Shown here: piece by piece, positions 1 to 64,000 of the stretch
How the letters are laid out: each line of letters begins with the position of its first letter
Numbering within the stretch: the first letter of the stretch is position 1
Assembly: GCA_965263045.1 (NCBI GenBank)
Contig: CBDHGK010000041.1
Location: 1,909,514 to 1,973,513, forward strand
Direction of reading: 5' to 3'
Origin: Terriglobia bacterium
GTDB taxonomy: Bacteria > Acidobacteriota > Terriglobia > 20CM-2-55-15
Length of the DNA: 64,000 bases
Program-made: the position numbers and the translations under genes
Notes under the pieces: generated by a model
Databases searched by the model: none
What the model was told of the DNA's origin: nothing
The model's input: only the letters and a program-made list of their open reading frames with translations

Positions 1-16
1 GGCCTACGTTCAGGGC

Positions 17-385
17 ATGATGGTTCGGGAGAAACCCGCGGCCTGCTTCTACCTGGGATCATTTTTCGCCGAGTCTCTGATTCTTGCCGAAATGGGGAAT
101 TCGATTGGTGCGATTCAGGTGGCGGGCACGGCCCAACCGGCGCAGCTTCCATTTTTCGTTGCGGCGTGCGACTACACCCTGATTGGTGAAGAGTTTTTTG
201 CGGCCTCGGCTTACTTGTCGGGTGAACCCGAGCAGCTGGGAACGCTCAAGGGTCAGGACGTGGGAAAGTTGATCGTCGCCGCCGGCATTATCGCTGGAGT
301 CGCCGGTTCAACGATAGCCGTCCTGACCGGTTCGGCGTTCGTGCAGTCGCTGGTGGATTTTTTCACTCAGACCATGTTGACCTAG
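17..385 (+). CDS. hypothetical membrane-associated protein, C-terminal part; ORF open to window edge
   Basis: Open frame from position 2 with no upstream stop. Hydrophobic Gly/Ala-rich C-terminus. Followed 10 bp later by the next gene on the same strand. Confidence 0.3.
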   Translation: MMVREKPAACFYLGSFFAESLILAEMGNSIGAIQVAGTAQPAQLPFFVAACDYTLIGEEFFAASAYLSGEPEQLGTLKGQDVGKLIVAAGIIAGVAGSTIAVLTGSAFVQSLVDFFTQTMLT

Positions 386-394
386 TGGACCGAC

Positions 395-1093
395 ATGAAG
401 CGTTCCATCCCATTGCTGATTACGGCCATAGGCGGCCTCGTCCTGATCGTGGCCTACTTCATCCCCTTCATGCAGGGGCTGGGCGAACGCGTTGCGATCT
501 GGTTCGATCTGCTGGCCGCCATCGCATTCGTGTTGGGCGGTGGCAATCTGATGAAGCTGCATCTCAGAAAGATATCCGACCGCGGCCCCGGTTGGGGCTA
601 CTCGGGAATCGTGCTTGCATCGTTTCTGGCGACGCTTTTCGTGGGCCTGGGCAAGATCGGGGTCTCCCCTTCGGTCCAGTTCCCTGACTTTGCGTGGTCG
701 GGCCAGTACCGCATCGTCGGCAGTCCGTTCTGGTATCTCTATCAGTATGCGTTCCAGCCTCTGACGGCGACGATTTTCGCCTTGTTGGCTTTTTATATCG
801 CCTCGGCCGCTTTCCGCGCGTTTCGCGCGAAGAATCTCGAAGCCAATCTCCTGCTGGGAACGGCATTCATTATCCTTCTTGGCCGGACGTTCGCGGGAGT
901 CGCGCTCACCGACTGGATCGATCCCAACGGGCCGTTCAGTGGCCTCAGGATCGAGAACCTCACCGTGTACATCATGAGCGTATTCAATACGGCGGGGAAC
1001 CGCGCGATTATGATCGGCATCGCGCTGGGGATCGTTTCTACTTCACTGAAGGTCCTGCTGGGTATGGACCGTTCGTATTTGGGCAAGGAATAG
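395..1093 (+). CDS. integral membrane protein, multi-TM, function unknown
   Basis: ATG at 395. Several hydrophobic helices. Tightly packed with downstream genes, 3-bp gap. Confidence 0.55.
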   Translation: MKRSIPLLITAIGGLVLIVAYFIPFMQGLGERVAIWFDLLAAIAFVLGGGNLMKLHLRKISDRGPGWGYSGIVLASFLATLFVGLGKIGVSPSVQFPDFAWSGQYRIVGSPFWYLYQYAFQPLTATIFALLAFYIASAAFRAFRAKNLEANLLLGTAFIILLGRTFAGVALTDWIDPNGPFSGLRIENLTVYIMSVFNTAGNRAIMIGIALGIVSTSLKVLLGMDRSYLGKE

Positions 1094-1096
1094 ACG

Positions 1097-2059
1097 ATGG
1101 CGGAATTTCTTATCGATCAATGGTGGCTGGTTCTTGTCGTCCTCGGTTCGATGACGCCGTTGGCGGTGCAATGTGCGAGCGCCGGATTGTTACCGACGTT
1201 GAGATCACTCGATCGCCGCTGGATCTTCCTGCTCATGCTCTGGAGCGTCCTTGTTCCGATTTACTACATTGGCATTACCGGAGAGACCTTTCCTGAAGTT
1301 CCCTCCACCTTGTCGCAGGCGACATTCGACGAAATCGAGGGTCTGGCCGAAGGAGATCGGGTATTACTCGCATTTGACTTTGACCCCACCAGCGAAGGCG
1401 AACTGGGACCGATGGCCACGGCATTCGTGAAGCACGCAGCTGAGAAGCAACTTCAGATGTACTTCATGGCGCTCTGGCCGGTCGGTCCCCAGATGATCGA
1501 CAACACGATCGACAGGGTCATTCGGTCCGACTACCCGGACCTTGTCTATGGAGAGGACTACGTCAATCTTGGATTCAAATCCGGGAACGAGGCCGTCATC
1601 CGGGTGATCGTGACCAATCTCCGCGAACTGTACACCACCGACAGTCTGGGTACCGCCGTCGAGGATATTCCCATGATGGATGGCATTGATAACATCCAGC
1701 AGATGGATCTCGTCATCAGCATCTCCGCCGGATATCCGGGCACGAAGGAATGGGTGCAGTACGCCCAGACCCCTTATCCTGAGCAGGTTCGGATTGTTGC
1801 CGGGGCGACCGGCGTTCAGGCGCCGCTGCTCTATCCCTATATTCCGAGTCAGTTGCCCGGACTGCTGGGAGCGATCAAGGGCGCGGCCGAATACGAGAAG
1901 CTCGTGGTGGACTCCTATGTCGGAGAAAATCCGGACCCGAAATACCTGGAGGGTCTGCGCCGGATGGGGCCCCAGCTGGTGGCGCATCTGTTGATCATTC
2001 TTCTGATTGTCGTTGCCAATCTGTTGTATTTCATCGATCGGCGAGCGGGTGTCCGCTGA
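1097..2059 (+). CDS. membrane-anchored hypothetical protein (N- and C-terminal TM helices, large soluble domain)
   Basis: ATG at 1097. Stop overlaps the next start (TGATG at 2056-2061). GC3-rich codons. Confidence 0.55.
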   Translation: MAEFLIDQWWLVLVVLGSMTPLAVQCASAGLLPTLRSLDRRWIFLLMLWSVLVPIYYIGITGETFPEVPSTLSQATFDEIEGLAEGDRVLLAFDFDPTSEGELGPMATAFVKHAAEKQLQMYFMALWPVGPQMIDNTIDRVIRSDYPDLVYGEDYVNLGFKSGNEAVIRVIVTNLRELYTTDSLGTAVEDIPMMDGIDNIQQMDLVISISAGYPGTKEWVQYAQTPYPEQVRIVAGATGVQAPLLYPYIPSQLPGLLGAIKGAAEYEKLVVDSYVGENPDPKYLEGLRRMGPQLVAHLLIILLIVVANLLYFIDRRAGVR

Positions 2060-2982
2060 TGAAACGCGAAACCACGATCTGGTTGGCCGTGTTCCTGATC
2101 GGTGCGTTGGCGCTCGGTGGCCGGGCGTTGTTCACAGAGACCGGAATGGGGCGTGAATACGTGCAGGCCGTTCCCATGGCCAACGCTCAATGGACCCAGT
2201 ACGATCCGGCGACGTATGGCGAGTATGCAGCGGCCGTGGCCGCCGATCCGGCGCAGACCGAGTACCTGTTCAGCGTCCCCCGCAGCATCGGCCTGTGGAT
2301 GGCAGCGTTTTTCACGCTCGCGGTGATGTCGTTCATGTACCGGGACAACACCTTCTACAAGATCGCAGAGGCCGTCCTGGTCGGCGTTTCTGCCGCCTAT
2401 TGGATGGTTGTGGGATTCTGGGACGTCCTGGTTCCCAACCTGGCCGGGAAGATTTCGCCGGGCACCGTCCAGGCCTGGGCGATGCCCGGATTGAGCGGCC
2501 CGGAAGCAGTCCAGGACCTGTCTTATTTGGTTCCGCTGGTTCTTGGAATCATGTTGCTCTGGCGTCTTTCACCGAAGGGCGCATGGATTTCTCGCTGGCC
2601 GCTGGCGTTCGTCGTCGGAACGACGGCCGGTTTACGGCTGGTTGCCTTTCTCCATGGTGACTTCCTCGCACAAATCCGAAATACGATTCTGCCCGTTGCT
2701 GTCTTGAACCAGGGGACGTTCGACTTCTGGGGTTCACTGGAAAACCTGCTTCTTGTCGTCAGCGTTCTCTGCTGTCTCGCCTATTTCTTTTTTTCATTCG
2801 AACACAAGGGCGCGCTCGGGGGTGCGGCCACCGTCGGTATCTGGGTTCTGATGATCACCTTCGGAGCGAGCTTCGGGTACACAGTCATGGGTCGCATCGC
2901 CCTAGTCGCAATTCGTTTCGAGTTTCTGCTCGACGACTGGTTGTGGCTCATCGACCCGGTGGGCCGACGTGTCCTTGGATGA
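2059..2982 (+). CDS. integral membrane protein, function unknown
   Basis: ATG overlaps the previous stop. Many TM helices. Same operon as 395-2059. Confidence 0.55.
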   Translation: MKRETTIWLAVFLIGALALGGRALFTETGMGREYVQAVPMANAQWTQYDPATYGEYAAAVAADPAQTEYLFSVPRSIGLWMAAFFTLAVMSFMYRDNTFYKIAEAVLVGVSAAYWMVVGFWDVLVPNLAGKISPGTVQAWAMPGLSGPEAVQDLSYLVPLVLGIMLLWRLSPKGAWISRWPLAFVVGTTAGLRLVAFLHGDFLAQIRNTILPVAVLNQGTFDFWGSLENLLLVVSVLCCLAYFFFSFEHKGALGGAATVGIWVLMITFGASFGYTVMGRIALVAIRFEFLLDDWLWLIDPVGRRVLG

Positions 2983-3093
2983 TTCCGGCTCGAATTGCCC
3001 CGGTTTCTTGGTGCCACTATCATTAGTTTGAGGGCAACGAACCTCTTGATATAATTGCCGTCTTGCTGACACCGGATACCCGGGTTTGCCGCG

Positions 3094-4902
3094 ATGGAAG
3101 AAGAAAGCATTGAAGAGCTGCTGAAAACTCCGCCTGAAGCTGCGGTTGTCGAGGAACGACTCCGCACTCCCGTGACTATTCTGTTCAGCGATATCAAGGG
3201 TTCGACGGCCTACTTCGAGCAGAAGGGCGACCTCGAGGGGCTGGCCATGGTCGAACGCCACAACAGCCTGCTGTTTCCATGTGTTGAAAACAGGCGTGGC
3301 CGCGTCGTCAAGACCATCGGAGATGCGATCATGGCTTTATTCAATGACCCCGTCGATGCGGTGAGCGCAGCCGTCGCGATGCAGATGGCCCTCGATGAAG
3401 ACAATACCGACCGTGAAGATTCCGAGCAGGTCCAGGTAAAAATCGGTATCCATACGGGTCTGGGCTTGATTCAGGGAAACGATGTCTTTGGTGACGTGGT
3501 CAACGTAGCGGCCCGGGTGCAGGGTCAAGCGCAGCCCGAACAGATTCTCATCACCGATAGCCTGCTTTCGGCCGTCCATACGGCCGGCTATCAGGTGAGC
3601 AAGCGCGGGCGCGCCAAGATGAAGGGCAAGGACGAGCCGATTGATATCTACGCCGTTGGATGGTTGCCGCGTGTAACCCAGCAACTGATCGACGATCTTG
3701 AGGCGGAGGCTGCAAAACTACGAGAGGAGTTCAGAGATTCGAAGTCCAAGAGGGAAGAAGCCTTTGATCGGTCGCGCGATGAATGGAGAGACGATCGACG
3801 GAGACTGAACGCGGAAATCGAGAGGCTGGAAGAGAAGGTGCAGGAGGCCATGGAGACCGCACGGCAGGAGGCCGACGGTGAATGGCAACAGCAGATTGGC
3901 TTCAAGATCGAAGCCGCAGAGCAGGCGCGACTGCAAGTTGAAGGGAATCTGAAAAGCACCAGGGAACGCTTTGAGGCCGAGCGCGTCGGGTTCAAAGAAC
4001 AGATTGCCGGTCTTGAATTGCGGCTTGTTGAATCCATGGAGCAGGTGAATAACCCTGCAAGGACGGCCAGCCTGGTTCGAGACCAGGTCCAGTCTCGATT
4101 GGCTGAAGCCAAACAGGAATGGCAATCACAGTGGGACGCTGAGCGCAGGCGCCTGATGGAAGCGAAATCGAAGAACGCCGGGCCGGCCGACCCGATGGCC
4201 GAAGCCCGCCGTCAAATGCAGGAGCGGATCAAGGCCAAACAGGAAGGCAGGGAACCGAGCCAGAGAGGACTCGACCTCAAGACGGAGAATGAAGAACTGA
4301 AACGGGAACGCGATGCACTTCAGGCGCGCATGCAGCAGATGGAGAGAATGGCCCAACGGGCCGAGGCAAACCTCCGCACAGAGGTGTATGACGATCTCCG
4401 GCATACCTACGACCAGAAAATGGAACAGGCAAAGCTCGCTCGATCTCAGCTCGGACAGGAAGTGCGGACGCTGACCGAGGAGTTGAACGCGGAAAAACAG
4501 GCTGCGTCGTCGCGAATCCAGCAGCTGGAGGAGGCCGTCCCCGCGGCTGAGGAAGCCGCAAGAGTACAGGCCATCGCGGAAGCCCGATCAGAATTTCAGG
4601 CAAAGTCAGACGAGGCGGTTCGTGTGGCCTCTCGCCTTGAAAGACAGAGTCGAGAGCACGCTGAAGAGTGGCATTTAGAGCGGGCCCGACTTGAAAAACA
4701 GATCGCGGAACTCGAATCGCACGTTAAACAGGCCCGGGAGATGGCATTCAAACGGTCCAGTGACCCGACGATGGAAGAGCTCAATCGTCTGCGACGGCAG
4801 TTGGAAGAGGAATTCAAGGCGAAGGCCGTAGAGTGGGAGACGGAGAGGCGTCGCCTCAGCGAGAGAATCCAGGATCTGGAAAACCCTCCGAACAACGACT
4901 GA
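3094..4902 (+). CDS. class III adenylate/guanylate cyclase domain (N-terminal) fused to a ~400 aa coiled-coil tail
   Basis: N-terminal motifs FSDIKGSTAYFE, IGDAIMALF and GDVVNVAARVQG are typical of the cyclase homology domain. Residues ~200-600 are E/R/K/Q/A-rich with heptad-like periodicity. Confidence 0.75.
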   Translation: MEEESIEELLKTPPEAAVVEERLRTPVTILFSDIKGSTAYFEQKGDLEGLAMVERHNSLLFPCVENRRGRVVKTIGDAIMALFNDPVDAVSAAVAMQMALDEDNTDREDSEQVQVKIGIHTGLGLIQGNDVFGDVVNVAARVQGQAQPEQILITDSLLSAVHTAGYQVSKRGRAKMKGKDEPIDIYAVGWLPRVTQQLIDDLEAEAAKLREEFRDSKSKREEAFDRSRDEWRDDRRRLNAEIERLEEKVQEAMETARQEADGEWQQQIGFKIEAAEQARLQVEGNLKSTRERFEAERVGFKEQIAGLELRLVESMEQVNNPARTASLVRDQVQSRLAEAKQEWQSQWDAERRRLMEAKSKNAGPADPMAEARRQMQERIKAKQEGREPSQRGLDLKTENEELKRERDALQARMQQMERMAQRAEANLRTEVYDDLRHTYDQKMEQAKLARSQLGQEVRTLTEELNAEKQAASSRIQQLEEAVPAAEEAARVQAIAEARSEFQAKSDEAVRVASRLERQSREHAEEWHLERARLEKQIAELESHVKQAREMAFKRSSDPTMEELNRLRRQLEEEFKAKAVEWETERRRLSERIQDLENPPNND

Positions 4903-5234
4903 CTGGCCTGCATTCGGTATCCCACACAGCATTCAGCTTTCGAGCCCGTGTTTCGGAAGGGACGACTGACCCAGGCCTGGAGTTTCGAAAGCGTCCATAG
5001 TATCGCCCCGGTATTGCCCCTGTTCCCAAGTCCGCATGTGGATAGCAATCCGGATCTGTAGACAGGACCTCGTGGCCGGGCCCCGACGACGCACTCGAAT
5101 CAATTGACAACACCCATTGCTTTGCTAGACTGGCTCTGTCTGTGGCTTGATAATCGTCGCTCATTTTCAGTCCCGGGCCACTTTCGAACGTCATTCATCA
5201 GCGTGAATTCTGAAGCCTTTCGAGGGAGCGTGCC

Positions 5235-5763
5235 ATGTCCAATGCCCATCTCCTCAGCCTAACGGGAACATTATGCCTGTTGGTTGTCACGTTGATCAGT
5301 ATGCCGGCCTCCGGTCAAACCACTGATTTTTCAGGGGAATGGGCCGAGCGGAGTCACGAGGACAACTGGAGCCGCCGGGGGGGGCCGTGCCCGTCTCCCC
5401 AGTGTGGGGGACCCGCCCTGGGCGACTACCTTGGATTCGCGCTCACGGACGCGGGTCGGATGAGAGCCGATACCGCCGATGCATCGGAATGGGGACTGCC
5501 CGAATTCCAGTGCAGGCCGCATCCGGTCCCCTACGTCTGGCGGGCGGCGGGAAATCTGCGAATTAATAAGGAAATCGATCCCGTGTCGCGCCAGCTCGTG
5601 GCCTACCACATCAACTGGGTGCGGTCTTTGGACAGGACGATCTACATGGACGGACGCCCGCACCCGCCTGAGTACGCGGCCTACACCTGGGAAGGTTTTT
5701 CGACAGGACGATGGGACGGGAACACCCTGGTCGTGACGACGACCCACCTTAAAGAGGGTTATC
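5235..5763 (+). pseudogene. secreted protein family X, paralog A, 5' fragment (interrupted by IS256-family copy 1)
   Basis: Signal peptide. Sequence FSGEW ... GRWDGNTLVVTTTHLKEGY runs into the IS end at 5764. The reading frame resumes at 7205 after the IS. Confidence 0.6.
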
Positions 5764-7204
5764 GAGTCAAGCCCATTCTTAGTTGAAACTCTCCACGGCT
5801 CACGATGGGTCATGCAACCTTCTTCTTCGATCTCGTCGACGTCTTCGCCTCAATTTTCAGCTCTCGCTGGAGGGCTTCGCGGAGCTTTGGAAGATGACGG
5901 TAGCCGATCACCTTCCTCAGGCGCGGTTCGATGTCGATGAGCGCCGTCGCCAACCAGCGTTGCCGCTGACTCGAGTTCTTCCAATGATCGACCTTCGCAC
6001 ACCTTTCCTCGACAAGGGCATTGACCGATTCCAGGCAATTCGTCGTCTTGAACGAACGGCCCAAGACCCCGTACACGCCGAGCCGATGCAACGTGAGGGT
6101 CTCTTCCAGGCCTTCCTCAAGGCTCGCAGCCCCCGATTGGTTTCGCTCCTCGAGCTCTCCATGGAGCTCTCCGAGCGCCGCCCGAGCTTCGTCGTACTCC
6201 GGGCGCTCGTAGGCCCGCTGCAGCCGGCGTCGCCACACGGCTTGCTCGGTCTTCGATAGGTATCTCACGACGTTCTCGCGTTTGTGCCATTGGCAGCGTT
6301 GGACCAGGGCTCGATTCCTGAATGCCTTCTTGACCGCCGCCCGCAGACCTTTGCCGCCGTCGACAATCACCAGCACGCCTTCAGAGATGTCCAGGCCCCG
6401 CTCCATCAACGAACGGAGAAACGGAGTCAGCACTTGCTCGTTCTCCGTGTCGGTCTCCACGAAGCCCAAGAAGCGTTTGTCGCCCGAAAGCGTGACGCCC
6501 AGGGCCACTACCATCAGGGCGTCGGCAAACGCCTTCCCGTCCAGGAAGATCGCCACGACGTCCTCGCCACTCAGATCCCGCTCCTGCATCTCCCGAAGTT
6601 TCGCGGCACTCGCCTGGACGAATCCTCGAGACACCGTCGAACTCGACAGTCCGATCGCTCCCGGAATCGCTTCAGCGGCCGATTCATAGTTCCGGCAGGA
6701 GATCCCATACAGCACACGTCTGAGCAGTAGCTCGTTCACCGCGCCACCCGGACTGAGTTCCTCGTAGGTCCGAAGCGGAATCTCCCCGCCCGCCACGCTG
6801 CGCACTCGAGGCACCCGAACCGGCACCCGCTGGCCACCCAGCCCCACGGTCCCCGGATTGCTCCCGTGTCGCCGGCCCCGCAACGCCGCCTCCTTTCGTG
6901 CGTATCGCTCACCCGCCAACGACTTCACTTCCTCGTCGAGCAACTCCTCCACGTGCATCAACCCCAGTGGGATCAACGCCCGAATCATCTCCACCTTCGA
7001 GTCCAATTCCAGTCCCGAGTATTCCTCCCGGCTCAGGACCTCGACCTCACCCAGCACACGCGACTTCTTGCGTTTCTTTACCGAACGTAACAGACTCCTC
7101 ATCTCGGCTCCTTTCTCTTACAGGCTTGATGTTGTTTCTTCCAATACCATCAAACCATGGGGTTTGGAGCCGTTTCAATTTCCAACTAAGATTGGCACAC
7201 ATTC
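5764..7204 (-). mobile_element. IS256-family insertion sequence, copy 1 (1441 bp) with 8-bp TSD gggttatc (5756-5763 and 7205-7212)
   Basis: Identical to the copies at 9818-11258 and 53800-55240. Imperfect ~38-bp terminal inverted repeats GAGTCAAGCCCATTCTTAGTTGAAAC / GAATGTGTGCCAATCTTAGTTGGAAA. Flanked by a direct repeat. Confidence 0.9.
5810..7102 (-). CDS. IS256-family (mutator-type) transposase, 430 aa
   Basis: CQWHKREN motif near the C-terminus, typical of IS256/Transposase_mut. Three identical copies in the window. Confidence 0.9.
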   Translation of the reverse strand: MRSLLRSVKKRKKSRVLGEVEVLSREEYSGLELDSKVEMIRALIPLGLMHVEELLDEEVKSLAGERYARKEAALRGRRHGSNPGTVGLGGQRVPVRVPRVRSVAGGEIPLRTYEELSPGGAVNELLLRRVLYGISCRNYESAAEAIPGAIGLSSSTVSRGFVQASAAKLREMQERDLSGEDVVAIFLDGKAFADALMVVALGVTLSGDKRFLGFVETDTENEQVLTPFLRSLMERGLDISEGVLVIVDGGKGLRAAVKKAFRNRALVQRCQWHKRENVVRYLSKTEQAVWRRRLQRAYERPEYDEARAALGELHGELEERNQSGAASLEEGLEETLTLHRLGVYGVLGRSFKTTNCLESVNALVEERCAKVDHWKNSSQRQRWLATALIDIEPRLRKVIGYRHLPKLREALQRELKIEAKTSTRSKKKVA

Positions 7205-7580
7205 GGGTTATCTGCGGCGCAACGGTGTCAAATTCACCGACCAGGCCACGGTCACCGAATACCTCACCCGGCATGGTGACATCCTCACGGTCGTTGCGAT
7301 CGTAGAAGATCCCGTCTACCTGGCCGAACCCTGGGTTTTTTCGGTGAGCTTCGTGCAGGATACACACACGGAGTTGATTTACTATCCGTGCACAGTTGTT
7401 GAGGGCATCAATATCTCTACCGAAGTGCCGCACTACCTGCCCGGCGAGAACCCCTTTCTCACCGACTGGACGTCCGAATTCGGTATACCGGAGGAGGCTG
7501 CGAGAGGCTATCGGGAAACCCTGTATCCCGATTACCAGATGAAAATAGATGCAATATCGTCTGACGGCGATGCGAACTGA
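7205..7580 (+). pseudogene. secreted protein family X, paralog A, 3' fragment
   Basis: In-frame continuation GYLRRNGV ... IVEDPVYLAEPWVFS, homologous to the C-terminal cores of the other family X members. Confidence 0.55.
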
Positions 7581-7604
7581 TCGATCAAACTGTTGGAGCA
7601 GGAG

Positions 7605-8741
7605 ATGACACTGAAAGCATTGAAGCCCGGGATGGTTCTGTGGGCCATACTGGCCACCGCCGCTTTCGCCTCGATTGCCGATTCCACAGAGTGGTCTCCT
7701 GCGGGGGAGAACCAGAACGCCAGCCGTTCCGAAATCGGTGTGCTGCCCGTGCGCGGGAACATCTACATGCTGGTGGGGGCGGGCGCCAATATCACTGTTT
7801 CGGTGGGCCGCGATGGGGTGTTGCTGGTCGACACCGGGTCCGGGCAGATGACGGACTCCGTTGTCGAAACGGTTAACCGACTGGTCACCGCTGTCACATC
7901 TGCACCCGTTCCCGCTTCGACCTGTGTGGGGCCGAATTGTTCCGGCGTCTCCAGCGTCTTTGGCTGGTCCGGTCCGGAATTCAATGGGACCACGATTGCA
8001 CGGGCGCCCGCCAAACCCATTCGTTACATCATCAACACCAGCATCGATGCTGAGCACACCGGGGGAAATCAAACCCTTCGCCTGGCCGGCGGGTCGCTGA
8101 CTGGAGGCAACGTTGCCGGAGCGATCTCGGATTCTGGGCAGGGTGCAGCGATTCTGGCCCACGACAACGTGCTCGTGAGGATGAGCGAGCAGGTCTATGA
8201 AGACGGTTCCATATCTGAAGACGCCTTGCCGACCGAGACGTATCTAAGCGACTCCTATAAGCTGAGCCATTTCTTCAACGGCGAGGGCGTGCAGATGTTT
8301 CACCTCCCTGCGGCCAATACAGATGGCGATTCGATGGTCTGGTTCCGCTATTCCGATGTCATCAGCGCAGGGGACGTATTTTCAACGACGAGCTATCCGG
8401 TGATCGACATCGAACGCGGCGGAACCATTCAAGGAGTCGTCAATGGATTGAACCGAATCCTTGATGTGGCCTACGCCGAGTTCAGATCGCAGGGTGGAAC
8501 GATGATTATTCCGGGTCACGGAAGACTCAGTGATGTTGGAGACGTTCCAAACTATCGCAACATGATGGCGATCATTCGCGACCGCATGCTGGACATGATT
8601 CAGAAAGGGATGACATTGGATGAAGTGAAGGCTGCGAAGCCAACCCTCGACTATGATGGGCGCTATGGTTCCACGAGCGGCCCCTGGACCACAGACATGT
8701 TTCTTGAGGCGGTGTACCGGAGCACTCCTCCGAGTCCGTAA
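7605..8741 (+). CDS. metallo-beta-lactamase-fold protein, divergent (non-canonical metal motif)
   Basis: VDTGSG and EHTGGN motifs in MBL-fold positions, but no HxHxDH. SD ggagcaggag precedes the ATG at 7605; the ORF-track start at 7593 is TTG. Confidence 0.5.
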   Translation: MTLKALKPGMVLWAILATAAFASIADSTEWSPAGENQNASRSEIGVLPVRGNIYMLVGAGANITVSVGRDGVLLVDTGSGQMTDSVVETVNRLVTAVTSAPVPASTCVGPNCSGVSSVFGWSGPEFNGTTIARAPAKPIRYIINTSIDAEHTGGNQTLRLAGGSLTGGNVAGAISDSGQGAAILAHDNVLVRMSEQVYEDGSISEDALPTETYLSDSYKLSHFFNGEGVQMFHLPAANTDGDSMVWFRYSDVISAGDVFSTTSYPVIDIERGGTIQGVVNGLNRILDVAYAEFRSQGGTMIIPGHGRLSDVGDVPNYRNMMAIIRDRMLDMIQKGMTLDEVKAAKPTLDYDGRYGSTSGPWTTDMFLEAVYRSTPPSP

Positions 8742-8825
8742 ACCCCCGTCGGCGGGTTGCAAATGGATGGGGACGGCATCGCTCAGCTCTGAGAGCATCA
8801 AAAGTTTTCATGGGAGGCGCACAGT

Positions 8826-9221
8826 ATGAGCGTTAGATTAACTCCGATTCTGGTCGCACTGTTTCTGTTCCAGATGACGGCCTACGGCCACCACTCCCTG
8901 GGGGCGACCTACGATCAGCGATCGGAAGTCACACTTGAAGGGACACTCGTCCGGTTTCTGTTCCGTAATCCGCACGCCTTCGTGCACGTTGAGGCCCCAG
9001 ACGCTGATGGTGCGATGCAGCGGTGGGCGGTGGAATGGGGCGGCGCGGCCCAGCTCACGGGCCAAGGCGTGACCCGAAACACGTTCAAGATCGGAGATCA
9101 TGTGATCATCACGGGGAATCCATCCCGCACCATCACGGACCACAGAGTGAAAATGAACACGCTCTACCGGACTGAAGATGGGTTCGGATGGGGCACTCGC
9201 CCGGGTGAAGTCGTCGAATAA
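8826..9221 (+). CDS. small secreted protein with His-His mature N-terminus (HH/NPH family), paralog 1
   Basis: 21-aa signal peptide ending AYG, then HHSLGATYD, then NPH. Paralogs at 31177-31593 and 34587-34994. Confidence 0.6.
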   Translation: MSVRLTPILVALFLFQMTAYGHHSLGATYDQRSEVTLEGTLVRFLFRNPHAFVHVEAPDADGAMQRWAVEWGGAAQLTGQGVTRNTFKIGDHVIITGNPSRTITDHRVKMNTLYRTEDGFGWGTRPGEVVE

Positions 9222-9285
9222 TCTCGGGGGCAGATCGCGCGTCCAGGGAGTGACGCAATGATCGGAACACGTAACTGGACACCCA

Positions 9286-9817
9286 ATGAACACTAGAAGA
9301 CTGTGGATACGCGTCTCGACATCGGCGGTCCTTGCGGCGTGCCTCGTAACGACCCACGCTTTCGACGTCCAGGCGCAGAACCGTGGGGGTGGCGGCGCCC
9401 GCCCGGGTCCGGGAAGCCGCTTCGATACCGCCGAGGCGGGGGCACCGATCGATCTGGTTGGATCCTGGGTGTCGGTGGTCAGCGAAGACTGGCGCGTCCG
9501 CATGGTGACCCCGCCCCGGGGCTACTACGAATCGGTTCCACTCAATCCGGAAGGCCGCCGGGTCGCCGATTCCTGGGATCCGGAAGAAGATGAAGCCAAC
9601 GGCCAGGCATGCAAAGCCTATGGCGCCGCAGCCATTATGCGGGTGCCCGGTCACCTCCGCATCCGGTGGGAAGATCCGAACACCCTGCGGATGGATACCG
9701 ATGCCGGCATCCAGACACGTCTGTTTCACCTTTCCCCTTCAACGCCTGGTGAACTGTCCTGGCAAGGACATTCCCTTGCGGAATGGGAGTATGCCAACAC
9801 AGCTCCGGGCGATCCGT
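9286..9817 (+). pseudogene. secreted protein family X, paralog B, 5' fragment (interrupted by IS256-family copy 2)
   Basis: Signal peptide. Sequence GSWVSV ... IRWEDPNTLRMDTDA. The stop codon is created inside the IS terminus. Confidence 0.6.
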
Positions 9818-11258
9818 GAATGTGTGCCAATCTTAGTTGGAAATTGAAACGGCTCCAAACCCCATGGTTTGATGGTATTGGAAGAAACAACATCAAGCCT
9901 GTAAGAGAAAGGAGCCGAGATGAGGAGTCTGTTACGTTCGGTAAAGAAACGCAAGAAGTCGCGTGTGCTGGGTGAGGTCGAGGTCCTGAGCCGGGAGGAA
10001 TACTCGGGACTGGAATTGGACTCGAAGGTGGAGATGATTCGGGCGTTGATCCCACTGGGGTTGATGCACGTGGAGGAGTTGCTCGACGAGGAAGTGAAGT
10101 CGTTGGCGGGTGAGCGATACGCACGAAAGGAGGCGGCGTTGCGGGGCCGGCGACACGGGAGCAATCCGGGGACCGTGGGGCTGGGTGGCCAGCGGGTGCC
10201 GGTTCGGGTGCCTCGAGTGCGCAGCGTGGCGGGCGGGGAGATTCCGCTTCGGACCTACGAGGAACTCAGTCCGGGTGGCGCGGTGAACGAGCTACTGCTC
10301 AGACGTGTGCTGTATGGGATCTCCTGCCGGAACTATGAATCGGCCGCTGAAGCGATTCCGGGAGCGATCGGACTGTCGAGTTCGACGGTGTCTCGAGGAT
10401 TCGTCCAGGCGAGTGCCGCGAAACTTCGGGAGATGCAGGAGCGGGATTTGAGTGGCGAGGACGTCGTGGCGATCTTCCTGGACGGGAAGGCGTTTGCCGA
10501 CGCCCTGATGGTAGTGGCCCTGGGCGTCACGCTTTCGGGCGACAAACGCTTCTTGGGCTTCGTGGAGACCGACACGGAGAACGAGCAAGTGCTGACTCCG
10601 TTTCTCCGTTCGTTGATGGAGCGGGGCCTGGACATCTCTGAAGGCGTGCTGGTGATTGTCGACGGCGGCAAAGGTCTGCGGGCGGCGGTCAAGAAGGCAT
10701 TCAGGAATCGAGCCCTGGTCCAACGCTGCCAATGGCACAAACGCGAGAACGTCGTGAGATACCTATCGAAGACCGAGCAAGCCGTGTGGCGACGCCGGCT
10801 GCAGCGGGCCTACGAGCGCCCGGAGTACGACGAAGCTCGGGCGGCGCTCGGAGAGCTCCATGGAGAGCTCGAGGAGCGAAACCAATCGGGGGCTGCGAGC
10901 CTTGAGGAAGGCCTGGAAGAGACCCTCACGTTGCATCGGCTCGGCGTGTACGGGGTCTTGGGCCGTTCGTTCAAGACGACGAATTGCCTGGAATCGGTCA
11001 ATGCCCTTGTCGAGGAAAGGTGTGCGAAGGTCGATCATTGGAAGAACTCGAGTCAGCGGCAACGCTGGTTGGCGACGGCGCTCATCGACATCGAACCGCG
11101 CCTGAGGAAGGTGATCGGCTACCGTCATCTTCCAAAGCTCCGCGAAGCCCTCCAGCGAGAGCTGAAAATTGAGGCGAAGACGTCGACGAGATCGAAGAAG
11201 AAGGTTGCATGACCCATCGTGAGCCGTGGAGAGTTTCAACTAAGAATGGGCTTGACTC
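9818..11258 (+). mobile_element. IS256-family insertion sequence, copy 2 (1441 bp) with 8-bp TSD cgatccgt (9810-9817 and 11259-11266)
   Basis: Identical sequence to copies 1 and 3, in the opposite orientation to copy 1. Confidence 0.9.
9920..11212 (+). CDS. IS256-family transposase, 430 aa
   Basis: Protein identical to 5810-7102. Confidence 0.9.
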   Translation: MRSLLRSVKKRKKSRVLGEVEVLSREEYSGLELDSKVEMIRALIPLGLMHVEELLDEEVKSLAGERYARKEAALRGRRHGSNPGTVGLGGQRVPVRVPRVRSVAGGEIPLRTYEELSPGGAVNELLLRRVLYGISCRNYESAAEAIPGAIGLSSSTVSRGFVQASAAKLREMQERDLSGEDVVAIFLDGKAFADALMVVALGVTLSGDKRFLGFVETDTENEQVLTPFLRSLMERGLDISEGVLVIVDGGKGLRAAVKKAFRNRALVQRCQWHKRENVVRYLSKTEQAVWRRRLQRAYERPEYDEARAALGELHGELEERNQSGAASLEEGLEETLTLHRLGVYGVLGRSFKTTNCLESVNALVEERCAKVDHWKNSSQRQRWLATALIDIEPRLRKVIGYRHLPKLREALQRELKIEAKTSTRSKKKVA

Positions 11259-11523
11259 CGATCCGTTACGGGGAAATCTGAAGGCCGTGACAACGAGCTT
11301 GCGGGCGGGATACCTGCGTAAGAACGGGGTTCCCTACAGTGAAAACAGCATTGTCACAGAGTATTTCGACCTGATCACCGGGCCCTCCGGTGAGGAATGG
11401 CTCGTTGTTTTGTCCGAGGTTACCGACCCCTTGTACCTGGTCGCCCCGTTCATTACGAGTACGCAGTTCAAGAGGCTTCCCGACGACACCGAGTGGAATC
11501 CGACGCCCTGCTCAGCCCGATGA
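11259..11523 (+). pseudogene. secreted protein family X, paralog B, 3' fragment
   Basis: In-frame DPLRGN ... AGYLRKNGV ... VTDPLYLVAPF, homologous to the paralog A 3' fragment. Confidence 0.55.
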
Positions 11524-11639
11524 GATTCGCGCAATCAGACTAATTTCAACGCCGATCCCTTAAATCTTGAACGGGGCATCCGAAATGCGTTTTCGGACGT
11601 CTAAACGTAGGACGAACCGAACAACGAGGGCGTGCTTGC

Positions 11640-11870
11640 GTGGTTAAGAATTTCATTCCAAACTGCGATTTCTGTGGCGATGAAATTCCGCTTGATCAAC
11701 ATACCCGACGGAATGTCCCCTCAAATGGTGTCGAACTCCTTATGGTGGCTCTTGGAAATTCCGACCCTGCGCTCGAGTTCACACAGAAGCCGGACGGAAC
11801 AGTGGATCTCGATACCTGCCTCGATTGTTATGTGCGATTAGCGTTCAACCATTCCCACACGGTCAACTGA
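11640..11870 (+). CDS. small hypothetical protein with two CxxC pairs (possible zinc ribbon)
   Basis: Contains CDFC and CLDC. Locally lower GC. Non-ATG (GTG) start. No recognizable homology. Confidence 0.3.
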   Translation: MVKNFIPNCDFCGDEIPLDQHTRRNVPSNGVELLMVALGNSDPALEFTQKPDGTVDLDTCLDCYVRLAFNHSHTVN

Positions 11871-11873
11871 CCC

Positions 11874-12333
11874 GGCCGAGCGGTCCAGACACCGACCCTA
11901 CAGCGTTGTGCTGGCTCGGGCGCCTCAACGTATCTATCGATACGCCTCGGTCACCCTCGCTGCGCACGCCTTGTATGGCCGGCGTCTGGACCGCTCTCTG
12001 TGGGCTGAGTCGGTCGAGCGGGCCATCCAACCGCCCATACGGCGTTGTGCTGGCTCGGGCGCCTCAACGTATCTATCGATACGCCTCGGTCACCCTCGCT
12101 GCGCACGCCTTGTATGGCCGGCGTCTGGACCGCTCTCTGTGGGCTGAGTCGGTCGAGCGGGCCATCCAACCGCCCATACGGCGTTGTGCTGGCTCGGGTG
12201 CCTCAACGTATCTGTCGATACGCCTCGGTCACCCTCGCGGCGCACGCCTTGTATGGCCGGCGTCTGGACCGCTCTCTGTGGGGCTGGATTGGTCGAGCGG
12301 GCCATCCATCCGACCCTACGGCGACTTGCTAAC
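11874..12333. repeat. noncoding tandem repeat array, part 1 (about 3.3 units of 139/140 bp)
   Basis: Units begin at 11874, 12012, 12151 and 12291 (GGTCGAGCGGGCCATCCAACCGCCCATACGG ...). The first and last units are degenerate. Unit length is not a multiple of 3. Confidence 0.85.
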
Positions 12334-14066
12334 CCGCATAGATCACCAATCGACGCGTGATTGCGATTTTGCGTAAAAGAACCCTGGGTGGGCGCGAGAT
12401 GGTGTGGGGGGAGCGTCTCAGGGTGAATTGACGAGTTTTTGGCGATGTGAGAAGCGGATTTTCGTGCTCAATAGAGCGTTGACGATCGCGATCAGACACA
12501 CCTCGGCTCGGACTGGGTAAGCGAATCGATTTCAGGGACGAAGCCGCAGCGTCGGTGTCAGCATCGCAGTGGCATTGTTTGTAGGTTGCGGACAACGGCG
12601 GCATAGACCTCGGCGTAAGGACAGGCTTCAGCCATCGACACCCAGACGTTTCGGACCGTGAACCGGATGCGGGCACCGATCTTGAGCAGCTTCAGCCGGA
12701 TCGTGCCGCATTGAGCGCGCGCCAGTTCGGTGCCCTGGAGCCCGAGTCGACGCAGGGCCTGCATGATCATGTAGGCGGCCGAAGACAGATACAGTCGGAG
12801 TTGATTGGCGCGCATGGTGGCCGCGCTGGTGCGGTCGGCAAACAGATCCAGTTGTTGCTCTTTGATCCGGTTCTCCATGTCGCCGCGCGCACAGTAGAGA
12901 TCTTCATATAGCGCACGGGCCTCCCAACGTTGCGGTGTGAGGGAGGTGACGATGAATCGGGGATTGGCGCCCTTGGCCAGAACCTCGGCCTTGCCCACGA
13001 CGCGCCGTTGCTGGCTCCAACTGTCTCGTGTGCGATAGCGGAAGTCCTTAAATATCCGTGCCGATTTACCGGTGGATTCAAACTCCGATTTCGCCTGAGC
13101 CATGGATTCAGCGATGACCTCCTGGAGTCGCTCGTTCTTGGCCAATCCCACCACGTAATCCACCTGGTGGGATTCACACCAGGTCAATAAATCATCTCTG
13201 CAAAAACCCGAGTCGCCACGGACGATGATCGACACATCCGGCCAGCTCTTCCGGATCTGTCCGATGATGCGGGTCAGCTCCTCAACCGATCCGGCCGCGC
13301 CATCGATGTTGGAGCGTCGCAATCGGGCGCACAGCAGATGCTCACCCGAGAAGATATACAACGGCAAATAACAGTAGTTGCCGTAATAGCCATGAAAGAA
13401 TCGTCCCTCCTGTTGCCCGTGGATCGGATCGTCGGTGGCATCGAGGTCCAGAATGATTTCTTCAGGCGCCGATTCATAGGCTGCGATGAATGCATCGACC
13501 ATCCAGCGGTCAATCTGGTCGGCATCCATCGCAATTTTCTTGTATCGTTCCTCCGCCCCCACTTCGGCACCGGTCAACTCCAGCCGATTCAGCGTGCACT
13601 TGCCCGCCAGCGCCTTTCCCCGGTCGCTGGCTTGCCGCCGGTTGCCTCCCAGCGGATCGGCCTTATCGATGGCCACGGCGAGCATCGGATCGGTGCGTAG
13701 TTGGTCGTGATCGTTCAGGTCTTCATATCCCAGACACAGGCCATACACCCGTTGCCCAATCAATTCCTTCACCGTGTGCTCGATCAATCGCGGGTCCCGA
13801 TGATCGGCGAAACATTCGGCAAGTCCCCCGACCAGTCCGGTTCGTTTTTCGACTTCCCTCAACAGCAGGACACCCGCGTCGGATGTGATCTTCCCTCCGT
13901 CGAATCGAGCCTTCACTTTTCGTTGATTAAGTCCGTGAAATTCGAACGTCGTTTGGTTACACTCTGTCGTCATAAGGGCCGCCTTTGTTTGGTTGCTAAA
14001 ACGTCTTCGACAAACGCTTTATGCCAAACAGGGCGGCCTTTTCTGGTCCATCTGGTGATTTATGCG
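12334..14066 (-). mobile_element. IS1380-family insertion sequence (~1733 bp) with 6-bp direct repeat gctaac (12328-12333 and 14067-14072)
   Basis: Terminal inverted repeats CCGCATAGATCACCA / CCGCATAAATCACCA. Carries a 471-aa DDE transposase. Inserted into the tandem repeat array. Confidence 0.7.
12558..13973 (-). CDS. IS1380-family transposase, 471 aa
   Basis: N-terminal FDGGKITSDAGVLLLREVE motif and overall length typical of the IS1380 family. Confidence 0.8.
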   Translation of the reverse strand: MTTECNQTTFEFHGLNQRKVKARFDGGKITSDAGVLLLREVEKRTGLVGGLAECFADHRDPRLIEHTVKELIGQRVYGLCLGYEDLNDHDQLRTDPMLAVAIDKADPLGGNRRQASDRGKALAGKCTLNRLELTGAEVGAEERYKKIAMDADQIDRWMVDAFIAAYESAPEEIILDLDATDDPIHGQQEGRFFHGYYGNYCYLPLYIFSGEHLLCARLRRSNIDGAAGSVEELTRIIGQIRKSWPDVSIIVRGDSGFCRDDLLTWCESHQVDYVVGLAKNERLQEVIAESMAQAKSEFESTGKSARIFKDFRYRTRDSWSQQRRVVGKAEVLAKGANPRFIVTSLTPQRWEARALYEDLYCARGDMENRIKEQQLDLFADRTSAATMRANQLRLYLSSAAYMIMQALRRLGLQGTELARAQCGTIRLKLLKIGARIRFTVRNVWVSMAEACPYAEVYAAVVRNLQTMPLRC

Positions 14067-14367
14067 GGCTAACCCGGTCGAGCGGGCCATCCAACCGCCC
14101 ATACGGCGTTGTGCTGGCTCGGGTGCCTCAACGTATCTGTCGATACGCCTCGGTCACCCTCGCGGCGCACGCCTTGTATGGCCGGCGTCTGGACCGCTCT
14201 CTGTGGGGCTCATCCGGTCGAGCGGGCCATCCAACCGCCCATACGGCGTTGTGCTGGCTCGGGTGCCTCAACGTATCTATCGATACGCCTCGGTCACCCT
14301 CGCGGCGCACGCCTTGTATGGCCGGCGTCTGGACCGCTCTCTGTGGGGCTGGATTGGTCGAGCGGGG
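14067..14367. repeat. noncoding tandem repeat array, part 2 (about 2.1 units of 140 bp)
   Basis: Units begin at 14075, 14215 and 14355. Sequence is near-identical to the array 1 units. Confidence 0.85.
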
Positions 14368-14370
14368 TTG

Positions 14371-14937
14371 TTAGAAGTTTACCGCGGGTGCAGTTTCGGC
14401 GGCGTTGATGGCGTTGAAGAAGTCGCGCTGATCAAAGCCCGTCATTCCGGCGATGATGCTGGCGGGGAATTGCCGCACCGCGGTGTTGTAGGTCTGGATC
14501 GATTCGTTGTAGCGGCGGCGTTCGACGGCGATCCGGTTTTCGGTGCCGGCGAGTTCATCCTGTAGAGCGAGGAAGTTCTGATTCGATCGGAGTTCGGGGT
14601 AGTTTTCCATGACAACCATGAGACGACCGAGCGCGCCTTCAAGCTGTCCGGCGACGGCCTGGCGCTCGCCGGCTGTACCGGCTTCGCCCCACTGGCTGCG
14701 CAGCCGGGTAACCTCGGTATACACCTCTCGCTCCTGATCGGCAAAACCCTGGACCGTGTTCACCAGATTGGGTATCAGGTCGTACCGTCTCTGAAGGACC
14801 GTGTCGACTTGTGCCCAGGAACTTTCCGCCTGCTGATCCAAGCCCACCAGTCGATTGTAGGTCCCGACGTAGCTCCCGCCAACGATCAATACAGCGAGCA
14901 CCAGAGCACCGATAATGATCCAGCCTTTTGTGGACAT
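14371..14937 (-). CDS. lemA: LemA family protein
   Basis: N-terminal TM helix, then YNRLV ... ESSWAQVD ... LQRRYDLIPNLV, which is typical of LemA. SD aggagg. Confidence 0.85.
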   Translation of the reverse strand: MSTKGWIIIGALVLAVLIVGGSYVGTYNRLVGLDQQAESSWAQVDTVLQRRYDLIPNLVNTVQGFADQEREVYTEVTRLRSQWGEAGTAGERQAVAGQLEGALGRLMVVMENYPELRSNQNFLALQDELAGTENRIAVERRRYNESIQTYNTAVRQFPASIIAGMTGFDQRDFFNAINAAETAPAVNF

Positions 14938-14997
14938 GTTACCTCCTGTACGAAAAAGCGGCGATGCCGATACTCATCTAGAATAACGCATAGCGAC

Positions 14998-15705
14998 TCA
15001 TGGATGCACATGGGCGTCGACGCTGTCGACCACGGATTCTACGGTTCGCAGGTATCGGTCGAACAGTTCCAGCGCCTCGACGTTTTTCGCAGCCTGGCGG
15101 CCCTCCTTCAGCGTCTCGATCACCAGGAATACGTCCTCGTCAAACCGGATGTGTTGGCCCAGTGCTTTCAGTGCGTCTATCTTCCGGGGGGGGATCTCGT
15201 CCTGGTACAGCCGGAGCGCCGCCCGAAACAAAACGAGGACGGTCGAAAGCGATTCGACCATCATGTCGAGCACCCGCCGGGGTTTTCCTTCCGTCAGCAA
15301 AAAGCCTTCTCTAAGACGGATCAGGCTCGACTTCATTTCGTGTTCGAGAATGAGGCGGAGGTTCTCCGGATTGATATCGATCTGGTCGAGGACATTTTCA
15401 CCGTAGAGCACCTGGTGAGATTCCTTGATGTCCATGAGTTCTATCGGAAAAACATCGGCCGACTTTTGTAGACGTTCGAGGGTGAAAAACAGAGGCGGGG
15501 GATTTCCCGATTTGCGCCATGCGAGCGACGTCTTCGACAATGCTGTCAATTCGCGTGTGCCAAGAGCATTGGCGACGACAAGAATATTGTAGTCGGAACG
15601 CTTGCCCGTATGATCGCCCGCCGCAGCAGATCCGTATAAAATGACGGAGCGAATTCCCGTTCCCAGGGATTGCTGCAGCTTTTGTGCCAGCTCTTCAGGT
15701 TTCAA
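14998..15705 (-). CDS. nucleotidyltransferase-domain protein (Pol beta superfamily)
   Basis: ILYGSAAAGDHTGKRSDYNILVV motif (GS ... D.D). Probable TTG start at 15705, preceded by GGGGAAAG. The longer ORF to 15837 would overlap the upstream gene. Confidence 0.5.
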   Translation of the reverse strand: MKPEELAQKLQQSLGTGIRSVILYGSAAAGDHTGKRSDYNILVVANALGTRELTALSKTSLAWRKSGNPPPLFFTLERLQKSADVFPIELMDIKESHQVLYGENVLDQIDINPENLRLILEHEMKSSLIRLREGFLLTEGKPRRVLDMMVESLSTVLVLFRAALRLYQDEIPPRKIDALKALGQHIRFDEDVFLVIETLKEGRQAAKNVEALELFDRYLRTVESVVDSVDAHVHP

Positions 15706-15739
15706 GACTTTCCCCCAACTTGATAGACGCCCGATACGA

Positions 15740-16510
15740 TCACCATGAGCGTCCCGCGCCACCGCCTCCCGACATTCCACCGCCGAACCCTCCGAAACCG
15801 CCGCCGCCACCGCGTCCGAAACCGCCACCGCCTCCACCCATGCGACCGCTCGAAAGCAGCATCAGGGCGAGCCAGGGATGCCGGATGATGACCGGCACCA
15901 GAAGCAGCAGTCCGAGGAATCGCAGCAAGCCCCCCAGGGGGCTCCTTGTCTGGGCGACCGGGGCGGAGACCGCGATTGTTCCAGTCAGCTCCACACCAGC
16001 ATTACCCGCGATGAGCAGTGCCAGCGTATGGACTCCAGCCGCGAGTCCGGCGCCGTATTGAGCCTGCCTGAAAGCCGGCAGAACGGCTTCGTCGAGGATG
16101 CGGCCCGCTATCCCGTCGGGAATGATGGGTTCCAGCCCGTAGCCGACTTCGATCCACACCTGTCGGTCTTCGATGGCAGCCAGCAGCAGCGCACCGTTGT
16201 CTTCGCCGACTTGTCCGATTCCCCAGCGTTCGAAGAGGCGATTGGAAAAATCCGAGATCTCGCCACCTTCGAGCGAGGCCAGCGTAACGACGGCCACCTG
16301 TGCTCCCGTTTTTTGTTCCAGCTCGCGGAGCAGGACTTCGAGTGAGTTTGCCTCAGGTCCGATGACGCCGGCAAAATCGTTGACCAGGCCCCGGAAGGCG
16401 AGTCCTTCCAGGAGCGCGTCCGACTGGAACGCAACGGCTGGCGAAGCCAGAAGAACGGTCGGCGAAGCCACAAGCAGGAAGAGGACCAGCAGGATCGAAA
16501 TGCGGCGCAT
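15740..16510 (-). CDS. TPM-domain protein (TLP18.3/Psb32/MOLO-1 phosphatase-like) with Gly-rich C-terminus
   Basis: Signal peptide. TPM-like core (DFAGVI ... TLASLEGGEI ...). C-terminal TM helix and GGGGGFGRGGGGGFGG tail. Common neighbour of lemA. Confidence 0.7.
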   Translation of the reverse strand: MRRISILLVLFLLVASPTVLLASPAVAFQSDALLEGLAFRGLVNDFAGVIGPEANSLEVLLRELEQKTGAQVAVVTLASLEGGEISDFSNRLFERWGIGQVGEDNGALLLAAIEDRQVWIEVGYGLEPIIPDGIAGRILDEAVLPAFRQAQYGAGLAAGVHTLALLIAGNAGVELTGTIAVSAPVAQTRSPLGGLLRFLGLLLLVPVIIRHPWLALMLLSSGRMGGGGGGFGRGGGGGFGGFGGGMSGGGGAGRSW

Positions 16511-16779
16511 GAGATTACATTGTAGCAGTCCTTAAGAGTGGTGGCTGCGATGCCCGGCGAGGTCAGGGGAGGCCAGGTGACGCCGGAGCATGGATCCGTT
16601 GTTTGATCGGTGGTCGCCAATATTCATGGCCAAGACTTCCCGAACCGAATCGGATCTCCTTGATCGGTGGAGCGACTCCCCGTCCAATCCGGAGTGGCGT
16701 TTCAAAGCAGTACACGGGCAGAATGGGACGAATGTTGCGGATGATTCGAGTACGATGGTCTTTCAACAGGAGGACGCGC

Positions 16780-17061
16780 ATGAAGGCAGTCTGGAACGAT
16801 TCGGTCATAGCGGAAAGTGAGGAAACGATCATGGTCGAGGGTAACCACTATTTTCCACCGGACGCGATCCGGCGGGAATACTTTCAGGACAACCCCACCC
16901 ATACAACGTGCCCCTGGAAAGGTCAGGCCAACTACTATGATATCGTCGTCAACGGGGATGCCAACCCGGCGGCAGCCTGGTACTATCCCGAGACATTGGA
17001 GGCTGCGAACAACATTCGTAACTACGTGGCATTCTGGAAGGGAGTCGAAGTCACTCCATAG
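16780..17061 (+). CDS. DUF427-like small protein
   Basis: MKAVWNDSVIAESEETIMVEGNHYFPP ... CPWKG ... AAWYYPE ... VAFWKGVEV. SD aggagg precedes the ATG at 16780. Confidence 0.6.
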   Translation: MKAVWNDSVIAESEETIMVEGNHYFPPDAIRREYFQDNPTHTTCPWKGQANYYDIVVNGDANPAAAWYYPETLEAANNIRNYVAFWKGVEVTP

Positions 17062-17347
17062 CAACAAAAGACTCTGGGGATTCAACCCGAGCGCGATAAT
17101 TTCGGATCCCGATTGCAGGTGCGCTCCATGAGCGCACAGAACTGAAGTTCATCAAATTGCGTGCGGTCGCAGACCACGCCGGCGGTTCGACGGTCCGAGC
17201 GTTGGCCAAGGTCAGTAAACCCATCATCTGTGGTCCCGGAAATCTTCGTGTCCTGCAATGAGACATCGGGATCGTGGAGGGAACATAATGCGATTCACAC
17301 GCGACAATCTGGCGCAAAACTTGACGAATCGGCCGGGGAAATCAGCC

Positions 17348-18367
17348 ATGAGACGCTATTTGCTTTCTATGTTCTGCAGCCTTTCTATACTCGCCTCCTG
17401 GATCGCACAGGAGGCGCGGGGGCAGGAGGCGACCGCTTTGGCCCACGTAGACGCAGCCAGAGCCGCCGCGTCCGAACCGGGGCTCTATGACTACACCCTT
17501 ACGTTCGATCTGCTCTGTACCGAGAGGGAGCCACGTGAACCGGAGCCACCGAGGCCTGCCGATACTACGATCCGCGCGGCACCGGAGCGCTCCGAATGGT
17601 ATGTCGAGCCGGTGAAAGTCTTTGACAACGTGTTCAATGTCGGGACCGGCTTCTATGTTTGGGCCATCACGACATCGGACGGAATCATTCTGCTAAATTC
17701 GGGCAGGGATTACGCCGCTGAAACCGTCGTCGAAGGACTCGAAAGAGTGGGTCTCGATCCGGCGAACGTCAAATGCGTCATCATCCACACCCCGGATATC
17801 CGGCACTATGGCGCGGCCAAACTATTTCAGGACCGCTATCGATCGCGGATCATGTTGTCCGAAGCGGATTGGAACGTCATCGAGGCGACACCGGAGGTCC
17901 CCGAGAGGCTGAAGCCCAGGAAAGACATCGTCGTGACCGATGGCCAGACCCTGACGTTGGGTGACACGACGCTGACCCTCTATGTCACGCCGGGCAACAG
18001 TCCGGGCACGCTTTCCACGCTGGTTCCTCTCCGTGACGGGAGCCGGCGGCATGTCGGTCTCCTGATCGGAGGCCGGGACTGGGACGCCGTGGAGCAGGGA
18101 GTCGTGTATTTCTCGAGTGAAGAAGTTGCCATGACTACCTACAAGGCTTCAGCCAGTCGTTTGCGGGACATTGCAGCCCGGGCCGGCGCGGATGTCTTTC
18201 TGTCGGTCCGTTCGCTGTACGATCGAGAAGCCGACAAGGCCCGCGTATTGATGGAGCGCAGACCCGGGGACCCGCATCCTTATGTAAACGGGAGCGCTAT
18301 TGACCGCTATCTGACGGTGACGAGCGAATGTATGGATGCCCAGTTGGCGTGGAGGGCGATACCGTAG
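17348..18367 (+). CDS. metallo-beta-lactamase-fold protein, divergent, secreted
   Basis: Signal peptide. MBL-fold pattern (ILLNSG ... HTPDIRHYG) without a canonical HxHxDH. Confidence 0.45.
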   Translation: MRRYLLSMFCSLSILASWIAQEARGQEATALAHVDAARAAASEPGLYDYTLTFDLLCTEREPREPEPPRPADTTIRAAPERSEWYVEPVKVFDNVFNVGTGFYVWAITTSDGIILLNSGRDYAAETVVEGLERVGLDPANVKCVIIHTPDIRHYGAAKLFQDRYRSRIMLSEADWNVIEATPEVPERLKPRKDIVVTDGQTLTLGDTTLTLYVTPGNSPGTLSTLVPLRDGSRRHVGLLIGGRDWDAVEQGVVYFSSEEVAMTTYKASASRLRDIAARAGADVFLSVRSLYDREADKARVLMERRPGDPHPYVNGSAIDRYLTVTSECMDAQLAWRAIP

Positions 18368-18436
18368 CACGGCATGCGAGTCGCGTGCGGGTGCAATACG
18401 AAACGTTTCAGATCCGTAGAGCCACAGGAGGACGAC

Positions 18437-19264
18437 ATGCCTGACAGCGCATGGGAAGAATTGGACGGCGGCACGCAGGACGCCTGGGAAGACCAGTTCC
18501 AGGATCCCGACACGGATTTCAGCCAGCCGCACCGGCGGGACGAATCCAGGGAGACACTCGACGACGGGACCCTTATCGACACGACGGTCGACACATACGC
18601 CACTGTGAATGTTGAAGGACGCGAGTATGCGGCTAGCCTGGTCCACAAGTGCAACAAATGCAATGGCGGGCACGTCGATTCGCTCAGGGCCGTCGAAGGA
18701 TTCACCGTGGACATTCCCTACACTCCGCTCCACGTGTCCGACAAGAAGTTCGGACAGGGCAACGGACATTTGTATTCCGAGGTGAAGATTACGGGGCATC
18801 TGCTGCGCCGGGTCGAAACGCGCACGCGCCGAACGCCACAGGCCGCCCCGCAGGTGGAGATCGTCTGGGAACGCAAGGAACTCGACCATGTGGAGCAGCG
18901 GGACCTGGTGGTACTGGAGGAATTCGGTTCGATCGTCGACTGCATTCTGGGAGTCGAGGAATCGTCGATCAGCTACGCCGTGCCTGATACCGAGATGTTT
19001 GCACTGGCCCTGGCCCGTGTTCCGATTCTTGCCGATGACGTGAGCTGGACCGACCAGGGCCGTGTGATTCCTGACCTCGCCGAGGCCCTTGCGGGCATCG
19101 AGGGGCCCGTGTTCCGATTTGTGGGAGGGACCGGTGATGCCGAAATGTTTGTCGAACACCAGGTCGGCAAGCAGAGGGTCGAACTGGGGCGGGTGTCACT
19201 GGATGTTTCCCTCGACGGCCGGCATGTGGTCGCCAAAGTGTACACACCGGGAGAGCCCTGTTAA
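18437..19264 (+). CDS. hypothetical acidic protein with CNKCNGGH motif
   Basis: SD aggagg and ATG at 18437. GC3-rich codons. The antisense ORF 18149-19159 is judged spurious. Confidence 0.45.
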   Translation: MPDSAWEELDGGTQDAWEDQFQDPDTDFSQPHRRDESRETLDDGTLIDTTVDTYATVNVEGREYAASLVHKCNKCNGGHVDSLRAVEGFTVDIPYTPLHVSDKKFGQGNGHLYSEVKITGHLLRRVETRTRRTPQAAPQVEIVWERKELDHVEQRDLVVLEEFGSIVDCILGVEESSISYAVPDTEMFALALARVPILADDVSWTDQGRVIPDLAEALAGIEGPVFRFVGGTGDAEMFVEHQVGKQRVELGRVSLDVSLDGRHVVAKVYTPGEPC

Positions 19265-19785
19265 TGCGACTCGCCGAGCGCAACGTGCGGGCATGTTGCC
19301 TGGTTGGTGGCCTGCCCCCCGGGGATTTGTGAGCGTGATGCACGATATCCCGCTGAGCATGCCTTTGCCGAGACGACGCGTACCCGGAATAATCGGTCCA
19401 ACCGTTCTGACTCAGAATTCAGAGACTCTCCAAATGACCAGCCCTTACTGAGTGCGACATTCTGAATCCAGACATTGCGGCCTGGGAAAACGTCTGCACC
19501 GTAAATGACGGCCCAGTCGCGGAGGATCACCTACGGCGAAACGTCTTCCCGGATACCCGCGATTCGCCGTTCGGGGGACGGCTTTGCGCTGGTGTGGAAC
19601 GCGGTTCAATTGCGCGAGAATGGACCAGTGCATGATGCCGCCGGTAAGGGCTCGGAGATAATGTTCGGGCTCGTGCGGTGATTGAAGGGGCCCTGCGCGA
19701 GGGCAGGTGATGCCTGAGAATGGATCGGAAAAAACAGACACTGCGCCGATCGAGGGGACCACTGAATGTCAACCGGAAGGCGGGT

Positions 19786-20049
19786 TCACTCAATACAGAT
19801 CTTGCAGGGTCGATATCCGGCGCCGAGGGCTTCGCCCAGGTCTCTGAATACGCGCGTCAGTTTTTTCGAATCGTAATATCTGCAGCCCGTCTGGTGCAGG
19901 GTCTTCGACCTGTGGCTCCCACGGTAGGGTCCGGGTCCCGGTTCTTCGGCCTTTTTTCTACCGGCTGATTTGTGAAGCAATACGCCGGCTCCCGCAGCAC
20001 CCGCCGCGGTCGCGACCAAACCGATCACAAGTTTCTTGGTCTTTCCCAT
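19786..20049 (-). CDS. small membrane-anchored protein with Ada N-terminal zinc-binding-like motif
   Basis: N-terminal TM helix, then H..GCRYY ... RVF ... AGYRPCKIC, resembling the Ada_Zn_binding pattern. Confidence 0.4.
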   Translation of the reverse strand: MGKTKKLVIGLVATAAGAAGAGVLLHKSAGRKKAEEPGPGPYRGSHRSKTLHQTGCRYYDSKKLTRVFRDLGEALGAGYRPCKICIE

Positions 20050-20395
20050 AGTGGGCTGATGTTATAGGAGGGGAGGAGAAGATCAAAGGGAAGGGCGGTT
20101 CCTGCACGCTGGGAGGGAGTTCGGAAGGCGCGGGCTGTGCGGGTAACGGAGCTGAATCGCTTGCTATGACTGGAGCGGATCATCGGCCGGTCCTGACGCG
20201 TCGACTCCGAAAGCCGCAAGATCGGACGGTAGCCGATGTGGCGCCATAGTGTCACAAATTATATCGTTGTGTGATATGACATGACGGCCTTTTCTATCTG
20301 AATTGGAGGGCGATGGTGATCCACAATAATCACCCCTATTGACAGTGTGGCCGCATCGTGTCTCCATTCCACGTCGATAGATCATAATCATCTCA

Positions 20396-21127
20396 ATGTT
20401 TTCATTTCCACTTGGCTTCTGGGAAGCCTTCACCGTGATCCTGATTGCCCTGGCCGCAGGCATGGTCCAGGCTGCGGCTGGATTCGGACTCGCATTGATT
20501 GCAGCCCCGCTCCTGCTTCTGGTGCACGGACCATTTGTGCCCGGACCCATGATGGCTGGAGGCATGCTGCTGACGGTTCTGATCCTCATCCGCGATCACT
20601 CGCACATCGATGTGTCCGGTCTGACGTTCGCCCTCGTCGGGCGAATCATTGGAACGGCCGGGGCCGCGGGATTTCTGCTGATCGCTACCGAAACACTGTT
20701 CGATCTGACCTTTGCCGCCCTGGTCATGTTCGCAGTCGTCTTGAGTGTTGCCGGCATCCAGCCTCAGCCGAACAGGAAGAATGCCGTTATCGCGGGCACG
20801 TTGTCCGGTCTGATGGGAACGATTTCTTCGATTGGGGGACCACCGATCGCCCTTCTATACCAGAATGCCAGTGCGTCCCGCCTGCGTGGAACGCTGGCCG
20901 GTTTCTTTCTCGTCGGATCGACGGTTTCCCTCGCCGTTCTGGTATGGGTCGGCCGCTTTGGAACCGAGGAAGTGATGCTGTCCCTGTTGTTGTCTCCGCC
21001 GGTGGCGTTGGGGTTCTGGCTCGGAGAGCCGCTGCGGACCCGAATGTCGGAAGGGGCCATTCGCCCACTCGTACTCGGTCTCTCGTTCGTATCCGGTATG
21101 ATCGTACTGCTGCGCGTGCTGCTGTAG
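20396..21127 (+). CDS. TauE/SafE (TSUP) family membrane transporter
   Basis: 243 aa, multi-TM, Gly-rich helices typical of the DUF81/TSUP family. Confidence 0.7.
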   Translation: MFSFPLGFWEAFTVILIALAAGMVQAAAGFGLALIAAPLLLLVHGPFVPGPMMAGGMLLTVLILIRDHSHIDVSGLTFALVGRIIGTAGAAGFLLIATETLFDLTFAALVMFAVVLSVAGIQPQPNRKNAVIAGTLSGLMGTISSIGGPPIALLYQNASASRLRGTLAGFFLVGSTVSLAVLVWVGRFGTEEVMLSLLLSPPVALGFWLGEPLRTRMSEGAIRPLVLGLSFVSGMIVLLRVLL

Positions 21128-21336
21128 TCGCCGCACTGAATTTCATGGGATGGGACTGTGGCGCAGTCTATGAAGCTGTGATTAATTCGGCCGCATATTG
21201 TCAGTACGGTTTATGACTGCACGCATCTGATGGATTGGGCGCTCAGCCATGGAAGGACCGGCCGAAGGACGCTGGGTCCCATGCTATGGAATGCACGCCC
21301 TACAGAAGGATGCTGGACCCCGGGGAGGAGCTAAAG

Positions 21337-21531
21337 ATGCCAAGAGCAGGGACGACGATACTGGATTCCGGCGACGAGTTTCCGAAGCTTGAGATCCAGC
21401 GCGTCGGCGGGGGTACACTCACCCTGCCCGATGAACTCGGCGGAAGCTTTGGTGTGGTTCTGTTTTATCGCGGCCACTGGTGAGTGTACTGCCGTCAGCA
21501 ACTGACCGCTTTCTCCAAGGCCGGCAAGCTA
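21337..21531 (+). pseudogene. thioredoxin-fold redoxin (TlpA/AhpC-TSA-like), 5' part, with in-frame TGA at 21481-21483 in a W-[TGA]-V-Y-C motif; split by IS630
   Basis: SD ggaggag and ATG at 21337. Sequence FPKLE ... GSFGVVLFYRGHW, then TGA, then VYCRQQLTAFSKAGKL. The frame continues after the IS at 22694. Confidence 0.55.
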
Positions 21532-22691
21532 GTGTAGTCCGTCACAGTTAATGTAACTTATTCAGCTTTCCTACGTCTGAGTATATATGAGGAGAGCACC
21601 GACGATTAAATTGGACATTCCTGTGCGGAAGGAACTGGAGCGACTGAGCCGAAGCCGCAGTGTGGCGGTCCGGTTGGCGGAACGATCTCGAATTGTCTTG
21701 CTGGCCGCCGGGGGTCTGGACAATCAGGAGATCGCTGCCAAGTTGGACATCACTCGTCAAAAGGCCGGACGTTGGCGCGATCGTTTCGTTGAAGATGGCC
21801 TCGGGGGAATCGAAAAGGACGCTTCCCGCAGTGGACGGATTCCCTCGATCGGCCGCCGGAAGCGGGCCCGGATCGTGAAGAAGACGGTCGAAGGGAAGCC
21901 TCCGAACGCCACGCACTGGAGCCGGTCCTTGATGGCCAGGGCAACCGGCGTCAGCGAGTCCACGGTAGGGAGAATCTGGCGGGCTCATGGCTTGAAGCCT
22001 CATCTGGCACGCACCTTCAAACTTTCCAACGACAAACAATTTGTCGAGAAGTTGGAGGATGTGGTCGGTTTGTATCTGAACCCTCCGGAAAACGCCATTG
22101 TTTTGTCCTGCGATGAGAAGAGCCAGATGCAGGCCCTGGACCGCACGCAACCCGGGTTACCTCTGAAGAAGGGGCGGTGCGGCACCCTCACCCACGACTA
22201 CAAACGCAACGGGACGACCACGATGTTCGCCGCGCTCAATACGCTGGACGGCTCGATTATCGGGACCTGTATGCCGAAGCATCGTCATCAGGAATGGATC
22301 CGGTTTCTCAATCAGATCAAACGTTCCGTGCCGAAAGACAAACAGATCCATATCATTTGCGACAACTACGCCACGCACAAACATCAGAAAGTCGTCAACT
22401 GGTTGAAGCGCAACACGCGCTTTCATGTGCACTTCACACCGACCAGTGCATCCTGGCTGAACATGGTCGAACGCTTCTTCCGGGATCTTTCCGAACAACG
22501 GCTTCGGCGCGGGGTTTTCCATTCGGTTCCTGAGCTAATCCAGGCCGTGGAGGAATATGTCGGGGGTCACAATCAGAACCCGAAGCCCTTCATTTGGACC
22601 GCAACGGCTTCCGATATTCTTGAAAAAGTTCAACGTGCCCGAAAGAAGCTCGATAAGTTACAGTCTGTTTGACGGGGGCCACTAGCTGAAG
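21532..22691 (+). mobile_element. IS630-family (Tc1/mariner-like) insertion sequence, 1160 bp, TA target duplication (21530-21531 and 22692-22693)
   Basis: Terminal inverted repeats GTGTAGTCCGTCACAGTTAATGTAACTTAT / GTGGCCCCCGTCAAACAGACTGTAACTTAT. Excision restores AAG CTA GCT GAA (K L A E) in the host gene. Confidence 0.85.
21587..22672 (+). CDS. IS630-family DDE transposase, 361 aa
   Basis: N-terminal HTH followed by a DDE_3-like core, of the kind annotated as IS630 transposases. Confidence 0.85.
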   Translation: MRRAPTIKLDIPVRKELERLSRSRSVAVRLAERSRIVLLAAGGLDNQEIAAKLDITRQKAGRWRDRFVEDGLGGIEKDASRSGRIPSIGRRKRARIVKKTVEGKPPNATHWSRSLMARATGVSESTVGRIWRAHGLKPHLARTFKLSNDKQFVEKLEDVVGLYLNPPENAIVLSCDEKSQMQALDRTQPGLPLKKGRCGTLTHDYKRNGTTTMFAALNTLDGSIIGTCMPKHRHQEWIRFLNQIKRSVPKDKQIHIICDNYATHKHQKVVNWLKRNTRFHVHFTPTSASWLNMVERFFRDLSEQRLRRGVFHSVPELIQAVEEYVGGHNQNPKPFIWTATASDILEKVQRARKKLDKLQSV

Positions 22692-22978
22692 AAGGCGTCA
22701 AAGTTGTGGCCGCTTCCGTAGATACGGAGGAAAACGCGCGCAAGACGATTGACGAATGTGGGCTCAATTTTCCGATGGGATTCGGTCTCGATATGAAGTC
22801 GGTATCGGCTCTGACCGGATGCTTCTACGAAGATCGCCGCGAGATTCTTCATAGCACGGGGTGGGTCCTCCGGCCTGACGGCCGGATCATGGTGGGTGTT
22901 TACAGCTCGGGCCCGATTGGTCGGCTCGTGTGGCAGGATGTGGTTGGCTTAGTCCAATTCGCCCGGTCGCAGGGCTAG
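22692..22978 (+). pseudogene. thioredoxin-fold redoxin, 3' part
   Basis: AEEGVKVVAASVDTEENARKTIDECGLNFPM continues the frame from 21529. Confidence 0.55.
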
Positions 22979-23323
22979 GCAACTGCAGTCCCCATCTCGT
23001 CCAGAGATTCATAATGGGACCGTTGGGCCGATCGTCATTGATTAGTCAGCGGTTGAATCGGCCAAGGCCGCTTTGATATAAGGCTGAAGGACCGCATAGT
23101 AGCGGAGATGGCCGGCATCTTCCGGGGCCTGATCCCTAAAGACAAGGAATGCTGGTACTCTGTGACCCTAAAGTCGATTCCGAACATACCGCTACCGAAA
23201 GGCACTGCGGAGTCGAATCCGCAGTAAAGCAAGCAGCCCGTGGCAGGATTTTCGAGGGCCTCCGAAGGGGAAGGTATGCGCGGTCAGTGCCGTCGAGGAT
23301 GAGTTCCAGACGATGAGTTCCAT

Positions 23324-24286
23324 ATGAAACGCAGCAACAAGCTCAATCTCTTCCAGTTGAAGAAAATGAAGCGGAACGGGACGCCCGTTGTCTGGATCAC
23401 GGCTTACGACTACCCCCTCGCCCATGTATCCGAGGAGGCCGGCGTCGACATGATTCTCGTCGGCGATTCTGGCGGCATGGTGCAACTAGGCCACGAAACA
23501 ACGAATCCGGTGACGATGGATGAGATGATGATTCTCGCGAAGGCGGCCCGGCGTGGGGCTCCGGAGACCTTTATCGTCGGTGACATGCCGCAGGGTTCCT
23601 ACGAGGTGTGTGACGAGGACGCCGCCCGAAACGCGCTGCGGTTTATCAAAGAGACCGGCTGTGACGCCGTCAAACTGGAAGGTGGCCGCCGCATGGCATC
23701 GCGTGTCCGGGCTGTTGCAGACGCGGGCATCATTGTCATCGGACACCTGGGCCTCACGCCTCAGAGCGCGACATCGTTCGGGGGCTATCGGGTCCAGGGT
23801 AAGACCCTGGAGAGTTTCGAAGCCACTATGGAAGACGCGTTCGCGTTGCAGGAAGCCGGCGCTGTGGCTATCCTGCTTGAAGCGATGCCCAGCGAGCCGG
23901 CCGGACAGGTGGCGCGGGCCGTTGAAATACCCGTCCTTGGAATCGGAGCCGGCAACAAGGTCGATGGCCAGCTCATGATTATTCATGATGTCCTGGGATT
24001 CTATCAGCCCTTTCGCCCGTCGTTTGCCAAGTGCTACATCCCGCAGGTCGCGTCCAGATTCCTCAGCCAACTGTCGAAGTGTGCCGATGTCCGCCTGATG
24101 GGCAGAGATGAACGCAAGGATGGCCTTCTGACGTTGACACAGCTTGCCGTCGAGGAATACGTGTCCGAAGTCCGCGCGGGAACTTTTCCAAGTTCTGAAT
24201 ACTGCTATCAAATCCAAGCTGACGACATGGACGGTCTCCGACGCTCGCAGTTCTGGCAGAAGCCCCGGAAAGCATCATCAGGTTGA
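23324..24286 (+). CDS. panB: 3-methyl-2-oxobutanoate hydroxymethyltransferase (ketopantoate hydroxymethyltransferase) with C-terminal extension
   Basis: VVWITAYDYP ... ILVGDSGGMV ... IVGDMPQGSY motifs are diagnostic of PanB. Confidence 0.85.
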   Translation: MKRSNKLNLFQLKKMKRNGTPVVWITAYDYPLAHVSEEAGVDMILVGDSGGMVQLGHETTNPVTMDEMMILAKAARRGAPETFIVGDMPQGSYEVCDEDAARNALRFIKETGCDAVKLEGGRRMASRVRAVADAGIIVIGHLGLTPQSATSFGGYRVQGKTLESFEATMEDAFALQEAGAVAILLEAMPSEPAGQVARAVEIPVLGIGAGNKVDGQLMIIHDVLGFYQPFRPSFAKCYIPQVASRFLSQLSKCADVRLMGRDERKDGLLTLTQLAVEEYVSEVRAGTFPSSEYCYQIQADDMDGLRRSQFWQKPRKASSG

Positions 24287-24488
24287 CCGCATCCGGAGTC
24301 GACGCGGGCCCTTCTCCCAGATGCCTGGATGGTGGCTGAGGACCGGCTGTGGGGTTCGGCCAACAGGGTCGAAATCGATCGCAGTGGCCGCTCGACCCCG
24401 GTGGCCGCGGCCCACGAGACTTCTGCCACGGGCTGCTAGCCTGGGTTTCTCACCAGTTGAGCGGCCACGTTAGTTGGAGCCCGAGATA

Positions 24489-24562
24489 TGGGACGGACAC
24501 CTAATTCTCTAGGTCGGCAGAGATCACGGTGTGTTGACATACCGAATTAGGTGTCCGTCCCA
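24489..24562. repeat. perfect 19-bp inverted repeat (tgggacggacacctaattc / gaattaggtgtccgtccca) with 36-nt spacer
   Basis: Read directly from the sequence. Intergenic, between panB and the gene at 24765. Confidence 0.8.
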
Positions 24563-24764
24563 GATCTCCCGCCCAGCAAGGCTTATTTGATGTGAGAAAC
24601 CCTGGCTCCCGAACTGGTGATCTATACCGGTTAGGGTGACTCGAATGTTTCCGTCGGGACGGGTTAACCATTTGAAGACCGGTTCCGTGCAACGGCCGGT
24701 CTGATCGATCGGTCAGGACTGTCCAGAGGAACCGACTGGGTTCCGGGAATAGACTTTCAGATTC

Positions 24765-25619
24765 ATGCCCCGTCGACTGCCGATCCCCGATGCCATTGAA
24801 GACTACCGCGACGTCCGATGGCTGCGGACCGAAATGGCGTCTGTGAATACGGCCCAAGAGGCGGAGCGCTTTATTGAAGACATTGGATTTGCGGGCTGTC
24901 TGACAGACGCGCGGCGGCCCGGTCCATCGCTGTACATTGCAGTTTGCGGAAGGCGTGACGCCATCATGCCGCCTAACGTCCAGAAAGATCCGGAGAGTGC
25001 CCTCACATGGCAGCTGAAGGATGCGGTGATGAAGCGTGGGCGCGTTTACTACGCCAAGCTTTCCCGGGGTAAAACCATGTTTCTGGCTCCGCGGATGATC
25101 CCCTATTTCAAGGCCCTCTGGGGAATTCCACCGCGTCAGGAGGGCATGCGTTTGAGCCCTTCGGCCCGATCCATCCTCGGGGTGTTGCGCCGGGAGTGGG
25201 AAATGGCGACAGCCGATCTGCGTTCTGAATCGGGTGTGACGGATCGGAAAACGTTCACACGGGCCATGGATGAGCTCCAGGCGGCGATGCTCGTCGTCCC
25301 CAGTGAAGCCATCTATCATCCGAAGTTCACCTACCTGTGGGAGTTGGCCACGGAGCGATTTCCCGACGAGCTCGCTGCGAGGAAAAAGCAGTTAACGGCG
25401 GTACGGGAAGTCGCGCGATGCTATCTCGACGGCGCGGGTCTCACCCTGCACGGCGAACTGGCGCGCGTCACCGGTTTGTCACGGGTCGAAGCCGGAATCG
25501 GGAACCAGGTCCTGGTCAGGGAAGGGTTCGCGCAGGCGATTGCACCTGGAACGTATCGCCTGAGCCGTCTGAGTGAGAGTCGGTTGTCTGCGGGTGCAAC
25601 GGGCAGATCTCCGAAATAA
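24765..25619 (+). CDS. winged-helix domain protein (possibly YcaQ/AlkZ-like)
   Basis: Weak resemblance to winged-helix HTH_42-type proteins. The assignment is tentative. Confidence 0.35.
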
Positions 25620-25654
25620 GTCCGACCGGACGCTCCGGAGACGGTTTCGTGCGC

Positions 25655-26590
25655 TTAATGCCTGCGGATAAACTCAAGTACAGCCCGGTTAAATGTCTCC
25701 GGCTGTTCCCAGTAAGTGGAGTGTCCCGCATTGGGCACGATCAGGCCTTCGGAATTTCTGATTCGCGCCGTGTAGTATCGCTGCAGGGGCGGTGGCGCGG
25801 ACAAGTCCGCACCTCCTGTGATCAGCAGGGTTGGAGTCTCGATCCCCTCGAGAAGCGAGAACGTCAGGTGGTTTCGCAGCGGCTGTGTTTCCAGCAGCGG
25901 CCCCGCAGGACGGCTCCTGCTTTGAAGCTCGATCCAGCGGCGCGTGCCCTCCGGGTTGGCGGCCCGGTACAACGGCCCCAGCTCGCGGAACCAGACCGGC
26001 AAGTCCGGGTACTGGGAAGGTCGCAGCGTGCTGACCAGATCCAGATACTCTTCATCCTCCACCCGACCGACGTTGTTGGCAATCACGAGGCTCCGCAACC
26101 TCTGGGGAAACGACACCGCATAGTCCATGGCGACCGAGCCGCCAGCCGCCGTTGCCACGAGGTGAAAACGACCCACGCCCAGGTGATCCAGGAGGCCCTC
26201 GAGGTCGTCGGCCGCAGTGCCGGGCTGCGGGCCCGACGGGTCCACGACCGACCGGCCCCATCCGCGCCGGTCATAGGCGATGAAGCGGTATCCGGCCGCC
26301 GTGAAGGCCGGAATTTGATGTTCCCAGACCTGGCTGCTGCCGGACCCTGCGTGCAGGAACACGGCCGGTACTCCGCCGCCACCGGAATCGCTGAACCAGA
26401 TGCGGACTCCGGGCAGCTCAGCGTAGCCCTCGCGGGCTGGGGCCGTTGGTTCGGCTGATGCTTGAGGCCGCGCATGCGCCGACGATTCAACGCCGGGCAA
26501 CACCCCGCTGCCAGTGATCACAAGAAGTGACGCGCTGATCAGCCATTGAAAGCACCAGCGAATCCTGTCCGTGCTGCGCAGTCGGGCCAT
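25655..26590 (-). CDS. alpha/beta-fold hydrolase, secreted
   Basis: Signal peptide. HAGSGSSQVW and GxSxG-like ATAAGGSVA nucleophile elbow. Typical alpha/beta hydrolase length. Confidence 0.65.
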   Translation of the reverse strand: MARLRSTDRIRWCFQWLISASLLVITGSGVLPGVESSAHARPQASAEPTAPAREGYAELPGVRIWFSDSGGGGVPAVFLHAGSGSSQVWEHQIPAFTAAGYRFIAYDRRGWGRSVVDPSGPQPGTAADDLEGLLDHLGVGRFHLVATAAGGSVAMDYAVSFPQRLRSLVIANNVGRVEDEEYLDLVSTLRPSQYPDLPVWFRELGPLYRAANPEGTRRWIELQSRSRPAGPLLETQPLRNHLTFSLLEGIETPTLLITGGADLSAPPPLQRYYTARIRNSEGLIVPNAGHSTYWEQPETFNRAVLEFIRRH

Positions 26591-26657
26591 CCGCCGAGAA
26601 TACTACGCGCATCCGCTTCACTCCATCCTTAAAAGAGATCTTTCGGCTGGACCGGCC

Positions 26658-27872
26658 TCACGCGGTCAGGCATCCGAGAGTCTGACGGCTCCACCCGACG
26701 GCATCCATGTAGCAGTCCCGGATCGGGCCCTGTGCCAATCCGTAGAATTGTACTTCGTCCCAGTCCGCACGCTCATAGGCCACAGTGCAGCGCAGGGCCT
26801 GACCAATAGTGCCAGACCGATCGATGATCCCGGCCTTGACGATTGCTGCGATCGGGAGATTCGACAGGGCATCTTCGATCGGGAGGTCGAGCAGCGCGTC
26901 CAGAACTGATAGCAATCCCGCCGAGAAGAATGATTCCTGTTGCGCTTCTTTCTTTCCCTCGGCCAGGCGCTCGCACATGCGTGCGCGGATCAGGGCCACG
27001 CTGATCAGCTCCCGTGGTTTGTTGTCGACCGCCGACAACAGGAGCACACTCGCCCAGTTGCGGAGTCGTTCGGCACCGACCATTCGTGCAGCGTGACCGA
27101 TTGACGCAACCTCACTGGCAAGGCCGACTGCAGCCGAATTCGCATAGAGAAGTAACTTGTAGCTGAGCGTGATGTCCTGCGAGATTGTCTGTTCCAGGTC
27201 AGATATTGTCAGTTCAGGATCCTGAAGTTTGGACACGATGCGGAGCATCGTCAAGCGACTTACCGAAAGATCTCCCGCCATTCTGGCCGGCTTATACAGG
27301 AACCGTCCCTTGTAGTAGTCGAAGCCGAGGCTCTTGGGGAACTCCAGGTCATCGTAGGTGTCCACGCTGTCGGCGAGGAGCTTCCCTGGAAACCGACTGA
27401 GCGCCTGGACTCGATCCCGTAGCTCGTCCGGCAGATATTTCGTCACGTCGATCCTGATCGCGAAGGCGTGCTGGGCGAGCGTGCCGAAGGCGTCGTTATC
27501 GGTGGGGTCGGAAAGAGCGATCCGGTAACCTTGACGCACCAGTGCCGAAATTTTGTCACCGTAACCATCCCAGCAGGGCTCGTCGGAAAGACATAGAACG
27601 ACACGCGACTTCGGCATGTGCTCGAACAGACCGTCTCTGAACTCCTGACTCGTCAGATGAACGAAGCCTGTGTGCTCTCCGACAATCTGATCCAGGCCGG
27701 AATCGGTAAACGTGCTGAGAATCGCGCGCGCCGCCTCCGACTTTGCCATTCCCGTCGTCGCCAGGTCTCGGTGAGCGCGCAACTCGTAGCCGGCAACTTC
27801 GAGTCCGGACTGGTGAATCGGTTGTCGGCTGAGGAGGAAATCCTGTTCCGTATGTATCATTGAGTCGCCCAT
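26658..27872 (-). CDS. EAL-like plus HDOD domain signal-transduction protein
   Basis: N-terminal EAL-like region and C-terminal HDOD-like region (LLYANSAAVGLASEVASIGHAARMVG). Confidence 0.65.
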   Translation of the reverse strand: MGDSMIHTEQDFLLSRQPIHQSGLEVAGYELRAHRDLATTGMAKSEAARAILSTFTDSGLDQIVGEHTGFVHLTSQEFRDGLFEHMPKSRVVLCLSDEPCWDGYGDKISALVRQGYRIALSDPTDNDAFGTLAQHAFAIRIDVTKYLPDELRDRVQALSRFPGKLLADSVDTYDDLEFPKSLGFDYYKGRFLYKPARMAGDLSVSRLTMLRIVSKLQDPELTISDLEQTISQDITLSYKLLLYANSAAVGLASEVASIGHAARMVGAERLRNWASVLLLSAVDNKPRELISVALIRARMCERLAEGKKEAQQESFFSAGLLSVLDALLDLPIEDALSNLPIAAIVKAGIIDRSGTIGQALRCTVAYERADWDEVQFYGLAQGPIRDCYMDAVGWSRQTLGCLTA

Positions 27873-28305
27873 TTGAATCGTGGTTTGTTCGGCCTGAGTC
27901 GTCCGGTTAATTCATTCATTTGTCGTTCCCGCACTTTAAGTCACGTTATCTCGTGAGGTTTCCGCCGCGTGCTGACCCCGCCAGGTCATTGAGACGCGTT
28001 ATAGTTTCGAGCAATCCTCGTGCCAATCTCGGAGGGGCTCTGCCGAACGCGAGCGCGTCTGCCGCAACGCGCGTCTGCCGCAGCGATAAAAATCTCCGGC
28101 GGCCCGGATGTATGGCTAAGACCGTTCGAGAACGGGTCGTGAATCAGAGCTTGTCATTTCGGCAAACCCATTGGATTTACTGCCGGATGGACAGGTGGCG
28201 CGGGGAAATCGAATTGGCCGCCCGCGTTCTGCAACGGACACCTTGAATCAAAGTGCTCTCACAGAACGGAGCGGCCTGTGACTGCAGCTCGTGACCGATT
28301 GCAGC

Positions 28306-28806
28306 TTAGCCCATGCTGCCTTCGTCGGCGGAAGGACCGTAGATGGACGGAACCGACACGTTGAGTTCACGCAGGTAGACTGAAAGCTGGCCCCGATGGT
28401 GGATCACGTGGTTGAGCACAAAGGTGCGGACCACGGCGATCTTGGGCAGCGTCATCAGGGTCTGATCGCCCTGCTTGAGGGACCAGTCTTTCATAAACGT
28501 CTCGTCGCTGCACCCGGCAATCGCCGCGCGTGCAGCAGCGACGTTCTTGTCGAAAAGCGCAAGAACTTCGGCCTTCGAACCGCCTTCAAAGGGTGTATAG
28601 CCGGCGGCGAGATCGAGATCATCATGGTCGATGCCGGCGCTGGCCCATGCGGGCATCTCGGCAACGTGAGACACAAGCCGACCGGCGGTCATGGACTTTT
28701 CATGGGGCTTCCAGCCGTACTGGTCTTCTGGAACGCGATCGATAACGATGCGCGATGTCGCCATTTCCTGATCGAATTCAGGTATGAGAGAGGCGCTGAT
28801 TGCCAT
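28306..28806 (-). CDS. DinB-family (DinB_2-like) protein
   Basis: Four-helix-bundle DinB pattern with conserved His residues (HVAEMPAW ... HVIHHRGQ). Start at internal M13. Confidence 0.6.
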   Translation of the reverse strand: MAISASLIPEFDQEMATSRIVIDRVPEDQYGWKPHEKSMTAGRLVSHVAEMPAWASAGIDHDDLDLAAGYTPFEGGSKAEVLALFDKNVAAARAAIAGCSDETFMKDWSLKQGDQTLMTLPKIAVVRTFVLNHVIHHRGQLSVYLRELNVSVPSIYGPSADEGSMG

Positions 28807-28985
28807 TATTTTCCTCCTGTGGGTTAAAAGGTCGGCGAACATCTTACATCAGGTCATGTGGGAAAATCATGTGCAGGTGCCGGACCGCCCGGATGAACAG
28901 GTGAACGGTGATCCGATATCGTGTGGTAAAACAGGATCGTGTCATTGTTGATGTTATGATTACCGTTCGAATGGAGGAGTATGCG

Positions 28986-30098
28986 ATGAAATGGACCAGT
29001 TTCGCAGCAGTGGGCGCACTCCTTGTCCTGTCGGTGTCAACGGTGGCCGCCGCGGGTCAGGAACTGCGGACACCGTGGGGCGACCCGGACCTGCAGGGGA
29101 TCTGGAGTAATCCCTACGTGACACCGCTGGAACGGCCGGAAGAGTACGGCACCCGGGAGTTCCTGACGGAAGAAGAAATCCTGATCGCCGAGTCGGAATT
29201 GCTGGAACAGTCCCAACTGCCGGGTCGTGACAGCCGGAGTGCGGCAGGGACGGAAAGAGATGTGGCCCTCGCCTACAACGACCACTGGTTCGGTGATCCT
29301 TCCATGGACCGGGGCGCGCGCACGTCACAGATCATCGACCCGCCGGACGGGAGAATTCCACCGCTGACCCCCGAGGCACAGACCAGGATCGGAGCGCAGA
29401 GAGAGTATCTCCAGGCACTGCTCCAGGGTACTTCCGGGGGGCGGCCGGGACCGATCTCACCGCGGCGATCGGAACCGCCTCCCGACTACAATCTCGACCG
29501 AATGAATCGCACGGACGGTCCCGAGGACCGGAGCGGCCCTGAGCGGTGTTTCGGTTTCAGTCTGCCGGTGTTGCTCGAGTCCGGGACTTTCGGAGGGGTC
29601 GCGCGAATTGTTCAGTCACCCGGAAGCGTGGGCATCAACTACGATATGGGTCAGGGCCAGGGCTTCAGCCGTGTGATCCCCATCACGGATCGCCCACACC
29701 TTTCCCCACATATGCGGCAGCGCTACGGCGATGCCCGCGGCCGGTGGGAAGGAGACACGCTTGTCGTGGACGTGACCAATTTCCAGCAACAGACGGATTT
29801 CGAGGGTTCCCGCGAAAATCTGCATCTGATCGAACGCTACAGAAGGATCGATGCCGATACGCTGGCGTTCCAGGTCACAATAGAGGACCCGACGACGTTT
29901 ACAGCACCGTTCACCGCGGTCCAGGAGCTGACGAAGAACAGCGAACAGGCCAATCAGGTTTACGAGGGTGGTTGCCATGAGGGTAACTACGGCATGGTCG
30001 GCATGCTGGTGAACACGCGTGCCGCGGAAAGGGCCTTTGCGGAAGGGCGGGGTCCGGATCCGGCGACACAGGACAACGCCACCGGTGGCGGCGGGTAG
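28986..30098 (+). CDS. secreted protein family X, paralog 1 (intact)
   Basis: SD ggagga and ATG at 28986. Signal peptide. Sequence DLQGIWSNP ... GRWEGDTLVVDVTNF ... IERYRRIDADTLAFQVTIEDPTTFTAPFT. Confidence 0.6.
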   Translation: MKWTSFAAVGALLVLSVSTVAAAGQELRTPWGDPDLQGIWSNPYVTPLERPEEYGTREFLTEEEILIAESELLEQSQLPGRDSRSAAGTERDVALAYNDHWFGDPSMDRGARTSQIIDPPDGRIPPLTPEAQTRIGAQREYLQALLQGTSGGRPGPISPRRSEPPPDYNLDRMNRTDGPEDRSGPERCFGFSLPVLLESGTFGGVARIVQSPGSVGINYDMGQGQGFSRVIPITDRPHLSPHMRQRYGDARGRWEGDTLVVDVTNFQQQTDFEGSRENLHLIERYRRIDADTLAFQVTIEDPTTFTAPFTAVQELTKNSEQANQVYEGGCHEGNYGMVGMLVNTRAAERAFAEGRGPDPATQDNATGGGG

Positions 30099-30114
30099 TC
30101 GGCCGAAGACCGGA

Positions 30115-30681
30115 ATGTTTCTTATCGCTTTCCTCGAATCTCTCGCCGAGTCTCCGTGGAGCATCGGGCTCCATGAGTCGCGATACGCCTACCCCCTCAT
30201 CGAATCGGTTCATGTCTGGGCGCTGTTTTTGTTTGTCGGTCTCGTGGTCGTGTTTGACCTGCGTCTCGTCGGCTGGATTATGCCGCGCGTGGGGGTGCGG
30301 GAGGTTTACCGGCGACTGATACCGTGGACCATAGCCGGCTTCGTCATCATGGTTATCAGCGGAGCAATGCTCTTTTCCGCGATACCCCTGCGCTCCTATC
30401 AGAACATTTTCTTCCGCGTTAAAATGATCTTCCTGGTGCTGGCCGGTTTGAATGTCTGGGTCTTCCACTCGGGAATCTACCGGCGTGTGGCCACATGGAG
30501 CCTGGAGGCGGTGCCTCCCAGGTCAGCCCGGATTGCCGGAGCTCTTTCCCTGGTGCTGTGGGTCGGCATCATCTTTTCAGGAAGAATGATTGCGTACAAC
30601 TGGTTTGACTGTGACCGACAGCCACAACCGGCCATCATCAATTATCTGACCAACTGCGTGCCGGTCGAGTCCGAGTACTGA
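30115..30681 (+). CDS. 4-TM membrane protein, paralog a
   Basis: ESLAESPWSIGLHESRYAYPLIESVHVWAL ... DLRLVG. Stop overlaps the start of the next paralog. Confidence 0.55.
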   Translation: MFLIAFLESLAESPWSIGLHESRYAYPLIESVHVWALFLFVGLVVVFDLRLVGWIMPRVGVREVYRRLIPWTIAGFVIMVISGAMLFSAIPLRSYQNIFFRVKMIFLVLAGLNVWVFHSGIYRRVATWSLEAVPPRSARIAGALSLVLWVGIIFSGRMIAYNWFDCDRQPQPAIINYLTNCVPVESEY

Positions 30682-31154
30682 TGTCGCTGCTGCCGTTCTT
30701 CGAGTGGTGCGAACAATTGCCCATTGGCGAGGCGATTCGGAATTCACTCTGGCTGTTTCCCGTAATCGAAGCCTTTCACCTGGTGGGTCTGGGCGTGCTG
30801 GGAGGCGCCGTGTTGCTGCTCGATCTGCGGCTGCTGGGCCTGGGTCTGAAGGGCCAGCCGGCGGACGAGGTCGCCAGGGCCGCCGAACCCTGGCTGCTGG
30901 GCAGTCTCGGGTTGATGCTCGCCTCCGGCTTTCCGCTATTTCTCTCGGAAGCGATCCGGTGCTACTACAGCACGGCCTTCTGGGTGAAGATGACTTCGCT
31001 GCTGCTGGTGATCCTGTTTACATTCACGGTGCGGCGTCGGGTCGCGCACGGGGCAGCATCGATACCCAAGCTGGAATGCCAGATTGCCGCCCTGGTCTCG
31101 CTGGCCTTGTGGGCAGGTGTGGGATGGGGCGGACGCTGGATCGGGTTTTCCTGA
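30681..31154 (+). CDS. 4-TM membrane protein, paralog b (tandem duplicate of 30115-30681)
   Basis: Shares EA.H..GL ... LLDLRLLG with paralog a. ATGA overlap with the upstream gene. Confidence 0.55.
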   Translation: MSLLPFFEWCEQLPIGEAIRNSLWLFPVIEAFHLVGLGVLGGAVLLLDLRLLGLGLKGQPADEVARAAEPWLLGSLGLMLASGFPLFLSEAIRCYYSTAFWVKMTSLLLVILFTFTVRRRVAHGAASIPKLECQIAALVSLALWAGVGWGGRWIGFS

Positions 31155-31176
31155 CTCCGCCCCTGCATTGGCCCGC

Positions 31177-31593
31177 TTACGGGCGTTCGACCGGTGCGCC
31201 TGTTCCCGACGATCCTAAGAATAACGTTCTTCCGTCGGGTAGGGTCAGGTCCCTGCCGTTCGCTCTCCGTGAGCCATCCTTCGCCCGGTAGCCATCAACG
31301 ACGATCTCGGTACCCGCTACGAGAGAGTCTCTCGTAAAGCCGCGCCGGTACAACACATTGGGGGTGCCGGCTTCAACGGCCCATCGTTCCATGGTCCCAT
31401 CAGGGAGTTCGACTTCGACGTGGATCCACGCGTGGGGATTGGTCCATTGCATCCGCACGACGGTGGCCGTGAAGTGGACCGGGTTGTTGGCGTCAAATTC
31501 GGCCGCGAAGGCGTGATGGGCCGACGCGGGCGCTGCGGCCAGAATCAGAATCGCGCCAACAATCGCGACGGTGATGGCTGATGTAGCTGACAT
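31177..31593 (-). CDS. small secreted HH/NPH-family protein, paralog 2
   Basis: SD aaggag and ATG at 31593. Signal peptide ending PASA, then HHAFAAEFD ... WTNPHAW. Confidence 0.6.
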   Translation of the reverse strand: MSATSAITVAIVGAILILAAAPASAHHAFAAEFDANNPVHFTATVVRMQWTNPHAWIHVEVELPDGTMERWAVEAGTPNVLYRRGFTRDSLVAGTEIVVDGYRAKDGSRRANGRDLTLPDGRTLFLGSSGTGAPVERP

Positions 31594-31655
31594 TGGGTGC
31601 GGTCTCCTTTTCATATTCACTCAGTTTAACTCGATTCACCGGGTTTTGCCGGACC

Positions 31656-32666
31656 TCAGGGTTCAACCGGCGGGTTGCCCGACCAATGTATTTCATAGAC
31701 ATCTTCACCCGGCGGTACCTTGCGCGTGATGTCGACATCCATCGTCCGGCCTTCCCAGCGCGTCACAAGGGGTTCGCTGCGCAGGTGGCCGTAGATGGTT
31801 TCCTCGACGTGTTCGAAGCATCGGAAGTCCAGGAGCTGGGCGTCGGGTTCCAGCCGGCGGTAGAGCGGCAGACTGATGGTCCACGGTCGCGTGAACACCT
31901 TGGAGTCTTCAATCGTTGCTTGGTAAAGGATCGCATCTCGGCTGATGGGAGTGTAGCGTTCCTCAACTTCCAGCGCGTCGCTGTGAAAATTACCGGACCT
32001 GTCGAACCAGGTGTAGGGCGTGAAGTTCATAACATCGACAACCAGCGTGTCGCCCTCCCAGCGCCCGAGGGAGTATCCCATGAAGGCCTCGCCCGGATAG
32101 GGGTCGACGGTGTCAAGATTGATCGTTCTCTGGGCATTGGCAAACTCGAAAACCATCATGACTTTGTTCGTACTCTGAACAATCTGGAACGGATAGGGCA
32201 GATACATCGCACGCGGCACTCCCGGCATATAGCATTTGATTTCCGGGTCGCGGTCCAGCCAGTGGACTTGATTATCGATCTTCCGCTCCGCCGCCCAGGG
32301 TTGGTAGGGAATCTCGTCGCCTTCGACCACTCCCATGCCCGGCGGGGCCCAACCAATGGTGCCGAGCGCAACGACCGGGGCCGCCAGCACCGGTACATCG
32401 GGGTACACGCCGGCCTGGGCCACCAACGGCCGTGCGTCGTGGGTCTGAAGGTCCCAGTTGGCCGTGCTGTGGGTCTGCCATATCCCACTGAAGTCGGGTT
32501 TGCCGTCTGCGGTGCGTACGATTGATGACGCGCCCGCTGAGTCCATGTTGAGGCCGGACATCGGCGACGTCAGCATCCACATCAGCGATGCCCCACCCAC
32601 GATGATGGCGGTCACGATCACGATTATTGCGTCTCTGAATCTATTTTGCATGGATCGAGTGACCAC
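31656..32666 (-). CDS. secreted protein family X, paralog 2 (intact)
   Basis: DFSGIWQT ... GRWEGDTLVVDVMNF ... EERYTPISRDAILYQATIEDSKVFTRPWT. GTG at 32666 or ATG at 32651. Confidence 0.6.
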   Translation of the reverse strand: MVTRSMQNRFRDAIIVIVTAIIVGGASLMWMLTSPMSGLNMDSAGASSIVRTADGKPDFSGIWQTHSTANWDLQTHDARPLVAQAGVYPDVPVLAAPVVALGTIGWAPPGMGVVEGDEIPYQPWAAERKIDNQVHWLDRDPEIKCYMPGVPRAMYLPYPFQIVQSTNKVMMVFEFANAQRTINLDTVDPYPGEAFMGYSLGRWEGDTLVVDVMNFTPYTWFDRSGNFHSDALEVEERYTPISRDAILYQATIEDSKVFTRPWTISLPLYRRLEPDAQLLDFRCFEHVEETIYGHLRSEPLVTRWEGRTMDVDITRKVPPGEDVYEIHWSGNPPVEP

Positions 32667-33192
32667 CTCAAGTGATTGACTTCATGGGTTTGGCCGTCAA
32701 TAGTTTCCGCATGGCGCTCGATGCCGGCCGGGATCTCCGAGCATGTTACATCGGCTGCATGTTGCTTCATCAAAACAACAAAGTCAACATAGTCAGTTCC
32801 CAGGCTGTGACTCATTCATAAATCCGGCGCCGGGCCGGTTCAAAGCTGAGGCCGAACGCCCGATCGGATGTCGGGCCGGGAGCAACCGCGCCCGGGCATC
32901 GAGGAATCCGAACCCCTCCCGAAGGACCTGGAAACCGCGCCCAGTGGCCAGTTCCAGAACCTGTACGTCCGTTTGTCGGCCCCGATCAATCGATCGGGCT
33001 CGGGATTCGCTGAGGTGTCGGGCATCGTGATCGACCAGAGGAGTGTCTTGGTCACTGAACTGCAAGGTGGTTTTCAGTGGAGTGCCCCGATACTTGTTGC
33101 GATAGCGAAGCCATATTCGGGCCGTTCCAAAATGCGCCGGTCGGAAAACCCGATCCGGCAATGGTGATCGCTCCGGGCAGGAGGCGGCTCGT

Positions 33193-33600
33193 TTGCACCG
33201 ATCGACAAGTTTTCAACGACTTGCAATAGTATCTGCCATCGGATTGATGTTGCTGGTGGCGTGTCGCGCCCCGTTTCAGGTGCGGGTGACGGATCTGCGT
33301 GGTGGGGCCCGACCTTATTTCTATGAAGGTGAGTCCCTGAAAATGCACGTCCACTGGGGTCAGGAAGCCAGGGACATGGCCGTAATCTGTCAAGTGCTTG
33401 ACACGTATCGGGGAGAAACAAAGTGGCAGGGGCGTTCCACCGTGCCGAACGTGGAAACCGGGTCCCTCGAGGTCTTGTCGTTTGATCCGCCGCTCCCGCT
33501 GAACGGCCAACTCGGGTTGACCCGGGGTGGGTATCGATGGATATGCGAACTCGAAGACGCCGCGCGGTCGTCGGTCTACTTCGACATCATTGAGCGATAG
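33193..33600 (+). CDS. hypothetical lipoprotein
   Basis: TTG start. Signal peptide with LLVAC lipobox. No recognizable homology. Confidence 0.35.
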   Translation: MHRSTSFQRLAIVSAIGLMLLVACRAPFQVRVTDLRGGARPYFYEGESLKMHVHWGQEARDMAVICQVLDTYRGETKWQGRSTVPNVETGSLEVLSFDPPLPLNGQLGLTRGGYRWICELEDAARSSVYFDIIER

Positions 33601-33711
33601 CAGCCACCTCATAGAGCGCTAACAGCCACCTCCAGGCCAGCAGCGGTCAGGAAGTCGTGGATGCCCCCCTGCATGCACGCTCGAACCGCGGATCGGGTTC
33701 ACCGGGGTGCT

Positions 33712-34527
33712 TCACGGGTTCTCGGTCTCATCGAAAACTTCTCGGAAATACAGGGCATCCTGCGTATCCACACAGATCGATTCCCGAATGCGGTCTTCTG
33801 GAGGCCGTCTCCGCAATGTCACCGTTTTTGACCACGGGCCGGAAAGGACGTTCGGGTCTTCGACCGTGGCCTCATACACCAGGGTGTTTGCGTCGCTCAT
33901 GTGATAGCGCTCGACGACATGTAGATCCTCAGTGTGGAACGTCCCGAGTCTGTGAATCCAGGTCTCATCGTTAAAGCCGATGACATCGACAACGAGGGTG
34001 TCTCCGTCCCATTCGGCCACCGAGTCTCCCATGTAGGTTGGAAACCAATCATCGGGGTGGTCGCGTCCGTCTGTTGGAATGATCCGGAATCGGTGTTCGG
34101 CTTCGTAAAGAAATATTACTTCTCCCGGAATCTGAACGATTCGGAGCGGATGTGGATTGCCCGTCTGACGGGGGATGCCGCGGGGAATGCAGCGTAGCAT
34201 CGGATCGTCGGCCTCGGTGAATGCCCGCACACGGTCCATCACTTCCGGCCGGTAGGGAAGACCTCCGCCTGGATTTGCGAGCCTGTTCGCCGAGGACCGC
34301 TCTTCTTGTTCGAGAGTGAAGTTCGATATGTCCAGCATGTTGGTCTGCCAGATGCCCGAAAAATCGACCCGGCCATCGGGGGCACGGGGTATCAATTCAG
34401 ATGCGTTGTCGGTCGCGACGCGTTCGTTCCCGTTCTGCGGCAAGACAGCGGCAATGGCCCCGGGCAGCAGGACCAGAGCCGTCAACGCCAGCGTCGTGAC
34501 GGCGGCGACCAGACGGCGATGGGTCAT
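33712..34527 (-). CDS. secreted protein family X, paralog 3 (intact)
   Basis: DFSGIWQT ... AEWDGDTLVVDVIGF ... VERYHMSDANTLVYEATVEDPNVLSGPWS. Confidence 0.6.
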   Translation of the reverse strand: MTHRRLVAAVTTLALTALVLLPGAIAAVLPQNGNERVATDNASELIPRAPDGRVDFSGIWQTNMLDISNFTLEQEERSSANRLANPGGGLPYRPEVMDRVRAFTEADDPMLRCIPRGIPRQTGNPHPLRIVQIPGEVIFLYEAEHRFRIIPTDGRDHPDDWFPTYMGDSVAEWDGDTLVVDVIGFNDETWIHRLGTFHTEDLHVVERYHMSDANTLVYEATVEDPNVLSGPWSKTVTLRRRPPEDRIRESICVDTQDALYFREVFDETENP

Positions 34528-34586
34528 GTTGGGGTTCCCCCTAAATAGACGTGGTAGACATGGGCCCGAGTCCGGGCAGTCGATGC

Positions 34587-34994
34587 CTATTGGTTTTCGC
34601 TTTCTGAACTGGCGCCGATCGGAAGAATCCGTCCGTCGGGCAGCGTCATCCGGTTGCCGCCCGCAACCGGCCGGGCTCCGACTCGAGCATGCCAGCCCGT
34701 GACGGTCACGGTGTCTCCCGGACTCACCGTGTTCCGGGACCAGCCCTGCCGGACCATCATCGTTGGAGGATATCCTTCAAAGCCCCAGGTGACGACTTCG
34801 CCGTTTGGCCCGGCAACGTCGACGTAGAAGTACATGTGCGGGTTTTTCCAGTCTACCTTGTTGATCACGCCCGTCACGGTGAAGGGCTGGTCCTTGTCGA
34901 AGATCGCTGCAAACGAGTGATGGGCACGTGCCGGCGTTTCACACAGGACCAGGACGCATACGATGACCAGAGTGCCAGAAATACGTTTCAACAT
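34587..34994 (-). CDS. small secreted HH/NPH-family protein, paralog 3
   Basis: SD aaggag. Signal peptide ending ARA, then HHSFAAIFD ... WKNPHMY. Confidence 0.6.
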   Translation of the reverse strand: MLKRISGTLVIVCVLVLCETPARAHHSFAAIFDKDQPFTVTGVINKVDWKNPHMYFYVDVAGPNGEVVTWGFEGYPPTMMVRQGWSRNTVSPGDTVTVTGWHARVGARPVAGGNRMTLPDGRILPIGASSESENQ

Positions 34995-35269
34995 GCGTTC
35001 TCCTTATGCCTGTCTTGATCGGGCATCCAGGCAGGCACGACGATTCGGCCCGTGAGATGCCAAACGCTCTCAGATTAGCGAGATGCGCGGGCCCGGGTCA
35101 ACTGATGTTGCCCGGTCCGGCTGCTTCTTGAGCCAGCCCATCGATCGATACGGTGCCGGTGAGTTTCTTGCGGAACACTGTCCAAATTCGTATCAGGCAC
35201 CGATAATGACAGGCACTCGCCGAGAGGGGTGAGACAAGAGAACGGTTTTCGTCCGAGTTACTCGATAGA

Positions 35270-35797
35270 ATGACAGCGCATGAGACCCCAGCATGGAGGA
35301 TAAGAACAATGGGAAATCCGAGGGAGGCACCTGACGTGGAGCTTTACATGGAAAGGGTGCGAATCATATGCAGCGGGATAGTGGGTGAAGAGTTTCTGCC
35401 GCTGGTTGAGCAGGCGCAGAAGCTGACTTTCGGGGAGGACGATTCGAAGCTCGAGCCGGCCCGACAGCTCTACCAGCGTGCATTCGATCTGTTCCGCAAA
35501 GGCTATAGTCTCTTCCTGGATAATCCGGAATCCTACGAAGCGCTCGTGACCTGGAAGGAGGAGACGACGCTCCCCTGGAAGGAGGCTGGGACCATCGTCG
35601 ACGGGAAGGGACGCCCCGGCGTGCACGAGGCTCTTTTCGAAGGTTACGACGACTGTCTGAGCGATTATCTCTTCTGTCTTGCCCAGCTGGCGGACGTATA
35701 CCGTCGGGAAGGTCGGACTTCCAGGGCGGCGGACTGTAACACGCGTGCTGAAGAGCTGCGCCTGTTTGCCCAGATGATGAGCCAGGACCGAAAATAG
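35270..35797 (+). CDS. hypothetical acidic protein
   Basis: GC3-rich ORF, 18 bp upstream of the MutS-domain gene on the same strand. Confidence 0.4.
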   Translation: MTAHETPAWRIRTMGNPREAPDVELYMERVRIICSGIVGEEFLPLVEQAQKLTFGEDDSKLEPARQLYQRAFDLFRKGYSLFLDNPESYEALVTWKEETTLPWKEAGTIVDGKGRPGVHEALFEGYDDCLSDYLFCLAQLADVYRREGRTSRAADCNTRAEELRLFAQMMSQDRK

Positions 35798-35814
35798 TCG
35801 AACCTTGAATTGCT

Positions 35815-37644
35815 GTGGGAATGAAGGAGAGTGTGGAGCATCCCGACATCGAAATGACCGTGGGGCTACAACCATTCAAGGAATACACAGAGCGCCTCAG
35901 ACTACGGCGTGAAATGGTTGAAACCTGTGCCGGCCGCCATCGGATGATGGTCCGCCTGCGATTGGCAACGGCCCTGCTGGTCTTCATCGCGCTCTGGGTT
36001 GGGGCGCGCCAGAACCCGGTACAGATATGGCCGATCCTCGTTCCGGTTGTGCTCTTCATTGGCCTGGCCATCTACCACGGAAAGATCCTGCGGCGCTCGC
36101 GCCGCGCATCCCGCTCTGTGGAATTCTACGAACGGGGTCTGAGGCGAATCGACGGGACTTGGGTCGGGGAGCCGCCATCCAAGATCGCCTACGTCGACGA
36201 ATCGCACCTGTACGCACCGGGTCTGGATATATTCGGAAAAGACTCTCTGTTTGGACTCCTCTCGACGGCCCGAACCCGAACCGGCGAGGAAACTCTGGCC
36301 CGGTGGCTCGGTGAACCGGCCCTTCGAGAGGAGATTCTCCTCCGGCAGCAGTCGGTCGAAGAGCTCAGATCCAGGGTGGATCTCCGCGAAGATCTTGCGA
36401 TTCTGGGGTGGGAGGTGCGGGCCACCCTTCACCCGGAGCGGATGACGCGCTGGGGACATTCTCCCCCTCTCCTCGAATCCGTCCCCCCACGCGTCATCGC
36501 GCCAATCCTTGCCGTCGGCGTTTACTACACACAAATCGAGTACTGGTTTCGGGGAGGCAGCGGACTCTCTGCCGCTCTGTTCCTGGCGCTGGCTGGCCTG
36601 TTCGGTTTGTATTTCAGGGATCGGGTGCGCAAAGTGATTGACGCGGTCGAACAGCCCGAAAGAGAACTGGAGGTGCTTTCGCTGCTTTTTTCCAGGCTCG
36701 AGCGTGAGAAATTCAGCTCTCCCAAACTTCAGGGATTGCGACGGGCACTCGATACCCGCGGAAACCCGCCCTCGAAGGAAGTCTCCCGACTCGTCTTCCT
36801 GGTCGATCTCCTGAACTCCCGACGGAATCAAATGTTCATGCCACTCGCCGCTCTGATGCTGTGGTCGACGCAGGTCTCTTTCGCCGTCGAGGGTTGGCGT
36901 CGCCGCTGTGGCGCGTCACTGGGGGGCTGGCTGGATGCGATCGGCGAATTCGAGGCCCTGTGCGCCCTGGCGGGATATGCCTACGAGCACCCCGAAGATC
37001 CATTTCCCGAGATCGTGGATGATCCCTGCTTTGACGGCACCAGTCTGCGGCACCCGCTGCTTGGGCGCGATGACTGTGTGCCAAACTCGGTGCATCTGGG
37101 ACCCGATCTCCAACTCCTGGTGCTCAGTGGTTCCAACATGTCCGGAAAGAGCACTCTCTTGAGGACCATTGGCGTCAATGTGGTACTGGCCCTGGCGGGG
37201 GCCCCAGTGCGTGCGGACCGGCTGCGTCTGTGTCCGTTGGCGATGGGTGCCACGCTGCACATACAGGACTCGCTCCAGAGCGGTACCTCGCATTTTTACG
37301 CCGAGATTCATCGATTGCGAGACATCATGGAACTCTGCGAGGGCCCGCTTCCGGTGCTGTTTCTGCTGGATGAAATCTTCCACGGCACCAATTCCCACGA
37401 TCGCGCGATCGGCGCGGAAGCCGTGGTGCACAACCTGGTGGAGTGTGGCGCGCTGGGTCTGGTTACAACCCACGACCTCGCTCTGGCAACAGTGGCGGAC
37501 AGATTGGCCCCGAAAGCGGCCAACGTCCATTTCGAGGACCATCTGGAAGAGGGGACGATGGTATTCGACTATCGCCTGCGGCCGGGCGTCGTCGAACGGA
37601 GCAACGCCCTCGACTTGATGCGGGCCGTCGGTCTGAAAGTGTGA
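35815..37644 (+). CDS. MutS-domain-V ATPase with N-terminal transmembrane region (no mismatch-binding domains)
   Basis: GSNMSGKSTLLRTIG (Walker A) ... LFLLDEIFHGTNSHD ... TTHD motifs of the MutS ABC ATPase. N-terminal hydrophobic helices. Confidence 0.7.
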   Translation: MGMKESVEHPDIEMTVGLQPFKEYTERLRLRREMVETCAGRHRMMVRLRLATALLVFIALWVGARQNPVQIWPILVPVVLFIGLAIYHGKILRRSRRASRSVEFYERGLRRIDGTWVGEPPSKIAYVDESHLYAPGLDIFGKDSLFGLLSTARTRTGEETLARWLGEPALREEILLRQQSVEELRSRVDLREDLAILGWEVRATLHPERMTRWGHSPPLLESVPPRVIAPILAVGVYYTQIEYWFRGGSGLSAALFLALAGLFGLYFRDRVRKVIDAVEQPERELEVLSLLFSRLEREKFSSPKLQGLRRALDTRGNPPSKEVSRLVFLVDLLNSRRNQMFMPLAALMLWSTQVSFAVEGWRRRCGASLGGWLDAIGEFEALCALAGYAYEHPEDPFPEIVDDPCFDGTSLRHPLLGRDDCVPNSVHLGPDLQLLVLSGSNMSGKSTLLRTIGVNVVLALAGAPVRADRLRLCPLAMGATLHIQDSLQSGTSHFYAEIHRLRDIMELCEGPLPVLFLLDEIFHGTNSHDRAIGAEAVVHNLVECGALGLVTTHDLALATVADRLAPKAANVHFEDHLEEGTMVFDYRLRPGVVERSNALDLMRAVGLKV

Positions 37645-37668
37645 GGCCCGGCGCGGTACCGCGGGCTG

Positions 37669-38088
37669 TTATGGCGCCTCCAATAATTTGCGGAACTGGC
37701 CGGAGCGCAGCGTCTCGATGCCGAGATCCTCGAGACGGGTGCGCAGTCGCCGATCGGAGGTGACGGCGAGGATCTCCCCCCGCGTCGTTGCATCTCCTGC
37801 CAGTTCCGTTCCTGCCAGTTCCATTCCTGCCAGTTCCATTCCTGCCAGTTCTATGATGCGTTCATCCGCATCGGAGCCGGGGTGGGCGAAGTATACGGTA
37901 ACGCCATCGACCGTCGCGGGGTCGGTCATACCGTCGGGCGGTCTTCCATCAAATACAACCGTCACCCCTACCCGTTGCTGTTGACGCAGTTTCCCAAGCT
38001 CCGTGATCAGCCGGCGTTGGGCTCCAGGTTTGTCGCGATGCCAGCCGATCCGTTGGCCCATGACGTTGTTGCCGTCGATCAGGTACAC
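37669..38088 (-). CDS. NYN/YacP-like PIN-domain protein
   Basis: YLIDGNNV ... VVFDG pattern of NYN-domain proteins. GTG start. Contains an ELAGM-type pentapeptide repeat. Confidence 0.6.
   Translation of the reverse strand: MYLIDGNNVMGQRIGWHRDKPGAQRRLITELGKLRQQQRVGVTVVFDGRPPDGMTDPATVDGVTVYFAHPGSDADERIIELAGMELAGMELAGTELAGDATTRGEILAVTSDRRLRTRLEDLGIETLRSGQFRKLLEAP
37796..37855. repeat. in-frame 15-bp tandem repeat x4 (cctgccagttccatt) inside the NYN gene
   Basis: Read directly. Encodes ELAGMELAGMELAGTELAG. Confidence 0.8.
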
Positions 38089-38131
38089 CCGGCCATTGTA
38101 ACGTTACAGGCTGCGGTTCGGAGGTGTTAGA

Positions 38132-38144
38132 GGGGGGGGGGGGG
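38132..38144. repeat. homopolymeric G13 (C13 on the minus strand) tract, 44-56 bp upstream of the NYN gene start
   Basis: Read directly from the sequence. Confidence 0.8.
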
Positions 38145-38496
38145 CGAGTCCTCGCTCGACAACGCGTCATCGTAGTCCCGCGGGCCGAATAGATCTTCGA
38201 TTGCGGAGTCGATCGCACCAATTGCGTAAGTCATTTGAAAGTTTTCTTCGGTGGTCAGTTTGTCCATTTTGAGCCGCCTCCGTGCGGCGGGCTGGAACAT
38301 CATGTTCCGTGCCGTAGAGAATCTGTGCCCAAGATCGTCTCGGGTCACATGGGGGTCAAGCAAATTGTCGTAAAGATTTTTCGAAGGTTCGAACGAAAGG
38401 GAGCTGGAAATTATGTTGTGTATTTGCCAGTCTCCCCCGCGTCCTTCCGTTGACCTCATTTCCGGCCTCCCGTAGCATGACCCTCTGGCAGAGCCC

Positions 38497-38748
38497 ATGC
38501 AGAATGACGCAGCCCTGAAAATCGTTCTTGAGACCGTTGACCCGGCCGAGGTGGCCGTGATCAAGACTCTGCTCGAAGCCGAGGGCATTCCCTATCTCAC
38601 ACGGGGCGAGGACCGCTACGACGCGTTTCGAGGTGCGTTTCGAGGCACTGTATTCAGTCCACGGGGTCGACCGGTTACCTTTCTCGTGCCTGCCGCCATC
38701 TATGAAGAAGCCCGCCTGGTGCTCAGTGTAGGCGAGTCGCCTCTGTAG
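38497..38748 (+). CDS. DUF2007-like small protein (putative signal-transducing fold)
   Basis: VAVIKTLLEAEGIPYL pattern. ~80 aa. Confidence 0.5.
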   Translation: MQNDAALKIVLETVDPAEVAVIKTLLEAEGIPYLTRGEDRYDAFRGAFRGTVFSPRGRPVTFLVPAAIYEEARLVLSVGESPL

Positions 38749-38981
38749 GACGCGTGCAAAGGGTCCTTTCTATTTCGCTGGCTCCTGCGCCGGGTTCGCC
38801 GGTGTCGGGCCCCGCGGGCACCCGGCCCCCTTTTTTGGCGTGAAATGATCGTGTGCCGGTGTGGATCCACAGGAGCGCACCTCATCGAAGGGCACCTGGA
38901 GGCATGCCGCCTCTGGCCGTCGCCATCGACGGGAGGCAAATCGCAGTGTGCGGCAGCGATGCTGTAGGCCCCGGACAAAAC

Positions 38982-39587
38982 TCAGGGTTGGTTCGCAGCG
39001 AGGTATGCAGTCACGAACTCGTCGACGTGCCCCCTCAGCGAATTCAATACGAAGTTCGGATCACCCCCGTGCGTGCCGATGCTGCCCGTCGTCCAGGTCA
39101 CAGCCATGTTGGTGAGCACCGTGAAATCCGGATCGGTGGGTGCGAAAACGTCGCTGTCGTTGACTCTGAGGTAGTAGGCATTGCGGAAGAATGAAACCTC
39201 AACGTTGTAAGCGGACCCCACGCCGTTAATGGCGACATAGATCCATTGAGCTCCGGCATCGTCTTCCGGCAGTGGCGTTAAGTTGAGCGATTGCAGCCGT
39301 CCCTCGATCCCTGTCCTTACCTGTTCCCGGGTCAAACCGATTTCCATCAGAGCGGGGGGTACATCAGCAACGAGCAACTTGATGTTCAGGTAGTTCTCGA
39401 CTTCCAGTCCAGACCCCGACCGAGCCGCCTGCAAGGCCCGAAGTGCTTCAAAGTCAGTTCGGATGTCCCCGGACTCCCCGGAGACCCGGCCGCTATATGT
39501 TGGCTCGGACGCCGAATCCTGACTAAAAACGGGCACGACAAACAAACAGGAGGTGAGCACGACGGACAATATCAGTCTGGTATGCAT
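38982..39587 (-). CDS. hypothetical secreted protein
   Basis: Start at internal Met giving signal peptide MHTRLILSVVLTSCLFVVPVFSQ. No homology recognized. Confidence 0.4.
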   Translation of the reverse strand: MHTRLILSVVLTSCLFVVPVFSQDSASEPTYSGRVSGESGDIRTDFEALRALQAARSGSGLEVENYLNIKLLVADVPPALMEIGLTREQVRTGIEGRLQSLNLTPLPEDDAGAQWIYVAINGVGSAYNVEVSFFRNAYYLRVNDSDVFAPTDPDFTVLTNMAVTWTTGSIGTHGGDPNFVLNSLRGHVDEFVTAYLAANQP

Positions 39588-40150
39588 GGTGAGTCCTTTG
39601 TAGGCGGCCTGTATTCCTGAGGAAACCACGCTTACGTTACAGCCTGCGCGGGGCGCGTCCCAAGAGAAAACTTTTTTTGAGGCGTCGCGGGCCCCGTAGC
39701 CGCCCACGTCCATTCAACCAAACTGTTTCCTCTTCGCTCCATTGCACGATTTCCCTGATCCATCTCTGTCGTCCGGCGGCCCTGTTGAACGCCCCGCTGT
39801 TAGTCGCGCGTCCAATCCGGCCCGACGAGGAGGCTACATCGGGTCAAATCTGAGGACGCCTTAAGTCTCGCCCCGCAGTGCGAGGATGGTCCCGCCTTCA
39901 GAAATCTGTTCGAGAAAGGGCTTGTAGGCGTCTTCCATGCCGACTGTGCCCGTGCGGTCGGCGTGCTTCCGGGCATGTTGGTCGTCGTCGCCGATGGCGC
40001 GGGTGTCGATGTTTGCGATTCTATCCTGCCCTTTTGCAGTGGTAAGGGCGCGGGAGCCAACGGTTCGAAACAATCTCGATGATGGGCCGGGATGGCCAGA
40101 ACCTCCGGCAGGTTAAATTCTGCAGAGAATTTCTCCCCGTTCCCCTGCCG

Positions 40151-40996
40151 CTACGGCAGGCTTCGGAAGATACTGTCAAGGAAGCGCTCGGCGTTTCCCT
40201 GCCACGAGGCGTAAGCGGCGAGAACCCCCTCCTCCTGAATCTGGTCCGAACTCATTCCCGCGGATTTCTTCTGTCGAACCATTTCAACGGATTGATCGAG
40301 CATGGTGTGAAAACGCCGAAGGTCGTTGACATTCGCCCTGGCCGGCCCGTGGCCGGGAATGATTCTGGCGTCAGAAGCGACCTGCTCCAGAACGTCGCCA
40401 ATATTGTCGGTGTATCCGATTGCGTTTCCGCCTCCGTCGATATCGATGAACGGAAACGTCTCGACCCAGAAGTGGTCACCCAGGTGGACAACATTGGATT
40501 CGGAAAAGAAAACGATAACGTCCCCATCCGTGTGTCCAGGCGGATAATGGACGATCCGGATTTCTTCGCCGTTCATGTGCAATGAGACGGCATCATCGAT
40601 CGTGACGATCGGCCAGGCAGCCCGGGGTTGATCCATCAGACGCCGACGCACGTTGCTGTGCGCAATGATCGGGGCCAGGCTGCCGAAGAACTCGTTGCCG
40701 CCTGTATGGTCCCCATGGAAGTGGGTGTTCACGACAAAGCGGAGAGCCCCGTCGCTGATATCGGAGAGTGCGGACTCTATTCGCGGTGCGAGAGGGGCAA
40801 ACTGGTCGTCCACGATCAGGATCCCATCCTCGCCTGCCGAGACGCCGATGTTCCCGCCACTCCCCTCTATGACATGGATCGGGCCTGTCAAAGATGTTGT
40901 CCGGATCTCGACGTCGTCGAAGTTTCGCTGCGCTGCGATTTGAGCGCTCAGAGTGGCGAACAACGCACAACACACAATTACCCAAAATTTCTTCAT
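40151..40996 (-). CDS. metallo-beta-lactamase-fold hydrolase with canonical HxHxDH motif (subclass B3-like), secreted
   Basis: Signal peptide. HFHGDHTGG. SD aggaga. Confidence 0.7.
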   Translation of the reverse strand: MKKFWVIVCCALFATLSAQIAAQRNFDDVEIRTTSLTGPIHVIEGSGGNIGVSAGEDGILIVDDQFAPLAPRIESALSDISDGALRFVVNTHFHGDHTGGNEFFGSLAPIIAHSNVRRRLMDQPRAAWPIVTIDDAVSLHMNGEEIRIVHYPPGHTDGDVIVFFSESNVVHLGDHFWVETFPFIDIDGGGNAIGYTDNIGDVLEQVASDARIIPGHGPARANVNDLRRFHTMLDQSVEMVRQKKSAGMSSDQIQEEGVLAAYASWQGNAERFLDSIFRSLP

Positions 40997-41270
40997 GCCT
41001 TTCTCCTGTGCGGCCCGTAACGTTTCTGCGATTGTGACTGTAGAACCTGATGATATCCCAGATAAGACAGTTCGCTGTCAATTCGATCAGCGATCGAGTC
41101 CAGGTCACGAGCAGATTTTTCAGGCAGGGTCTTGATGGCAAGATCCCGACTGAGTCCACTAAGGACAGGGCTGTCCGACAAGCCCGTACATAACTATAGG
41201 GTACGCCTTATACACCGGTCAGAATGGTGATATCTTCAGACTCGGGCTCACCAGCTACTGGGGATATCGA

Positions 41271-43127
41271 ATGGTCATTAAGACGGGACTCCGCGCGGCA
41301 GGCCACCTGGAAGCTTACCGGGGGCGGATTTCACAAAACTTCGAATTGCCGATTCACATCGGTCGTCTGGTTGCGCAGTGGGACGAACCCGAATTCGTCC
41401 CTGCGCCGAACGCATCCCGGATGCGTGACCACGACTACGTCGTCGGCTTGGTCCACAAGGGCGTTGCCGTCGCGTTCCCCATGTGGGTAGCCGACAACTA
41501 TCACGTTATCAATTGTATGATCGCCGGGGATCCCGTGGTCTATACGACTTGCGAGCGCTGCCAGTCGGGGTCGGCTTTTCTGTCGCTTCTTGACGGCAAG
41601 CCGGTCAAGTTCAGTGCTCTCGGAATGTACAACGCCTCGCTGACGATGACCGATCGGGCCGATTTCTTACAGAGGGACGGCAGTCTGTGGCTGCACTATG
41701 AAGGTGTTTGCATCGATGGGAAACATCGCGGGACGTTCCTGGCCCAGATACCGACGTTTCATACCATGTGGGCTGAATGGAAGACGAATCATGCGGATTC
41801 GCTGGTATTGATCGAGCCTCGCGACAGGCACCATCGCGACGCGCGCCACGGGCACGGCCGTGAGGAGTACTTCGCCAGGCCCGGGATGGATCCGCCGCTG
41901 GTTCTGACGATTACCGGTGAGTTCGACGAGCGTTATCCGGAAAACGAGATCGTGCTGGGTGTCAATTCGGACGAGATGACAAAGGCCTATCCGCTGAAAG
42001 AGGTGAAGAAGAGCGGGAGTGTCGTGCATGACCGGATTGGTGACGTGCCTATCGTCGTGCTTGCAGGGCCCCGACCGGAGCAGGTCACCATGGCTGCTTA
42101 TTCTTGCCTGCTCGACGGAAGAGCGCTGACCTTTGGTCTGGACGGAGCGGCCTTCGTGGATCGGGAAACCAGGTCCATGTGGGACATCGAGGGTCTGGCG
42201 CTCGAGGGTCCGCTGGCCGGACGGCGCCTTGAGGCCCTCCGCTGGCAGTACGTCCGCTGGCACGCCTGGTTCTATCCCCACCGCGGCACCCGGCTTTATC
42301 TTCACGAGCGCACACTGCCGGCGTATCCGGGCTCCAATCCGGACGTCGGCTCGTTTCGGCCCATACTCGATGGACTGACCCGCCTGGAGCGGCCGATGAC
42401 TCTCGAGGGTGCGGTGTTCGATCTGAGCCTTCCGCATGAAGCGCCGGAGGGCCTGACCTTGCGTGTCGGCAATGACCGGCTCAATCTGTACCGTTTCAAC
42501 ATGGCCGAAGCCGCCGAGGACTATGTGCAGATGGAGGGAGCCTGGTTCTGTTTCCCGATCAGCAAGAAAGTCGGCAAAAGATACTCCCGCCGCGTGGGTG
42601 TTTTTGTGATCGAGTCGGATCCGGAGAACCAGTATGCCGACCCGTCACAGTTCGTTCGCCTTCCCGACCCGGCCATTGCCTGGTCGGACATCGTCACCGA
42701 CGTGAAATTGGACGAGATCATGCCGCCCGAGCTTCTGGACGGTGCGGGCAAGACGCAACACGGTTTCGCTGGACTCTTCGAGTGTCTGCGGCGGGCAACT
42801 TACGATGTCGTCGAAACCGCTTTTTTACCGCATACACAGTTGCGATTCGGAACATTGAACGCAGTCGCGGCGACGATCAACGCCGATCGCTTCGCCATCT
42901 ACAAGTGCCCCGATGGCGAACCGGATCCTGAAAGAGGTGCCTCATGCGATTCAGATCGATCGCTGGATTCTGCGCTCGATCCCCGCCATCATGTACCGGG
43001 ATCCCATCTACGAAATGGGACAGTTGGCCGAGAGCGAGATCCAGTGGTCCGATCTGCTGTCCGACAAGCGGTTTGCCGCCACCATCCAGTCGTATTGCCA
43101 CGGGTGACGACGGACTCTCCTGGCTAG
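41271..43127 (+). CDS. protein with two tandem DUF3179-like domains
   Basis: AFPMWVADNYHVINCMIAGDPVVYTTCERCQSG and a second repeat KAYPLKEV ... VVLAGP, resembling DUF3179. Confidence 0.5.
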   Translation: MVIKTGLRAAGHLEAYRGRISQNFELPIHIGRLVAQWDEPEFVPAPNASRMRDHDYVVGLVHKGVAVAFPMWVADNYHVINCMIAGDPVVYTTCERCQSGSAFLSLLDGKPVKFSALGMYNASLTMTDRADFLQRDGSLWLHYEGVCIDGKHRGTFLAQIPTFHTMWAEWKTNHADSLVLIEPRDRHHRDARHGHGREEYFARPGMDPPLVLTITGEFDERYPENEIVLGVNSDEMTKAYPLKEVKKSGSVVHDRIGDVPIVVLAGPRPEQVTMAAYSCLLDGRALTFGLDGAAFVDRETRSMWDIEGLALEGPLAGRRLEALRWQYVRWHAWFYPHRGTRLYLHERTLPAYPGSNPDVGSFRPILDGLTRLERPMTLEGAVFDLSLPHEAPEGLTLRVGNDRLNLYRFNMAEAAEDYVQMEGAWFCFPISKKVGKRYSRRVGVFVIESDPENQYADPSQFVRLPDPAIAWSDIVTDVKLDEIMPPELLDGAGKTQHGFAGLFECLRRATYDVVETAFLPHTQLRFGTLNAVAATINADRFAIYKCPDGEPDPERGASCDSDRSLDSALDPRHHVPGSHLRNGTVGRERDPVVRSAVRQAVCRHHPVVLPRVTTDSPG

Positions 43128-44290
43128 GCGGTCACAAACGAACGCATGCGGGCCTGGACAAAATCCTGAAGAAGGCACTGCGTCTGGCACCCGGTGCAGC
43201 GTGTCGGTTCGGGACGTGGGACTCCTGGATCGCGACGCAGGTGACGGATCATCAGGGCTGACGCGCGCTCGGCCAACTCCAGGTACCATTCGCCCGACGG
43301 GGGACGGTGGCCGTGGAACCGGGTACCGGAGGAGGGGCTCCAGACCAGCGGAATGCTTGCAACCCCTTCCTCGGCCAGCTCCTGGACGCCTTCGAGCAGC
43401 AATTCCATCGGCTCGACGCCCGCGACGAAACCCGAGTAGATCCTTCCTCCGGCACCGAAGATCTCCACCGCGACGCGCAATGCCTCTCGATACTTCTCGT
43501 AGCCGAGCCGCTTCTCCTTTCCCGGGCAGACCGCCCGGAAGAACGCCGGATCGAAGCACTCGAGGTTGAAGCCCAGGCCCCTGATTCCCTGGCGATGCAG
43601 CCGCTCCAGATCGCGGAGATTCTCGGGGGGCGTCATGATCGCCGTGCCGGGAAGCTCCGTCATTCCCATCGCTTCCCGCATGCTCTCGAGATAGGTTTCC
43701 AGAATTCCGATTTCCCGTTCCCCGGGGAGAATGCCGCCAGTGATCTCGAAGTGACGGGCCACTCCCGACTCAAAGGCGACACCGAACACCTCGCCCACTT
43801 CCGCCGCCCGCTTTTTCATCATGACTTCGTCGTACTGCTTGAAGGTGTAGTTGAGATTGCAAAAGGCGCACTGCGAGCCGTCCGCAAAGAGCACACAGGC
43901 GTTCGTGTGAGACACGGCAATGCAATCCTCACCGACAAGTTCCGCGATGCTGGTCATGGGCGTGCCGCCCGAAGTCTTCCGGTCGTAAAACGCGGGCCGT
44001 TCGAGCCACTCGAGGGTCGATAGCTCGTGTTGCCCTTTCTCGAGAATCAGCTGGTCTCCCCGACGCTGCACCCGGTACGGAGAGTGCTCGTTGAGCCGGA
44101 CCTGCACGACCGTGCCTTGCGGAAGACGCATCTCCGCCGGACAAGCCTGATCATGATGGAGGTCGAAATCGTATTCGAACAGATGATGCACCTGCTCCTT
44201 GAACTGCGTCCCAACGCCCTCGTAGGCCGCATCGGCAATCTGAATACCATCCACCAGAAGCCGGGTTTTCAACAATAGTTCTTCACGCAT
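43124..44290 (-). CDS. putative radical-SAM-like Fe-S enzyme with noncanonical Cys spacing
   Basis: CVLFADGSQCAFC (Cx9Cx2C) plus C-terminal CTGCQTQC. Start at internal Met at 44290, directly after the stop of the acyltransferase gene. Confidence 0.4.
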   Translation of the reverse strand: MREELLLKTRLLVDGIQIADAAYEGVGTQFKEQVHHLFEYDFDLHHDQACPAEMRLPQGTVVQVRLNEHSPYRVQRRGDQLILEKGQHELSTLEWLERPAFYDRKTSGGTPMTSIAELVGEDCIAVSHTNACVLFADGSQCAFCNLNYTFKQYDEVMMKKRAAEVGEVFGVAFESGVARHFEITGGILPGEREIGILETYLESMREAMGMTELPGTAIMTPPENLRDLERLHRQGIRGLGFNLECFDPAFFRAVCPGKEKRLGYEKYREALRVAVEIFGAGGRIYSGFVAGVEPMELLLEGVQELAEEGVASIPLVWSPSSGTRFHGHRPPSGEWYLELAERASALMIRHLRRDPGVPRPEPTRCTGCQTQCLLQDFVQARMRSFVTA

Positions 44291-44300
44291 GATCGTTCCT

Positions 44301-45224
44301 CTAGGGTAAAGCGAACTTTCTTCTATAACCTCGGGGCGACATATAAGTCGGGTGACGGCGGATGAAGCCCTCGATGCGTTCTGCATAGGCCTGCATCAAA
44401 TGGCTTACCTGCTGAGATCTCGACAACTCTTGTGGACACGACAGCGGCTCCTGAACCTCGATGCGGAAGCGCGCAGTCGGATCGATGCCTGCGAAGCACG
44501 GCAGGATCACGGCCCGGCTCAGCAGCCCAAGCGTGATGCCACCGGTCGGGAACGCGTATTTCTTGCCGCAAATCTCGACGGGCTGCCGGTGTTCGCCCGC
44601 GCCACCATCGCCGGCGATGTTCACGAAGCCGTTTTTCCGAAGGTGATCGTATGCCTTCTTCAAGTACTGCACGCCCAGATCTTCCTGCCCGAACAGCTCA
44701 TCGTCGTCAACATGAAATCGCGCACGACGCCAAAGCGAAAGGCGGTCTTTCAGGGACCTGCTGTCCGATTTCGGCAAGCGCATCGTAAACAGGTGATACA
44801 CCGGGTACTCCTGTGTTCGCAAGTACCACCTCAGAAGCCGTGGGAAGCCGAGATGGCTCACCAGCAGGACGACACCGTTGCCTCCCTTCCGGGCCTCTTC
44901 CAGCCGAGACCACCCGTCGATATCAAGAAACGACTCGAAATCCCGCGCATCCCGCGCCATGATGAGGGAGTTCAGATAGCGCTTGAGCTCCGCGGTCACG
45001 AACAGTTGTTTTGCCAGTCGCTGGTGATCATCCGGGGTCGTGTCATCGGGGAGCGCCTCGCGCAACCAACGATCCGCCATGACTCTCGAGTGACGTTGAA
45101 GACGATATTGCATTCGCCCTCGAAAGCGCAGCCAACGGACAATGAGCGGAAAACGCAAGCGCCCCAGAATCTCGAGCTCGAGACAAAACAACAGATACTT
45201 GGTCAATCGGAATAGGTTTTTCAT
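44301..45224 (-). CDS. LpxL/HtrB-like lipid A biosynthesis acyltransferase family protein
   Basis: N-terminal TM helix, then LVSHLGFPRL ... NIAGDGGAGE pattern of Lip_A_acyltrans. Start at internal Met at 45224. Confidence 0.6.
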   Translation of the reverse strand: MKNLFRLTKYLLFCLELEILGRLRFPLIVRWLRFRGRMQYRLQRHSRVMADRWLREALPDDTTPDDHQRLAKQLFVTAELKRYLNSLIMARDARDFESFLDIDGWSRLEEARKGGNGVVLLVSHLGFPRLLRWYLRTQEYPVYHLFTMRLPKSDSRSLKDRLSLWRRARFHVDDDELFGQEDLGVQYLKKAYDHLRKNGFVNIAGDGGAGEHRQPVEICGKKYAFPTGGITLGLLSRAVILPCFAGIDPTARFRIEVQEPLSCPQELSRSQQVSHLMQAYAERIEGFIRRHPTYMSPRGYRRKFALP

Positions 45225-45225
45225 C

Positions 45226-45930
45226 TCAAGCTCGACGGGCGAGGACCCGCCAGAAGAACGCCTTTGAAACTCGAAGCCATTCGGCGGGCCGGGCCGCGTC
45301 GCGTGAGAGGGCCAGCTCGAGCTCTTGGTGCAGGAGCGATTCGATTCGAAAAGCCCGGAAGAAGTCGCGTACCTCGCCTTCCGATGAGAAATGATGGGGT
45401 ATTCCGGCCTCACCGGCACCATTGAAGACGTGGGGAAACATGCCCGGGCTGATGTACGTGTGTGACTCCACGGATTCGCCCCGACCATACATACGATTCT
45501 CGCGGGACGGCAGCGTCACATAACAAATACCGCCGCCCCGGAGCTTGGAATGCATTAGCGCAACCATCGCCTTCACCCTTTCGGTCGTTCCATGGTAGAT
45601 GCTGTTGAATGCAATCACGGCATCGAAGTACCCATTGGGATAGGGAATATCTTCCATTTCGCCGCACCACAGGGTTGCCGTGCGCCCCTGTGACTCAAGC
45701 CATCGCCTGCATATCGTGATGCCCGAGTCCGAATGATCCATCCCGTAGGCTTCGAAACCCTGACGCGACAGGAGGTCGATATGCCTGCCGATACCGCAGC
45801 CGACGTCGAGGACTCGCGTGATCTCTTCCTTTGCTTTCCAGTCTGAGACCAGTGCCTGAACACCACGGTCCGGTATGCTCCAGAGCCGCTTGGCGCCGTC
45901 GCCTTCCCAGATTTCCTGCCACTGCTCCAT
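45226..45930 (-). CDS. class I SAM-dependent methyltransferase
   Basis: VLDVGCGIGRH (motif I). ATG at 45930 abuts the stop of the upstream ligase gene. Confidence 0.7.
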   Translation of the reverse strand: MEQWQEIWEGDGAKRLWSIPDRGVQALVSDWKAKEEITRVLDVGCGIGRHIDLLSRQGFEAYGMDHSDSGITICRRWLESQGRTATLWCGEMEDIPYPNGYFDAVIAFNSIYHGTTERVKAMVALMHSKLRGGGICYVTLPSRENRMYGRGESVESHTYISPGMFPHVFNGAGEAGIPHHFSSEGEVRDFFRAFRIESLLHQELELALSRDAARPAEWLRVSKAFFWRVLARRA

Positions 45931-45931
45931 G

Positions 45932-47407
45932 TCAGACTCGACCCGGATTTGCCGCACCGCGGAAACCGAGAACCGCCGCCCCCGGCTCGTCTCGAATCTC
46001 GATGAACCGCGGGATCTTGTACTCGGCCAGCCTCCCGCGACAGAATTCGAGTACCTCCTCCGGCGTGCACGCCTCCCGGCACACGAGGGTCGCCTTGACC
46101 GTTTCTCCGCCCAACAGCGAAGAGGCCGGTGAGACGATCGCTTCCCGGACCTTGGGATAGCTCAATAGAACGGCTTCGATCTCCGCGGGATTCACCTTGC
46201 GCCCCGCCACGTTGATGAAACTTCGGCGGCGGCCCGTGACGTAGAGACGGCCTTCGCGGTCGATGCGGCCCGAGTCGCCCGTGCGAATCCATCCGTTTGC
46301 GTCCGGCAGCCGTGTCGGCTCGAGTGGAAGATCGCCCCGGGCCGTCGACATCGACCAGGAGGCCGACGACGCGCTGCTGACGGCGATATCGCCCTCTTCA
46401 TCCTCGGGCGCCGGCTGCCCGGAATCATTCCAGATTTCCACACGAGTGCCCGGTATCGGGCGCCCCACCGAATCGGCAGTGGCCTCAGGATCGCTGTCCA
46501 TATTGACGGTCACCACGCCGGTTTCCGAACTCCCGTAACTCTGACGCAGGACGAGCCCCAGGCGGTCGTGGACCTTGACCCATGTGTCGCGATCGAGAGG
46601 CGCACCCCCGGTAACGCACAACCGCAGGTGTGACAAGTCCACGGGTTCGGGCATCGGCGTGTCGGCGAGAACGGAGAAGATGAACGGCACTGCCGACAAG
46701 AACGTAATGCGATGTCGTTCGAGCAGACGCAGGGTGTCGCGTCGTTCGAAACGTGGTTGCAGCACCAGCGTCGCGCCAGAGGCCAATGACGCCAGCAGCC
46801 CGCTGCAGAATCCCTGGCCGTGGCTCATGGGAATGGCGCACAGAATCCGGTCGTCAGGTGTGAGGCCGAGCGTCGCGCTGTAGGCCGATGACAGGGCTCG
46901 AAGGTTGGCGGACGTCCGGACGACGAGCTTCGGCCTACCCGTCGTCCCCGAGGTGAACAACGCCAGTGCGGGCCCGTCTTCGGTCGGAGATGGAACCGGC
47001 CCGCACGACTCCCTGACGGCTTCCTGTTCGGCCAGAAATAGTCGGTCGAGCACCTGGTCCTGGACGAGTCGACGACACATCGACGACCACCGATCTCCAG
47101 CCAGCAAGGTCCTGCATCGCGTCAGCTCCAGCGCTTCTCTGATCTCGGTCGCCGTCCAGTCCGGACTCAGGGGAACCGCTACGGCTCCGATGCGGGACAC
47201 GGCCAGAAATGCGCGAACGAACGGGGAACCGTTCGGGAGGATCAGAGCCACGGTATCGCCGGACTGGACGCCGCGGGCGGCGAGGTCACCCGAGAACAGC
47301 CCGACCCGTCGGTCAAGCTCTTTCCAAGTGAGCTTTTCGCTGCCGTCGACAACGGACAATGCGCACGGGCGATCGATCGCATGGCGCGAAAGTAGTTCCG
47401 TCGTCAT
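45932..47407 (-). CDS. AMP-dependent synthetase/ligase (fatty acyl-AMP/CoA/ACP ligase)
   Basis: LFTSGTTGRPK and YGSSETG motifs. ATGA overlap with the ACP gene. Confidence 0.8.
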   Translation of the reverse strand: MTTELLSRHAIDRPCALSVVDGSEKLTWKELDRRVGLFSGDLAARGVQSGDTVALILPNGSPFVRAFLAVSRIGAVAVPLSPDWTATEIREALELTRCRTLLAGDRWSSMCRRLVQDQVLDRLFLAEQEAVRESCGPVPSPTEDGPALALFTSGTTGRPKLVVRTSANLRALSSAYSATLGLTPDDRILCAIPMSHGQGFCSGLLASLASGATLVLQPRFERRDTLRLLERHRITFLSAVPFIFSVLADTPMPEPVDLSHLRLCVTGGAPLDRDTWVKVHDRLGLVLRQSYGSSETGVVTVNMDSDPEATADSVGRPIPGTRVEIWNDSGQPAPEDEEGDIAVSSASSASWSMSTARGDLPLEPTRLPDANGWIRTGDSGRIDREGRLYVTGRRRSFINVAGRKVNPAEIEAVLLSYPKVREAIVSPASSLLGGETVKATLVCREACTPEEVLEFCRGRLAEYKIPRFIEIRDEPGAAVLGFRGAANPGRV

Positions 47408-47691
47408 CCGACGCTTTCTTGCTTCGCCTCGGGCGTGTTCCCCAGCTCCCGATGAACGAGCTCGGCGAGCGTGTGCAGTGACTCGAAATGCTCGATGGTC
47501 AAGAGGCTGTCATCGAGAACGATTCCGAATTCGTGCTCGATCGTGACGACGAACTCCAAGAGCGCAACGGAGTCGAGGGAGAGCCCCTTTTTCACCAGAG
47601 CGACATCGGCGTCGATATTGCCAGGATTCGCGTCCCTCAAGACCTGCTGCAAGACGGTCTTGAGACGTTCTTCAACTGTTTTGATTTCCAA
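47404..47691 (-). CDS. acyl carrier protein
   Basis: GLSLDSVALLEFV phosphopantetheine-attachment motif. TTG start preceded by aggagg. Confidence 0.7.
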   Translation of the reverse strand: MEIKTVEERLKTVLQQVLRDANPGNIDADVALVKKGLSLDSVALLEFVVTIEHEFGIVLDDSLLTIEHFESLHTLAELVHRELGNTPEAKQESVG

Positions 47692-47959
47692 GTTTGCTCC
47701 TCCTGCGGGCCGCTCGAAGCGATTGTCCTGGCGGGATTCTAGAATACTTTTTGGTTAGCCCCCAGGATTACTAATCGAGTATAGGAGAAAGGCGCGCCTT
47801 CCCGTTATAGAATCTGGTCGGAATGGCCACTTGTGGGGTTAGGTCGCAGTCCCCGGTGGTGGGGTCGAATAAATCAACGGACTGAACCGCGCTGCGTTTG
47901 ACTGCGTGACACTGAAAACTCTGGCACACTAACTGGAGGTACGACGGTAAGACCACTCG

Positions 47960-49099
47960 ATGAAACTGCTATTTGTTACGCCAAAACCCTTTTATCCCGA
48001 ATCGTCGGGAGGCGCTCAATTGTCGTCGCTGCTTCTGTTCGAGCGACTGCAGGAGCGGGGCTGGACCATTGAAGTGATCAGCGGCATCGACCTGTTGTCG
48101 CCGCGTTTGCGACGCCATATCTGGGCAAATCTATCGCACTTCCGGCTGCCGACGTACGTTTTGAGCGACGATGATCAGGCCTATCGGTGCTGGCGTCGGC
48201 CCATCTGTCCGCTGTTGCCCGTCGCCAAGGGGATCGACCGGAAACTCTGGGCCGCCTGGTTTGAATGTCGCCTTAAGGCGTTTAAACCCACTGTCGTCCT
48301 GGGCGAAGCCGCGGCCACCGAGCCGTTTTTCAAACAGGCAATCGGTCTGGGCTACCCCTGTGTCAAGATGATCCGGTCCCTTCCCGTGGTCGATATCCCG
48401 AGTATAGTCCCTCCTGAATTGCACTGGATCGGAAACTCACCCTACAGTGCGGCGATCGCCCGGGATGTGACGGGGCGTCCGGCGCACTTTGTGTTGCCTC
48501 TGATAAACCCGGACATGTATCGGGCTGAGACCCACACTCCCCGCCTGATCACCTTCATCAATCCGACGGCTCAGAAAGGGGTTGAGATCGCCACTGAAAT
48601 CGCCCGTCTACTGCCCGACGAGCCTTTTCTCTTTGTAAAAGGTAAGTGGTCCGGATTCCGGCCCGGTCGGATCGAGAGGATTCTACGGCCGGTCCGGGTT
48701 CTGCCCAACGTCGAGATCTGGGAAAACCAGACGGATATGCGCAGGGTCTATGCGTTGACCAAGATCCTGCTTGTCCCATCGCAGTTCATCGAGACATTCG
48801 GACGCGTTATCATCGAAGCCCAGCTCAATGGAATCCCGGTTGTTGCATCAAGGGTGGGTGGGGTGGCTGCCACACTTGGCCACGGAGGTATCCTCGTCGA
48901 GCCCCGTAACGATCCGATGGCCTACGTCCAGGCACTGCGGGTACTATTAGACGATAGAGGACGTTATGAGCACTACGCCCGGCTTGGACGGGAAAACGCG
49001 GACCGGCCCGAGTTTAATCCCAACGTTCAGGCAGATAAATTTGACTCTTTCCTGCGAAATGATGTGCTGGGCCAGGGAGCGATGGGGAGCCGGGCGTAG
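47960..49099 (+). CDS. glycosyltransferase family 4 (GT-B)
   Basis: C-terminal ETFGRVIIEAQLNGIPVVASRVGGV (EX7E-type motif). Confidence 0.75.
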   Translation: MKLLFVTPKPFYPESSGGAQLSSLLLFERLQERGWTIEVISGIDLLSPRLRRHIWANLSHFRLPTYVLSDDDQAYRCWRRPICPLLPVAKGIDRKLWAAWFECRLKAFKPTVVLGEAAATEPFFKQAIGLGYPCVKMIRSLPVVDIPSIVPPELHWIGNSPYSAAIARDVTGRPAHFVLPLINPDMYRAETHTPRLITFINPTAQKGVEIATEIARLLPDEPFLFVKGKWSGFRPGRIERILRPVRVLPNVEIWENQTDMRRVYALTKILLVPSQFIETFGRVIIEAQLNGIPVVASRVGGVAATLGHGGILVEPRNDPMAYVQALRVLLDDRGRYEHYARLGRENADRPEFNPNVQADKFDSFLRNDVLGQGAMGSRA

Positions 49100-49189
49100 A
49101 TCACGCGCGGACTCGACCCGGACCGATTCTCCTGCCGACGGGCTATTCAGCAGGCAGGGCGATCCGATCAAGACGCAGCCGATAGCGGA

Positions 49190-50065
49190 ATGCACAGGAT
49201 CAGCGTAATTATTCCTTTTTACAACGCCGCAGCCTACATGGGTAGCTGCATTCGGGCGCTGCTCGCTCAGGATTATCCAAGGGCGCTGTATGAGGTCATT
49301 TTAGTGGATAACAATTCGACGGATGGCTCGACCGAAATAGCACGTAAGTTCGACGATATAAGGCTGCTGTCGGAGACGAAGCAGGGGGCGTATGCCGCCA
49401 GGAACTGCGGTTTATCGGAAGCCACCGGTGAGATTGTAGCATTTACCGATCCCGACTGCATTCCTCGCCGGGACTGGTTGCGGAACATTTCAAAGGCGAT
49501 GGAATCCGACCTGTTAAAGGTTGTTGTTGGATCGCGCGACGCGGCGAACGATTCGTCGATTCTCGCAATGCTTTCAGCTTACGAGAACACGAAGGACGAG
49601 TTCGTTTTCAGCAGTCTCAACCCGGCTATCTACTACGGTCACACCAACAACATGGCAGTCAGAGGAGAGCTCTTTGATTCGATCGGTCCATTTGCCGAAC
49701 GACGGCGCGGTGCCGACACGCTGTTCGTCCACGCTGTTGTAAAACAATACTCGTGTGAAGCGGTGGCATTCAGCTCGGGCGTCAATGTACGACACCTGGA
49801 GTTAGATAGCCTCGGGGTGTACTACCACAAGGTCTCGACCTATGGCCGCAGCAGGCGAATGTATCGGTCGATTGCCAAAGTTGAAGCCTTGACCATCGGC
49901 CAGCGCCTCGGGATTTTTCGACGGGTCGCCTCCAGCCAGAACTACCGGTTTCTCAAGTCGGCAGTATTGTTTTCTTTGCTTGCCATCGGCCTGGCTTATT
50001 GGATGTTAGGCGGCTTGCGGGCCAGATGCCAGCTGCTGCGTAATCCGGAAAGTGGCGCCATCTGA
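49190..50065 (+). CDS. glycosyltransferase family 2 (GT-A)
   Basis: ISVIIPFYNAAAYM ... VILVDNNSTDGS ... AFTDPDC. Confidence 0.8.
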   Translation: MHRISVIIPFYNAAAYMGSCIRALLAQDYPRALYEVILVDNNSTDGSTEIARKFDDIRLLSETKQGAYAARNCGLSEATGEIVAFTDPDCIPRRDWLRNISKAMESDLLKVVVGSRDAANDSSILAMLSAYENTKDEFVFSSLNPAIYYGHTNNMAVRGELFDSIGPFAERRRGADTLFVHAVVKQYSCEAVAFSSGVNVRHLELDSLGVYYHKVSTYGRSRRMYRSIAKVEALTIGQRLGIFRRVASSQNYRFLKSAVLFSLLAIGLAYWMLGGLRARCQLLRNPESGAI

Positions 50066-50114
50066 GCGCCCGTCAGGATTTGTGCCAGGCTTTGTTCGCT
50101 GAGAGTGTGAGTTT

Positions 50115-51926
50115 ATGAAAATCACAGACCGCGTGTTCTGCGTCGGCTTGAACAAGACCGGCACGACCTCGATTAAGCGGTGCTTTACCGTCCTTGGCAT
50201 CCAACCCATCGCCCCGAGCGCCAAGCACGACTGGAGAGTACTGCGGGCGGTCTTTGACCGTAACGACTATGGCCCAGCGTTGAGGCTGGCCGAAAAATAC
50301 CGCGCTTTTGAGGATCGCCCGTGGAATGTGTGGCAAATGTACCGCAAGCTTGACGAGCGCTTTCCCGGCAGCCGCTTTATCCTTACCAAACGCGATCCCG
50401 AGCGCTGGTGGGGCTCTGTGGAGCGGTGGCTGTCCTATACCAAGCCGCGAATGGCGACTGTTTATCGCCAGCATCTCGCCGCGAAAAACCTCCTCATGGG
50501 TTCGATGATTGAAGCCTACGAGCGCTACAATTGCGAGGTCACAGAGTACTTTTCCGGGCGGGACGACCTGCTCGTAATGGAACTGGAAAAGGAGCAGGGC
50601 TGGGAGCGGATCTGCCGTTTCCTGGGACGGGCGGTTCCGCCTGTAGAATTCCCTCATGCTAACCGACAGTACTATGACGAGCGGGACCTGAAGAAGGACC
50701 GGGTCAAGCGACACCGCAACACCTCGCCATCGAAAACCGGAACATCGACTCCACCTTGTCTTTACTGCGGAGAAACTGCGACCACCCATCTAAAGCCGCC
50801 ACGGCGTTGGATGCCCCAGGTGCTGCATGCACGCATCCGCAGCAACCATATCAAGACTGTAGAGAGGGACGCCAGGCGCTTGCGGGCGGGCCCCGAGCGG
50901 ATCGAACTGTTGCGGCGGCAATGGCCCAATCTGCGTTTGGACGACATGGCGGTGGTGTGCAGCTTTTTCAATCCGGGAGAGGATGCCGGTGCCCTCGAGC
51001 GCTACTATCAGTTTCGGCAGGCGATCGAGCGCAGCCACCTCCCGCTGCTGACGGTCGAACTGGCCATTGGCCTGCAGCCCTATCAGCTTGGAACCCCTAA
51101 TGCAAACCTCTTGCAAGTGCGCTCCGCCGATGCGATGTGGCATCGAGAGCGCCTGCTGAATCTGGGTATCGAGGAGCTATTGCGCCGCGGGTTCCGCAAG
51201 ATCGTCTGGTTGGACAGCAACATCGTTTTCGAGGACAGCGAGAGCTGGCCGTGGGCTGTCGCTGCTGGGCTCGAGCAATCCGCCGTCTGTCAGGTTTTCA
51301 GCCATGTGCTGATTCATCGGCATCGGGGAGAGCCCGTGGCCGCCGGGATCGGCGCAGTCAAGTACTTCGAAGAGACGCAAGAATACGTCAACCAGACCGC
51401 TCTCCGCCCAAGCGCCCGCTGGCCGGCAGGCCGGCCACCCGGATATGCCGGTTTCGGCTGGGCAGCCAACGCCGATGTCCTGCGGAAGGTGCTGCCCTAC
51501 GACCGGGCGATTGCAGGCGGCGGTGATCGCATGCTCTTTGCCGCCGGCCACGGCTATAGCGACGCCTGGTTCCGCTCGATCACCAAACAACTGACCCACT
51601 ACCGCTTCCCGCGGTGCGGTGCCTGCAGGCACCGTATCGCAGCCCCGGAGTACACATGGCACTACGCGACGTGGGCGCAACGGTGGGCGGCGGCGGTCGA
51701 GAACGGCGTGGGCTACGTGGAACAGATAGTTCGGGATTTTTCGGGCGTCGCGAGCCCCGGGGACCCCACAGAGATTGCCAGCGTCCTGCTCCGGCACCGG
51801 TATGATCCCGAACGGGATATCAAGTCCAACGAACTTGGCTGTTTGGAGTGGGCCTCCGAACGGCCGTCACTGCAACGGGATGTTGCCCATTACATCATGG
51901 CATCCGAGCAGCGCGCCACGGGCTGA
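50115..51926 (+). CDS. sulfotransferase-domain protein (N-terminal) with uncharacterized ~350 aa C-terminal domain
   Basis: GLNKTGTTS (PAPS 5'-phosphosulfate-binding-like) and Stf0-like N-terminal domain. C-terminal half unknown. Confidence 0.5.
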   Translation: MKITDRVFCVGLNKTGTTSIKRCFTVLGIQPIAPSAKHDWRVLRAVFDRNDYGPALRLAEKYRAFEDRPWNVWQMYRKLDERFPGSRFILTKRDPERWWGSVERWLSYTKPRMATVYRQHLAAKNLLMGSMIEAYERYNCEVTEYFSGRDDLLVMELEKEQGWERICRFLGRAVPPVEFPHANRQYYDERDLKKDRVKRHRNTSPSKTGTSTPPCLYCGETATTHLKPPRRWMPQVLHARIRSNHIKTVERDARRLRAGPERIELLRRQWPNLRLDDMAVVCSFFNPGEDAGALERYYQFRQAIERSHLPLLTVELAIGLQPYQLGTPNANLLQVRSADAMWHRERLLNLGIEELLRRGFRKIVWLDSNIVFEDSESWPWAVAAGLEQSAVCQVFSHVLIHRHRGEPVAAGIGAVKYFEETQEYVNQTALRPSARWPAGRPPGYAGFGWAANADVLRKVLPYDRAIAGGGDRMLFAAGHGYSDAWFRSITKQLTHYRFPRCGACRHRIAAPEYTWHYATWAQRWAAAVENGVGYVEQIVRDFSGVASPGDPTEIASVLLRHRYDPERDIKSNELGCLEWASERPSLQRDVAHYIMASEQRATG

Positions 51927-52016
51927 GGGGATGGAGGCGGCCCGCATTCGGGGTGATACGGTCACTTGGAAACGCACACGCTGGAACGGCTCAAGACAAG
52001 CTGGGGGTAACTGAAA

Positions 52017-53087
52017 GTGACAGAGCGGGCACGGAATACCGAATCCAACGGTCAGCAAGAAGCCGTGCAGGCGCTCGATGTTAGGCAAGCCCCGCCATCC
52101 AACGTGATCATTCACATCGGCAGACACAAAGCGGCCAGCACCTTCCTGCAACACGAGTTCTTTCCGCAGCTCACCCGGAACCTCTGCATCGACAAGGGTG
52201 AACTGTTTCATCTGCTGGGCGAGCAAGAGTTTTCAGCGGCTCGTTTCCGACAATTCGTCGCTTCCAACCTGAGGCAATTCAAGGGTACGGAGTGCTTGAA
52301 CTCCGATCGTGACGATCTTCTGATCCTCTCCCGGGAAGGCTTGTCGTTTCCTCCCATGGATGCCGATATCGAACGTTACGCTACAAATTTGCGACGGAGT
52401 TACCCCGACGCGCGGGTCATCTGCATCATCAGAGAGCAATTCGATTTGCTGACGACGCTCTATGTCTGGCATACCTGCAAGAAGTTCCTCACCGGCTCAC
52501 TCGACAGCTATGTTCGCGGGCTGATGACATCGTCGGGTGCGGGTTACTTACTCCACAACGAAGTGGTCCGAACCTATATGAACGCTTTCGGCAAGGATCG
52601 CGTACTTGTCCTGCCTTACGAGTTGCTTGTGCGTCAGCACAGTGCTTTCCTGCGACAGATTGTCGACTTCATCGATCCACAACTGGACTATCGAAATCCT
52701 CCGGATCGGTTGAATGTCTCCTACAAGAAGCGTGCCGTTATCCGCGGAGTTATCGCTTTCAACGTTCTGGTTCATGCGTTCTTCCTGGTGCCCCACCACC
52801 TGTTGGGCAAGGCTGGTTTCGTCGCCGAGGGTCCGCTTTTCCGGCAGTTAGAATACCGCTTGAAGAAATTCAGTCGCAAGAAGCTGAGCTCCGTCCTCGA
52901 CCGTTTGGCGCCAAACGGACTGGACGCAGGACTCGCAGCGGAGAATTTTGAAGCGTATGGAGAACTGTTCGCCCAGACCAACGGAGAAATAGAGTCGCTT
53001 ACCGGTCTCGATCTGGCGACGTACGGTTATATAACGCCTGAGAACATGGAAGCTTTCGTCCGGGAGCACGGCAGGGGTAGCCGTTGA
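52017..53087 (+). CDS. sulfotransferase-like protein
   Basis: HIGRHKAASTFLQ resembles a PAPS-binding motif. GTG start. Confidence 0.35.
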   Translation: MTERARNTESNGQQEAVQALDVRQAPPSNVIIHIGRHKAASTFLQHEFFPQLTRNLCIDKGELFHLLGEQEFSAARFRQFVASNLRQFKGTECLNSDRDDLLILSREGLSFPPMDADIERYATNLRRSYPDARVICIIREQFDLLTTLYVWHTCKKFLTGSLDSYVRGLMTSSGAGYLLHNEVVRTYMNAFGKDRVLVLPYELLVRQHSAFLRQIVDFIDPQLDYRNPPDRLNVSYKKRAVIRGVIAFNVLVHAFFLVPHHLLGKAGFVAEGPLFRQLEYRLKKFSRKKLSSVLDRLAPNGLDAGLAAENFEAYGELFAQTNGEIESLTGLDLATYGYITPENMEAFVREHGRGSR

Positions 53088-53232
53088 GGTTTCGCTTTTG
53101 GGTGTCGGCGACATCCATGCCAGAATTGTTGGGCATAGCTCCGGAGTTTTCGCCCCTGCTATTCGGGCTGATCCGACGGTGCAGCGCTGAGGTCGAGTTT
53201 GTGTATTGCCGTGGGGGGATAAGCCAACAACC

Positions 53233-53799
53233 ATGACCCACTCCACTGACTCCAGCCGCAGAGCCTTCGAAAAATACAAGACCGACGTAGGCCGGAAGGC
53301 GGATCGAAGCCACGGTGCCCCTGATGGGCGCACTCCGGTGCCGGTCCGATCCCTGCGCCAGTTGTTTTTCGAATTCTGGCGACTCGTTGGGCGCGAACGC
53401 GGACCGGTTGTGTTGGCCCTCGCCGCGCTGACGCTGGCGACCGTTCTGGGCCTCATTCCGCCCGCTGCCACCAAGTTCATCGTCGATTATGTCCTCGGTG
53501 AGCAGCCCATACCCGAACGGTGGCAATCGTATCTGCAGCTGCCAGAGGATCCCTTCCGGCTTCTGATATTAACCATTGTCGCCGTCACGCTCGTTGCGGG
53601 CCTGCGAATCGCTGTCCACACCTGGAGCGACTGGCAGGCGACGCGATCCGCTAAACGCTTACACCTGTCAGTTCGTTTGAAGGTATTTGCACACGCCGTG
53701 CGGCTGCCACTGCACCGGGTTGATGAGCTGAAGTCCGGTGGTGCGGCGAGCATCCTGCGCCAGGACGCCGGCAGCGTCGGCGACTTGATTCACGGCATG
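53233..53799 (+). pseudogene. ABC exporter (MsbA-like, fused TMD-NBD), 5' fragment interrupted by IS256-family copy 3
   Basis: TM helices. Reading frame runs ... DLIHGM into the IS terminus. Confidence 0.7.
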
Positions 53800-55240
53800 G
53801 AGTCAAGCCCATTCTTAGTTGAAACTCTCCACGGCTCACGATGGGTCATGCAACCTTCTTCTTCGATCTCGTCGACGTCTTCGCCTCAATTTTCAGCTCT
53901 CGCTGGAGGGCTTCGCGGAGCTTTGGAAGATGACGGTAGCCGATCACCTTCCTCAGGCGCGGTTCGATGTCGATGAGCGCCGTCGCCAACCAGCGTTGCC
54001 GCTGACTCGAGTTCTTCCAATGATCGACCTTCGCACACCTTTCCTCGACAAGGGCATTGACCGATTCCAGGCAATTCGTCGTCTTGAACGAACGGCCCAA
54101 GACCCCGTACACGCCGAGCCGATGCAACGTGAGGGTCTCTTCCAGGCCTTCCTCAAGGCTCGCAGCCCCCGATTGGTTTCGCTCCTCGAGCTCTCCATGG
54201 AGCTCTCCGAGCGCCGCCCGAGCTTCGTCGTACTCCGGGCGCTCGTAGGCCCGCTGCAGCCGGCGTCGCCACACGGCTTGCTCGGTCTTCGATAGGTATC
54301 TCACGACGTTCTCGCGTTTGTGCCATTGGCAGCGTTGGACCAGGGCTCGATTCCTGAATGCCTTCTTGACCGCCGCCCGCAGACCTTTGCCGCCGTCGAC
54401 AATCACCAGCACGCCTTCAGAGATGTCCAGGCCCCGCTCCATCAACGAACGGAGAAACGGAGTCAGCACTTGCTCGTTCTCCGTGTCGGTCTCCACGAAG
54501 CCCAAGAAGCGTTTGTCGCCCGAAAGCGTGACGCCCAGGGCCACTACCATCAGGGCGTCGGCAAACGCCTTCCCGTCCAGGAAGATCGCCACGACGTCCT
54601 CGCCACTCAGATCCCGCTCCTGCATCTCCCGAAGTTTCGCGGCACTCGCCTGGACGAATCCTCGAGACACCGTCGAACTCGACAGTCCGATCGCTCCCGG
54701 AATCGCTTCAGCGGCCGATTCATAGTTCCGGCAGGAGATCCCATACAGCACACGTCTGAGCAGTAGCTCGTTCACCGCGCCACCCGGACTGAGTTCCTCG
54801 TAGGTCCGAAGCGGAATCTCCCCGCCCGCCACGCTGCGCACTCGAGGCACCCGAACCGGCACCCGCTGGCCACCCAGCCCCACGGTCCCCGGATTGCTCC
54901 CGTGTCGCCGGCCCCGCAACGCCGCCTCCTTTCGTGCGTATCGCTCACCCGCCAACGACTTCACTTCCTCGTCGAGCAACTCCTCCACGTGCATCAACCC
55001 CAGTGGGATCAACGCCCGAATCATCTCCACCTTCGAGTCCAATTCCAGTCCCGAGTATTCCTCCCGGCTCAGGACCTCGACCTCACCCAGCACACGCGAC
55101 TTCTTGCGTTTCTTTACCGAACGTAACAGACTCCTCATCTCGGCTCCTTTCTCTTACAGGCTTGATGTTGTTTCTTCCAATACCATCAAACCATGGGGTT
55201 TGGAGCCGTTTCAATTTCCAACTAAGATTGGCACACATTC
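53800..55240 (-). mobile_element. IS256-family insertion sequence, copy 3 (1441 bp) with 8-bp TSD acggcatg (53792-53799 and 55241-55248)
   Basis: Identical to copies 1 and 2. Direct orientation relative to copy 1. Confidence 0.9.
53846..55138 (-). CDS. IS256-family transposase, 430 aa
   Basis: Identical protein. Confidence 0.9.
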   Translation of the reverse strand: MRSLLRSVKKRKKSRVLGEVEVLSREEYSGLELDSKVEMIRALIPLGLMHVEELLDEEVKSLAGERYARKEAALRGRRHGSNPGTVGLGGQRVPVRVPRVRSVAGGEIPLRTYEELSPGGAVNELLLRRVLYGISCRNYESAAEAIPGAIGLSSSTVSRGFVQASAAKLREMQERDLSGEDVVAIFLDGKAFADALMVVALGVTLSGDKRFLGFVETDTENEQVLTPFLRSLMERGLDISEGVLVIVDGGKGLRAAVKKAFRNRALVQRCQWHKRENVVRYLSKTEQAVWRRRLQRAYERPEYDEARAALGELHGELEERNQSGAASLEEGLEETLTLHRLGVYGVLGRSFKTTNCLESVNALVEERCAKVDHWKNSSQRQRWLATALIDIEPRLRKVIGYRHLPKLREALQRELKIEAKTSTRSKKKVA

Positions 55241-56598
55241 ACGGCATGCTTTACAACCCATGGCGGACGGTTGTGCAACTGGTCGGGAGCCTGTGCGTCC
55301 TGGCGTTCGTGGATTGGCAACTGCTGGTCGGCGCCCTCCTGCTGATCCCATTGACGGCCCTGTCCCATCGGACCTGGATCAGCCGGATTCGGCCGGAGTA
55401 CCGCAGGATTCGGCGTCAACGCCAATTGATCGACGGGAGTGCAACCGAGGTCTTTGGTGGGATGCGGGTTGTCCGTGCGTTTGGACGGCAGCGCCGTGAG
55501 ACCGGTCGCTATATGCGGGACATCCATCTGGTGGGCCGCCAGGAGTTGCATGTCTGGTGGTGGGAGCGCCAGGTCGGAATTGTCTGGGATGCATTGATCC
55601 CCATGTTGAGCGCAGCGCTGTTGTGCTATGCCGGCTACCAGGTGCTGGAAGGTACGCTGACCCTGGGCGACATGATGATGTTCCTCGTGTACCTGTTGAT
55701 GCTGCTGCAACCGCTCGCCATCCTGGCCCAGAGCGCTGTTCGATTCCAGAACAGCCTTTCGGGGCTGGACCGTGTCCTGGACCTGCTGCTGGAACCCCAC
55801 GAGCTGTCCCAGACGCCGAATCCGGCCTTTGTCTCCAAGGACAAGGCTGCCGGTACGGTGGAACTGGAGTCTGTCAGTTTTCTGTATCCAGGGTCGGACA
55901 CCCCTGCGGTCCGTAACATCGATCTGCGCGTCGAATCCGGGCAAACGCTGGCGCTGGTTGGCCCCAGCGGATCCGGCAAGACTACGATCTGCAATCTGAT
56001 CGCGCGTTTCTACGATCCCACTTCGGGTCGGATCCTGCTCGATGGGCGTGACCTGCGGGAGATCGATGTCGAAAGTTTAAGGGCTCTGCTGGGAATCGTC
56101 GAACAGGACGTCTTTCTATTCGACGGAACGATTCGCGAGAATATCGGTTACGCCAGGGGAAAAGCCACGGATGAAGAAATTCGCAATGCTGCGCACGTCG
56201 CCAATGCCACGGAATTCATCGACCGGCTGCCTGGAGGTCTGGAGACCGTCATCGGCGAACGTGGCGTGCGTCTCAGTGGTGGTCAGAGGCAGCGCCTTGC
56301 GATCGCCCGGGCGGTCCTGGCAGACCCGCGAATCCTGATTCTCGACGAGGCAACCAGCAACCTGGACACCGAGAGTGAACGCCTGATCCAGCTCAGTTTG
56401 GAAAGGTTGATCAGAGATCGGACCTGTTTCGTAATCGCTCACCGTCTGAGTACGATCGCACATGCCGACAGAATCGTCGTGCTGGATAACGGACGTATCA
56501 TCGAATCCGGCAGCCATGTATCGCTCCTTGCCGATTCGGGCCGCTATCGGGAGATGGTCACCTCGCAGTTGACGACGGTTCTCGGCGACGAAATATAG
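55241..56598 (+). pseudogene. ABC exporter, 3' fragment (TM helices 3-6 and nucleotide-binding domain)
   Basis: GPSGSGKTT (Walker A), LSGGQRQR (ABC signature), ILILDEATS (Walker B). Frame continuous with 53233-53799 once the IS is removed. Confidence 0.75.
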
Positions 56599-56636
56599 TA
56601 GTCATCGTTGCCTGAACCGGGACGGAGTGAGGGCCT

Positions 56637-57956
56637 TCAGCTACCTGACTGAAATATTGACGATAGCTGTTTCCAGCGATCGTTTCCGCCCGAAATGGGC
56701 CCGGACAGTTGCACCAACACCTTTGCGAGGGCGTAAGATGCCAATAGCATAAGGACCGGTTCGATGGGGAACCGAAAGCGCCCTCGATCCGACCAGGTCA
56801 GGTAGAAGGGCAGAGGCGAGGTCACTACATACAAAATCAGAAGGTGTGCCAGGCGTTCCCGGCGTGCAAACCAGGCTCCGACTATGCCCAATACGAGTAT
56901 GGGAAAATAAGCAGCGCCGGCGACGAACCGCTCGAAACTGGATGAACTTGCCCCCAGTTGAGTCCAGAAACGCACGACTCGATTCCGAGTGCGCATGAGA
57001 AAACGTTCAGGGTATTCCCGCAAAAGACCCACAACCTGGGAGCCGAGGGAGGTGCTGGGTTCGGACTCTATTTCTACGAGATCCGGAAGGTCGATGCCCA
57101 TCGCGGAGCGTGCACGTGAAGAGAAATTGCCCGCCAACACTTCCCGTGCGAAATTGGAACGGATAAAGACGAACTGGTCAAAGACGACATAGTTGCGGAT
57201 GAGCCAGGGGGTCATGACCGCTGCACAGCACGCCATGATCGTAACTGATCTCCATAGTCGAAATCGCAAGGCGATTTCGTGCCTCCCCAGGAACCACAGC
57301 AAAGCGAATGGGTAAAACGCGATTATGACCGGATTGACCAGGGTCGCGAGTCCGCAAAGCAACCCGAGCACGAGGCTTCGAGAGACCGTCGTCCGTTTTG
57401 CGAGTTCGAGCGTTTGCTGAAGGATCAACAGACCGAGCAGAGTGAGCAGGGTGCCGTACTCGATCTTCTGGACTGAAAAGTGAATCGAGGCCGGGTAGAA
57501 GGCGAAGATCAGGGCTGCCAGCAGTCCCGGCCAGTCGCTGTTGAAAACCAGCTTCCCCAGTCTGAACAGCACATAGCAACTCAAAATCGAGAGAACAATC
57601 TGAAACAACTCCAGGGCGACGGCGGCCGAAACCGTATATGAACCGAAAATCCAGAAAGCCGCAGCAACAATGACGGGGTTCACCGGGGCTTTCCATGAGG
57701 TCGGTACGGGCTGTTCGGGCTGAATGGTGTTGCCCGGGGGGCCGACGGCTCGCCCAAGCACTGGCCACGCAAACCCGTCACCGTTGGCGAGAGAGTAAGC
57801 GATTTCACCTTCCTCGTTCCCGAAGGCGAGGTCAGACGGGAATTCCCATGTCTGCAACAGCAGCATCGTGGATACACGCGCTGCAAAGGCCAACAGCAGG
57901 ATTGCCAGAAGAATTTTGCGAGTTCGAGCCTTGCCGTCAAGGGTTTGGTCTGTCAT
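56637..57956 (-). CDS. GT-C fold glycosyltransferase-like membrane protein (ArnT/PMT_2-like)
   Basis: About 12 TM helices with loop pattern FGNEEGEIAYSLANGDGFAWP. Tentative. Confidence 0.45.
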   Translation of the reverse strand: MTDQTLDGKARTRKILLAILLLAFAARVSTMLLLQTWEFPSDLAFGNEEGEIAYSLANGDGFAWPVLGRAVGPPGNTIQPEQPVPTSWKAPVNPVIVAAAFWIFGSYTVSAAVALELFQIVLSILSCYVLFRLGKLVFNSDWPGLLAALIFAFYPASIHFSVQKIEYGTLLTLLGLLILQQTLELAKRTTVSRSLVLGLLCGLATLVNPVIIAFYPFALLWFLGRHEIALRFRLWRSVTIMACCAAVMTPWLIRNYVVFDQFVFIRSNFAREVLAGNFSSRARSAMGIDLPDLVEIESEPSTSLGSQVVGLLREYPERFLMRTRNRVVRFWTQLGASSSSFERFVAGAAYFPILVLGIVGAWFARRERLAHLLILYVVTSPLPFYLTWSDRGRFRFPIEPVLMLLASYALAKVLVQLSGPISGGNDRWKQLSSIFQSGS

Positions 57957-58280
57957 AAGCTACGTCAATCTACCACGACTGCCGCAGTACCGACTCCGGA
58001 CAATTTTCAGAGTTTCGCGGTGGCCCTCACCTCGATTTATTGGGATTCTCAGGCTTCGCATAGGACGTAGACTTCCGAAATTGGCCGTGCTTCGGCAATC
58101 CACCACAACCGATGAGATTGAGTGTGCCCCCGCCCCATGGAGCGCGAACCCCGCTAGTTTTTGTTATCGATGCCGGATTGTTTCATCTGAAAACCTCAGG
58201 ACTTGCGCGAGGGGAAACTCCCCGGCGTCACCAATCTTTCGGAGCGTGAGTCCATGCGGATGCCCGTATAATCGTCAGAG

Positions 58281-59312
58281 ATGTTCGATTCAGCTAGAAC
58301 CGTAGCCATCGAATCGGTTGTGGCTCTGGGCATTCTTTTGGTCGTCAGCGGGTGTCAGACCGAGGTGCTACACCCGGGCACCCCCTCCGGCCTCAGGGTC
58401 GAACGATTAGCGGGCAACCCCATTATCCGTCCTGAAATGCTTCCAGATAGACTGGGAGAGAACATCAACGGTCCTTCACTGATTCGTGTCCCGGAATGGA
58501 TAGAGGGCGCACTCGGCCGTTACTATTTGTACTTCGCGCATCACCACGGATCTTTCATCCGATTAGCTTACGCGGACGACCTGGCCGGGCCCTGGACGAT
58601 TCATGAACCCGGATCTCTTCACGTCGATCACACAGCCTGCAATGAGCTTGAGGGCACCCGGTTTGACCAGAATATGCATATCGGATCGCCCGAAGTACAG
58701 GTCGACGACGAATCACGTCAGATCAGGATGTACTTCCATTGTCCCGTGTTCGTTGAAGGTACTGACCCTCCTAACGACCGAAGACGACAACGGACATTTG
58801 TTGCGACTTCCACGGACGGCCTCAGCTTTCGGTCCTATCCGGAGCGTCTGGGAAGAGGTTATTTCAGGGTCTTTCGCTGGGCTGGATTCTATTACTCAAT
58901 CAGCTACGGCGGAATGTTTTATCGATCCAACGACGGACTGAGTGGATTCAGCCCGGGGACTGAGGTGCTCAATGCCAATACGCGACATTTTGCGGTAATA
59001 GTTAGAAACGACAGGCTGCTCGTGTTCTATACATTGAGAGGCGATAATCCTGAAAGGATCGTGGTATCTGATATCGATCTGAGTTCAGACTGGACCACCT
59101 GGTCTATAAAAGATCCCCTTGTCGTCCTTGAACCGGAATTCGACTGGGAAGGCGGGAACCTGCCGGCAGTGGCCTCGGCTGGGGGGATTGTAAGGGAGCC
59201 CGTTCGCCAGCTGCGTGATCCGGCCATTTTTGAAGACGCGGGCCGGACCTATTTGCTCTACAGCACTGCCGGCGAGTCTGGAATTGGCATCGCCGAGATC
59301 TACCTGAATTGA
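58281..59312 (+). CDS. hypothetical lipoprotein, possibly beta-propeller glycoside-hydrolase-like
   Basis: LVVSGC lipobox. Weak resemblance to GH43-like N-terminal motifs. Confidence 0.35.
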   Translation: MFDSARTVAIESVVALGILLVVSGCQTEVLHPGTPSGLRVERLAGNPIIRPEMLPDRLGENINGPSLIRVPEWIEGALGRYYLYFAHHHGSFIRLAYADDLAGPWTIHEPGSLHVDHTACNELEGTRFDQNMHIGSPEVQVDDESRQIRMYFHCPVFVEGTDPPNDRRRQRTFVATSTDGLSFRSYPERLGRGYFRVFRWAGFYYSISYGGMFYRSNDGLSGFSPGTEVLNANTRHFAVIVRNDRLLVFYTLRGDNPERIVVSDIDLSSDWTTWSIKDPLVVLEPEFDWEGGNLPAVASAGGIVREPVRQLRDPAIFEDAGRTYLLYSTAGESGIGIAEIYLN

Positions 59313-59449
59313 TTTTGATGGCACCAGGGGTGCCGTATCGAAATACAGCAGACTCAAGATTGTGAATCCACTCGATACGGACCCGATTAAGTACGTGTTC
59401 TATAGTATTTTATCGGATACTGCGTGAAGTGTTCCGACGGGCCACACCC

Positions 59450-59476
59450 AACAAAAAAGGCCACCTTCCGGTGACC
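59450..59476 (-). terminator. Rho-independent terminator (7-bp stem, GGAA loop, U6); duplicate of the tRNA terminator
   Basis: aaaaaaggccaccttccggtgacc read on the minus strand gives ggucaccggaagguggcc + UUUUUU. Confidence 0.5.
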
Positions 59477-59807
59477 TTAGCTGCCTGCTGACGTTCCCCC
59501 TGTTTGGAGATCAGCCAAGACCGGGACAGCATTGCGTGATAGCCCGTCAGATTGGTCCGATCAGAAAAGATTCTTAGTTTTTCAAGGGAATCCACGCGAA
59601 ATGCTCTGACGGGCTTTATTGTCACAGCGGCGGAAGTCTCCCAGGTGCGCGGGAGAGCGTACGGTGGAGACGTTGGGACTGACCCTGTCGGGATATGCTC
59701 AAAGGCGTAGCGTGAAGCATGATAGTCTGAGCCTCCACCCGCAGAATAGGTCAAAAGGTCATTTCGATGGGGATTCCGTCAAGTGAACTTGTCACCGTGA
59801 ACACACC

Positions 59808-61193
59808 ATGAAGCAGCGTCGTCGGAAGGCACTATTCGGTGTCATGGCGATCGTCTGTTCAATCGGCATCTCGTTGGCCATTGCGGAAGGGGCACTTCGG
59901 CTGCTTGGCTTTGAATACAACTATGACCTGAAGATCGAGCACACCGGAGAGGAGTGGCGTGACTACCTCATGTTCGAAGAACAAATGTTCGAGCCGGACC
60001 CAATCTTGCTGTGGAGGCCCAGGAACTCAGACGACGACTATGTCCCGTTCAACAGCTATGGGTATAGAGGTCGGGAAGTCGATAGGACGAAGGGCGACGA
60101 TGAGCTGAGAGTGCTCGCTGTGGGAGATTCGAATACCTTAGGTCCGGCTGGATACTCGTGGCCGGGTTTCCTGCAGGAGGTCCTGGATTCTTCGTGTCCA
60201 AACATCGTCCCGACGGTGTTAAACGCTGGCGTCTACGGCTATTCTTCATTTCAAGGCGTGCGTCGCTTCGAAGAGGGCTTGCAGTTTGCCCCTGACGTTG
60301 TCCTGGTCTCGTTCGGATGGAATGACGCCATTACAACCACGAATTTGCCCGACAAATACTATGGCGAAAGGGCTTTGCGGTTTTCATCGATCAAACGTTT
60401 TCTGGCCCGGAAAAGCCGAATCTATCATTTGGTACGCGCCGCGTCGGACAGGTTGCTCGGTGAATCTTTACTCACGGCCGAGACGTCCGGCATTGCTCCC
60501 CGTGTCACCGAGGCAGACTATCGAAGCAACCTCACGTCGATTGTCACGGCATCGCTGGAAAGAGGAATACTGCCGATTCTCCTGACCCGTCCAAACGTCG
60601 TCAATCTGGACTCGGAGTTCGCTCCGGTGTTGGCGTGGCGGCTCAACCTGACAAATTACAATAAAATCGTTGGTGAGGTGGCGCGTCAGTTCGAGATTCC
60701 GCTAGTCGATGCATACGAGATTTTTGCCGGTCTACCCCAACAATTCCTTGACGAAAATCACCTGACGGAATCCGCTGCGGGCCACCTGGCCGGACGAGTT
60801 TATTCGGAGATCAACGCGAATTTCGATGACTGTGCGGAATACACGGCACCAGGGGAAACCAGCCGTCGGGCCGGGTCAGCTCCAGCAGCCGATGTGACGT
60901 ATGTGGATTCAGATTCAATCCGGTTGAGAATCGAGCCACTGGATGTCGTCGCTGGCCGAGATTCCTATTGGCTGTGGCTGGAAGGCATAGAGTCCGGAAA
61001 CTCTGCAGTGACGATCGAATACCGGCTGAACGGTGGCAGGGTTGAACGATTTCAGGCCGAGTTGGATGCCGACGGCCGAACCCGCTACTACGTCTCCCCT
61101 CTCACAAGGAAGGGCGTATATGAATTCGTCGCCTTTCAGCCATCGGACTATGACTCTTTCGTTCGATCTGACGTAAACCTTAGGGTCCGGTAG
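59808..61193 (+). CDS. SGNH/GDSL-family hydrolase with N-terminal TM helix and C-terminal extra domain
   Basis: LAVGDSNT (block I, Ser nucleophile). Internal DENH-like terminal block. Confidence 0.6.
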   Translation: MKQRRRKALFGVMAIVCSIGISLAIAEGALRLLGFEYNYDLKIEHTGEEWRDYLMFEEQMFEPDPILLWRPRNSDDDYVPFNSYGYRGREVDRTKGDDELRVLAVGDSNTLGPAGYSWPGFLQEVLDSSCPNIVPTVLNAGVYGYSSFQGVRRFEEGLQFAPDVVLVSFGWNDAITTTNLPDKYYGERALRFSSIKRFLARKSRIYHLVRAASDRLLGESLLTAETSGIAPRVTEADYRSNLTSIVTASLERGILPILLTRPNVVNLDSEFAPVLAWRLNLTNYNKIVGEVARQFEIPLVDAYEIFAGLPQQFLDENHLTESAAGHLAGRVYSEINANFDDCAEYTAPGETSRRAGSAPAADVTYVDSDSIRLRIEPLDVVAGRDSYWLWLEGIESGNSAVTIEYRLNGGRVERFQAELDADGRTRYYVSPLTRKGVYEFVAFQPSDYDSFVRSDVNLRVR

Positions 61194-61420
61194 GACTTCC
61201 GAATCGCTGGACCGTTCCCGTGGCGGCGAATACCGCACACACACCTGCCTTCTCCCTGGCAGTCCGCCACGCTCGTCCCGATCCCGTTGCAACATTTCGC
61301 ACCACTGATTCCCGGTAATCCCGGGGGCGCCGGGCAATCCGTTCACACTGATCTGCCCACCGAAATGCCCGCTGGGCTTTCGGTAACTCCAGAGGAGGAA
61401 GTGCCATCAAGTGTAACCCC

Positions 61421-61447
61421 AACAAAAAAGGCCACCTTCCGGTGACC
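61421..61447 (-). terminator. Rho-independent terminator downstream of tRNA-fMet
   Basis: Same hairpin + U6 as at 59450, located 19 nt after the tRNA 3' end. Confidence 0.6.
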
Positions 61448-61465
61448 TTTCCTGTCTGCCAAGTA

Positions 61466-61537
<72 letters not shown>

Positions 61538-61658
61538 CAACCATAGTAAGAACTCTGCTTGAGATCGTCAAGCTTCTGCACGAATCAGCGCAGACCTTGA
61601 CGTCACCAACTCATATGAATACGTGTAGCGGGAAAATAGGGAATTAGGGCTCTGACCC

Positions 61659-61961
61659 CTATTTAGGGAGGACGAGGATCACTTCGCCGGGTCGGACGAG
61701 TTTCAAGTCTTCGCGTGCGCGGCGTTCGATTTCCGTCGGTTCGGATCGGAGGTTCCGAATTTCCTGGACCAGGGCACCGTTTTCGGTCTCCAGCGTTTCG
61801 ATCTGGGTCTGAAGATCGGCCAGTTCGGATCCCTTGCGGCGGACTTCCAGCAGGCCACGGTCGCTGATGAGTGTCAGGACGAGGGTGGCCAGCGTCAAAA
61901 GCCCAAAGACCCCAAGGCCCACCCGGACCATCGCTCCATGAATTATGCTGCGGTTGTCCAT
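61659..61961 (-). CDS. ftsB: septum formation initiator FtsB/DivIC family
   Basis: 100 aa: TM helix, coiled coil, LVRPGEVI C-terminal motif. Confidence 0.7.
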   Translation of the reverse strand: MDNRSIIHGAMVRVGLGVFGLLTLATLVLTLISDRGLLEVRRKGSELADLQTQIETLETENGALVQEIRNLRSEPTEIERRAREDLKLVRPGEVILVLPK

Positions 61962-62380
61962 CGTTTTCCGTAGTCGATCAGATTAGCAGTGTTTTCCAGG
62001 CTCGCTACCCCGTCACGATATACACAGATTGGATGCAATATTTGCGTGCATCGAGTTACGATCGGACGGCTTAAGCCGAATAATCAGGCGTCGATTATAC
62101 ACTTCGCCGGGCCGGTCTAGAAGGCTTATTTGACTGCAAAATCAATGATTTCGAGCGTTCGGTCACCTTCTCTGCACGCCACAGATCGTCGGGAAATCGA
62201 TCTCCTTCCTGCCTTTGACGGTGAAACCTGTTGAATCATGGGACCCGCACTTTCTTCGCCACTGGAAGACTTCAGGCCGTTGTATGCTGCTGGAATGTGG
62301 TCGGGCGTGATGTGCATTATGCCGCCCGGTGTGCGATGGCGGACGGAGCCGGAGATCCCGGCGGTGGGTACGGGCTATTT

Positions 62381-62710
62381 ATGATTGATGCCATGATCGC
62401 GTTTGTAACTTGCGCTTCGAATGAAGAAGCGGGCCGGATCGCTGAAATACTGGTTCAGGAAAGGCTCGCGGCGTGCGTCAATGTCGGCTCGCCGGTCCGG
62501 TCCTGTTACCGGTGGGAAGGCAAAGTGAGCTGGGACAGCGAATATCTGCTCGTGATCAAGACGACTGCCGGTGCAATCGATCGGGTCCGACAGCGGGTTC
62601 TGGAAGTTCACAGTTACGATCTGCCGGAATTCATCGCCTGCAGGGTCGATGCCGGATCGACTCCGTATCTGAAATGGATCGACGATTCAGTCCGTAAAAG
62701 CGACCCGTGA
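62381..62710 (+). CDS. cutA: divalent-cation tolerance protein CutA
   Basis: IAFVTCASNEEAGRIAEILVQERLAACVN ... SVHSYDLPEFIA pattern. ATG at 62381. Confidence 0.8.
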   Translation: MIDAMIAFVTCASNEEAGRIAEILVQERLAACVNVGSPVRSCYRWEGKVSWDSEYLLVIKTTAGAIDRVRQRVLEVHSYDLPEFIACRVDAGSTPYLKWIDDSVRKSDP

Positions 62711-62771
62711 TCCAACGCTGAAGTCCGTCCCGTCGGGCGGCACCCAGTCTTACTCTTTCTTTATTCGTCCT

Positions 62772-63911
62772 TTATTCGTCGAAGGCGTTGTCGAGATCCG
62801 CGATCAGGTCTTCGATGTCTTCTATTCCCACCGAAATTCGGACCAGCCCGGACGTGATCCCCAGCCGTTCGCGGTCCTCTTCCGGCAATGATGCGTGTGT
62901 CATCGTTGCGGGATGAGAGATCAGGGTTTCGACGCCACCCAGGCTCTCGCCCAGGGAACAGAGGCGGACGCGCCCGAGAAAACGGGATGCCGCTTCCAGC
63001 GAGCCGAGGTCAAACGCGATCATCGCGCCAAAGCCCGACATCTGCCGTTTTGCCAAGTGGTGCTGCCCGTGGTCGGGAAGACCCGGATAGTACACCTTGT
63101 GCGCCTGAGGTTTCGACTTCAGGTATTGTGCGATCGTCAGCCCGTTCGAGTTGTGGGCTTCCATGCGCACCGGGAGTGTCTTGATACCGCGTAGCACCAG
63201 CCAGGAATCGAATGGTGACAGAATGGCTCCGGCCGCGTTCTGGATGAAGTGGAGCCGCTCCCCATCTTTTTCATCCTTCAGGATGACCACACCGCCGATG
63301 CTGTCGCTGTGTCCATTCAGGAACTTCGTCGTACTGTGGATGACGATATCGGCGCCCAGCGCAATCGGCCGCTGCAGGTAGGGGCTCATAAATGTGTTGT
63401 CCACCACGAGACGGCAGCCCGCATCCCGGGTCGCACTGGCAACGCCGGCGATGTCCGTAATAGACATCAGCGGGTTGGTCGGAGTCTCTACGAAGACCAT
63501 TTTGGTGTTGGGTCGGATCGCTGCGCGAACGTTGTCGACGCTTGATGTATCGACCCAACTGAACTCGACCCCGTAGTGGCTGACGATGTTGTCGAACAGC
63601 CGGATTGTCCCGCCGTAGACGTTCTCGGTACACACCGCATGGTCACCCTGCTTGAGGAGGAGTTGCGTAATCGCGGTTTCGGCGGCCATCCCCGAGGCGA
63701 AAGCGCAGGCCGATATGCCGCCCTCGAGCGCCGTCATATTCTGTTCGAGGGCGATGCGAGTGGGGTTTTCGGTTCGTCCGTATTCGTAGCCCTTGTGTTT
63801 CCCCAGACCCTCCTGAACGTAGGTCGAAGTCTGGTAAATTGGAACCGTCACCGCCCCTGTGGATGGATCGGGTTCTTGACCGGCGTGAATGGCGTCGGTT
63901 CTGAATCCCAT
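62772..63911 (-). CDS. Cys/Met-metabolism PLP-dependent enzyme (cystathionine gamma-synthase/gamma-lyase family)
   Basis: Full-length match to the MetB/MetC/CGL pattern, including the STTKFLNGHSD lysine motif. Confidence 0.85.
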   Translation of the reverse strand: MGFRTDAIHAGQEPDPSTGAVTVPIYQTSTYVQEGLGKHKGYEYGRTENPTRIALEQNMTALEGGISACAFASGMAAETAITQLLLKQGDHAVCTENVYGGTIRLFDNIVSHYGVEFSWVDTSSVDNVRAAIRPNTKMVFVETPTNPLMSITDIAGVASATRDAGCRLVVDNTFMSPYLQRPIALGADIVIHSTTKFLNGHSDSIGGVVILKDEKDGERLHFIQNAAGAILSPFDSWLVLRGIKTLPVRMEAHNSNGLTIAQYLKSKPQAHKVYYPGLPDHGQHHLAKRQMSGFGAMIAFDLGSLEAASRFLGRVRLCSLGESLGGVETLISHPATMTHASLPEEDRERLGITSGLVRISVGIEDIEDLIADLDNAFDE

Positions 63912-64000
63912 GGATATAACCTTTCGATGGAGTAACCGAATTCAGGACAAGAAGGCCCCAGATTACACGGAATTGGCGGATTAGGAAAAACCTATATCGA

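Follow-up and report, generated by a model that had tools for sequence, protein, structure and literature searches.

The locus of this Terriglobia bacterium raises the question whether its secreted and membrane proteins, present as several paralogs side by side, belong to one dedicated system of the cell envelope and, if so, what this system handles. Here, a window of 64,000 nucleotides, the whole stretch of DNA that was analyzed, was followed up computationally. With high confidence, its five large genes (A–E) together with the DUF6152 and DUF6644 genes are one instance of a widespread and conserved envelope module. This module is, again with high confidence, built of three uncharacterized families: large proteins with a predicted calycin fold, small DUF6152 proteins with a predicted OB-fold and a pair of DUF6644 membrane proteins with four transmembrane helices (TM) each. 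The literature yielded no paper on the module, and none on the DUF names or on a PQQ/lipocalin-like cluster either.

Gene content of the locus

An HMM scan of all ORFs of the window retrieved exactly five large, three small and two membrane genes (Table 1). The original prediction had placed three intact large and two small paralogs within 6 kb, and these genes were recovered there, at or near the predicted positions; a third small paralog expected at 8826 is present as S3. Two distant large paralogs, predicted at 5235 and 9286, exist as well but are not intact, since each is split by an IS256 element, whereas A, B and C are uninterrupted. The assumed paralogy is borne out by pairwise E-values far beyond chance, both for the large proteins (B-C 1e-32 with 32% identity over 242 aa, A-C 5e-19, A-B 4e-16, D-E 1e-14 and C-D 1e-10; A is 34–36% identical to B and C) and for the pairs S1-S2 (4e-31) and M1-M2 (5e-15). 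Signal peptides or anchors are found on every soluble member, in agreement with the periplasmic location that had been proposed. The large proteins are the sole uncatalogued family of the three; the small and membrane proteins, for the latter of which no characterized family had been named either, are catalogued as DUF6152 (PF19649) and DUF6644 (PF20349), yet uncharacterized, and all five score above the gathering threshold of 27 bits that applies to each profile.

Table 1. Module genes and the associated metallo-beta-lactamase-fold (MBL) gene in the window.
Feature	Position	Strand	Description
Large D	5235-7580	+	coding parts 5235-5763 and 7213-7580; IS 5764-7204; duplicated target 7205-7212
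Secreted MBL-fold protein	7593-8741	+	between D and S3; PF00753 E 4e-7
Small S3	8826-9221	+	DUF6152; PF19649 82.2 bits, E 3e-23; mature HHSL after AYG
Large E	9286-11523	+	coding parts 9286-9817 and 11267-11523; IS 9818-11258
Large A	28986-30098	+	A-type; 370 aa; cleavable signal peptide; C-terminal CHEGNYG motif; family HMM E 6e-90
M1	30115-30681	+	DUF6644; 188 aa, 4 TM; PF20349 33.1 bits; Cys-containing C-terminal tail WFDCDRQPQ...C
M2	30681-31154	+	DUF6644; 157 aa, 4 TM; PF20349 96.3 bits, E 2.7e-27; ends GRWIGFS
Small S1	31177-31620	-	DUF6152; PF19649 108.8 bits, E 1.5e-31; mature HHAF after ASA
Large B	31656-32666	-	B-type, predicted calycin family; hydrophobic N-terminus (anchor or signal); same strand as S1 and 35 bp upstream of it
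Large C	33712-34527	-	271 aa; signal peptide; minimal version of the family; S2 lies 59 bp upstream
Small S2	34587-34994	-	DUF6152; PF19649 96.3 bits; mature HHSF after ARA

The start of B likely lies at 32651, because the database copy P0001 comprises 331 aa. The true start of S1 may be 31593, which would give 138 aa as in its relatives; the S1 ortholog in the loci L162/L163 has this length. S1 and M2 are convergent and 23 bp apart, and the start of M2 overlaps the stop of M1.

The large family and its predicted calycin fold

The predicted sequence motifs were found, DFSGIWQT in B and C and GRWEGDTLVVDV.NF in A and B, as were ERY, EDP and PW. Searches of the large proteins against the Pfam and NCBIfam profiles gave no match and three PDB profile searches with the family remained empty, so that no well-characterized family emerged. 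At least 8,000 homologs were collected, all unnamed and devoid of Pfam domains, and at E <= 1e-3 the family comprises 16,959 representatives of 50%-identity clusters. Thus, about 17,000 such clusters stand without a Pfam, NCBIfam or PDB relative. It occurs commonly in Acidobacteriota, Gemmatimonadota and Gammaproteobacteria of the soil, often with many copies per genome.

The core of the large proteins is predicted to be a calycin (FABP/nitrobindin-like) beta-barrel with a helical insert. In the AF2 model, which is of moderate quality overall (mean pLDDT 59.9), the core at residues 160–270 reaches a pLDDT of 80–95 and the order of elements is FABP-like, an N-terminal GxW strand being followed by helices and eight strands; the barrel of FABP/iLBP proteins has ten strands, with a helix-turn-helix between strands A and B. 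The similarity to calycins is on the level of the fold only, and no sequence-level relationship connects the family to FABP/iLBP, nitrobindin/THAP4 or lipocalins. For the FABP/iLBP family, hhalign against an approximate FABP4 sequence gave a probability of 1.2% and the PDB profile searches were empty. The conserved proximal histidine that ligates heme in barrels of the nitrobindin/THAP4 type is absent. In contrast to known calycins, the large proteins are secreted, have 270–400 aa with long inserts and contain two invariant cysteines, which may simply form a disulfide. Their invariant polar residues are Gln, Arg, Glu-Arg, Asp and Thr; there is no invariant His or Met, and the only invariant potential metal ligands are the two Cys, Glu and Asp.

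The small DUF6152 proteins

In all three small proteins, a signal-peptidase site of the AxA or AxG type directly precedes two histidines. Within an alignment of 114 DUF6152 sequences H1, H2, N27, P28, H29, W46 and E49 are invariant, and AHH is at least 90% conserved among 79 independent, locus-derived sequences. The protein is confidently predicted to adopt an OB-fold (pLDDT 86), with the first three residues of the model below a pLDDT of 50. Judged from these sequences, the His-His N-terminus is probably a metal site.

A mature N-terminal histidine exposed by signal cleavage, as in CopC and YcnI, is thus present in DUF6152, whereas the cupredoxin-like or Ig-like beta-sandwich of these proteins is not, the predicted fold being an OB-fold. 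A close comparison is offered by the signal-strapped N-terminal-His metalloproteins DUF4198, DUF6702 and the permease "anglerases" Ang-1/Ang-2 on HupE/UreJ permeases, for which chelation of 3d metals by a conserved His1, freed through signal cleavage, is reported whatever the fold (PMC12537917). Shared with DUF6152 are the exposed His1, the periplasmic location, a permease-like membrane associate and a fold unrelated to LPMOs. The differences lie in the fold, Ig-like or beta-sandwich vs. OB-fold, and in the family of the membrane partner. DUF6152 is not mentioned in this paper or its supplements.

The DUF6644 membrane pair

DUF6644 consists of two ortholog types, M1 and M2, which always occur as a pair; natural in-frame M1-M2 fusions exist (P0394-P0396) and the pair is read here as a putative heterodimer. 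In the alignment each subunit has one invariant histidine in TM1, and the invariant residues of the M2 type are H33, G42, G83, F100, K103, W144, G151 and R152. M1 and M2 of the window matched neither CopD (PF05425) nor DUF2214 (PF09980), even at E <= 10. Among 35 relatives, 12 match DUF2214 (best E 3.2e-5), three CopD (best E 3e-4) and one HemJ/UPF0093; the weak DUF2214 and CopD matches support a link on the level of the superfamily and not family membership.

The arrangement resembles CopC-CopD and YcnI-YcnJ, where a small secreted protein with a mature N-terminal histidine is encoded beside a membrane protein of the CopD superfamily (PMC12362106; PMC8424229). Both have eight TM in total, which in the module are divided between two 4-TM proteins that are sometimes fused. 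In contrast to the Cop and Ycn systems, the matches of DUF6644 to CopD and DUF2214 are weak, the His/Asp/His set of CopC is replaced by His-His, NPH and Glu, the calycin is an obligatory partner without counterpart in these operons, and no copper regulator or cuproenzyme lies near the module. HemJ/PgdH2 (UPF0093), a b-type hemoprotein, belongs to the same membrane superfamily; it, too, is small, helical and membrane-embedded and has a conserved TM1 histidine (PMC13564367); however, the UPF0093 match of DUF6644 is weak and limited to one of 35 members, and the genomic context lacks tetrapyrrole genes.

Conservation and neighbors of the module in other genomes

The small-large adjacency that had been predicted is conserved in other genomes in both search directions. 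In two samples picked for their similarity to B and S2, respectively, and hence with frequencies that are not unbiased, DUF6152 is present in 64/80 loci selected by the large protein, and a large gene in 60/80 loci selected by DUF6152 (35/43 of the loci of at least 4 kb). The DUF6644 pair occurs in about a quarter of the former (20/80); in most of the 23 pair-carrying loci, as in the window, it directly adjoins the small gene. The canonical operon has the order B>A>s>, with or without the membrane pair. The adjacency extends across Acidobacteriota, Gemmatimonadota and Gammaproteobacteria, and relatives of 85% identity (L162/L163) contain the identical five-gene unit between different flanks, with an A ortholog (85%-type) in the same position.

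Small and large subtypes co-diversify. S1-type genes pair with A/B 68 times and with C three times, S2-type genes with C 56 times and with A/B 12 times, and a C-type gene follows an S2-type gene in 46 metagenome or genome loci. A concrete partner rule follows: every calycin subtype goes with a DUF6152 subtype of its own.

Among 160 loci, a PQQ dehydrogenase is encoded in 24, immediately adjacent in 16 and co-directional in ten of those (PQQDH>B>A>s>). The new calycin family is a companion of periplasmic quinoprotein dehydrogenases in soil phyla that have received little study. Cytochrome c' is found in 15 loci, in eight of these beside the DUF6644 pair, and MBL, NHL-repeat and CytoC_RC-like genes recur. 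Outer-membrane beta-barrel genes are present in 16 loci and the hydrolase and dehydrogenase neighbors vary, as do the types of PQQ dehydrogenase. No single enzyme or transporter partner exceeds 15% of the loci. Most loci have no cytochrome or dehydrogenase within 6 kb, and the window has none. The neighboring PQQ dehydrogenases and MBL proteins are not copper enzymes. Operators of the Fur, Zur, CueR and CopR type and a metal riboswitch were searched for and none was found.

Possible function of the module

As the most likely mechanism, though at somewhat less than an even chance, we tentatively propose that in the module a histidine-brace-type metal (Cu) protein works with its cognate calycin and with a membrane partner resembling CopD, and that it is accessory to periplasmic oxidoreductases. 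After cleavage of the signal peptide, DUF6152 would chelate an ion of a transition metal, with Cu(II) as the most probable one, via the free amino group and His1/His2, and the invariant His29 and/or Glu49 would complete a histidine-brace-type site. The metal-bearing protein would pair specifically with its cognate calycin (S1 with B/A, S2 with C, S3 with D/E), which would hold a small ligand in its barrel. Where present, the DUF6644 pair would be the membrane partner of DUF6152, a role that CopD has towards CopC or YcnI. As a whole, the cassette would support neighboring periplasmic, mostly metal- or cofactor-dependent enzymes, namely PQQ dehydrogenases, cytochrome c', MBL-fold and NHL-repeat proteins. 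Here we infer metal binding, the identity of the metal, the physical contacts, the direction of transfer and the calycin ligand from family membership, folds, invariant residues, synteny and subtype co-diversification, which are direct results of the analysis. The original suggestion of metal or substrate handling fits the invariant mature His-His and the weak CopD/DUF2214 relatedness, and stays a suggestion. The proposed mechanism would be the first functional handle on DUF6152, DUF6644 and the new calycin family, and if DUF6152 binds a metal, the OB-fold would join the short list of histidine-brace scaffolds.

Several observations speak against this mechanism: the DUF6644 proteins of the window lie below the CopD/DUF2214 thresholds and the pair is limited to about a quarter of the loci, the adjacent enzymes are not cuproenzymes, metal-type regulatory sites were not found, neither His nor Met is invariant in the large family, and confidence is low for the N-terminal three residues of the DUF6152 model and moderate for the large-protein model. 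In a somewhat unlikely alternative, the calycins would be periplasmic carriers of small molecules, either hydrophobic or anionic, and their cargo could be a substrate, a product or a cofactor that is scavenged, for instance PQQ or a quinone. This cargo would travel between TonB-type barrels of the outer membrane, enzymes in the periplasm (PQQ dehydrogenase, MBL, NHL, tannase) and the inner membrane, and DUF6152 would serve as a non-metal OB-fold adaptor or lid, whose His-His has another role. The FABP/lipocalin-like fold, invariant polar residues as they typically line a ligand pocket, the heavy paralogy and the diversity of subtypes, both known from families of binding proteins, and the outer-membrane barrel genes and varied enzymes nearby are consistent with this. 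It leaves unexplained the absolute His1-His2 invariance exactly at the signal-peptidase site, NPH, E49 and the CopD/DUF2214-like pair adjoining the small gene, and no constant enzyme or transporter accompanies the putative carrier.

Electron transfer appears rather unlikely. Here, the DUF6644 heterodimer would bind heme b via its invariant TM1 histidines, as in the related HemJ/PgdH2, and form the membrane end of a redox chain from a PQQ/FAD dehydrogenase via cytochrome c' and possibly Cu-DUF6152 to DUF6644 and quinone. YceI is a periplasmic lipocalin-like isoprenoid binder and YceJ a cytochrome b561; in this gene pair, too, a periplasmic calycin-type barrel adjoins a 4-TM, His-bearing membrane protein, and the calycins of the module could comparably bind quinone or substrate. 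Cytochrome c' co-transcribed with or adjoining the pair in 8/23 loci, the ten upstream PQQ dehydrogenases and a fused DUF6644, divergent from a GMC oxidoreductase with its Gluconate_2-dh3 small subunit in a locus where the usual cytochrome subunit is absent, point in this direction. Against it stand the majority of loci and the window, which are without cytochrome or dehydrogenase, the heterogeneity of the adjacent PQQ dehydrogenases and the single weak HemJ match, outnumbered by DUF2214 and CopD; to our knowledge, a Cys-free His/Glu site is also not a typical electron-transfer copper center. It is quite improbable that DUF6152 and its calycin are a two-component periplasmic copper oxidase or oxygenase, in which the OB-fold protein would provide a histidine-brace Cu center, the barrel a pocket for a small hydrophobic substrate, the DUF6644 pair the copper loading, and adjacent PQQ dehydrogenases and cytochrome c' the electrons. 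Fungi pair LPMOs with PQQ-dependent pyranose dehydrogenase or cellobiose dehydrogenase, and the module could then be a bacterial small-molecule counterpart; if true, the histidine-brace enzymes would gain a new class, on a fold that is not known to carry such a site. Finally, that chance or IS-mediated scrambling gathered unrelated secreted paralogs in this genome would fit the many transposases and the rearranged gene order, but is hardly credible in view of the adjacency across Acidobacteriota, Gemmatimonadota and Gammaproteobacteria, the subtype-specific pairing and the identical five-gene unit between different flanks.

Insertion elements and a second module type

The window is rich in transposases and its local gene order is rearranged compared to the canonical operon. 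The elements that split D and E are identical, 1441 bp long and members of the IS256 family, as seen from the mutator-type transposase (PF00872, E 6e-36) and from perfect 8-bp target duplications at all three copies. After in silico removal of the IS and one target duplicate, D yields an in-frame protein of 298 aa that aligns with A–C, with HMM matches on both fragments, and E an in-frame protein of 262 aa that is 28% identical to D. An MBL gene adjoins module genes in five loci. D, MBL, small gene and E form a second module type, and in the locus L026 these genes are arranged likewise (E<, s<, MBL<, D<).

Gene content and family assignment

The ORF listing recovers every gene named in the original prediction (see table), and pairwise BLASTP confirms that the paralogy within the large, small and membrane sets is real, with E values from 5e-15 for the membrane proteins M1-M2 to 1e-32 for the large proteins B-C (S1-S2, 4e-31; A-C, 5e-19; A-B, 4e-16); D-E and C-D gave 1e-14 and 1e-10. 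A scan of the 64 kb with HMMs built from the module families themselves found exactly five large, three small and two membrane genes. All soluble members of the module carry an N-terminal signal or anchor sequence, and each of the three small proteins has its cleavage site, of AxA or AxG type, immediately before the His-His pair.

Positions of module genes (from the ORF listing) and of further features in the window and, where prefixed, in the comparison loci L161 and L162
Feature	Position	Strand	Remark
Large A	28986-30098	+	
First 4-TM gene	30115-30681	+	stop overlaps start of second 4-TM gene
Second 4-TM gene	30681-31154	+	
Small S1	31177-31620	-	
Large B	31656-32666	-	
Large C	33712-34527	-	
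Small S2	34587-34994	-	
Small S3	8826-9221	+	
1441-bp element	5764-7204	-	
1441-bp element	9818-11258	+	
1441-bp element	53800-55240	-	splits ABC exporter gene
Transposase gene, other family	12558-13973	-	
Transposase gene, other family	21587-22672	+	
MBL-fold gene	7593-8741	+	secreted product
MBL-fold gene	17258-18367	+	
MBL-fold gene	40151-40996	-	
Lipoprotein gene	33193-33600	+	in the 1-kb B-C gap
tRNA gene	61466-61537	-	
Envelope/glycan-related cluster	43124-52000 and 56637-61193		
P0394 and facing operon	L161:5168-8927		
Extra A-type large gene	L162:18111-19124	-	
Cytochrome c' gene	L162:19498-19944	+	148 aa, C-terminal CxxCH
Lipoprotein homolog	L162:3374-3781		not beside the module there

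The small proteins belong to Pfam family DUF6152 and the membrane proteins to DUF6644, all above the gathering thresholds, and DUF6644 is the sole Pfam match of the membrane proteins of the window at E <= 10. The earlier view that the latter match no characterized family was thus partly right: they are catalogued, though as an uncharacterised DUF. For the large family the same view stood, since Pfam and NCBIfam (all ten proteins searched) and PDB profile searches were all empty. PDB sequence/profile searches with the family alignments A1, A2, A3 and A4 returned noise only, and hhalign of a diverse large-family profile against FABP4 gave a probability of 1.2%. In the 90%-clustered database the large family has at least 8,000 matches at E <= 1e-3, all unnamed and without a Pfam domain; representatives of 50%-identity clusters number 16,959 at that cut-off and 9,083 when it is tightened to E <= 1e-10. 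No informative fused domain was found in longer members (408-531 aa). Across 60 diverse members, two Cys, a Gln, an Arg, the motif G-x-W-x-G-x-T-L-V, Glu-Arg, Asp-Pro and a Trp are (near-)invariant, and no His is invariant. Of the three families, only the largest, that of the large proteins, is missing from the libraries searched; the other two are catalogued as DUFs.

Insertion elements and the split paralogs

The genes at 5235 and 9286, named in the original prediction as two more large paralogs, turned out to be N-terminal fragments of large paralogs D and E, which are split by insertion. Here, a 1441-bp element encoding a Mutator-family (IS256-type) transposase is present in three copies, which are >99.8% identical. 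Perfect target duplications of 8 bp (GGGTTATC, CGATCCGT and ACGGCATG) flank every copy. Once the element and one duplicate are excised in silico, both genes read in frame again (D, 298 aa; E, 262 aa), and their products align with A-C across the conserved motifs; the 652-aa MsbA-like ABC exporter gene split by the third copy was likewise restored. Near-identical copies, each breaking a gene, suggest a recent transposition burst. Two transposase genes from other families occur as well, one DDE_Tnp_1_4 and one IS630-like DDE_3 with HTH domains, and the unusually high IS content of the window may be the cause of the scrambled module order.

Conservation of the gene arrangement

A scan with the large-family alignment, using one genome per species, gave at least 589 loci, of which the best 80 were analysed; these belong to Acidobacteriota (Vicinamibacterales, Bryobacterales), Gemmatimonadota and Gammaproteobacteria. 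Among these best 80, a DUF6152 gene is present in 64 and DUF6644 in 20, the latter nearly always paired. Reciprocally, 60 of 80 metagenome loci selected by DUF6152 contain a large gene (35 of 43 for those of at least 4 kb), so that the predicted small-large adjacency is indeed kept in other genomes. Subtyping revealed a canonical operon, B>A>small> (signs give gene direction), with the membrane pair following or facing. S1-type small genes neighbour A/B-type large genes 68 times and C-type 3 times, S2-type small genes C-type 56 times and A/B-type 12 times; small and large subtypes co-diversify.

In contigs with an 85%-identical B, the five-gene unit (B, small, M2, M1, A) is unchanged amid entirely different flanking genes. 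The second arrangement in the window, D>MBL>S3>E, which includes the first metallo-beta-lactamase (MBL)-fold gene of the table, was found again in the comparison locus L026. Based on the conserved order, the subtype pairing and the unit kept amid differing flanks, the window is a slightly rearranged, IS-rich copy of a conserved cassette. The 6-kb region matched no plasmid by megablast.

The DUF6644 membrane pair

Within 35 DUF6644 sequences, H33 (TM1), K103 (TM3), W144 and G151-R152 are invariant. Two ortholog types always co-occur, an M1-type with a Cys-bearing tail and an M2-type ending in GRWIGFS. Genuine in-frame M1-M2 fusions exist (database proteins P0394-P0396), which supports M1 and M2 acting as one 8-TM unit; P0392, P0393 and P0397 (~350 aa) were set aside, as their Arg-rich out-of-frame linkers look like frameshift artefacts. 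Secondary Pfam matches of the 35 members to DUF2214 (12 of 35, best 3e-5), CopD (3 of 35, 3e-4) and UPF0093/HemJ (one) indicate a probable CopD-like relation at superfamily level. A PDB hit of DUF6644 to entry 6t84 was dismissed as noise (38 residues aligned, E 0.04, under significance).

At L161, the single-chain fusion P0394 (308 aa) is divergent from a three-gene operon for a 171-aa membrane protein, a Gluconate_2-dh3 small subunit and a GMC oxidoreductase, with no DUF6152 or large gene nearby.

Neighbouring genes and regulation

All other ORFs were clustered across 160 loci. PQQ-dependent dehydrogenases are found in 24 of these, immediately adjacent in 16, of which 10 are co-directional (PQQDH>B>A>s>, s being the small gene). 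The adjacent enzymes do not form one ortholog group; comparison of lanthanide-type versus Ca-type motifs showed several types. TonB-type outer-membrane barrels occur in 16 loci and class-II cytochrome c' in 15, eight times beside the DUF6644 pair (e.g., cyt c'>M1>M2). Further neighbours are CytoC_RC-like (9), NHL-repeat (8), a 486-aa CxxCH protein (7), MBL-fold (5) and tannase (5). The window itself contains no PQQ dehydrogenase, GMC oxidoreductase, Gluconate_2-dh3 or cytochrome c' homolog. The 85%-identity relative L162 carries one more A-type large gene, which is divergent from a class-II cytochrome c' gene.

The promoter and terminator scan gave no excess over shuffled controls, and neither 8-mer enrichment nor Fur/Zur/CueR/CopR patterns emerged from 93 upstream regions.

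Proposed function

The anatomy of the module is solid. Its secreted proteins are predicted calycin barrels and OB-fold proteins; each barrel has a subtype-matched OB-fold partner, which in its mature form always begins with two histidines. Often there is also a two-gene membrane pair, probably CopD-like, adjoining the small gene. His1, when strictly conserved and freed by signal cleavage, is documented to chelate metals whatever the fold (PMC12537917), which suggests that DUF6152 may be a histidine-brace-type metalloprotein. N-terminal-His proteins are established partners of CopD-type membrane proteins for CopC and YcnI-YcnJ (PMC12362106; PMC8424229), and the likeliest logic of the module would, by analogy, resemble such metal-handling systems. 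As the mechanism that needs the fewest assumptions, we tentatively propose a cassette in which DUF6152 and a calycin holding some small ligand, presumably in physical contact with other module proteins, would serve neighbouring periplasmic oxidoreductases.

It is rather doubtful that the calycins act as a pure ligand shuttle. Given the analogy with HemJ (PMC13564367) and the cytochrome c' and dehydrogenase genes nearby, DUF6644 might be a heme-b electron-transfer protein, a role we nevertheless consider unlikely. A merely accidental grouping of the genes has practically no probability and is excluded by the synteny data.

The literature search retrieved no paper naming DUF6152, DUF6644, PF19649 or PF20349, and none on a periplasmic gene cluster pairing PQQ-dependent and lipocalin-like proteins; DUF6152 is absent from the signal-strapping paper and its supplements (PMC12537917). 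As originally predicted, no described system corresponds to the whole module, and since it also differs from CopC/YcnI in fold and from FABP in sequence, we regard it as new in kind, its likely resemblance to N-terminal-His metal handling notwithstanding. The module itself is genuine, widespread and sharply delimited, and its putative function lends itself to direct testing.

Other features of the window

Rfam detected a tRNA gene alone in the whole window. The gene in the B-C gap encodes a 135-aa predicted lipoprotein with an LVAC lipobox and no Pfam match, and has a clear homolog in L162. The envelope/glycan-related cluster appears unconnected to the module; it comprises radical-SAM-like, lipid A acyltransferase-like, AMP-binding enzyme, PMT_2 and GDSL lipase genes, two glycosyltransferases and two sulfotransferase-domain proteins.

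Follow-up and report, generated by a model that had tools for sequence, protein, structure and literature searches.

DUF6152, a secreted family with a conserved, predicted N-terminal His-His as a candidate metal site, and its pairing with an uncatalogued partner family

Does a small secreted protein that begins, once its signal peptide has been removed, with two adjacent histidines hold a metal ion at its N-terminus, and with which partners would it do so? The question is raised by the gene at 34587–34994 of a 64,000-nucleotide stretch of DNA from a Terriglobia bacterium (contig CBDHGK010000041.1; the whole stretch is called the window below) and by two paralogs in the same window. An earlier note on this DNA had proposed that all three proteins start with His-His when mature, had likened them to the copper sites of CopC, LPMOs and PmoB, and had suggested that neighbouring membrane proteins complete a CopC/CopD-like metal relay. 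LPMOs, CopC, pMMO and a number of Ni/Cu proteins discovered recently all depend on N-terminal-His metal sites, and each new scaffold of this kind has so far opened new chemistry or metal-uptake biology.

The three open reading frames were all confirmed at the positions given in that note (Table 1; the gene at issue is paralog C). The note's tentative comparison with DUF6152 was correct: by their Pfam profile scores, A, B and C are genuine paralogs and members of this family (PF19649), all three lying at 82–109 bits, far above the gathering cut-off of 27 bits. Each protein opens with a Sec-type signal comprising a basic n-region, a hydrophobic core and small residues at −3/−1, and an AAGGAGA ribosome-binding site lies a few bases 5' of the ATG of C. 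The cleavage sites, derived from the −3/−1 rule together with the family alignment, are predicted to fall between MSVRLTPILVALFLFQMTAYG and HHSLGATYD in A, between ...AILILAAAPASA (the C-terminal part of the signal being AAAPASA) and HHAFAAEFD in B, and between MLKRISGTLVIVCVLVLCETPARA and HHSFAAIFD in C. The HHS[LF] start ascribed earlier to the whole trio therefore holds for A and C, while B reads HHAF. Similarly, N-P-H occupies mature positions 27–29 in all three proteins, and the W.NPH motif reported for each of them becomes F.NPH in A.

Table 1. Features of the window discussed in the text, in order of position, with the evidence for each
Feature	Position	Strand	Length	Evidence and remarks
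X-like gene split by an IS	5235–7580	+		N-part 5235–5760; C-part 7205–7580; X-profile matches both halves
IS in this X-like gene	5761–7204			8-bp target duplication GGGTTATC; junction sequences
Metallo-beta-lactamase-fold protein, directly upstream of A	7593–8741	+		PF00753 E 4e-07; TIGR04559 weak, sub-threshold
DUF6152 paralog A	8826–9221	+	131 aa	PF19649 E 3e-23, 82.2 bits
A, predicted mature start HHSL	8889	+		alignment
Second X-like gene, downstream of A	9286–11523	+		N-part 9286–9817; C-part 11263 to ~11523; alignment
IS in second X-like gene	9818–11262			reading frame resumes past the IS
X3	28986–30098	+		paralog alignment; X-profile E 1e-61
DUF6644 pair, D1 and D2	~30115–30681; 30681–31154	+		tandem, convergent with B; PF20349 E 1.2e-07, 2.7e-27
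DUF6152 paralog B	31177–31620	−	147 aa as listed	PF19649 E 1.5e-31, 108.8 bits
B, predicted mature start HHAF	31518	−		HHA subfamily, DUF6644-linked
X2, partner upstream of B, same operon	31656–32666	−	336 aa	X1 paralog; X-profile E 1.5e-89
X1, partner directly downstream of C, same operon	33712–34527	−	271 aa	own signal peptide
DUF6152 paralog C	34587–34994	−	135 aa	PF19649 E 1.2e-27, 96.3 bits
C, predicted signal peptide	34923–34994	−
C, predicted mature protein	34590–34922	−
C, codons CAT CAC for predicted mature His1-His2	34917–34922	−		sequence reading
C, W25-K26-N27-P28-H29 loop, β1–β2	34836–34850	−		conservation; AF2 secondary structure

To what extent the paired histidines are a property of the family was read from its homologs. 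A profile search covering 1.84 billion cluster representatives returned 17,225 DUF6152 clusters (50% identity) at E≤0.001, of which 10,519 remain at E≤1e-10. The conservation alignment comprises 153 sequences, namely the best 150 representatives of 50%-identity clusters plus the three window proteins, and has a mean column identity of ~50%. Within it, position −1 is Ala in 90% and Gly in 7% of sequences and position −4 is Pro in 65%; the invariance that the earlier note had expected of His1, His2 and the NPH histidine is borne out at 97%, 97% and 100%, respectively, and in the few cases where position 1 or 2 lacks a His, the alignment has a gap that stems from a truncated or mis-started sequence. 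Comparable values are reached by Asp9 (93%), Gly18 (98%), Trp25 (92%), Asn27 (98%), Pro28 (100%), Trp46 (99%), Glu49 (95%) and Gly60 (98%). The Pfam profile itself begins just ahead of the AHH motif.

The same picture emerges from 269 DUF6152 proteins examined for their presequences. HH follows directly on a presequence (median 23 aa) in 261 of them, and a single full-length protein, P0269, truly lacks it; among the HH-bearing proteins, 98% have Ala or Gly at −1, and 97% have A, L, V, I, T or S at −3. The earlier placement of His-His at mature residues 1–2 is thus supported by a canonical signal with Ala/Gly at −1 in 97–98% of sequences, by homologs that keep the N-terminal His, and by the finding of no better cleavage site elsewhere. 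His1 is accordingly predicted, from these sequence patterns, to be residue 1 of mature DUF6152 and to present a free α-amino group. His stands at +1 in 2.6% of signal-peptide-cleaved proteins (PMC12537917); judged from the alignments, the conservation of the N-terminal His in DUF6152 is far beyond chance. Export by the Tat route was considered and rejected, RR motifs being rare (8/261) and mostly unconvincing.

Eight tandem two-domain DUF6152 proteins among the representatives offer a view of domains whose start is buried within a chain. Four of the second domains keep an internal HHSY...YD and have lost the NPH histidine, with NPR, KPR, FPN or nothing resembling NPH in its place; in the remaining four the HH segment is missing, one of them keeping DPH and three being without that His as well. 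The full His1/His2/His29 set is kept in none of the eight. Such degeneration fits a site that would require a free N-terminus, in what is a small sample (n = 8). Conversely, the four internal domains that retain HH have no free amine at that position, and HH may therefore have an amine-independent role.

Turning to structure, an AF2 model of mature C, built with 63 aligned homologs, reached a mean pLDDT of 85.7 and a pTM of 0.79. In this all-beta model, a long bent strand 1 (residues 8–25) is followed by four more strands, and a short helix comes after the third strand. A Foldseek search of the PDB with this model returned OB-fold domains only, from the lysyl-tRNA synthetase N-domain, RPA, SSB and Stn1, with a best E of 5e-4 and TM-scores of ~0.5, which are generic matches. 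DUF6152 is predicted on this basis to be a periplasmic OB-fold. Sequence searches of the PDB, with single sequences and with profiles, gave no relatives of DUF6152 or of the partner family X described below, and no described function, structure or literature for DUF6152 came up in the libraries searched.

The predicted fold bears directly on the comparison with known N-terminal-His proteins. Histidine-brace copper proteins (LPMO AA9/AA10, CopC, PmoB and YcnI) share with DUF6152 a His1 that is exposed by cleavage (predicted in DUF6152), a further invariant His at another point of the chain, and a periplasmic or secreted location. They are, however, Ig-like, cupredoxin-like or FnIII-like β-sandwiches, whereas DUF6152 is a predicted OB barrel; in DUF6152 the adjacent His2 is also invariant, the model leaves the N-terminal arm without a rigid position, and sequence similarity to the brace proteins is absent. 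Neither CopC (PF04234) nor the LPMO family AA10 (PF03067) matched DUF6152 in Pfam at E≤10. The analogy with CopC, LPMOs and PmoB drawn in the earlier note consequently finds no footing in fold or in family. CusF, a periplasmic Cu(I)/Ag(I) chaperone whose metal ligands are His/Met/Met, is also a small OB-fold protein. Homology to CusF was rejected, as hhalign gave a probability of 13.8% and DUF6152 has no conserved Met; in that weak alignment, the β3 Trp of CusF aligns to Trp46 of DUF6152.

A different set of relatives in kind was uncovered by 'signal strapping', which found the N-terminal-His metalloprotein families DUF4198 (Ni), DUF6702, Ang-1 and Ang-2; four N-terminal-His DUF families bind Cu or Ni experimentally, the families being β-sandwiches whose metal specificity is not predictable from sequence (PMC12537917). 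Like DUF6152, their members are secreted bacterial proteins of DUF type in which His at +1 is conserved, and some are linked to permeases; unlike DUF6152, they are β-sandwiches, and none has an X partner. DUF6152 is absent from the main text and the supplements of that paper (PMC12537917). Since Cu or Ni binding has been shown, across several folds, for other DUF families that have His at +1 (PMC12537917), a metal-ligand role for His-His is reasonable, and by this analogy the conserved N-terminal His of DUF6152 is a reasonable candidate metal site.

In the model of C, the NPH histidine lies in the β1–β2 turn, and Trp46 and Glu49 at the end of β3. Mutual information was computed over 326 non-redundant DUF6152 sequences. 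The analysis recovered the β2–β3 register (pairs 30–50, 35–45 and 31–47), an indication that it detects real contacts; Glu49 lies near His29 in this register. Residue 3 couples most strongly with residue 26, beside NPH, a pair that ranks 6th overall. The 3–26 signal comes largely from one clade (E3–N26 in the fusion proteins, by contingency table), and since the covariation is mostly clade-driven, packing of the N-terminal arm on the NPH loop is only a hint. The first 3–6 residues have pLDDT <50 in both AF2 models, that of C and that of a natural fusion protein.

The fusion proteins lead to the partner. Gene-order and sequence comparisons indicate that the main partner of DUF6152 is an uncatalogued secreted family of ~270 aa, here called X. 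The X proteins of the window are mutually homologous, secreted and ~270–400 aa long, and none of them matches a Pfam or NCBIfam family. Homologs of X1 number >5,800, all of them unnamed and without a Pfam domain. The open reading frame of X3 was listed from 28908; its likely start is the Met at 28986, as a signal-peptide-like sequence suggests. The two X-like genes near A are each split by an IS; a rearrangement around A was considered and rejected in favour of two independent IS insertions with target duplications.

A census of 111 DUF6152 ORFs in 81 non-redundant loci placed X directly downstream on the same strand in 57, directly upstream on the same strand in 24, and fused to DUF6152 in 4; X adjoins on the opposite strand in 8, is absent from the vicinity of 16 ORFs whose locus is assessable, and was not seen beside 2 ORFs that lie too near a contig end to judge. 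X is therefore adjacent on the same strand, or fused, for 85 of the 111 genes (77%). DUF6152–X fusions are abundant, form at least 120 clusters at 90% identity and are arranged as signal peptide, AHH, DUF6152, linker and X, over ~375 aa. DUF6152 is N-terminal in all natural X fusions, with His1 present in 93/94 and His2 in 94/94. For one fusion, AF2 gave a model (pLDDT 76, pTM 0.71) in which the OB domain leads into a helical segment and then into a beta region of eight strands. Foldseek found nothing significant in the PDB for the X part of this model, and the X profile matched no PDB sequence. Several His, Asp and Glu residues are nearly invariant in X.

This close pairing admits a reading in which the metal centre would belong to another protein: His1-His2 would insert, as an intermolecular plug, into X or into a metallo-beta-lactamase (MBL)-fold neighbour and complete or block a metal centre there. 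The OB-fold TIMPs provide a model, as their N-terminal amine and carbonyl chelate the zinc of a protease, and DUF6152 has the same predicted fold. The association with X looks obligate, the fusions always leave the N-terminus of DUF6152 free, and the arm is unstructured in the AF2 model of DUF6152 alone, although it is the most conserved segment; X would supply candidate ligands in its nearly invariant His/Asp/Glu, and MBL-fold genes adjoin or fuse with X-like domains (X-like/MBL fusions occur in L063 and L083). On the other hand, the model of the natural fusion, with X in the same chain, still places the N-terminus poorly (residues 1–6), 16 of the 111 DUF6152 genes have no X near them, and His29, Asp9, Trp46 and Glu49 of the barrel are as invariant as His1 and His2, for which a site of DUF6152's own is the easier explanation. 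We regard the plug as rather improbable.

The other neighbours of interest are the four-TM membrane proteins beside B, in which the earlier note had seen a CopD-like recipient. These belong to DUF6644: both pass the PF20349 cut-off of 27 bits, one with 96.3 and the other with 32.5 bits, and each has four TM segments and, in the alignment, a single invariant His in TM1. Pfam gave no CopD (PF05425) similarity for them at E≤10. Like DUF6644, CopD and YcnJ are small multi-TM proteins encoded beside a periplasmic N-terminal-His protein; DUF6644 differs in being a tandem pair with one invariant His in each member, often cotranscribed with a CxxCH lipoprotein.

In the 80 metagenome loci examined for DUF6644, this family is a tandem pair in every case and DUF6152 is present in 48. 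Among the 22 loci having ≥1.5 kb on both flanks, DUF6152 lies within ≤1.5 kb in 16, which are convergent as in the window in 12 cases and form a co-directional X-X-U-D-D operon (U, DUF6152; D, DUF6644) in 4. Nearly all DUF6644-linked DUF6152 proteins (42/44) read HHAF[GA]AEFD...NPH.W.H and constitute an HHA subfamily that includes B; C is of the HHS type and pairs only with X. On these sequence comparisons, DUF6644 is a subfamily-specific partner, of the HHA type only, with no link to the C copy. A lipoprotein of ~140 aa with a C-terminal CxxCH adjoins the DUF6644 pair in 21 of the 80 loci, mostly directly upstream on the same strand with a gap of a few bases or an overlap; one of three such lipoproteins tested gave a sub-threshold match to cytochrome c'.

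These observations allow the proposed relay to be weighed, in which DUF6152 would act as a chaperone that passes Cu to the four-TM DUF6644 for import, as in CopC–CopD or YcnI–YcnJ. The predicted N-terminal His of DUF6152, the strong linkage of DUF6644 loci to DUF6152, the convergence of B with the pair in the window and the invariant TM1 His of each DUF6644 would all suit it, and the flexible arm has a parallel in the 'anglerase' concept, in which an N-terminal-His domain is joined to a permease (PMC12537917). Viewed from the DUF6152 side, however, DUF6644 lies near only 6 of the 81 loci, and the HHS-type C has X as its sole partner. The predicted fold is an OB-fold and not the CopC sandwich, with no CopC or CopD similarity in Pfam at E≤10; CopA, CopB, CusABC, multicopper-oxidase and CopRS genes are neither enriched in the neighbourhoods nor present in the window; several paralogs per genome would be odd for a homeostasis chaperone; and the relay leaves X without a role. 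The frequent cotranscription of a cytochrome c lipoprotein with DUF6644 fits electron transfer at least equally well. The CopC/CopD analogy is thus unsupported, because fold and family differ, DUF6644 is specific to one subfamily, and X is the universal partner. We consider a copper relay very unlikely.

The wider neighbourhood was surveyed with a Pfam scan of 135 neighbours of DUF6152/X modules, which form a heterogeneous set. The commonest families are c-type cytochromes (5–6), PQQ dehydrogenases (4) and metallo-beta-lactamase folds (3), and no copper-homeostasis family occurs among the 135. ORFs with CxxCH are enriched close to the modules (19/239 within 600 bp against 15/509 farther away; odds ratio 2.8, Fisher p = 0.004), cytochromes being only ~8% of the module-adjacent ORFs. 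At two loci, L048 and L084, the fused DUF6152–X gene is overlapped at its start by a dihaem cytochrome c. Within the window, no Cu, Zn or Ni homeostasis genes were found, and the metal-related genes are two MBL-fold genes only.

The missing metal-homeostasis context, in the window and among the 135 neighbours, would also fit a non-metal role of the histidines, be it in acid–base catalysis, in the sensing of pH, in contact with a ligand or haem, or in purely structural packing, within an OB-fold that binds an organic ligand or a protein. OB-folds usually bind oligonucleotides, oligosaccharides or proteins, and the internal HH of four second domains would be in keeping with such a role. Three invariant His together with Asp/Glu, and His at +1, nonetheless match proven N-terminal-His metalloproteins (PMC12537917), and the complete His set survives in no second domain. 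Moreover, the representative protein P0265 is a fusion of DUF6152 to PF13801 ('heavy-metal resistance'), scoring above the PF13801 cut-off. A non-metal role is in our view unlikely. The idea of a metal ligand, for its part, has the support of the three conserved His with Asp/Glu, the order of domains in the fusions, the degenerate second domains and the one metal-resistance fusion.

Taken with the model and the comparisons above, these data lead us to propose, tentatively and with a confidence that stops a little short of an even balance, that DUF6152 is the metal-bearing OB-fold subunit of a two-part periplasmic complex that is possibly redox-linked. DUF6152 would be the small OB-fold subunit and X the other part of a widespread two-part periplasmic protein. 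Following Sec export, signal peptidase would cut after Ala/Gly and leave His1-His2 on a short flexible N-terminal arm, which may fold onto the barrel beside the W-x-N-P-H loop. There, a transition-metal ion could be bound by His1, through both its α-amino group and its imidazole, by His2 and His29, and possibly by Asp9 or Glu49, which would amount to a histidine-brace-like site on a scaffold new to such sites. The metal-loaded protein would then work with X and, in some lineages, also with c-type cytochromes or the DUF6644 pair. The evidence points to a role in redox or metal hand-off rather than in classical copper homeostasis. For DUF6152 itself, we infer metal binding, the metal identity, the site geometry and any catalytic or transport activity.

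A bolder form of this proposal, which we hold to be unlikely, is that DUF6152 and X constitute a new and widespread class of periplasmic metalloprotein: the first histidine-brace-like Cu (or Fe/Ni) centre on an OB scaffold, with a novel beta-rich partner and electrons supplied by c-type cytochromes or the DUF6644 pair, and hence an unrecognised redox enzyme system and not a chaperone. The hosts of the class so proposed are especially soil Acidobacteriota, Steroidobacteraceae and sphingomonads.

A site of the histidine-brace type that is carried by an OB-fold and paired with an obligate partner absent from the catalogues would, if confirmed, add a variation to an established kind of metal site, and if metal binding holds true, a functional class would be assigned to thousands of gene pairs now termed 'hypothetical'. 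DUF6152 is very large and environmentally important, and is already catalogued as a DUF of uncharacterised proteins; the PF19649 entry does not appear to include the X partner, the fusions or the links to DUF6644 and cytochromes, and a full-text search for DUF6152, DUF6644, PF19649 and PF20349 found no literature. Experimental handles are provided by the invariant His1, His2, Asp9, His29, Trp46 and Glu49, by the X partner with its natural fusions, by an HHA subfamily tied to a membrane pair and a cytochrome, and by a cultured carrier of the module, Novosphingobium sp. PP1Y, which has it at about 664–668 kb of megaplasmid NC_015583.1.

A scan of species-representative genomes located 593 DUF6152 loci, mostly in Acidobacteriota (Vicinamibacterales, Bryobacterales and Terriglobia) and also in Gammaproteobacteria (e.g., Steroidobacteraceae) and some Alphaproteobacteria. 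The family is abundant in soil and marine bacteria and frequently present in several copies per genome. The window also holds several transposases, an adenylate cyclase, panB, a MutS-like protein and cell-envelope genes. Among plasmids, a nucleotide search was without any match, and a protein search gave one, an unannotated protein on a Novosphingobium megaplasmid.

The usual operon partner of DUF6152 (PF19649), the family of small secreted proteins with a predicted His-His mature start, is a secreted protein of about 270 aa, here termed X, and fusions of the two are frequent. Three members are encoded in the window and others at the DUF6152-side loci L001–L084; the family comprises more than 5,800 homologs, is characterized by a conserved Cys pair and the motif W-x-G-D-T-L-V-V-D, and has no match in Pfam, NCBIfam or the PDB. 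X-like genes also flank DUF6152 paralog A, with a metallo-beta-lactamase-fold (MBL) gene between one of them and paralog A. In other genomes, X-like and MBL domains are fused in single proteins (L063:9100–11061 and L083:12730–14325). The window MBL protein shows weak, sub-threshold similarity to models of the 'quinoprotein relay system zinc metallohydrolase'. Between the operons of paralogs B and C lies an ORF with a lipoprotein-like signal (…LLVAC) and no Pfam match.

Coordinates of features in the window
Feature	Position	Strand	Remark
X-like gene, one side of paralog A	5235-5760 / 7205-7580		split by IS copy 1
IS copy 1	5761-7204	-	Mutator/IS256-type transposase (PF00872)
MBL-fold gene	7593-8741	+	flanked by X-like gene and paralog A
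X-like gene, other side of paralog A	9286-9817 / 11263-~11523		split by IS copy 2
IS copy 2	9818-11262	+	Mutator/IS256-type transposase (PF00872)
Transposase gene	12558-13973	-	DDE_Tnp_1_4 family
Transposase gene	21587-22672	+	DDE_3 with HTH
X family member X3	28908-30098	+	
X family member X2	31656-32666	-	beside paralog B
ORF, 135 aa	33193-33600	+	between B/X2 and C/X1 operons
X family member X1	33712-34527	-	beside paralog C
IS copy 3	53797-55240	-	Mutator/IS256-type transposase (PF00872)

The region is IS-rich, with three copies of a 1,444-bp element (mutual identity 99.9–100%) and two transposase genes of other families. Recent transposition of the 1,444-bp element is suggested by the 8-bp target-site duplication present at every copy.

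Turning to the DUF6644 pair of tandem membrane protein genes, a lipoprotein of ~140 aa with a C-terminal CxxCH adjoins it in 21 of the 80 loci (L095, L098–L100, L109, L111, L116–L118, L122, L126, L127, L129, L131–L134, L136, L145, L163 and L164), its gene in most cases lying immediately upstream on the same strand; none is encoded in the window. The lipoprotein probably belongs to the haem proteins of class II (cytochrome c'-like); one of the three tested gave a sub-threshold match to PF01322.

The module also occurs in a cultured bacterium, Novosphingobium sp. PP1Y, on megaplasmid NC_015583.1 (L165, 661251–673511), in the arrangement X(-), DUF6152(-) / DUF6644(+), DUF6644(+), DUF6152(+); the PLSDB table has no genes entered for this region. 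The downstream DUF6152 protein carries a Tat-like signal (RRAFLK), with QMPH replacing the NPH motif. Finally, a single independent hint of a connection between DUF6152 and metals comes from a cluster representative of 292 aa (P0265), in which a PF13801 domain (Metal_resist, heavy-metal resistance/LTXXQ-type), scoring above the gathering threshold, is fused at the DUF6152 C-terminus.

Follow-up and report, generated by a model that had tools for sequence, protein, structure and literature searches.

Two separately conserved gene cassettes, predicted to serve acyl transfer and glycan sulfation, lie back to back in an insertion sequence-rich region and may contribute to one envelope glycolipid

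Two described systems serve for comparison, the AlmEFG pathway and mycobacterial sulfolipid-1 assembly. In the AlmEFG mechanism, AlmG transfers from glycyl-AlmF (PMC4278540). AlmE, AlmF and AlmG show the same architecture of ligase, carrier protein and LpxL-family transferase as cassette A, one of the two gene sets described here. The sulfolipid-1 system had been taken as a parallel in the initial annotation of positions 43124-61193. The logic is indeed alike, but none of the sulfolipid-1 families (Stf0, Pks2, PapA, MmpL8) is found among the components of this region.

All genes listed in the initial annotation proved real, with families as named there apart from the corrections given below (Table 1); as had been stated, ketosynthase or polyketide genes do not occur in the region. 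Locus comparison resolves the genes into two separately conserved cassettes, and the region reads as a composite of these, arranged back to back, and not as one inherited cluster. Cassette A (41271-47691) comprises the genes for a DUF3179 protein, a carrier protein, a ligase, a methyltransferase, an LpxL-family transferase, and a variant radical SAM enzyme. Cassette B consists of a GT4, a sulfotransferase-GT-A fusion, a second sulfotransferase, an ABC exporter, and a 343-aa lipoprotein; the GT2 is counted with cassette B in the pathway proposed for this genome. Neither a convincing consensus promoter nor an Rfam element was found in the intergenic region between the two operons. The window, i.e. 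the whole 64-kb stretch of DNA analysed, harbors five insertion sequences and is rearranged relative to its relatives; genes for PAPS synthesis and a priming glycosyltransferase are absent from it. Gene content, folds, motifs, both conservation patterns, and the IS insertion are directly established.

Table 1. Features of the region (positions within the window).
Feature	Position	Strand	Evidence or remark
DUF3179 protein, 618 aa	41271..43127	+	PF11376 E = 2.6e-39
Variant radical SAM enzyme, 388 aa	43124..44290	-	NF045502 'variant_rSAM' 380 bits (cutoff 125)
LpxL/PatA-superfamily acyltransferase, 307 aa	44301..45224	-	PF03279, 47 bits (gathering score 22)
Class I SAM-dependent methyltransferase, 234 aa	45226..45930	-	Methyltransf_25 E = 3.7e-17
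ANL-superfamily adenylating ligase, 491 aa	45932..47407	-	AMP-binding E = 1.7e-77
Carrier protein, stand-alone, 95 aa	47404..47691	-	PP-binding E = 1.2e-7; first gene of operon
Divergent intergenic region, 268 bp	47692..47959	.	between cassette A and cassette B operons
GT4 glycosyltransferase, 379 aa	47960..49099	+	Glycos_transf_1 E = 1e-15
GT2 glycosyltransferase, 291 aa, hydrophobic C-terminal segment	49190..50065	+	Glycos_transf_2 E = 8e-33
Sulfotransferase-GT-A fusion, 603 aa	50115..51926	+	Sulfotransfer_4 (PF17784) E = 1e-29, residues 6-184
Second, divergent sulfotransferase-like protein, 356 aa	52017..53087	+	Sulfotransfer_3 (PF13469), 30 bits (gathering 27)
MsbA-like ABC exporter, 5' fragment, N-terminal transmembrane part	53233..53799	+	weak ABC_membrane match
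IS256-family insertion sequence, 1441 bp	53800..55240	-	Transposase_mut E = 6e-36; NF033543 207 bits (cutoff 150)
ABC exporter, 3' fragment	55249..56598	+	ABC_membrane E = 1.8e-16; ABC_tran E = 3e-35
GT-C-type membrane glycosyltransferase, 439 aa	56637..57956	-	PMT_2, 30 bits (gathering score 26)
Predicted lipoprotein, 343 aa	58281..59312	+	lipobox VSGC
Membrane-anchored SGNH/GDSL hydrolase, 461 aa	59808..61193	+	Lipase_GDSL_2 E = 6.5e-17

The minus-strand genes of cassette A form a tightly coupled operon, in agreement with the earlier description. The stop of the carrier protein (ACP) gene overlaps the ligase start as ATGA, gaps of 1 nt each separate the ligase, methyltransferase, and LpxL-like genes, and a 10-nt gap containing GAGGAA precedes the radical SAM gene, the last of the operon. 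In the case of the LpxL-like, methyltransferase, and radical SAM genes, the true start is internal to the longest ORF. The carrier protein has the serine motif GLSLDS and is presumed to be loaded by the adjacent ligase. The latter had been taken to activate fatty acids, an assignment that is not supported. Its similarity to MenE, feruloyl-CoA synthetase, FadD13, and a gramicidin adenylation domain is roughly the same, and the 60 top-scoring solved chains listed for it include no fatty acyl-AMP ligase. It is a generic ANL enzyme. The LpxL-like protein, the presumed transferase for the acyl group on the carrier, has a PIM acyltransferase as its top NCBIfam match, far under cutoff, as are all lipid A acyltransferase models. 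The histidine of its SH(L/V)G motif is kept in four of five homologues, with K replacing H in one lineage; an acidic residue at +5, the canonical acidic position of the HX4D/E motif, is missing. The radical SAM enzyme carries an unusual variant of the cluster motif, Cx8CxxC. Across 20 homologues, its residues C132, C141, and C144 and a CPGK motif do not vary, and the solved folds nearest to its AF2 model (pLDDT 86) are PylB, LipA, HydG, ThiH, and HydE. The DUF3179 gene, which borders the previously annotated span, is convergent with the radical SAM gene, and the two overlap by 4 bp. In four loci (L007, L074, L161, L162), a homologue (62-71% identity) is flanked by the radical SAM gene and the ACP gene; on a short contig (L008), it comes right behind the radical SAM gene. 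It belongs with the operon in these relatives, and it is probably a planctomycete-specific member of cassette A.

As a set, the five core genes of cassette A occur in about 12 complete loci of Planctomycetes, Acidobacteria, and others (L001, L007, L009, L010, L012, L014, L074, L076, L078, L161, L162, L163). Hosts of cassette A belong to Rubripirellula, Fuerstiella, Bryobacteraceae, and Solibacter, and include a 'Geobacter' MAG. Co-occurrence was scored in loci with a radical SAM protein at least 60% identical and a contig of sufficient length, irrespective of gene order, which varies. Since the five minus-strand genes are found together in every related locus with enough flank, their linkage goes beyond chance; in each related locus, the gene directly upstream of the radical SAM gene encodes a methyltransferase homologue (50-58% identity). 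The gene order in the window differs from that of the closest relatives. In L161 (radical SAM 84% identical), a single strand carries GT4, P450, pyruvyl transferase, Sulfotransfer_3 (117 bits), LpxL-like, methyltransferase, radical SAM, DUF3179, ACP, and ligase genes in this order; in L162 (76% identical), a GT2, a GT4, and a stand-alone Sulfotransfer_4 protein (78 bits) are encoded just downstream of cassette A. A glycosyltransferase flanks the cassette in 8 of about 16 distinct loci, and recurrent partners are P450, pyruvyl transferase, desaturases, nitrilase, and B12-radical SAM enzymes. The presence of a chorismate pyruvate-lyase (Rv2949c-like) in one variant locus is a hint of an aromatic acid. 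No sulfotransferase was found in the planctomycete-type loci L007 (17 kb) and L074 (11 kb), nor with cassette A in Acidobacteria or in a nitrilase/B12-radical-SAM variant. Homologues of the usual accessory genes (GT4-A, P450, pyruvyl transferase) are absent from the window, and cassette B orthologues from the approximately 15 cassette A loci; the particular sulfotransferases of the window are lacking in the about 12 loci with the ACP module.

The signature gene of cassette B encodes the fusion protein, in which an N-terminal PAPS-type sulfotransferase domain is joined by a four-cysteine linker to a C-terminal GT-A-fold domain with WLDxD. Residues 201-603 gave no Pfam match, this GT-A domain being without a Pfam model. 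In the AF2 model (pLDDT 86.6), the N-terminal domain matches SgdX2 (Foldseek E = 1e-10, TM 0.75), Cpz8, and Schistosoma sulfotransferases, and the C-terminal domain matches B4GalT1, GalNAc-T2, and TarS. A set of 40 homologues retains NKTGT, TxRDP, and WLDxD; NKTGT and RDP represent PAPS-binding motifs. The sulfotransferase fold is thereby confirmed for this protein. The former designation "Stf0-like" has to be dropped, as neither sulfotransferase matches PF09037 and the 603-aa protein combines PF17784 with GT-A. The second sulfotransferase carries GRHKxAST and IIREQFD at positions that coincide with the PAPS motifs of the fusion family in an hhalign alignment (E = 0.003), and its homologues (43-58% identity) adjoin the fusion gene in L081, L095, and L160. 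The GT4 is 40-58% identical to GT4s beside the fusion gene in five loci (L079, L081, L082, L091, L095), versus only 30% (over 151 aa) to the cassette A-associated GT4 elsewhere; in the remaining cassette B loci, no GT2 orthologue adjoins the fusion gene. The lipoprotein, possibly a beta-propeller by its weak GH43 and GH130 matches, has homologues (33-44% identity) adjoining the fusion gene in eight loci (L081, L089, L090, L092, L094, L102-L104). The fusion gene adjoins an ABC exporter in 10 other loci. Altogether, some 17 loci from other bacteria contain cassette B. Cassette A genes, among them those for ACP, ligase, LpxL-like protein, and radical SAM enzyme, occur in none of these, a distribution that goes part of the way against a single cluster built around the ACP/ligase module.

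The exporter, previously listed as an MsbA-type protein, is split by an IS256-family element (transposase gene, 53846-55138). The element is flanked by an 8-bp target duplication, ACGGCATG, and two further copies with 99.8-99.9% identity were detected. The 3' fragment encodes the remaining transmembrane domain and the nucleotide-binding domain. In silico removal of the element and one copy of the target duplication yields a single in-frame ORF of approximately 638 aa, whose best NCBIfam match is MsbA (TIGR02203, 455 bits, under the cutoff of 602); the HepA and NdvA models score almost as high. The exporter gene is insertionally inactivated by a recent IS256-family insertion, and the pathway in this strain may therefore be crippled.

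The GT-C and SGNH hydrolase genes, formerly counted as cluster members, are conserved with neither cassette: no homologue of the GT-C was found in any cassette A or B locus, nor was the hydrolase in any related locus, and the membership of both is uncertain. Members of the 90% clusters of the GT-C and of the fusion protein each trace to a 10,873-bp ENA contig, which may be a single contig in both cases.

For the chemical steps, the acceptor, and the coupling of the cassettes, we infer the following. Both cassettes may serve one product, an anionic (sulfated), glycosylated, and unusually acylated envelope glycolipid or glycoconjugate, to which we assign an even chance. Cassette A would be a carrier-protein-dependent acyl-transfer module, in which the ligase adenylates a carboxylic acid and loads it onto the dedicated carrier. 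Modification of the acid or the tethered acyl group would fall to the methyltransferase and the Cx8CxxC radical SAM enzyme, and the LpxL-family enzyme would then pass the acyl group to a glycosylated, membrane-associated acceptor, at a hydroxyl or amine. On the cytoplasmic side, cassette B would assemble a short glycan on a lipid acceptor, sulfate it with PAPS as donor, and flip the product across the inner membrane via its exporter, replacing here the GT4/P450/pyruvyl-transferase(/sulfotransferase) tailoring set of the relatives. One product is most likely, because planctomycete relatives repeatedly pair cassette A with glycosyltransferases and non-orthologous sulfotransferases or a pyruvyl transferase. 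The sulfotransferases of the window, L161, and L162 represent three non-orthologous types, which argues for repeated recruitment and not for shared ancestry. A control for background sulfotransferase density, confined to tblastn and to loci of other taxa, gave no sulfotransferase match in 58 loci (828 kb in total). The general idea of an acylated, sulfated, and glycosylated product, already put forward in the initial annotation, is thus reasonable, since L161 and L162 carry glycosyltransferases and sulfotransferases beside cassette A; its specifics are unproven.

A possible, though less probable, explanation is that two unrelated pathways became neighbours by chance. Cassette A would then make or modify its own lipid or natural product, with glycosyltransferases from elsewhere or none, and cassette B a sulfated glycolipid or oligosaccharide. 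Given the many insertion sequences of the window and its rearrangement, the two may adjoin by accident, and each cassette, being found without the other, can function alone. The fully separable distributions, the orthology of the GT4 to that of cassette B and not of cassette A, and the deviating gene order of cassette A all fit this explanation. It accounts less well for the sulfotransferases and glycosyltransferases that accompany cassette A in its two closest relatives, once in one co-directional string, for the divergent control region shared by both operons, and for a cassette A that here lacks its usual glycosyltransferase and anionic-tailoring partners.

The pathway originally envisaged, a sulfolipid-1 analogue in which a fatty acyl-AMP ligase supplies an LpxL-like transferase acting on a GT2/GT4 glycan with Stf0-like sulfation, appears unlikely. 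An adenylating enzyme, carrier, acyltransferase, glycosyltransferases, sulfotransferases, and exporter are all encoded, and fatty-acid desaturase-type genes occur in some cassette A loci elsewhere. Against it stand the ligase, which resembles aryl- or amino-acid-activating enzymes no less than fatty acyl-AMP ligases, the hint at an aromatic acid, the lack of Stf0 and of Pks2-, PapA-, and MmpL-type genes, and the disrupted exporter; moreover, the methyltransferase and radical SAM enzyme, which are always linked, are left without a role. Remodelling of LPS is quite improbable. An AlmEFG-like cassette A would attach a small, modified acid or amino acid to lipid A or core by an ester bond, cassette B would add sulfated sugars to the core or O-chain, and an MsbA paralogue would flip the modified lipid A-core. 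The ligase, carrier, and transferase match AlmE, AlmF, and AlmG, MsbA is the best match of the rebuilt exporter, and the folds nearest to the radical SAM enzyme include the amino-acid-acting PylB, ThiH, and HydG. However, the MsbA score falls short of the equivalog cutoff with HepA and NdvA nearly equal, the lipid A acyltransferase models remain far under theirs, the partners of cassette A resemble natural-product tailoring and not LPS genes, and the window holds no other lipid A or core genes.

Under the preferred reading of a single glycolipid or glycoconjugate, the acyl transfer by the LpxL-family enzyme would resemble both that of AlmG with glycyl-AlmF and that of PatA on PIMs.

The region is best regarded as a mosaic envelope-glycoconjugate tailoring locus assembled from known superfamilies, with two uncharacterised elements: a gene cassette around a radical SAM enzyme with a Cx8CxxC motif (cassette A) and a sulfotransferase-GT-A fusion that belongs to a second gene set (cassette B). 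All genes named in the initial annotation were recovered by ORF mapping and profile searches (see the table). Its exclusion of an aryl-polyene pathway also held: no ketosynthase/CLF, ketoreductase, or dehydratase was found in the window region or in the examined cassette A loci, and an aryl-polyene/flexirubin cluster is thereby dismissed.

Features of the region (window positions)
Feature	Position	Strand	Basis or remark
Cyclase-domain protein	3094-4902	plus	602 aa; adenylate/guanylate cyclase catalytic domain
IS256-family element	5764-7204	plus	8-bp target duplication GGGTTATC
IS256-family element	9818-11258	minus	8-bp target duplication ACGGATCG
IS4-like transposase gene	12558-13973	minus	DDE_Tnp_1_4, E = 9e-159
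IS630-like transposase gene	21587-22672	plus	DDE_3 plus HTH domains
DUF3179 gene	41271-43127		profile and relatives' layout
Radical SAM protein	43124-44290	minus	NCBIfam NF045502 'variant_rSAM', 380 bits
LpxL-superfamily acyltransferase	44301-45224	minus	PF03279, 47.4 bits vs. gathering score 22.3
SAM methyltransferase	45226-45930	minus	profile search
ANL ligase	45932-47407	minus	profile search
Carrier protein	47404-47691	minus	PP-binding; LDS serine motif
GT4	47960-49099	plus	
GT2	49190-50065	plus	
603-aa fusion protein	50115-51926	plus	N-terminal PF17784 sulfotransferase domain
356-aa PF13469-like protein	52017-53087	plus	PF13469, 30 bits vs. gathering score 27
IS256-family element in the exporter gene	53800-55240		8-bp target duplication ACGGCATG
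Transposase gene of this element	53846-55138	minus	
GT-C gene	56637-57956	minus	
343-aa lipoprotein	58281-59312		
SGNH hydrolase	59808-61193		
tRNA-Met (CAT)	61466-61537	minus	

According to the ORF map and profile searches, the five minus-strand genes of cassette A form a tightly packed operon. From the carrier protein to the radical SAM gene, the junctions consist of an ATGA overlap, two spacers of 1 nt each, and a gap of 10 nt with GAGGAA as ribosome-binding site. Ligase, carrier protein, and LpxL-superfamily transferase are co-encoded here (44301-47691) without a ketosynthase, a trio kept in about 12 loci. The DUF3179 and radical SAM genes are convergent, and their stop codons overlap by 4 bp (43124-43127). 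Relatives carry the DUF3179 gene co-directionally between the radical SAM and ACP genes, and the differing orientation indicates that cassette A is rearranged in this genome. As a DUF3179 gene (62-71% identity) lies inside the cassette of planctomycete-type loci, that of the window probably belongs to cassette A, too. A literature search on DUF3179 returned selenoprotein surveys only.

The predicted ligase classes as a generic ANL enzyme, resembling MenE, feruloyl-CoA synthetase, FadD13, and a gramicidin adenylation domain to about the same degree; the activation of a fatty acid, as originally proposed, is therefore not established. For the LpxL-like protein, the NCBIfam models of LpxL, LpxM, and PatA reach at best 18-35 bits (cutoffs of 209-491); the top match, a PIM acyltransferase, is very weak (35 bits vs. 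a cutoff of 209), and a PDB sequence search yielded no significant match. Scores under the equivalog cutoffs led to the rejection of both a true LpxL orthologue and a bona fide LpxL/MsbA lipid A locus. The histidine of the SH(L/V)G motif is present in four of five cassette A homologues and replaced by lysine in the fifth, and position +5 is occupied by R or Q, not by the D/E of the HX4D/E motif. Owing to the missing acidic residue and the lysine in one lineage, catalysis may be atypical; other invariant residues of the homologues (DHLR, GDG) could substitute. The exception, the LpxL-like protein of L001 (11194-11997), stems from an acidobacterial-type lineage, where SKVG replaces SHLG and thus the presumed catalytic His; the ligase encoded there is also short (395 aa).

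The radical SAM protein remains under the threshold of Pfam PF04055 when this model is used alone (22 vs. a gathering score of 29.5) and far under the cutoff of TIGR04043 (118 vs. 304 bits). It shows the hallmarks of the superfamily, i.e. a partial TIM-barrel fold and a three-cysteine [4Fe-4S] motif in variant form, with a Cx8CxxC instead of a CX3CX2C spacing that is invariant in 20 sequences. This spacing is listed by RadicalSAM.org in several megaclusters without reported function (PMC9477430). The structural model (pLDDT 86) matches PylB, LipA, HydG, and ThiH (E = 1e-7 to 1e-5) as well as HydE; this modelled resemblance is at fold level only, and the reaction cannot be named from it. A PDB search with the radical SAM profile gave no significant match.

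Radical SAM homologues were gathered, and their loci were then fetched from genomes and metagenomes. Every locus with a radical SAM protein at least 60% identical and a sufficiently long contig harbors all five genes, in varying order (complete loci: L001, L007, L009, L010, L012, L014, L074, L076, L078, L161, L162, L163). Named sources are Rubripirellula and Fuerstiella (80-81% identity), Bryobacteraceae and Solibacter (62-65%), and a 'Geobacter' MAG. The radical SAM clade is rare, as all of it falls into one cluster when 1.84 billion representative proteins are grouped at 50% identity, the next relative being 45% identical. None of the partner genes accompanies the distant relatives (25-41% identity) from Chlorobi, Clostridia, Chloroflexi, and Asgard archaea, and no paper on the five-gene combination was found by literature search. 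The core is joined by one of two accessory sets or, in L012, by none. One set, encountered in Acidobacteria, Rubripirellula, and L161, comprises GT4, P450, and pyruvyl-transferase-like genes, with or without a 2OG oxygenase and a desaturase. The other consists of a nitrilase-superfamily protein and two B12-radical SAM enzymes, to which L163 adds a chorismate pyruvate-lyase. No homologue of any of these accessory genes is present in the window. ACP and ligase are joined by the nitrilase and the two B12-binding radical SAM enzymes in L076 (3592-9151), L163 (16-6307), L009, and L010. The lyase of L163 is Rv2949c-like and hints at a 4-hydroxybenzoate-derived substrate, and the nitrilase is reminiscent of the Nit1C cluster, which encodes a distantly related radical SAM protein.

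Turning to cassette B, the AlphaFold model of the 603-aa protein was derived from 40 homologues (pLDDT 86.6). In Foldseek searches, its N-terminal domain resembles two sulfotransferases from bacteria, SgdX2 (E = 1e-10, TM 0.75), for which a literature search returned no informative paper, and PAP-bound Cpz8. PAPS-dependent sulfotransferases are marked by a 5'-PSB motif (xKxGTT) and a 3'-PB motif (RDP); NKTGT, TxRDP, WLDxD, and a four-cysteine site are nearly invariant in the fusion family. Judged by the model, the N-terminal domain is a PAPS-dependent sulfotransferase fold with 5'-PSB and 3'-PB motifs. The expected sulfotransferase fold was thus borne out, and its assignment to the Stf0 family was not: PF09037 is absent, and the 603-aa and 356-aa proteins match only PF17784/PF13469 (Pfam, E <= 0.01). 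The C-terminal ~330 residues, to which no Pfam model applies, are predicted to be a GT-A fold with the DxD-type motif WLDxD; Foldseek matches are B4GalT1, B4GALNT1, GalNAc-T2, GfsA, and TarS (E = 1e-4 to 1e-3), with low TM values of 0.3-0.4. Motifs of this domain (window 50880-51926) read FNP...WLDxD...GGD. Among homologous proteins, it stands alone in P0113 (336 aa), whereas in P0115 (37% identity over 338 aa) its fusion partner is a GT2 domain and not a sulfotransferase. P0118 and P0119 combine an inositol-monophosphatase/CysQ-type PAPS 3'-phosphatase domain (PF00459) with a PF17784 sulfotransferase, pointing to a possible coupling of PAP removal and sulfation in the sulfotransferase family. 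In the 356-aa protein, the conserved GRHKxAST and IIREQFD show an in-register, albeit weak, alignment with the fusion family's PAPS-binding motifs (hhalign probability 10%, E = 0.003). PDB sequence searches with the 356-aa and 343-aa proteins produced no significant match, and no paper describing the fusion family was found in the literature search.

The predicted sulfotransferase-GT-A fusion is widespread, with relatives (~600 aa, 36-54% identical) in Deltaproteobacteria, Cyclobacteriaceae, Halioglobus, and others. Among ~17 loci with a near full-length fusion gene, 10 have an adjoining ABC exporter, 8 a homologue of the 343-aa lipoprotein (33-44% identity), 5 an orthologue of the window's GT4 (40-58%), and 3 a homologue of the 356-aa protein (43-58%); the GT2, GT-C, and SGNH genes occur in none. 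ACP, methyltransferase, LpxL-like, and radical SAM genes are likewise missing from these ~17 loci; one of them (L089) shows a weak, generic ligase match at a contig edge. The cassettes are separately distributed, and the original notion of a single cluster is not upheld. Its conservation in fusion loci places the window's GT4 in cassette B. It is not of the GT4 type found with cassette A at other loci, to which it is 30% identical over 151 aa.

The exporter gene, initially listed as MsbA-type, is not intact but split by a 1441-bp element. Members of the IS256 family combine a DDE transposase with imperfect terminal inverted repeats and an 8-9-bp target duplication. The element classes as an IS256-family insertion sequence (NF033543, 207 bits vs. 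a cutoff of 150). It and two further copies in the window have similar inverted ends, and each is flanked by its own 8-bp target duplication. In silico removal of the element and one duplication copy restores a single ORF of ~638 aa, with MsbA as best match (455 bits vs. an equivalog cutoff of 602) and the HepA and NdvA models close behind; a true MsbA orthologue was rejected because of this score, and the gene is also split by the insertion sequence. The three copies are 99.8-99.9% identical, which dates the exporter insertion as recent and, together with the separate target duplications, indicates recent transposition bursts in the genome. The interruption of the exporter probably impairs the pathway in this strain. 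Insertion sequences are unusually frequent in the 64-kb window, which also contains IS4-like and IS630-like transposase genes, and many ORFs from 0.4 to 34 kb are without any Pfam match. The tRNA-Met gene lies 273 bp beyond the SGNH hydrolase gene, and G+C falls to 0.54-0.56 over 58-62 kb compared with about 0.59 elsewhere; both could mark an island boundary. This tRNA was the sole Rfam match, with no riboswitch, and promoter and terminator scans returned fewer sites than in shuffled sequence.

Whether both cassettes act together is evenly balanced in our estimation. The separable distributions first pointed to no functional link. This view was changed by the two closest cassette A relatives, which carry sulfotransferases and glycosyltransferases beside it. 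In L161 (radical SAM 84% identical), the genes follow on a single strand as GT4-P450-pyruvyl transferase-sulfotransferase-LpxL-MT-rSAM-DUF3179-ACP-ligase, the sulfotransferase belonging to PF13469 (117 bits). In L162 (76% identical), cassette A is followed by convergent GT2, GT4, and stand-alone 205-aa PF17784 sulfotransferase genes. These loci speak against the view that sulfotransferases are entirely unlinked to the ACP module. An accidental adjacency is judged less likely than a functional coupling.

Including the window, sulfotransferases of three non-orthologous kinds occur in three of five planctomycete-type loci whose flanks are usable; L007 and L074 have none. A crude control of 58 unrelated loci (828 kb in total) gave no sulfotransferase match, and a glycosyltransferase flanks cassette A in 8 of ~16 distinct loci. 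This pattern is consistent with a conserved core around which sets for glycosylation and anionic tailoring (pyruvyl transferase, sulfotransferases) can be exchanged; cassette B would be such a set in this genome. It does not prove coupling, because at other loci either cassette evidently functions in the absence of the other, and the window is rearranged and dense in insertion sequences.

A putative mechanism can be proposed for each cassette. By analogy with the AlmEFG system of Vibrio cholerae, the cassette A ligase would load an acid onto the ACP, the methyltransferase and radical SAM enzyme, always encoded next to each other, would modify this acid, and the LpxL-like enzyme would move it onto a glycosylated membrane acceptor. 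In cassette B, GT4, GT2, and the GT-A domain would assemble a short lipid-borne glycan on the cytoplasmic side, to be sulfated by the two sulfotransferases with PAPS as donor. Flipping of the product would fall to the MsbA-like half-transporter, and the lipoprotein would act on it outside the cytoplasm. No Wzx, Wzy, PCP, or priming transferase is present, which favours a small lipid-linked product, and export by an MsbA-type half-transporter suggests the same rather than a polymer. The general idea of a sulfated, acylated glycoconjugate survives as a plausible hypothesis, but not its specifics of a fatty acid substrate, Stf0, one jointly inherited cluster, and an uninterrupted exporter. A further-reaching proposal is offered tentatively and is on balance doubtful: an undescribed carrier-protein pathway in which the radical SAM enzyme and the methyltransferase make a new acyl group on the ACP, and the divergent LpxL-family enzyme esterifies an anionic (sulfated or pyruvylated) glycolipid of the planctomycete/acidobacterial envelope. 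If this proposal is true, it would introduce a new bacterial surface lipid class, with tailoring modules, including the fusion cassette, that are interchangeable between lineages.

To our knowledge, reports of sulfated glycoconjugates from bacteria other than mycobacteria, rhizobia, and cyanobacteria are rare. Planctomycetes are mainly known for degrading, not for producing, sulfated glycans, and a route to a sulfated, acylated envelope glycolipid would extend the knowledge of their cell-surface chemistry. Experimental handles are provided by the rare five-gene cassette, the sulfotransferase-GT-A fusion, and the apparent swapping of anionic tailoring sets around a fixed core. The region also illustrates that an apparently neat cluster can be pieced together from modules with separate inheritance, one of which an insertion sequence has broken here.

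Among known systems, the mycobacterial sulfolipid-1 pathway (Stf0, FadD23/Pks2, PapA1/PapA2, MmpL8), to which the initial annotation had likened the region, shares the overall logic of activating an acid, acylating and sulfating a sugar, and exporting the product. The component families differ: Stf0 (PF09037) is replaced by PF17784 and PF13469, PapA by an LpxL-family transferase, and the RND-type MmpL by an ABC exporter; Pks2-type PKS, PapA-type acyltransferase, and MmpL exporter are absent among the Pfam families of all genes at 40-64 kb. With no component from sulfolipid-1 families, the resemblance is one of logic only. In mycobacterial PIM acylation (PimA/PimB' and PatA), GT4 enzymes build a glycolipid, and the LpxL-family enzyme PatA attaches an acyl group to one of its sugars. 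The frequent pairing of GT4 with an LpxL/PatA-family acyltransferase is common to both systems, and both fit sugar acylation on a membrane glycolipid. PatA uses acyl-CoA, however, whereas cassette A has a dedicated ligase and carrier, and inositol- or PI-related genes are lacking here. The Nit1C radical SAM protein (TIGR04043, MSMEG_0568 family) belongs to the same broad variant family with Cx8CxxC spacing, and a nitrilase-superfamily gene is also found in one variant of cassette A. The partners differ wholly: GNAT, AIR-synthase-like, and flavoprotein genes in Nit1C, ACP, ligase, and LpxL-like genes in cassette A.

Synechan, a cyanobacterial sulfated exopolysaccharide, is encoded by the xss cluster, which comprises a Wzx/Wzy/PCP polymerisation system and eight glycosyltransferases (PMC8205485). 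Several glycosyltransferases and two sulfotransferases of distinct subfamilies are shared features; unlike in xss, no Wzx, Wzy, PCP, OPX, or priming glycosyltransferase is present here, and a Wzx/Wzy exopolysaccharide locus was rejected since no such machinery occurs among the Pfam matches at 40-64 kb. The nearest characterised logic for cassette A would be that of AlmEFG, in which a ligase charges a carrier protein with glycine, and an LpxL-related enzyme passes this glycine to lipid A (PMC4278540). Both combine, in one operon and without a ketosynthase, an ANL-type ligase, a small phosphopantetheinyl carrier, and an LpxL-superfamily transferase that takes the carrier-bound group to a membrane glycolipid, in cassette A presumably so. 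In cassette A, in contrast, glycine is not indicated as substrate and no lipid A model reaches its cutoff, and a SAM methyltransferase and the Cx8CxxC radical SAM enzyme are always added.
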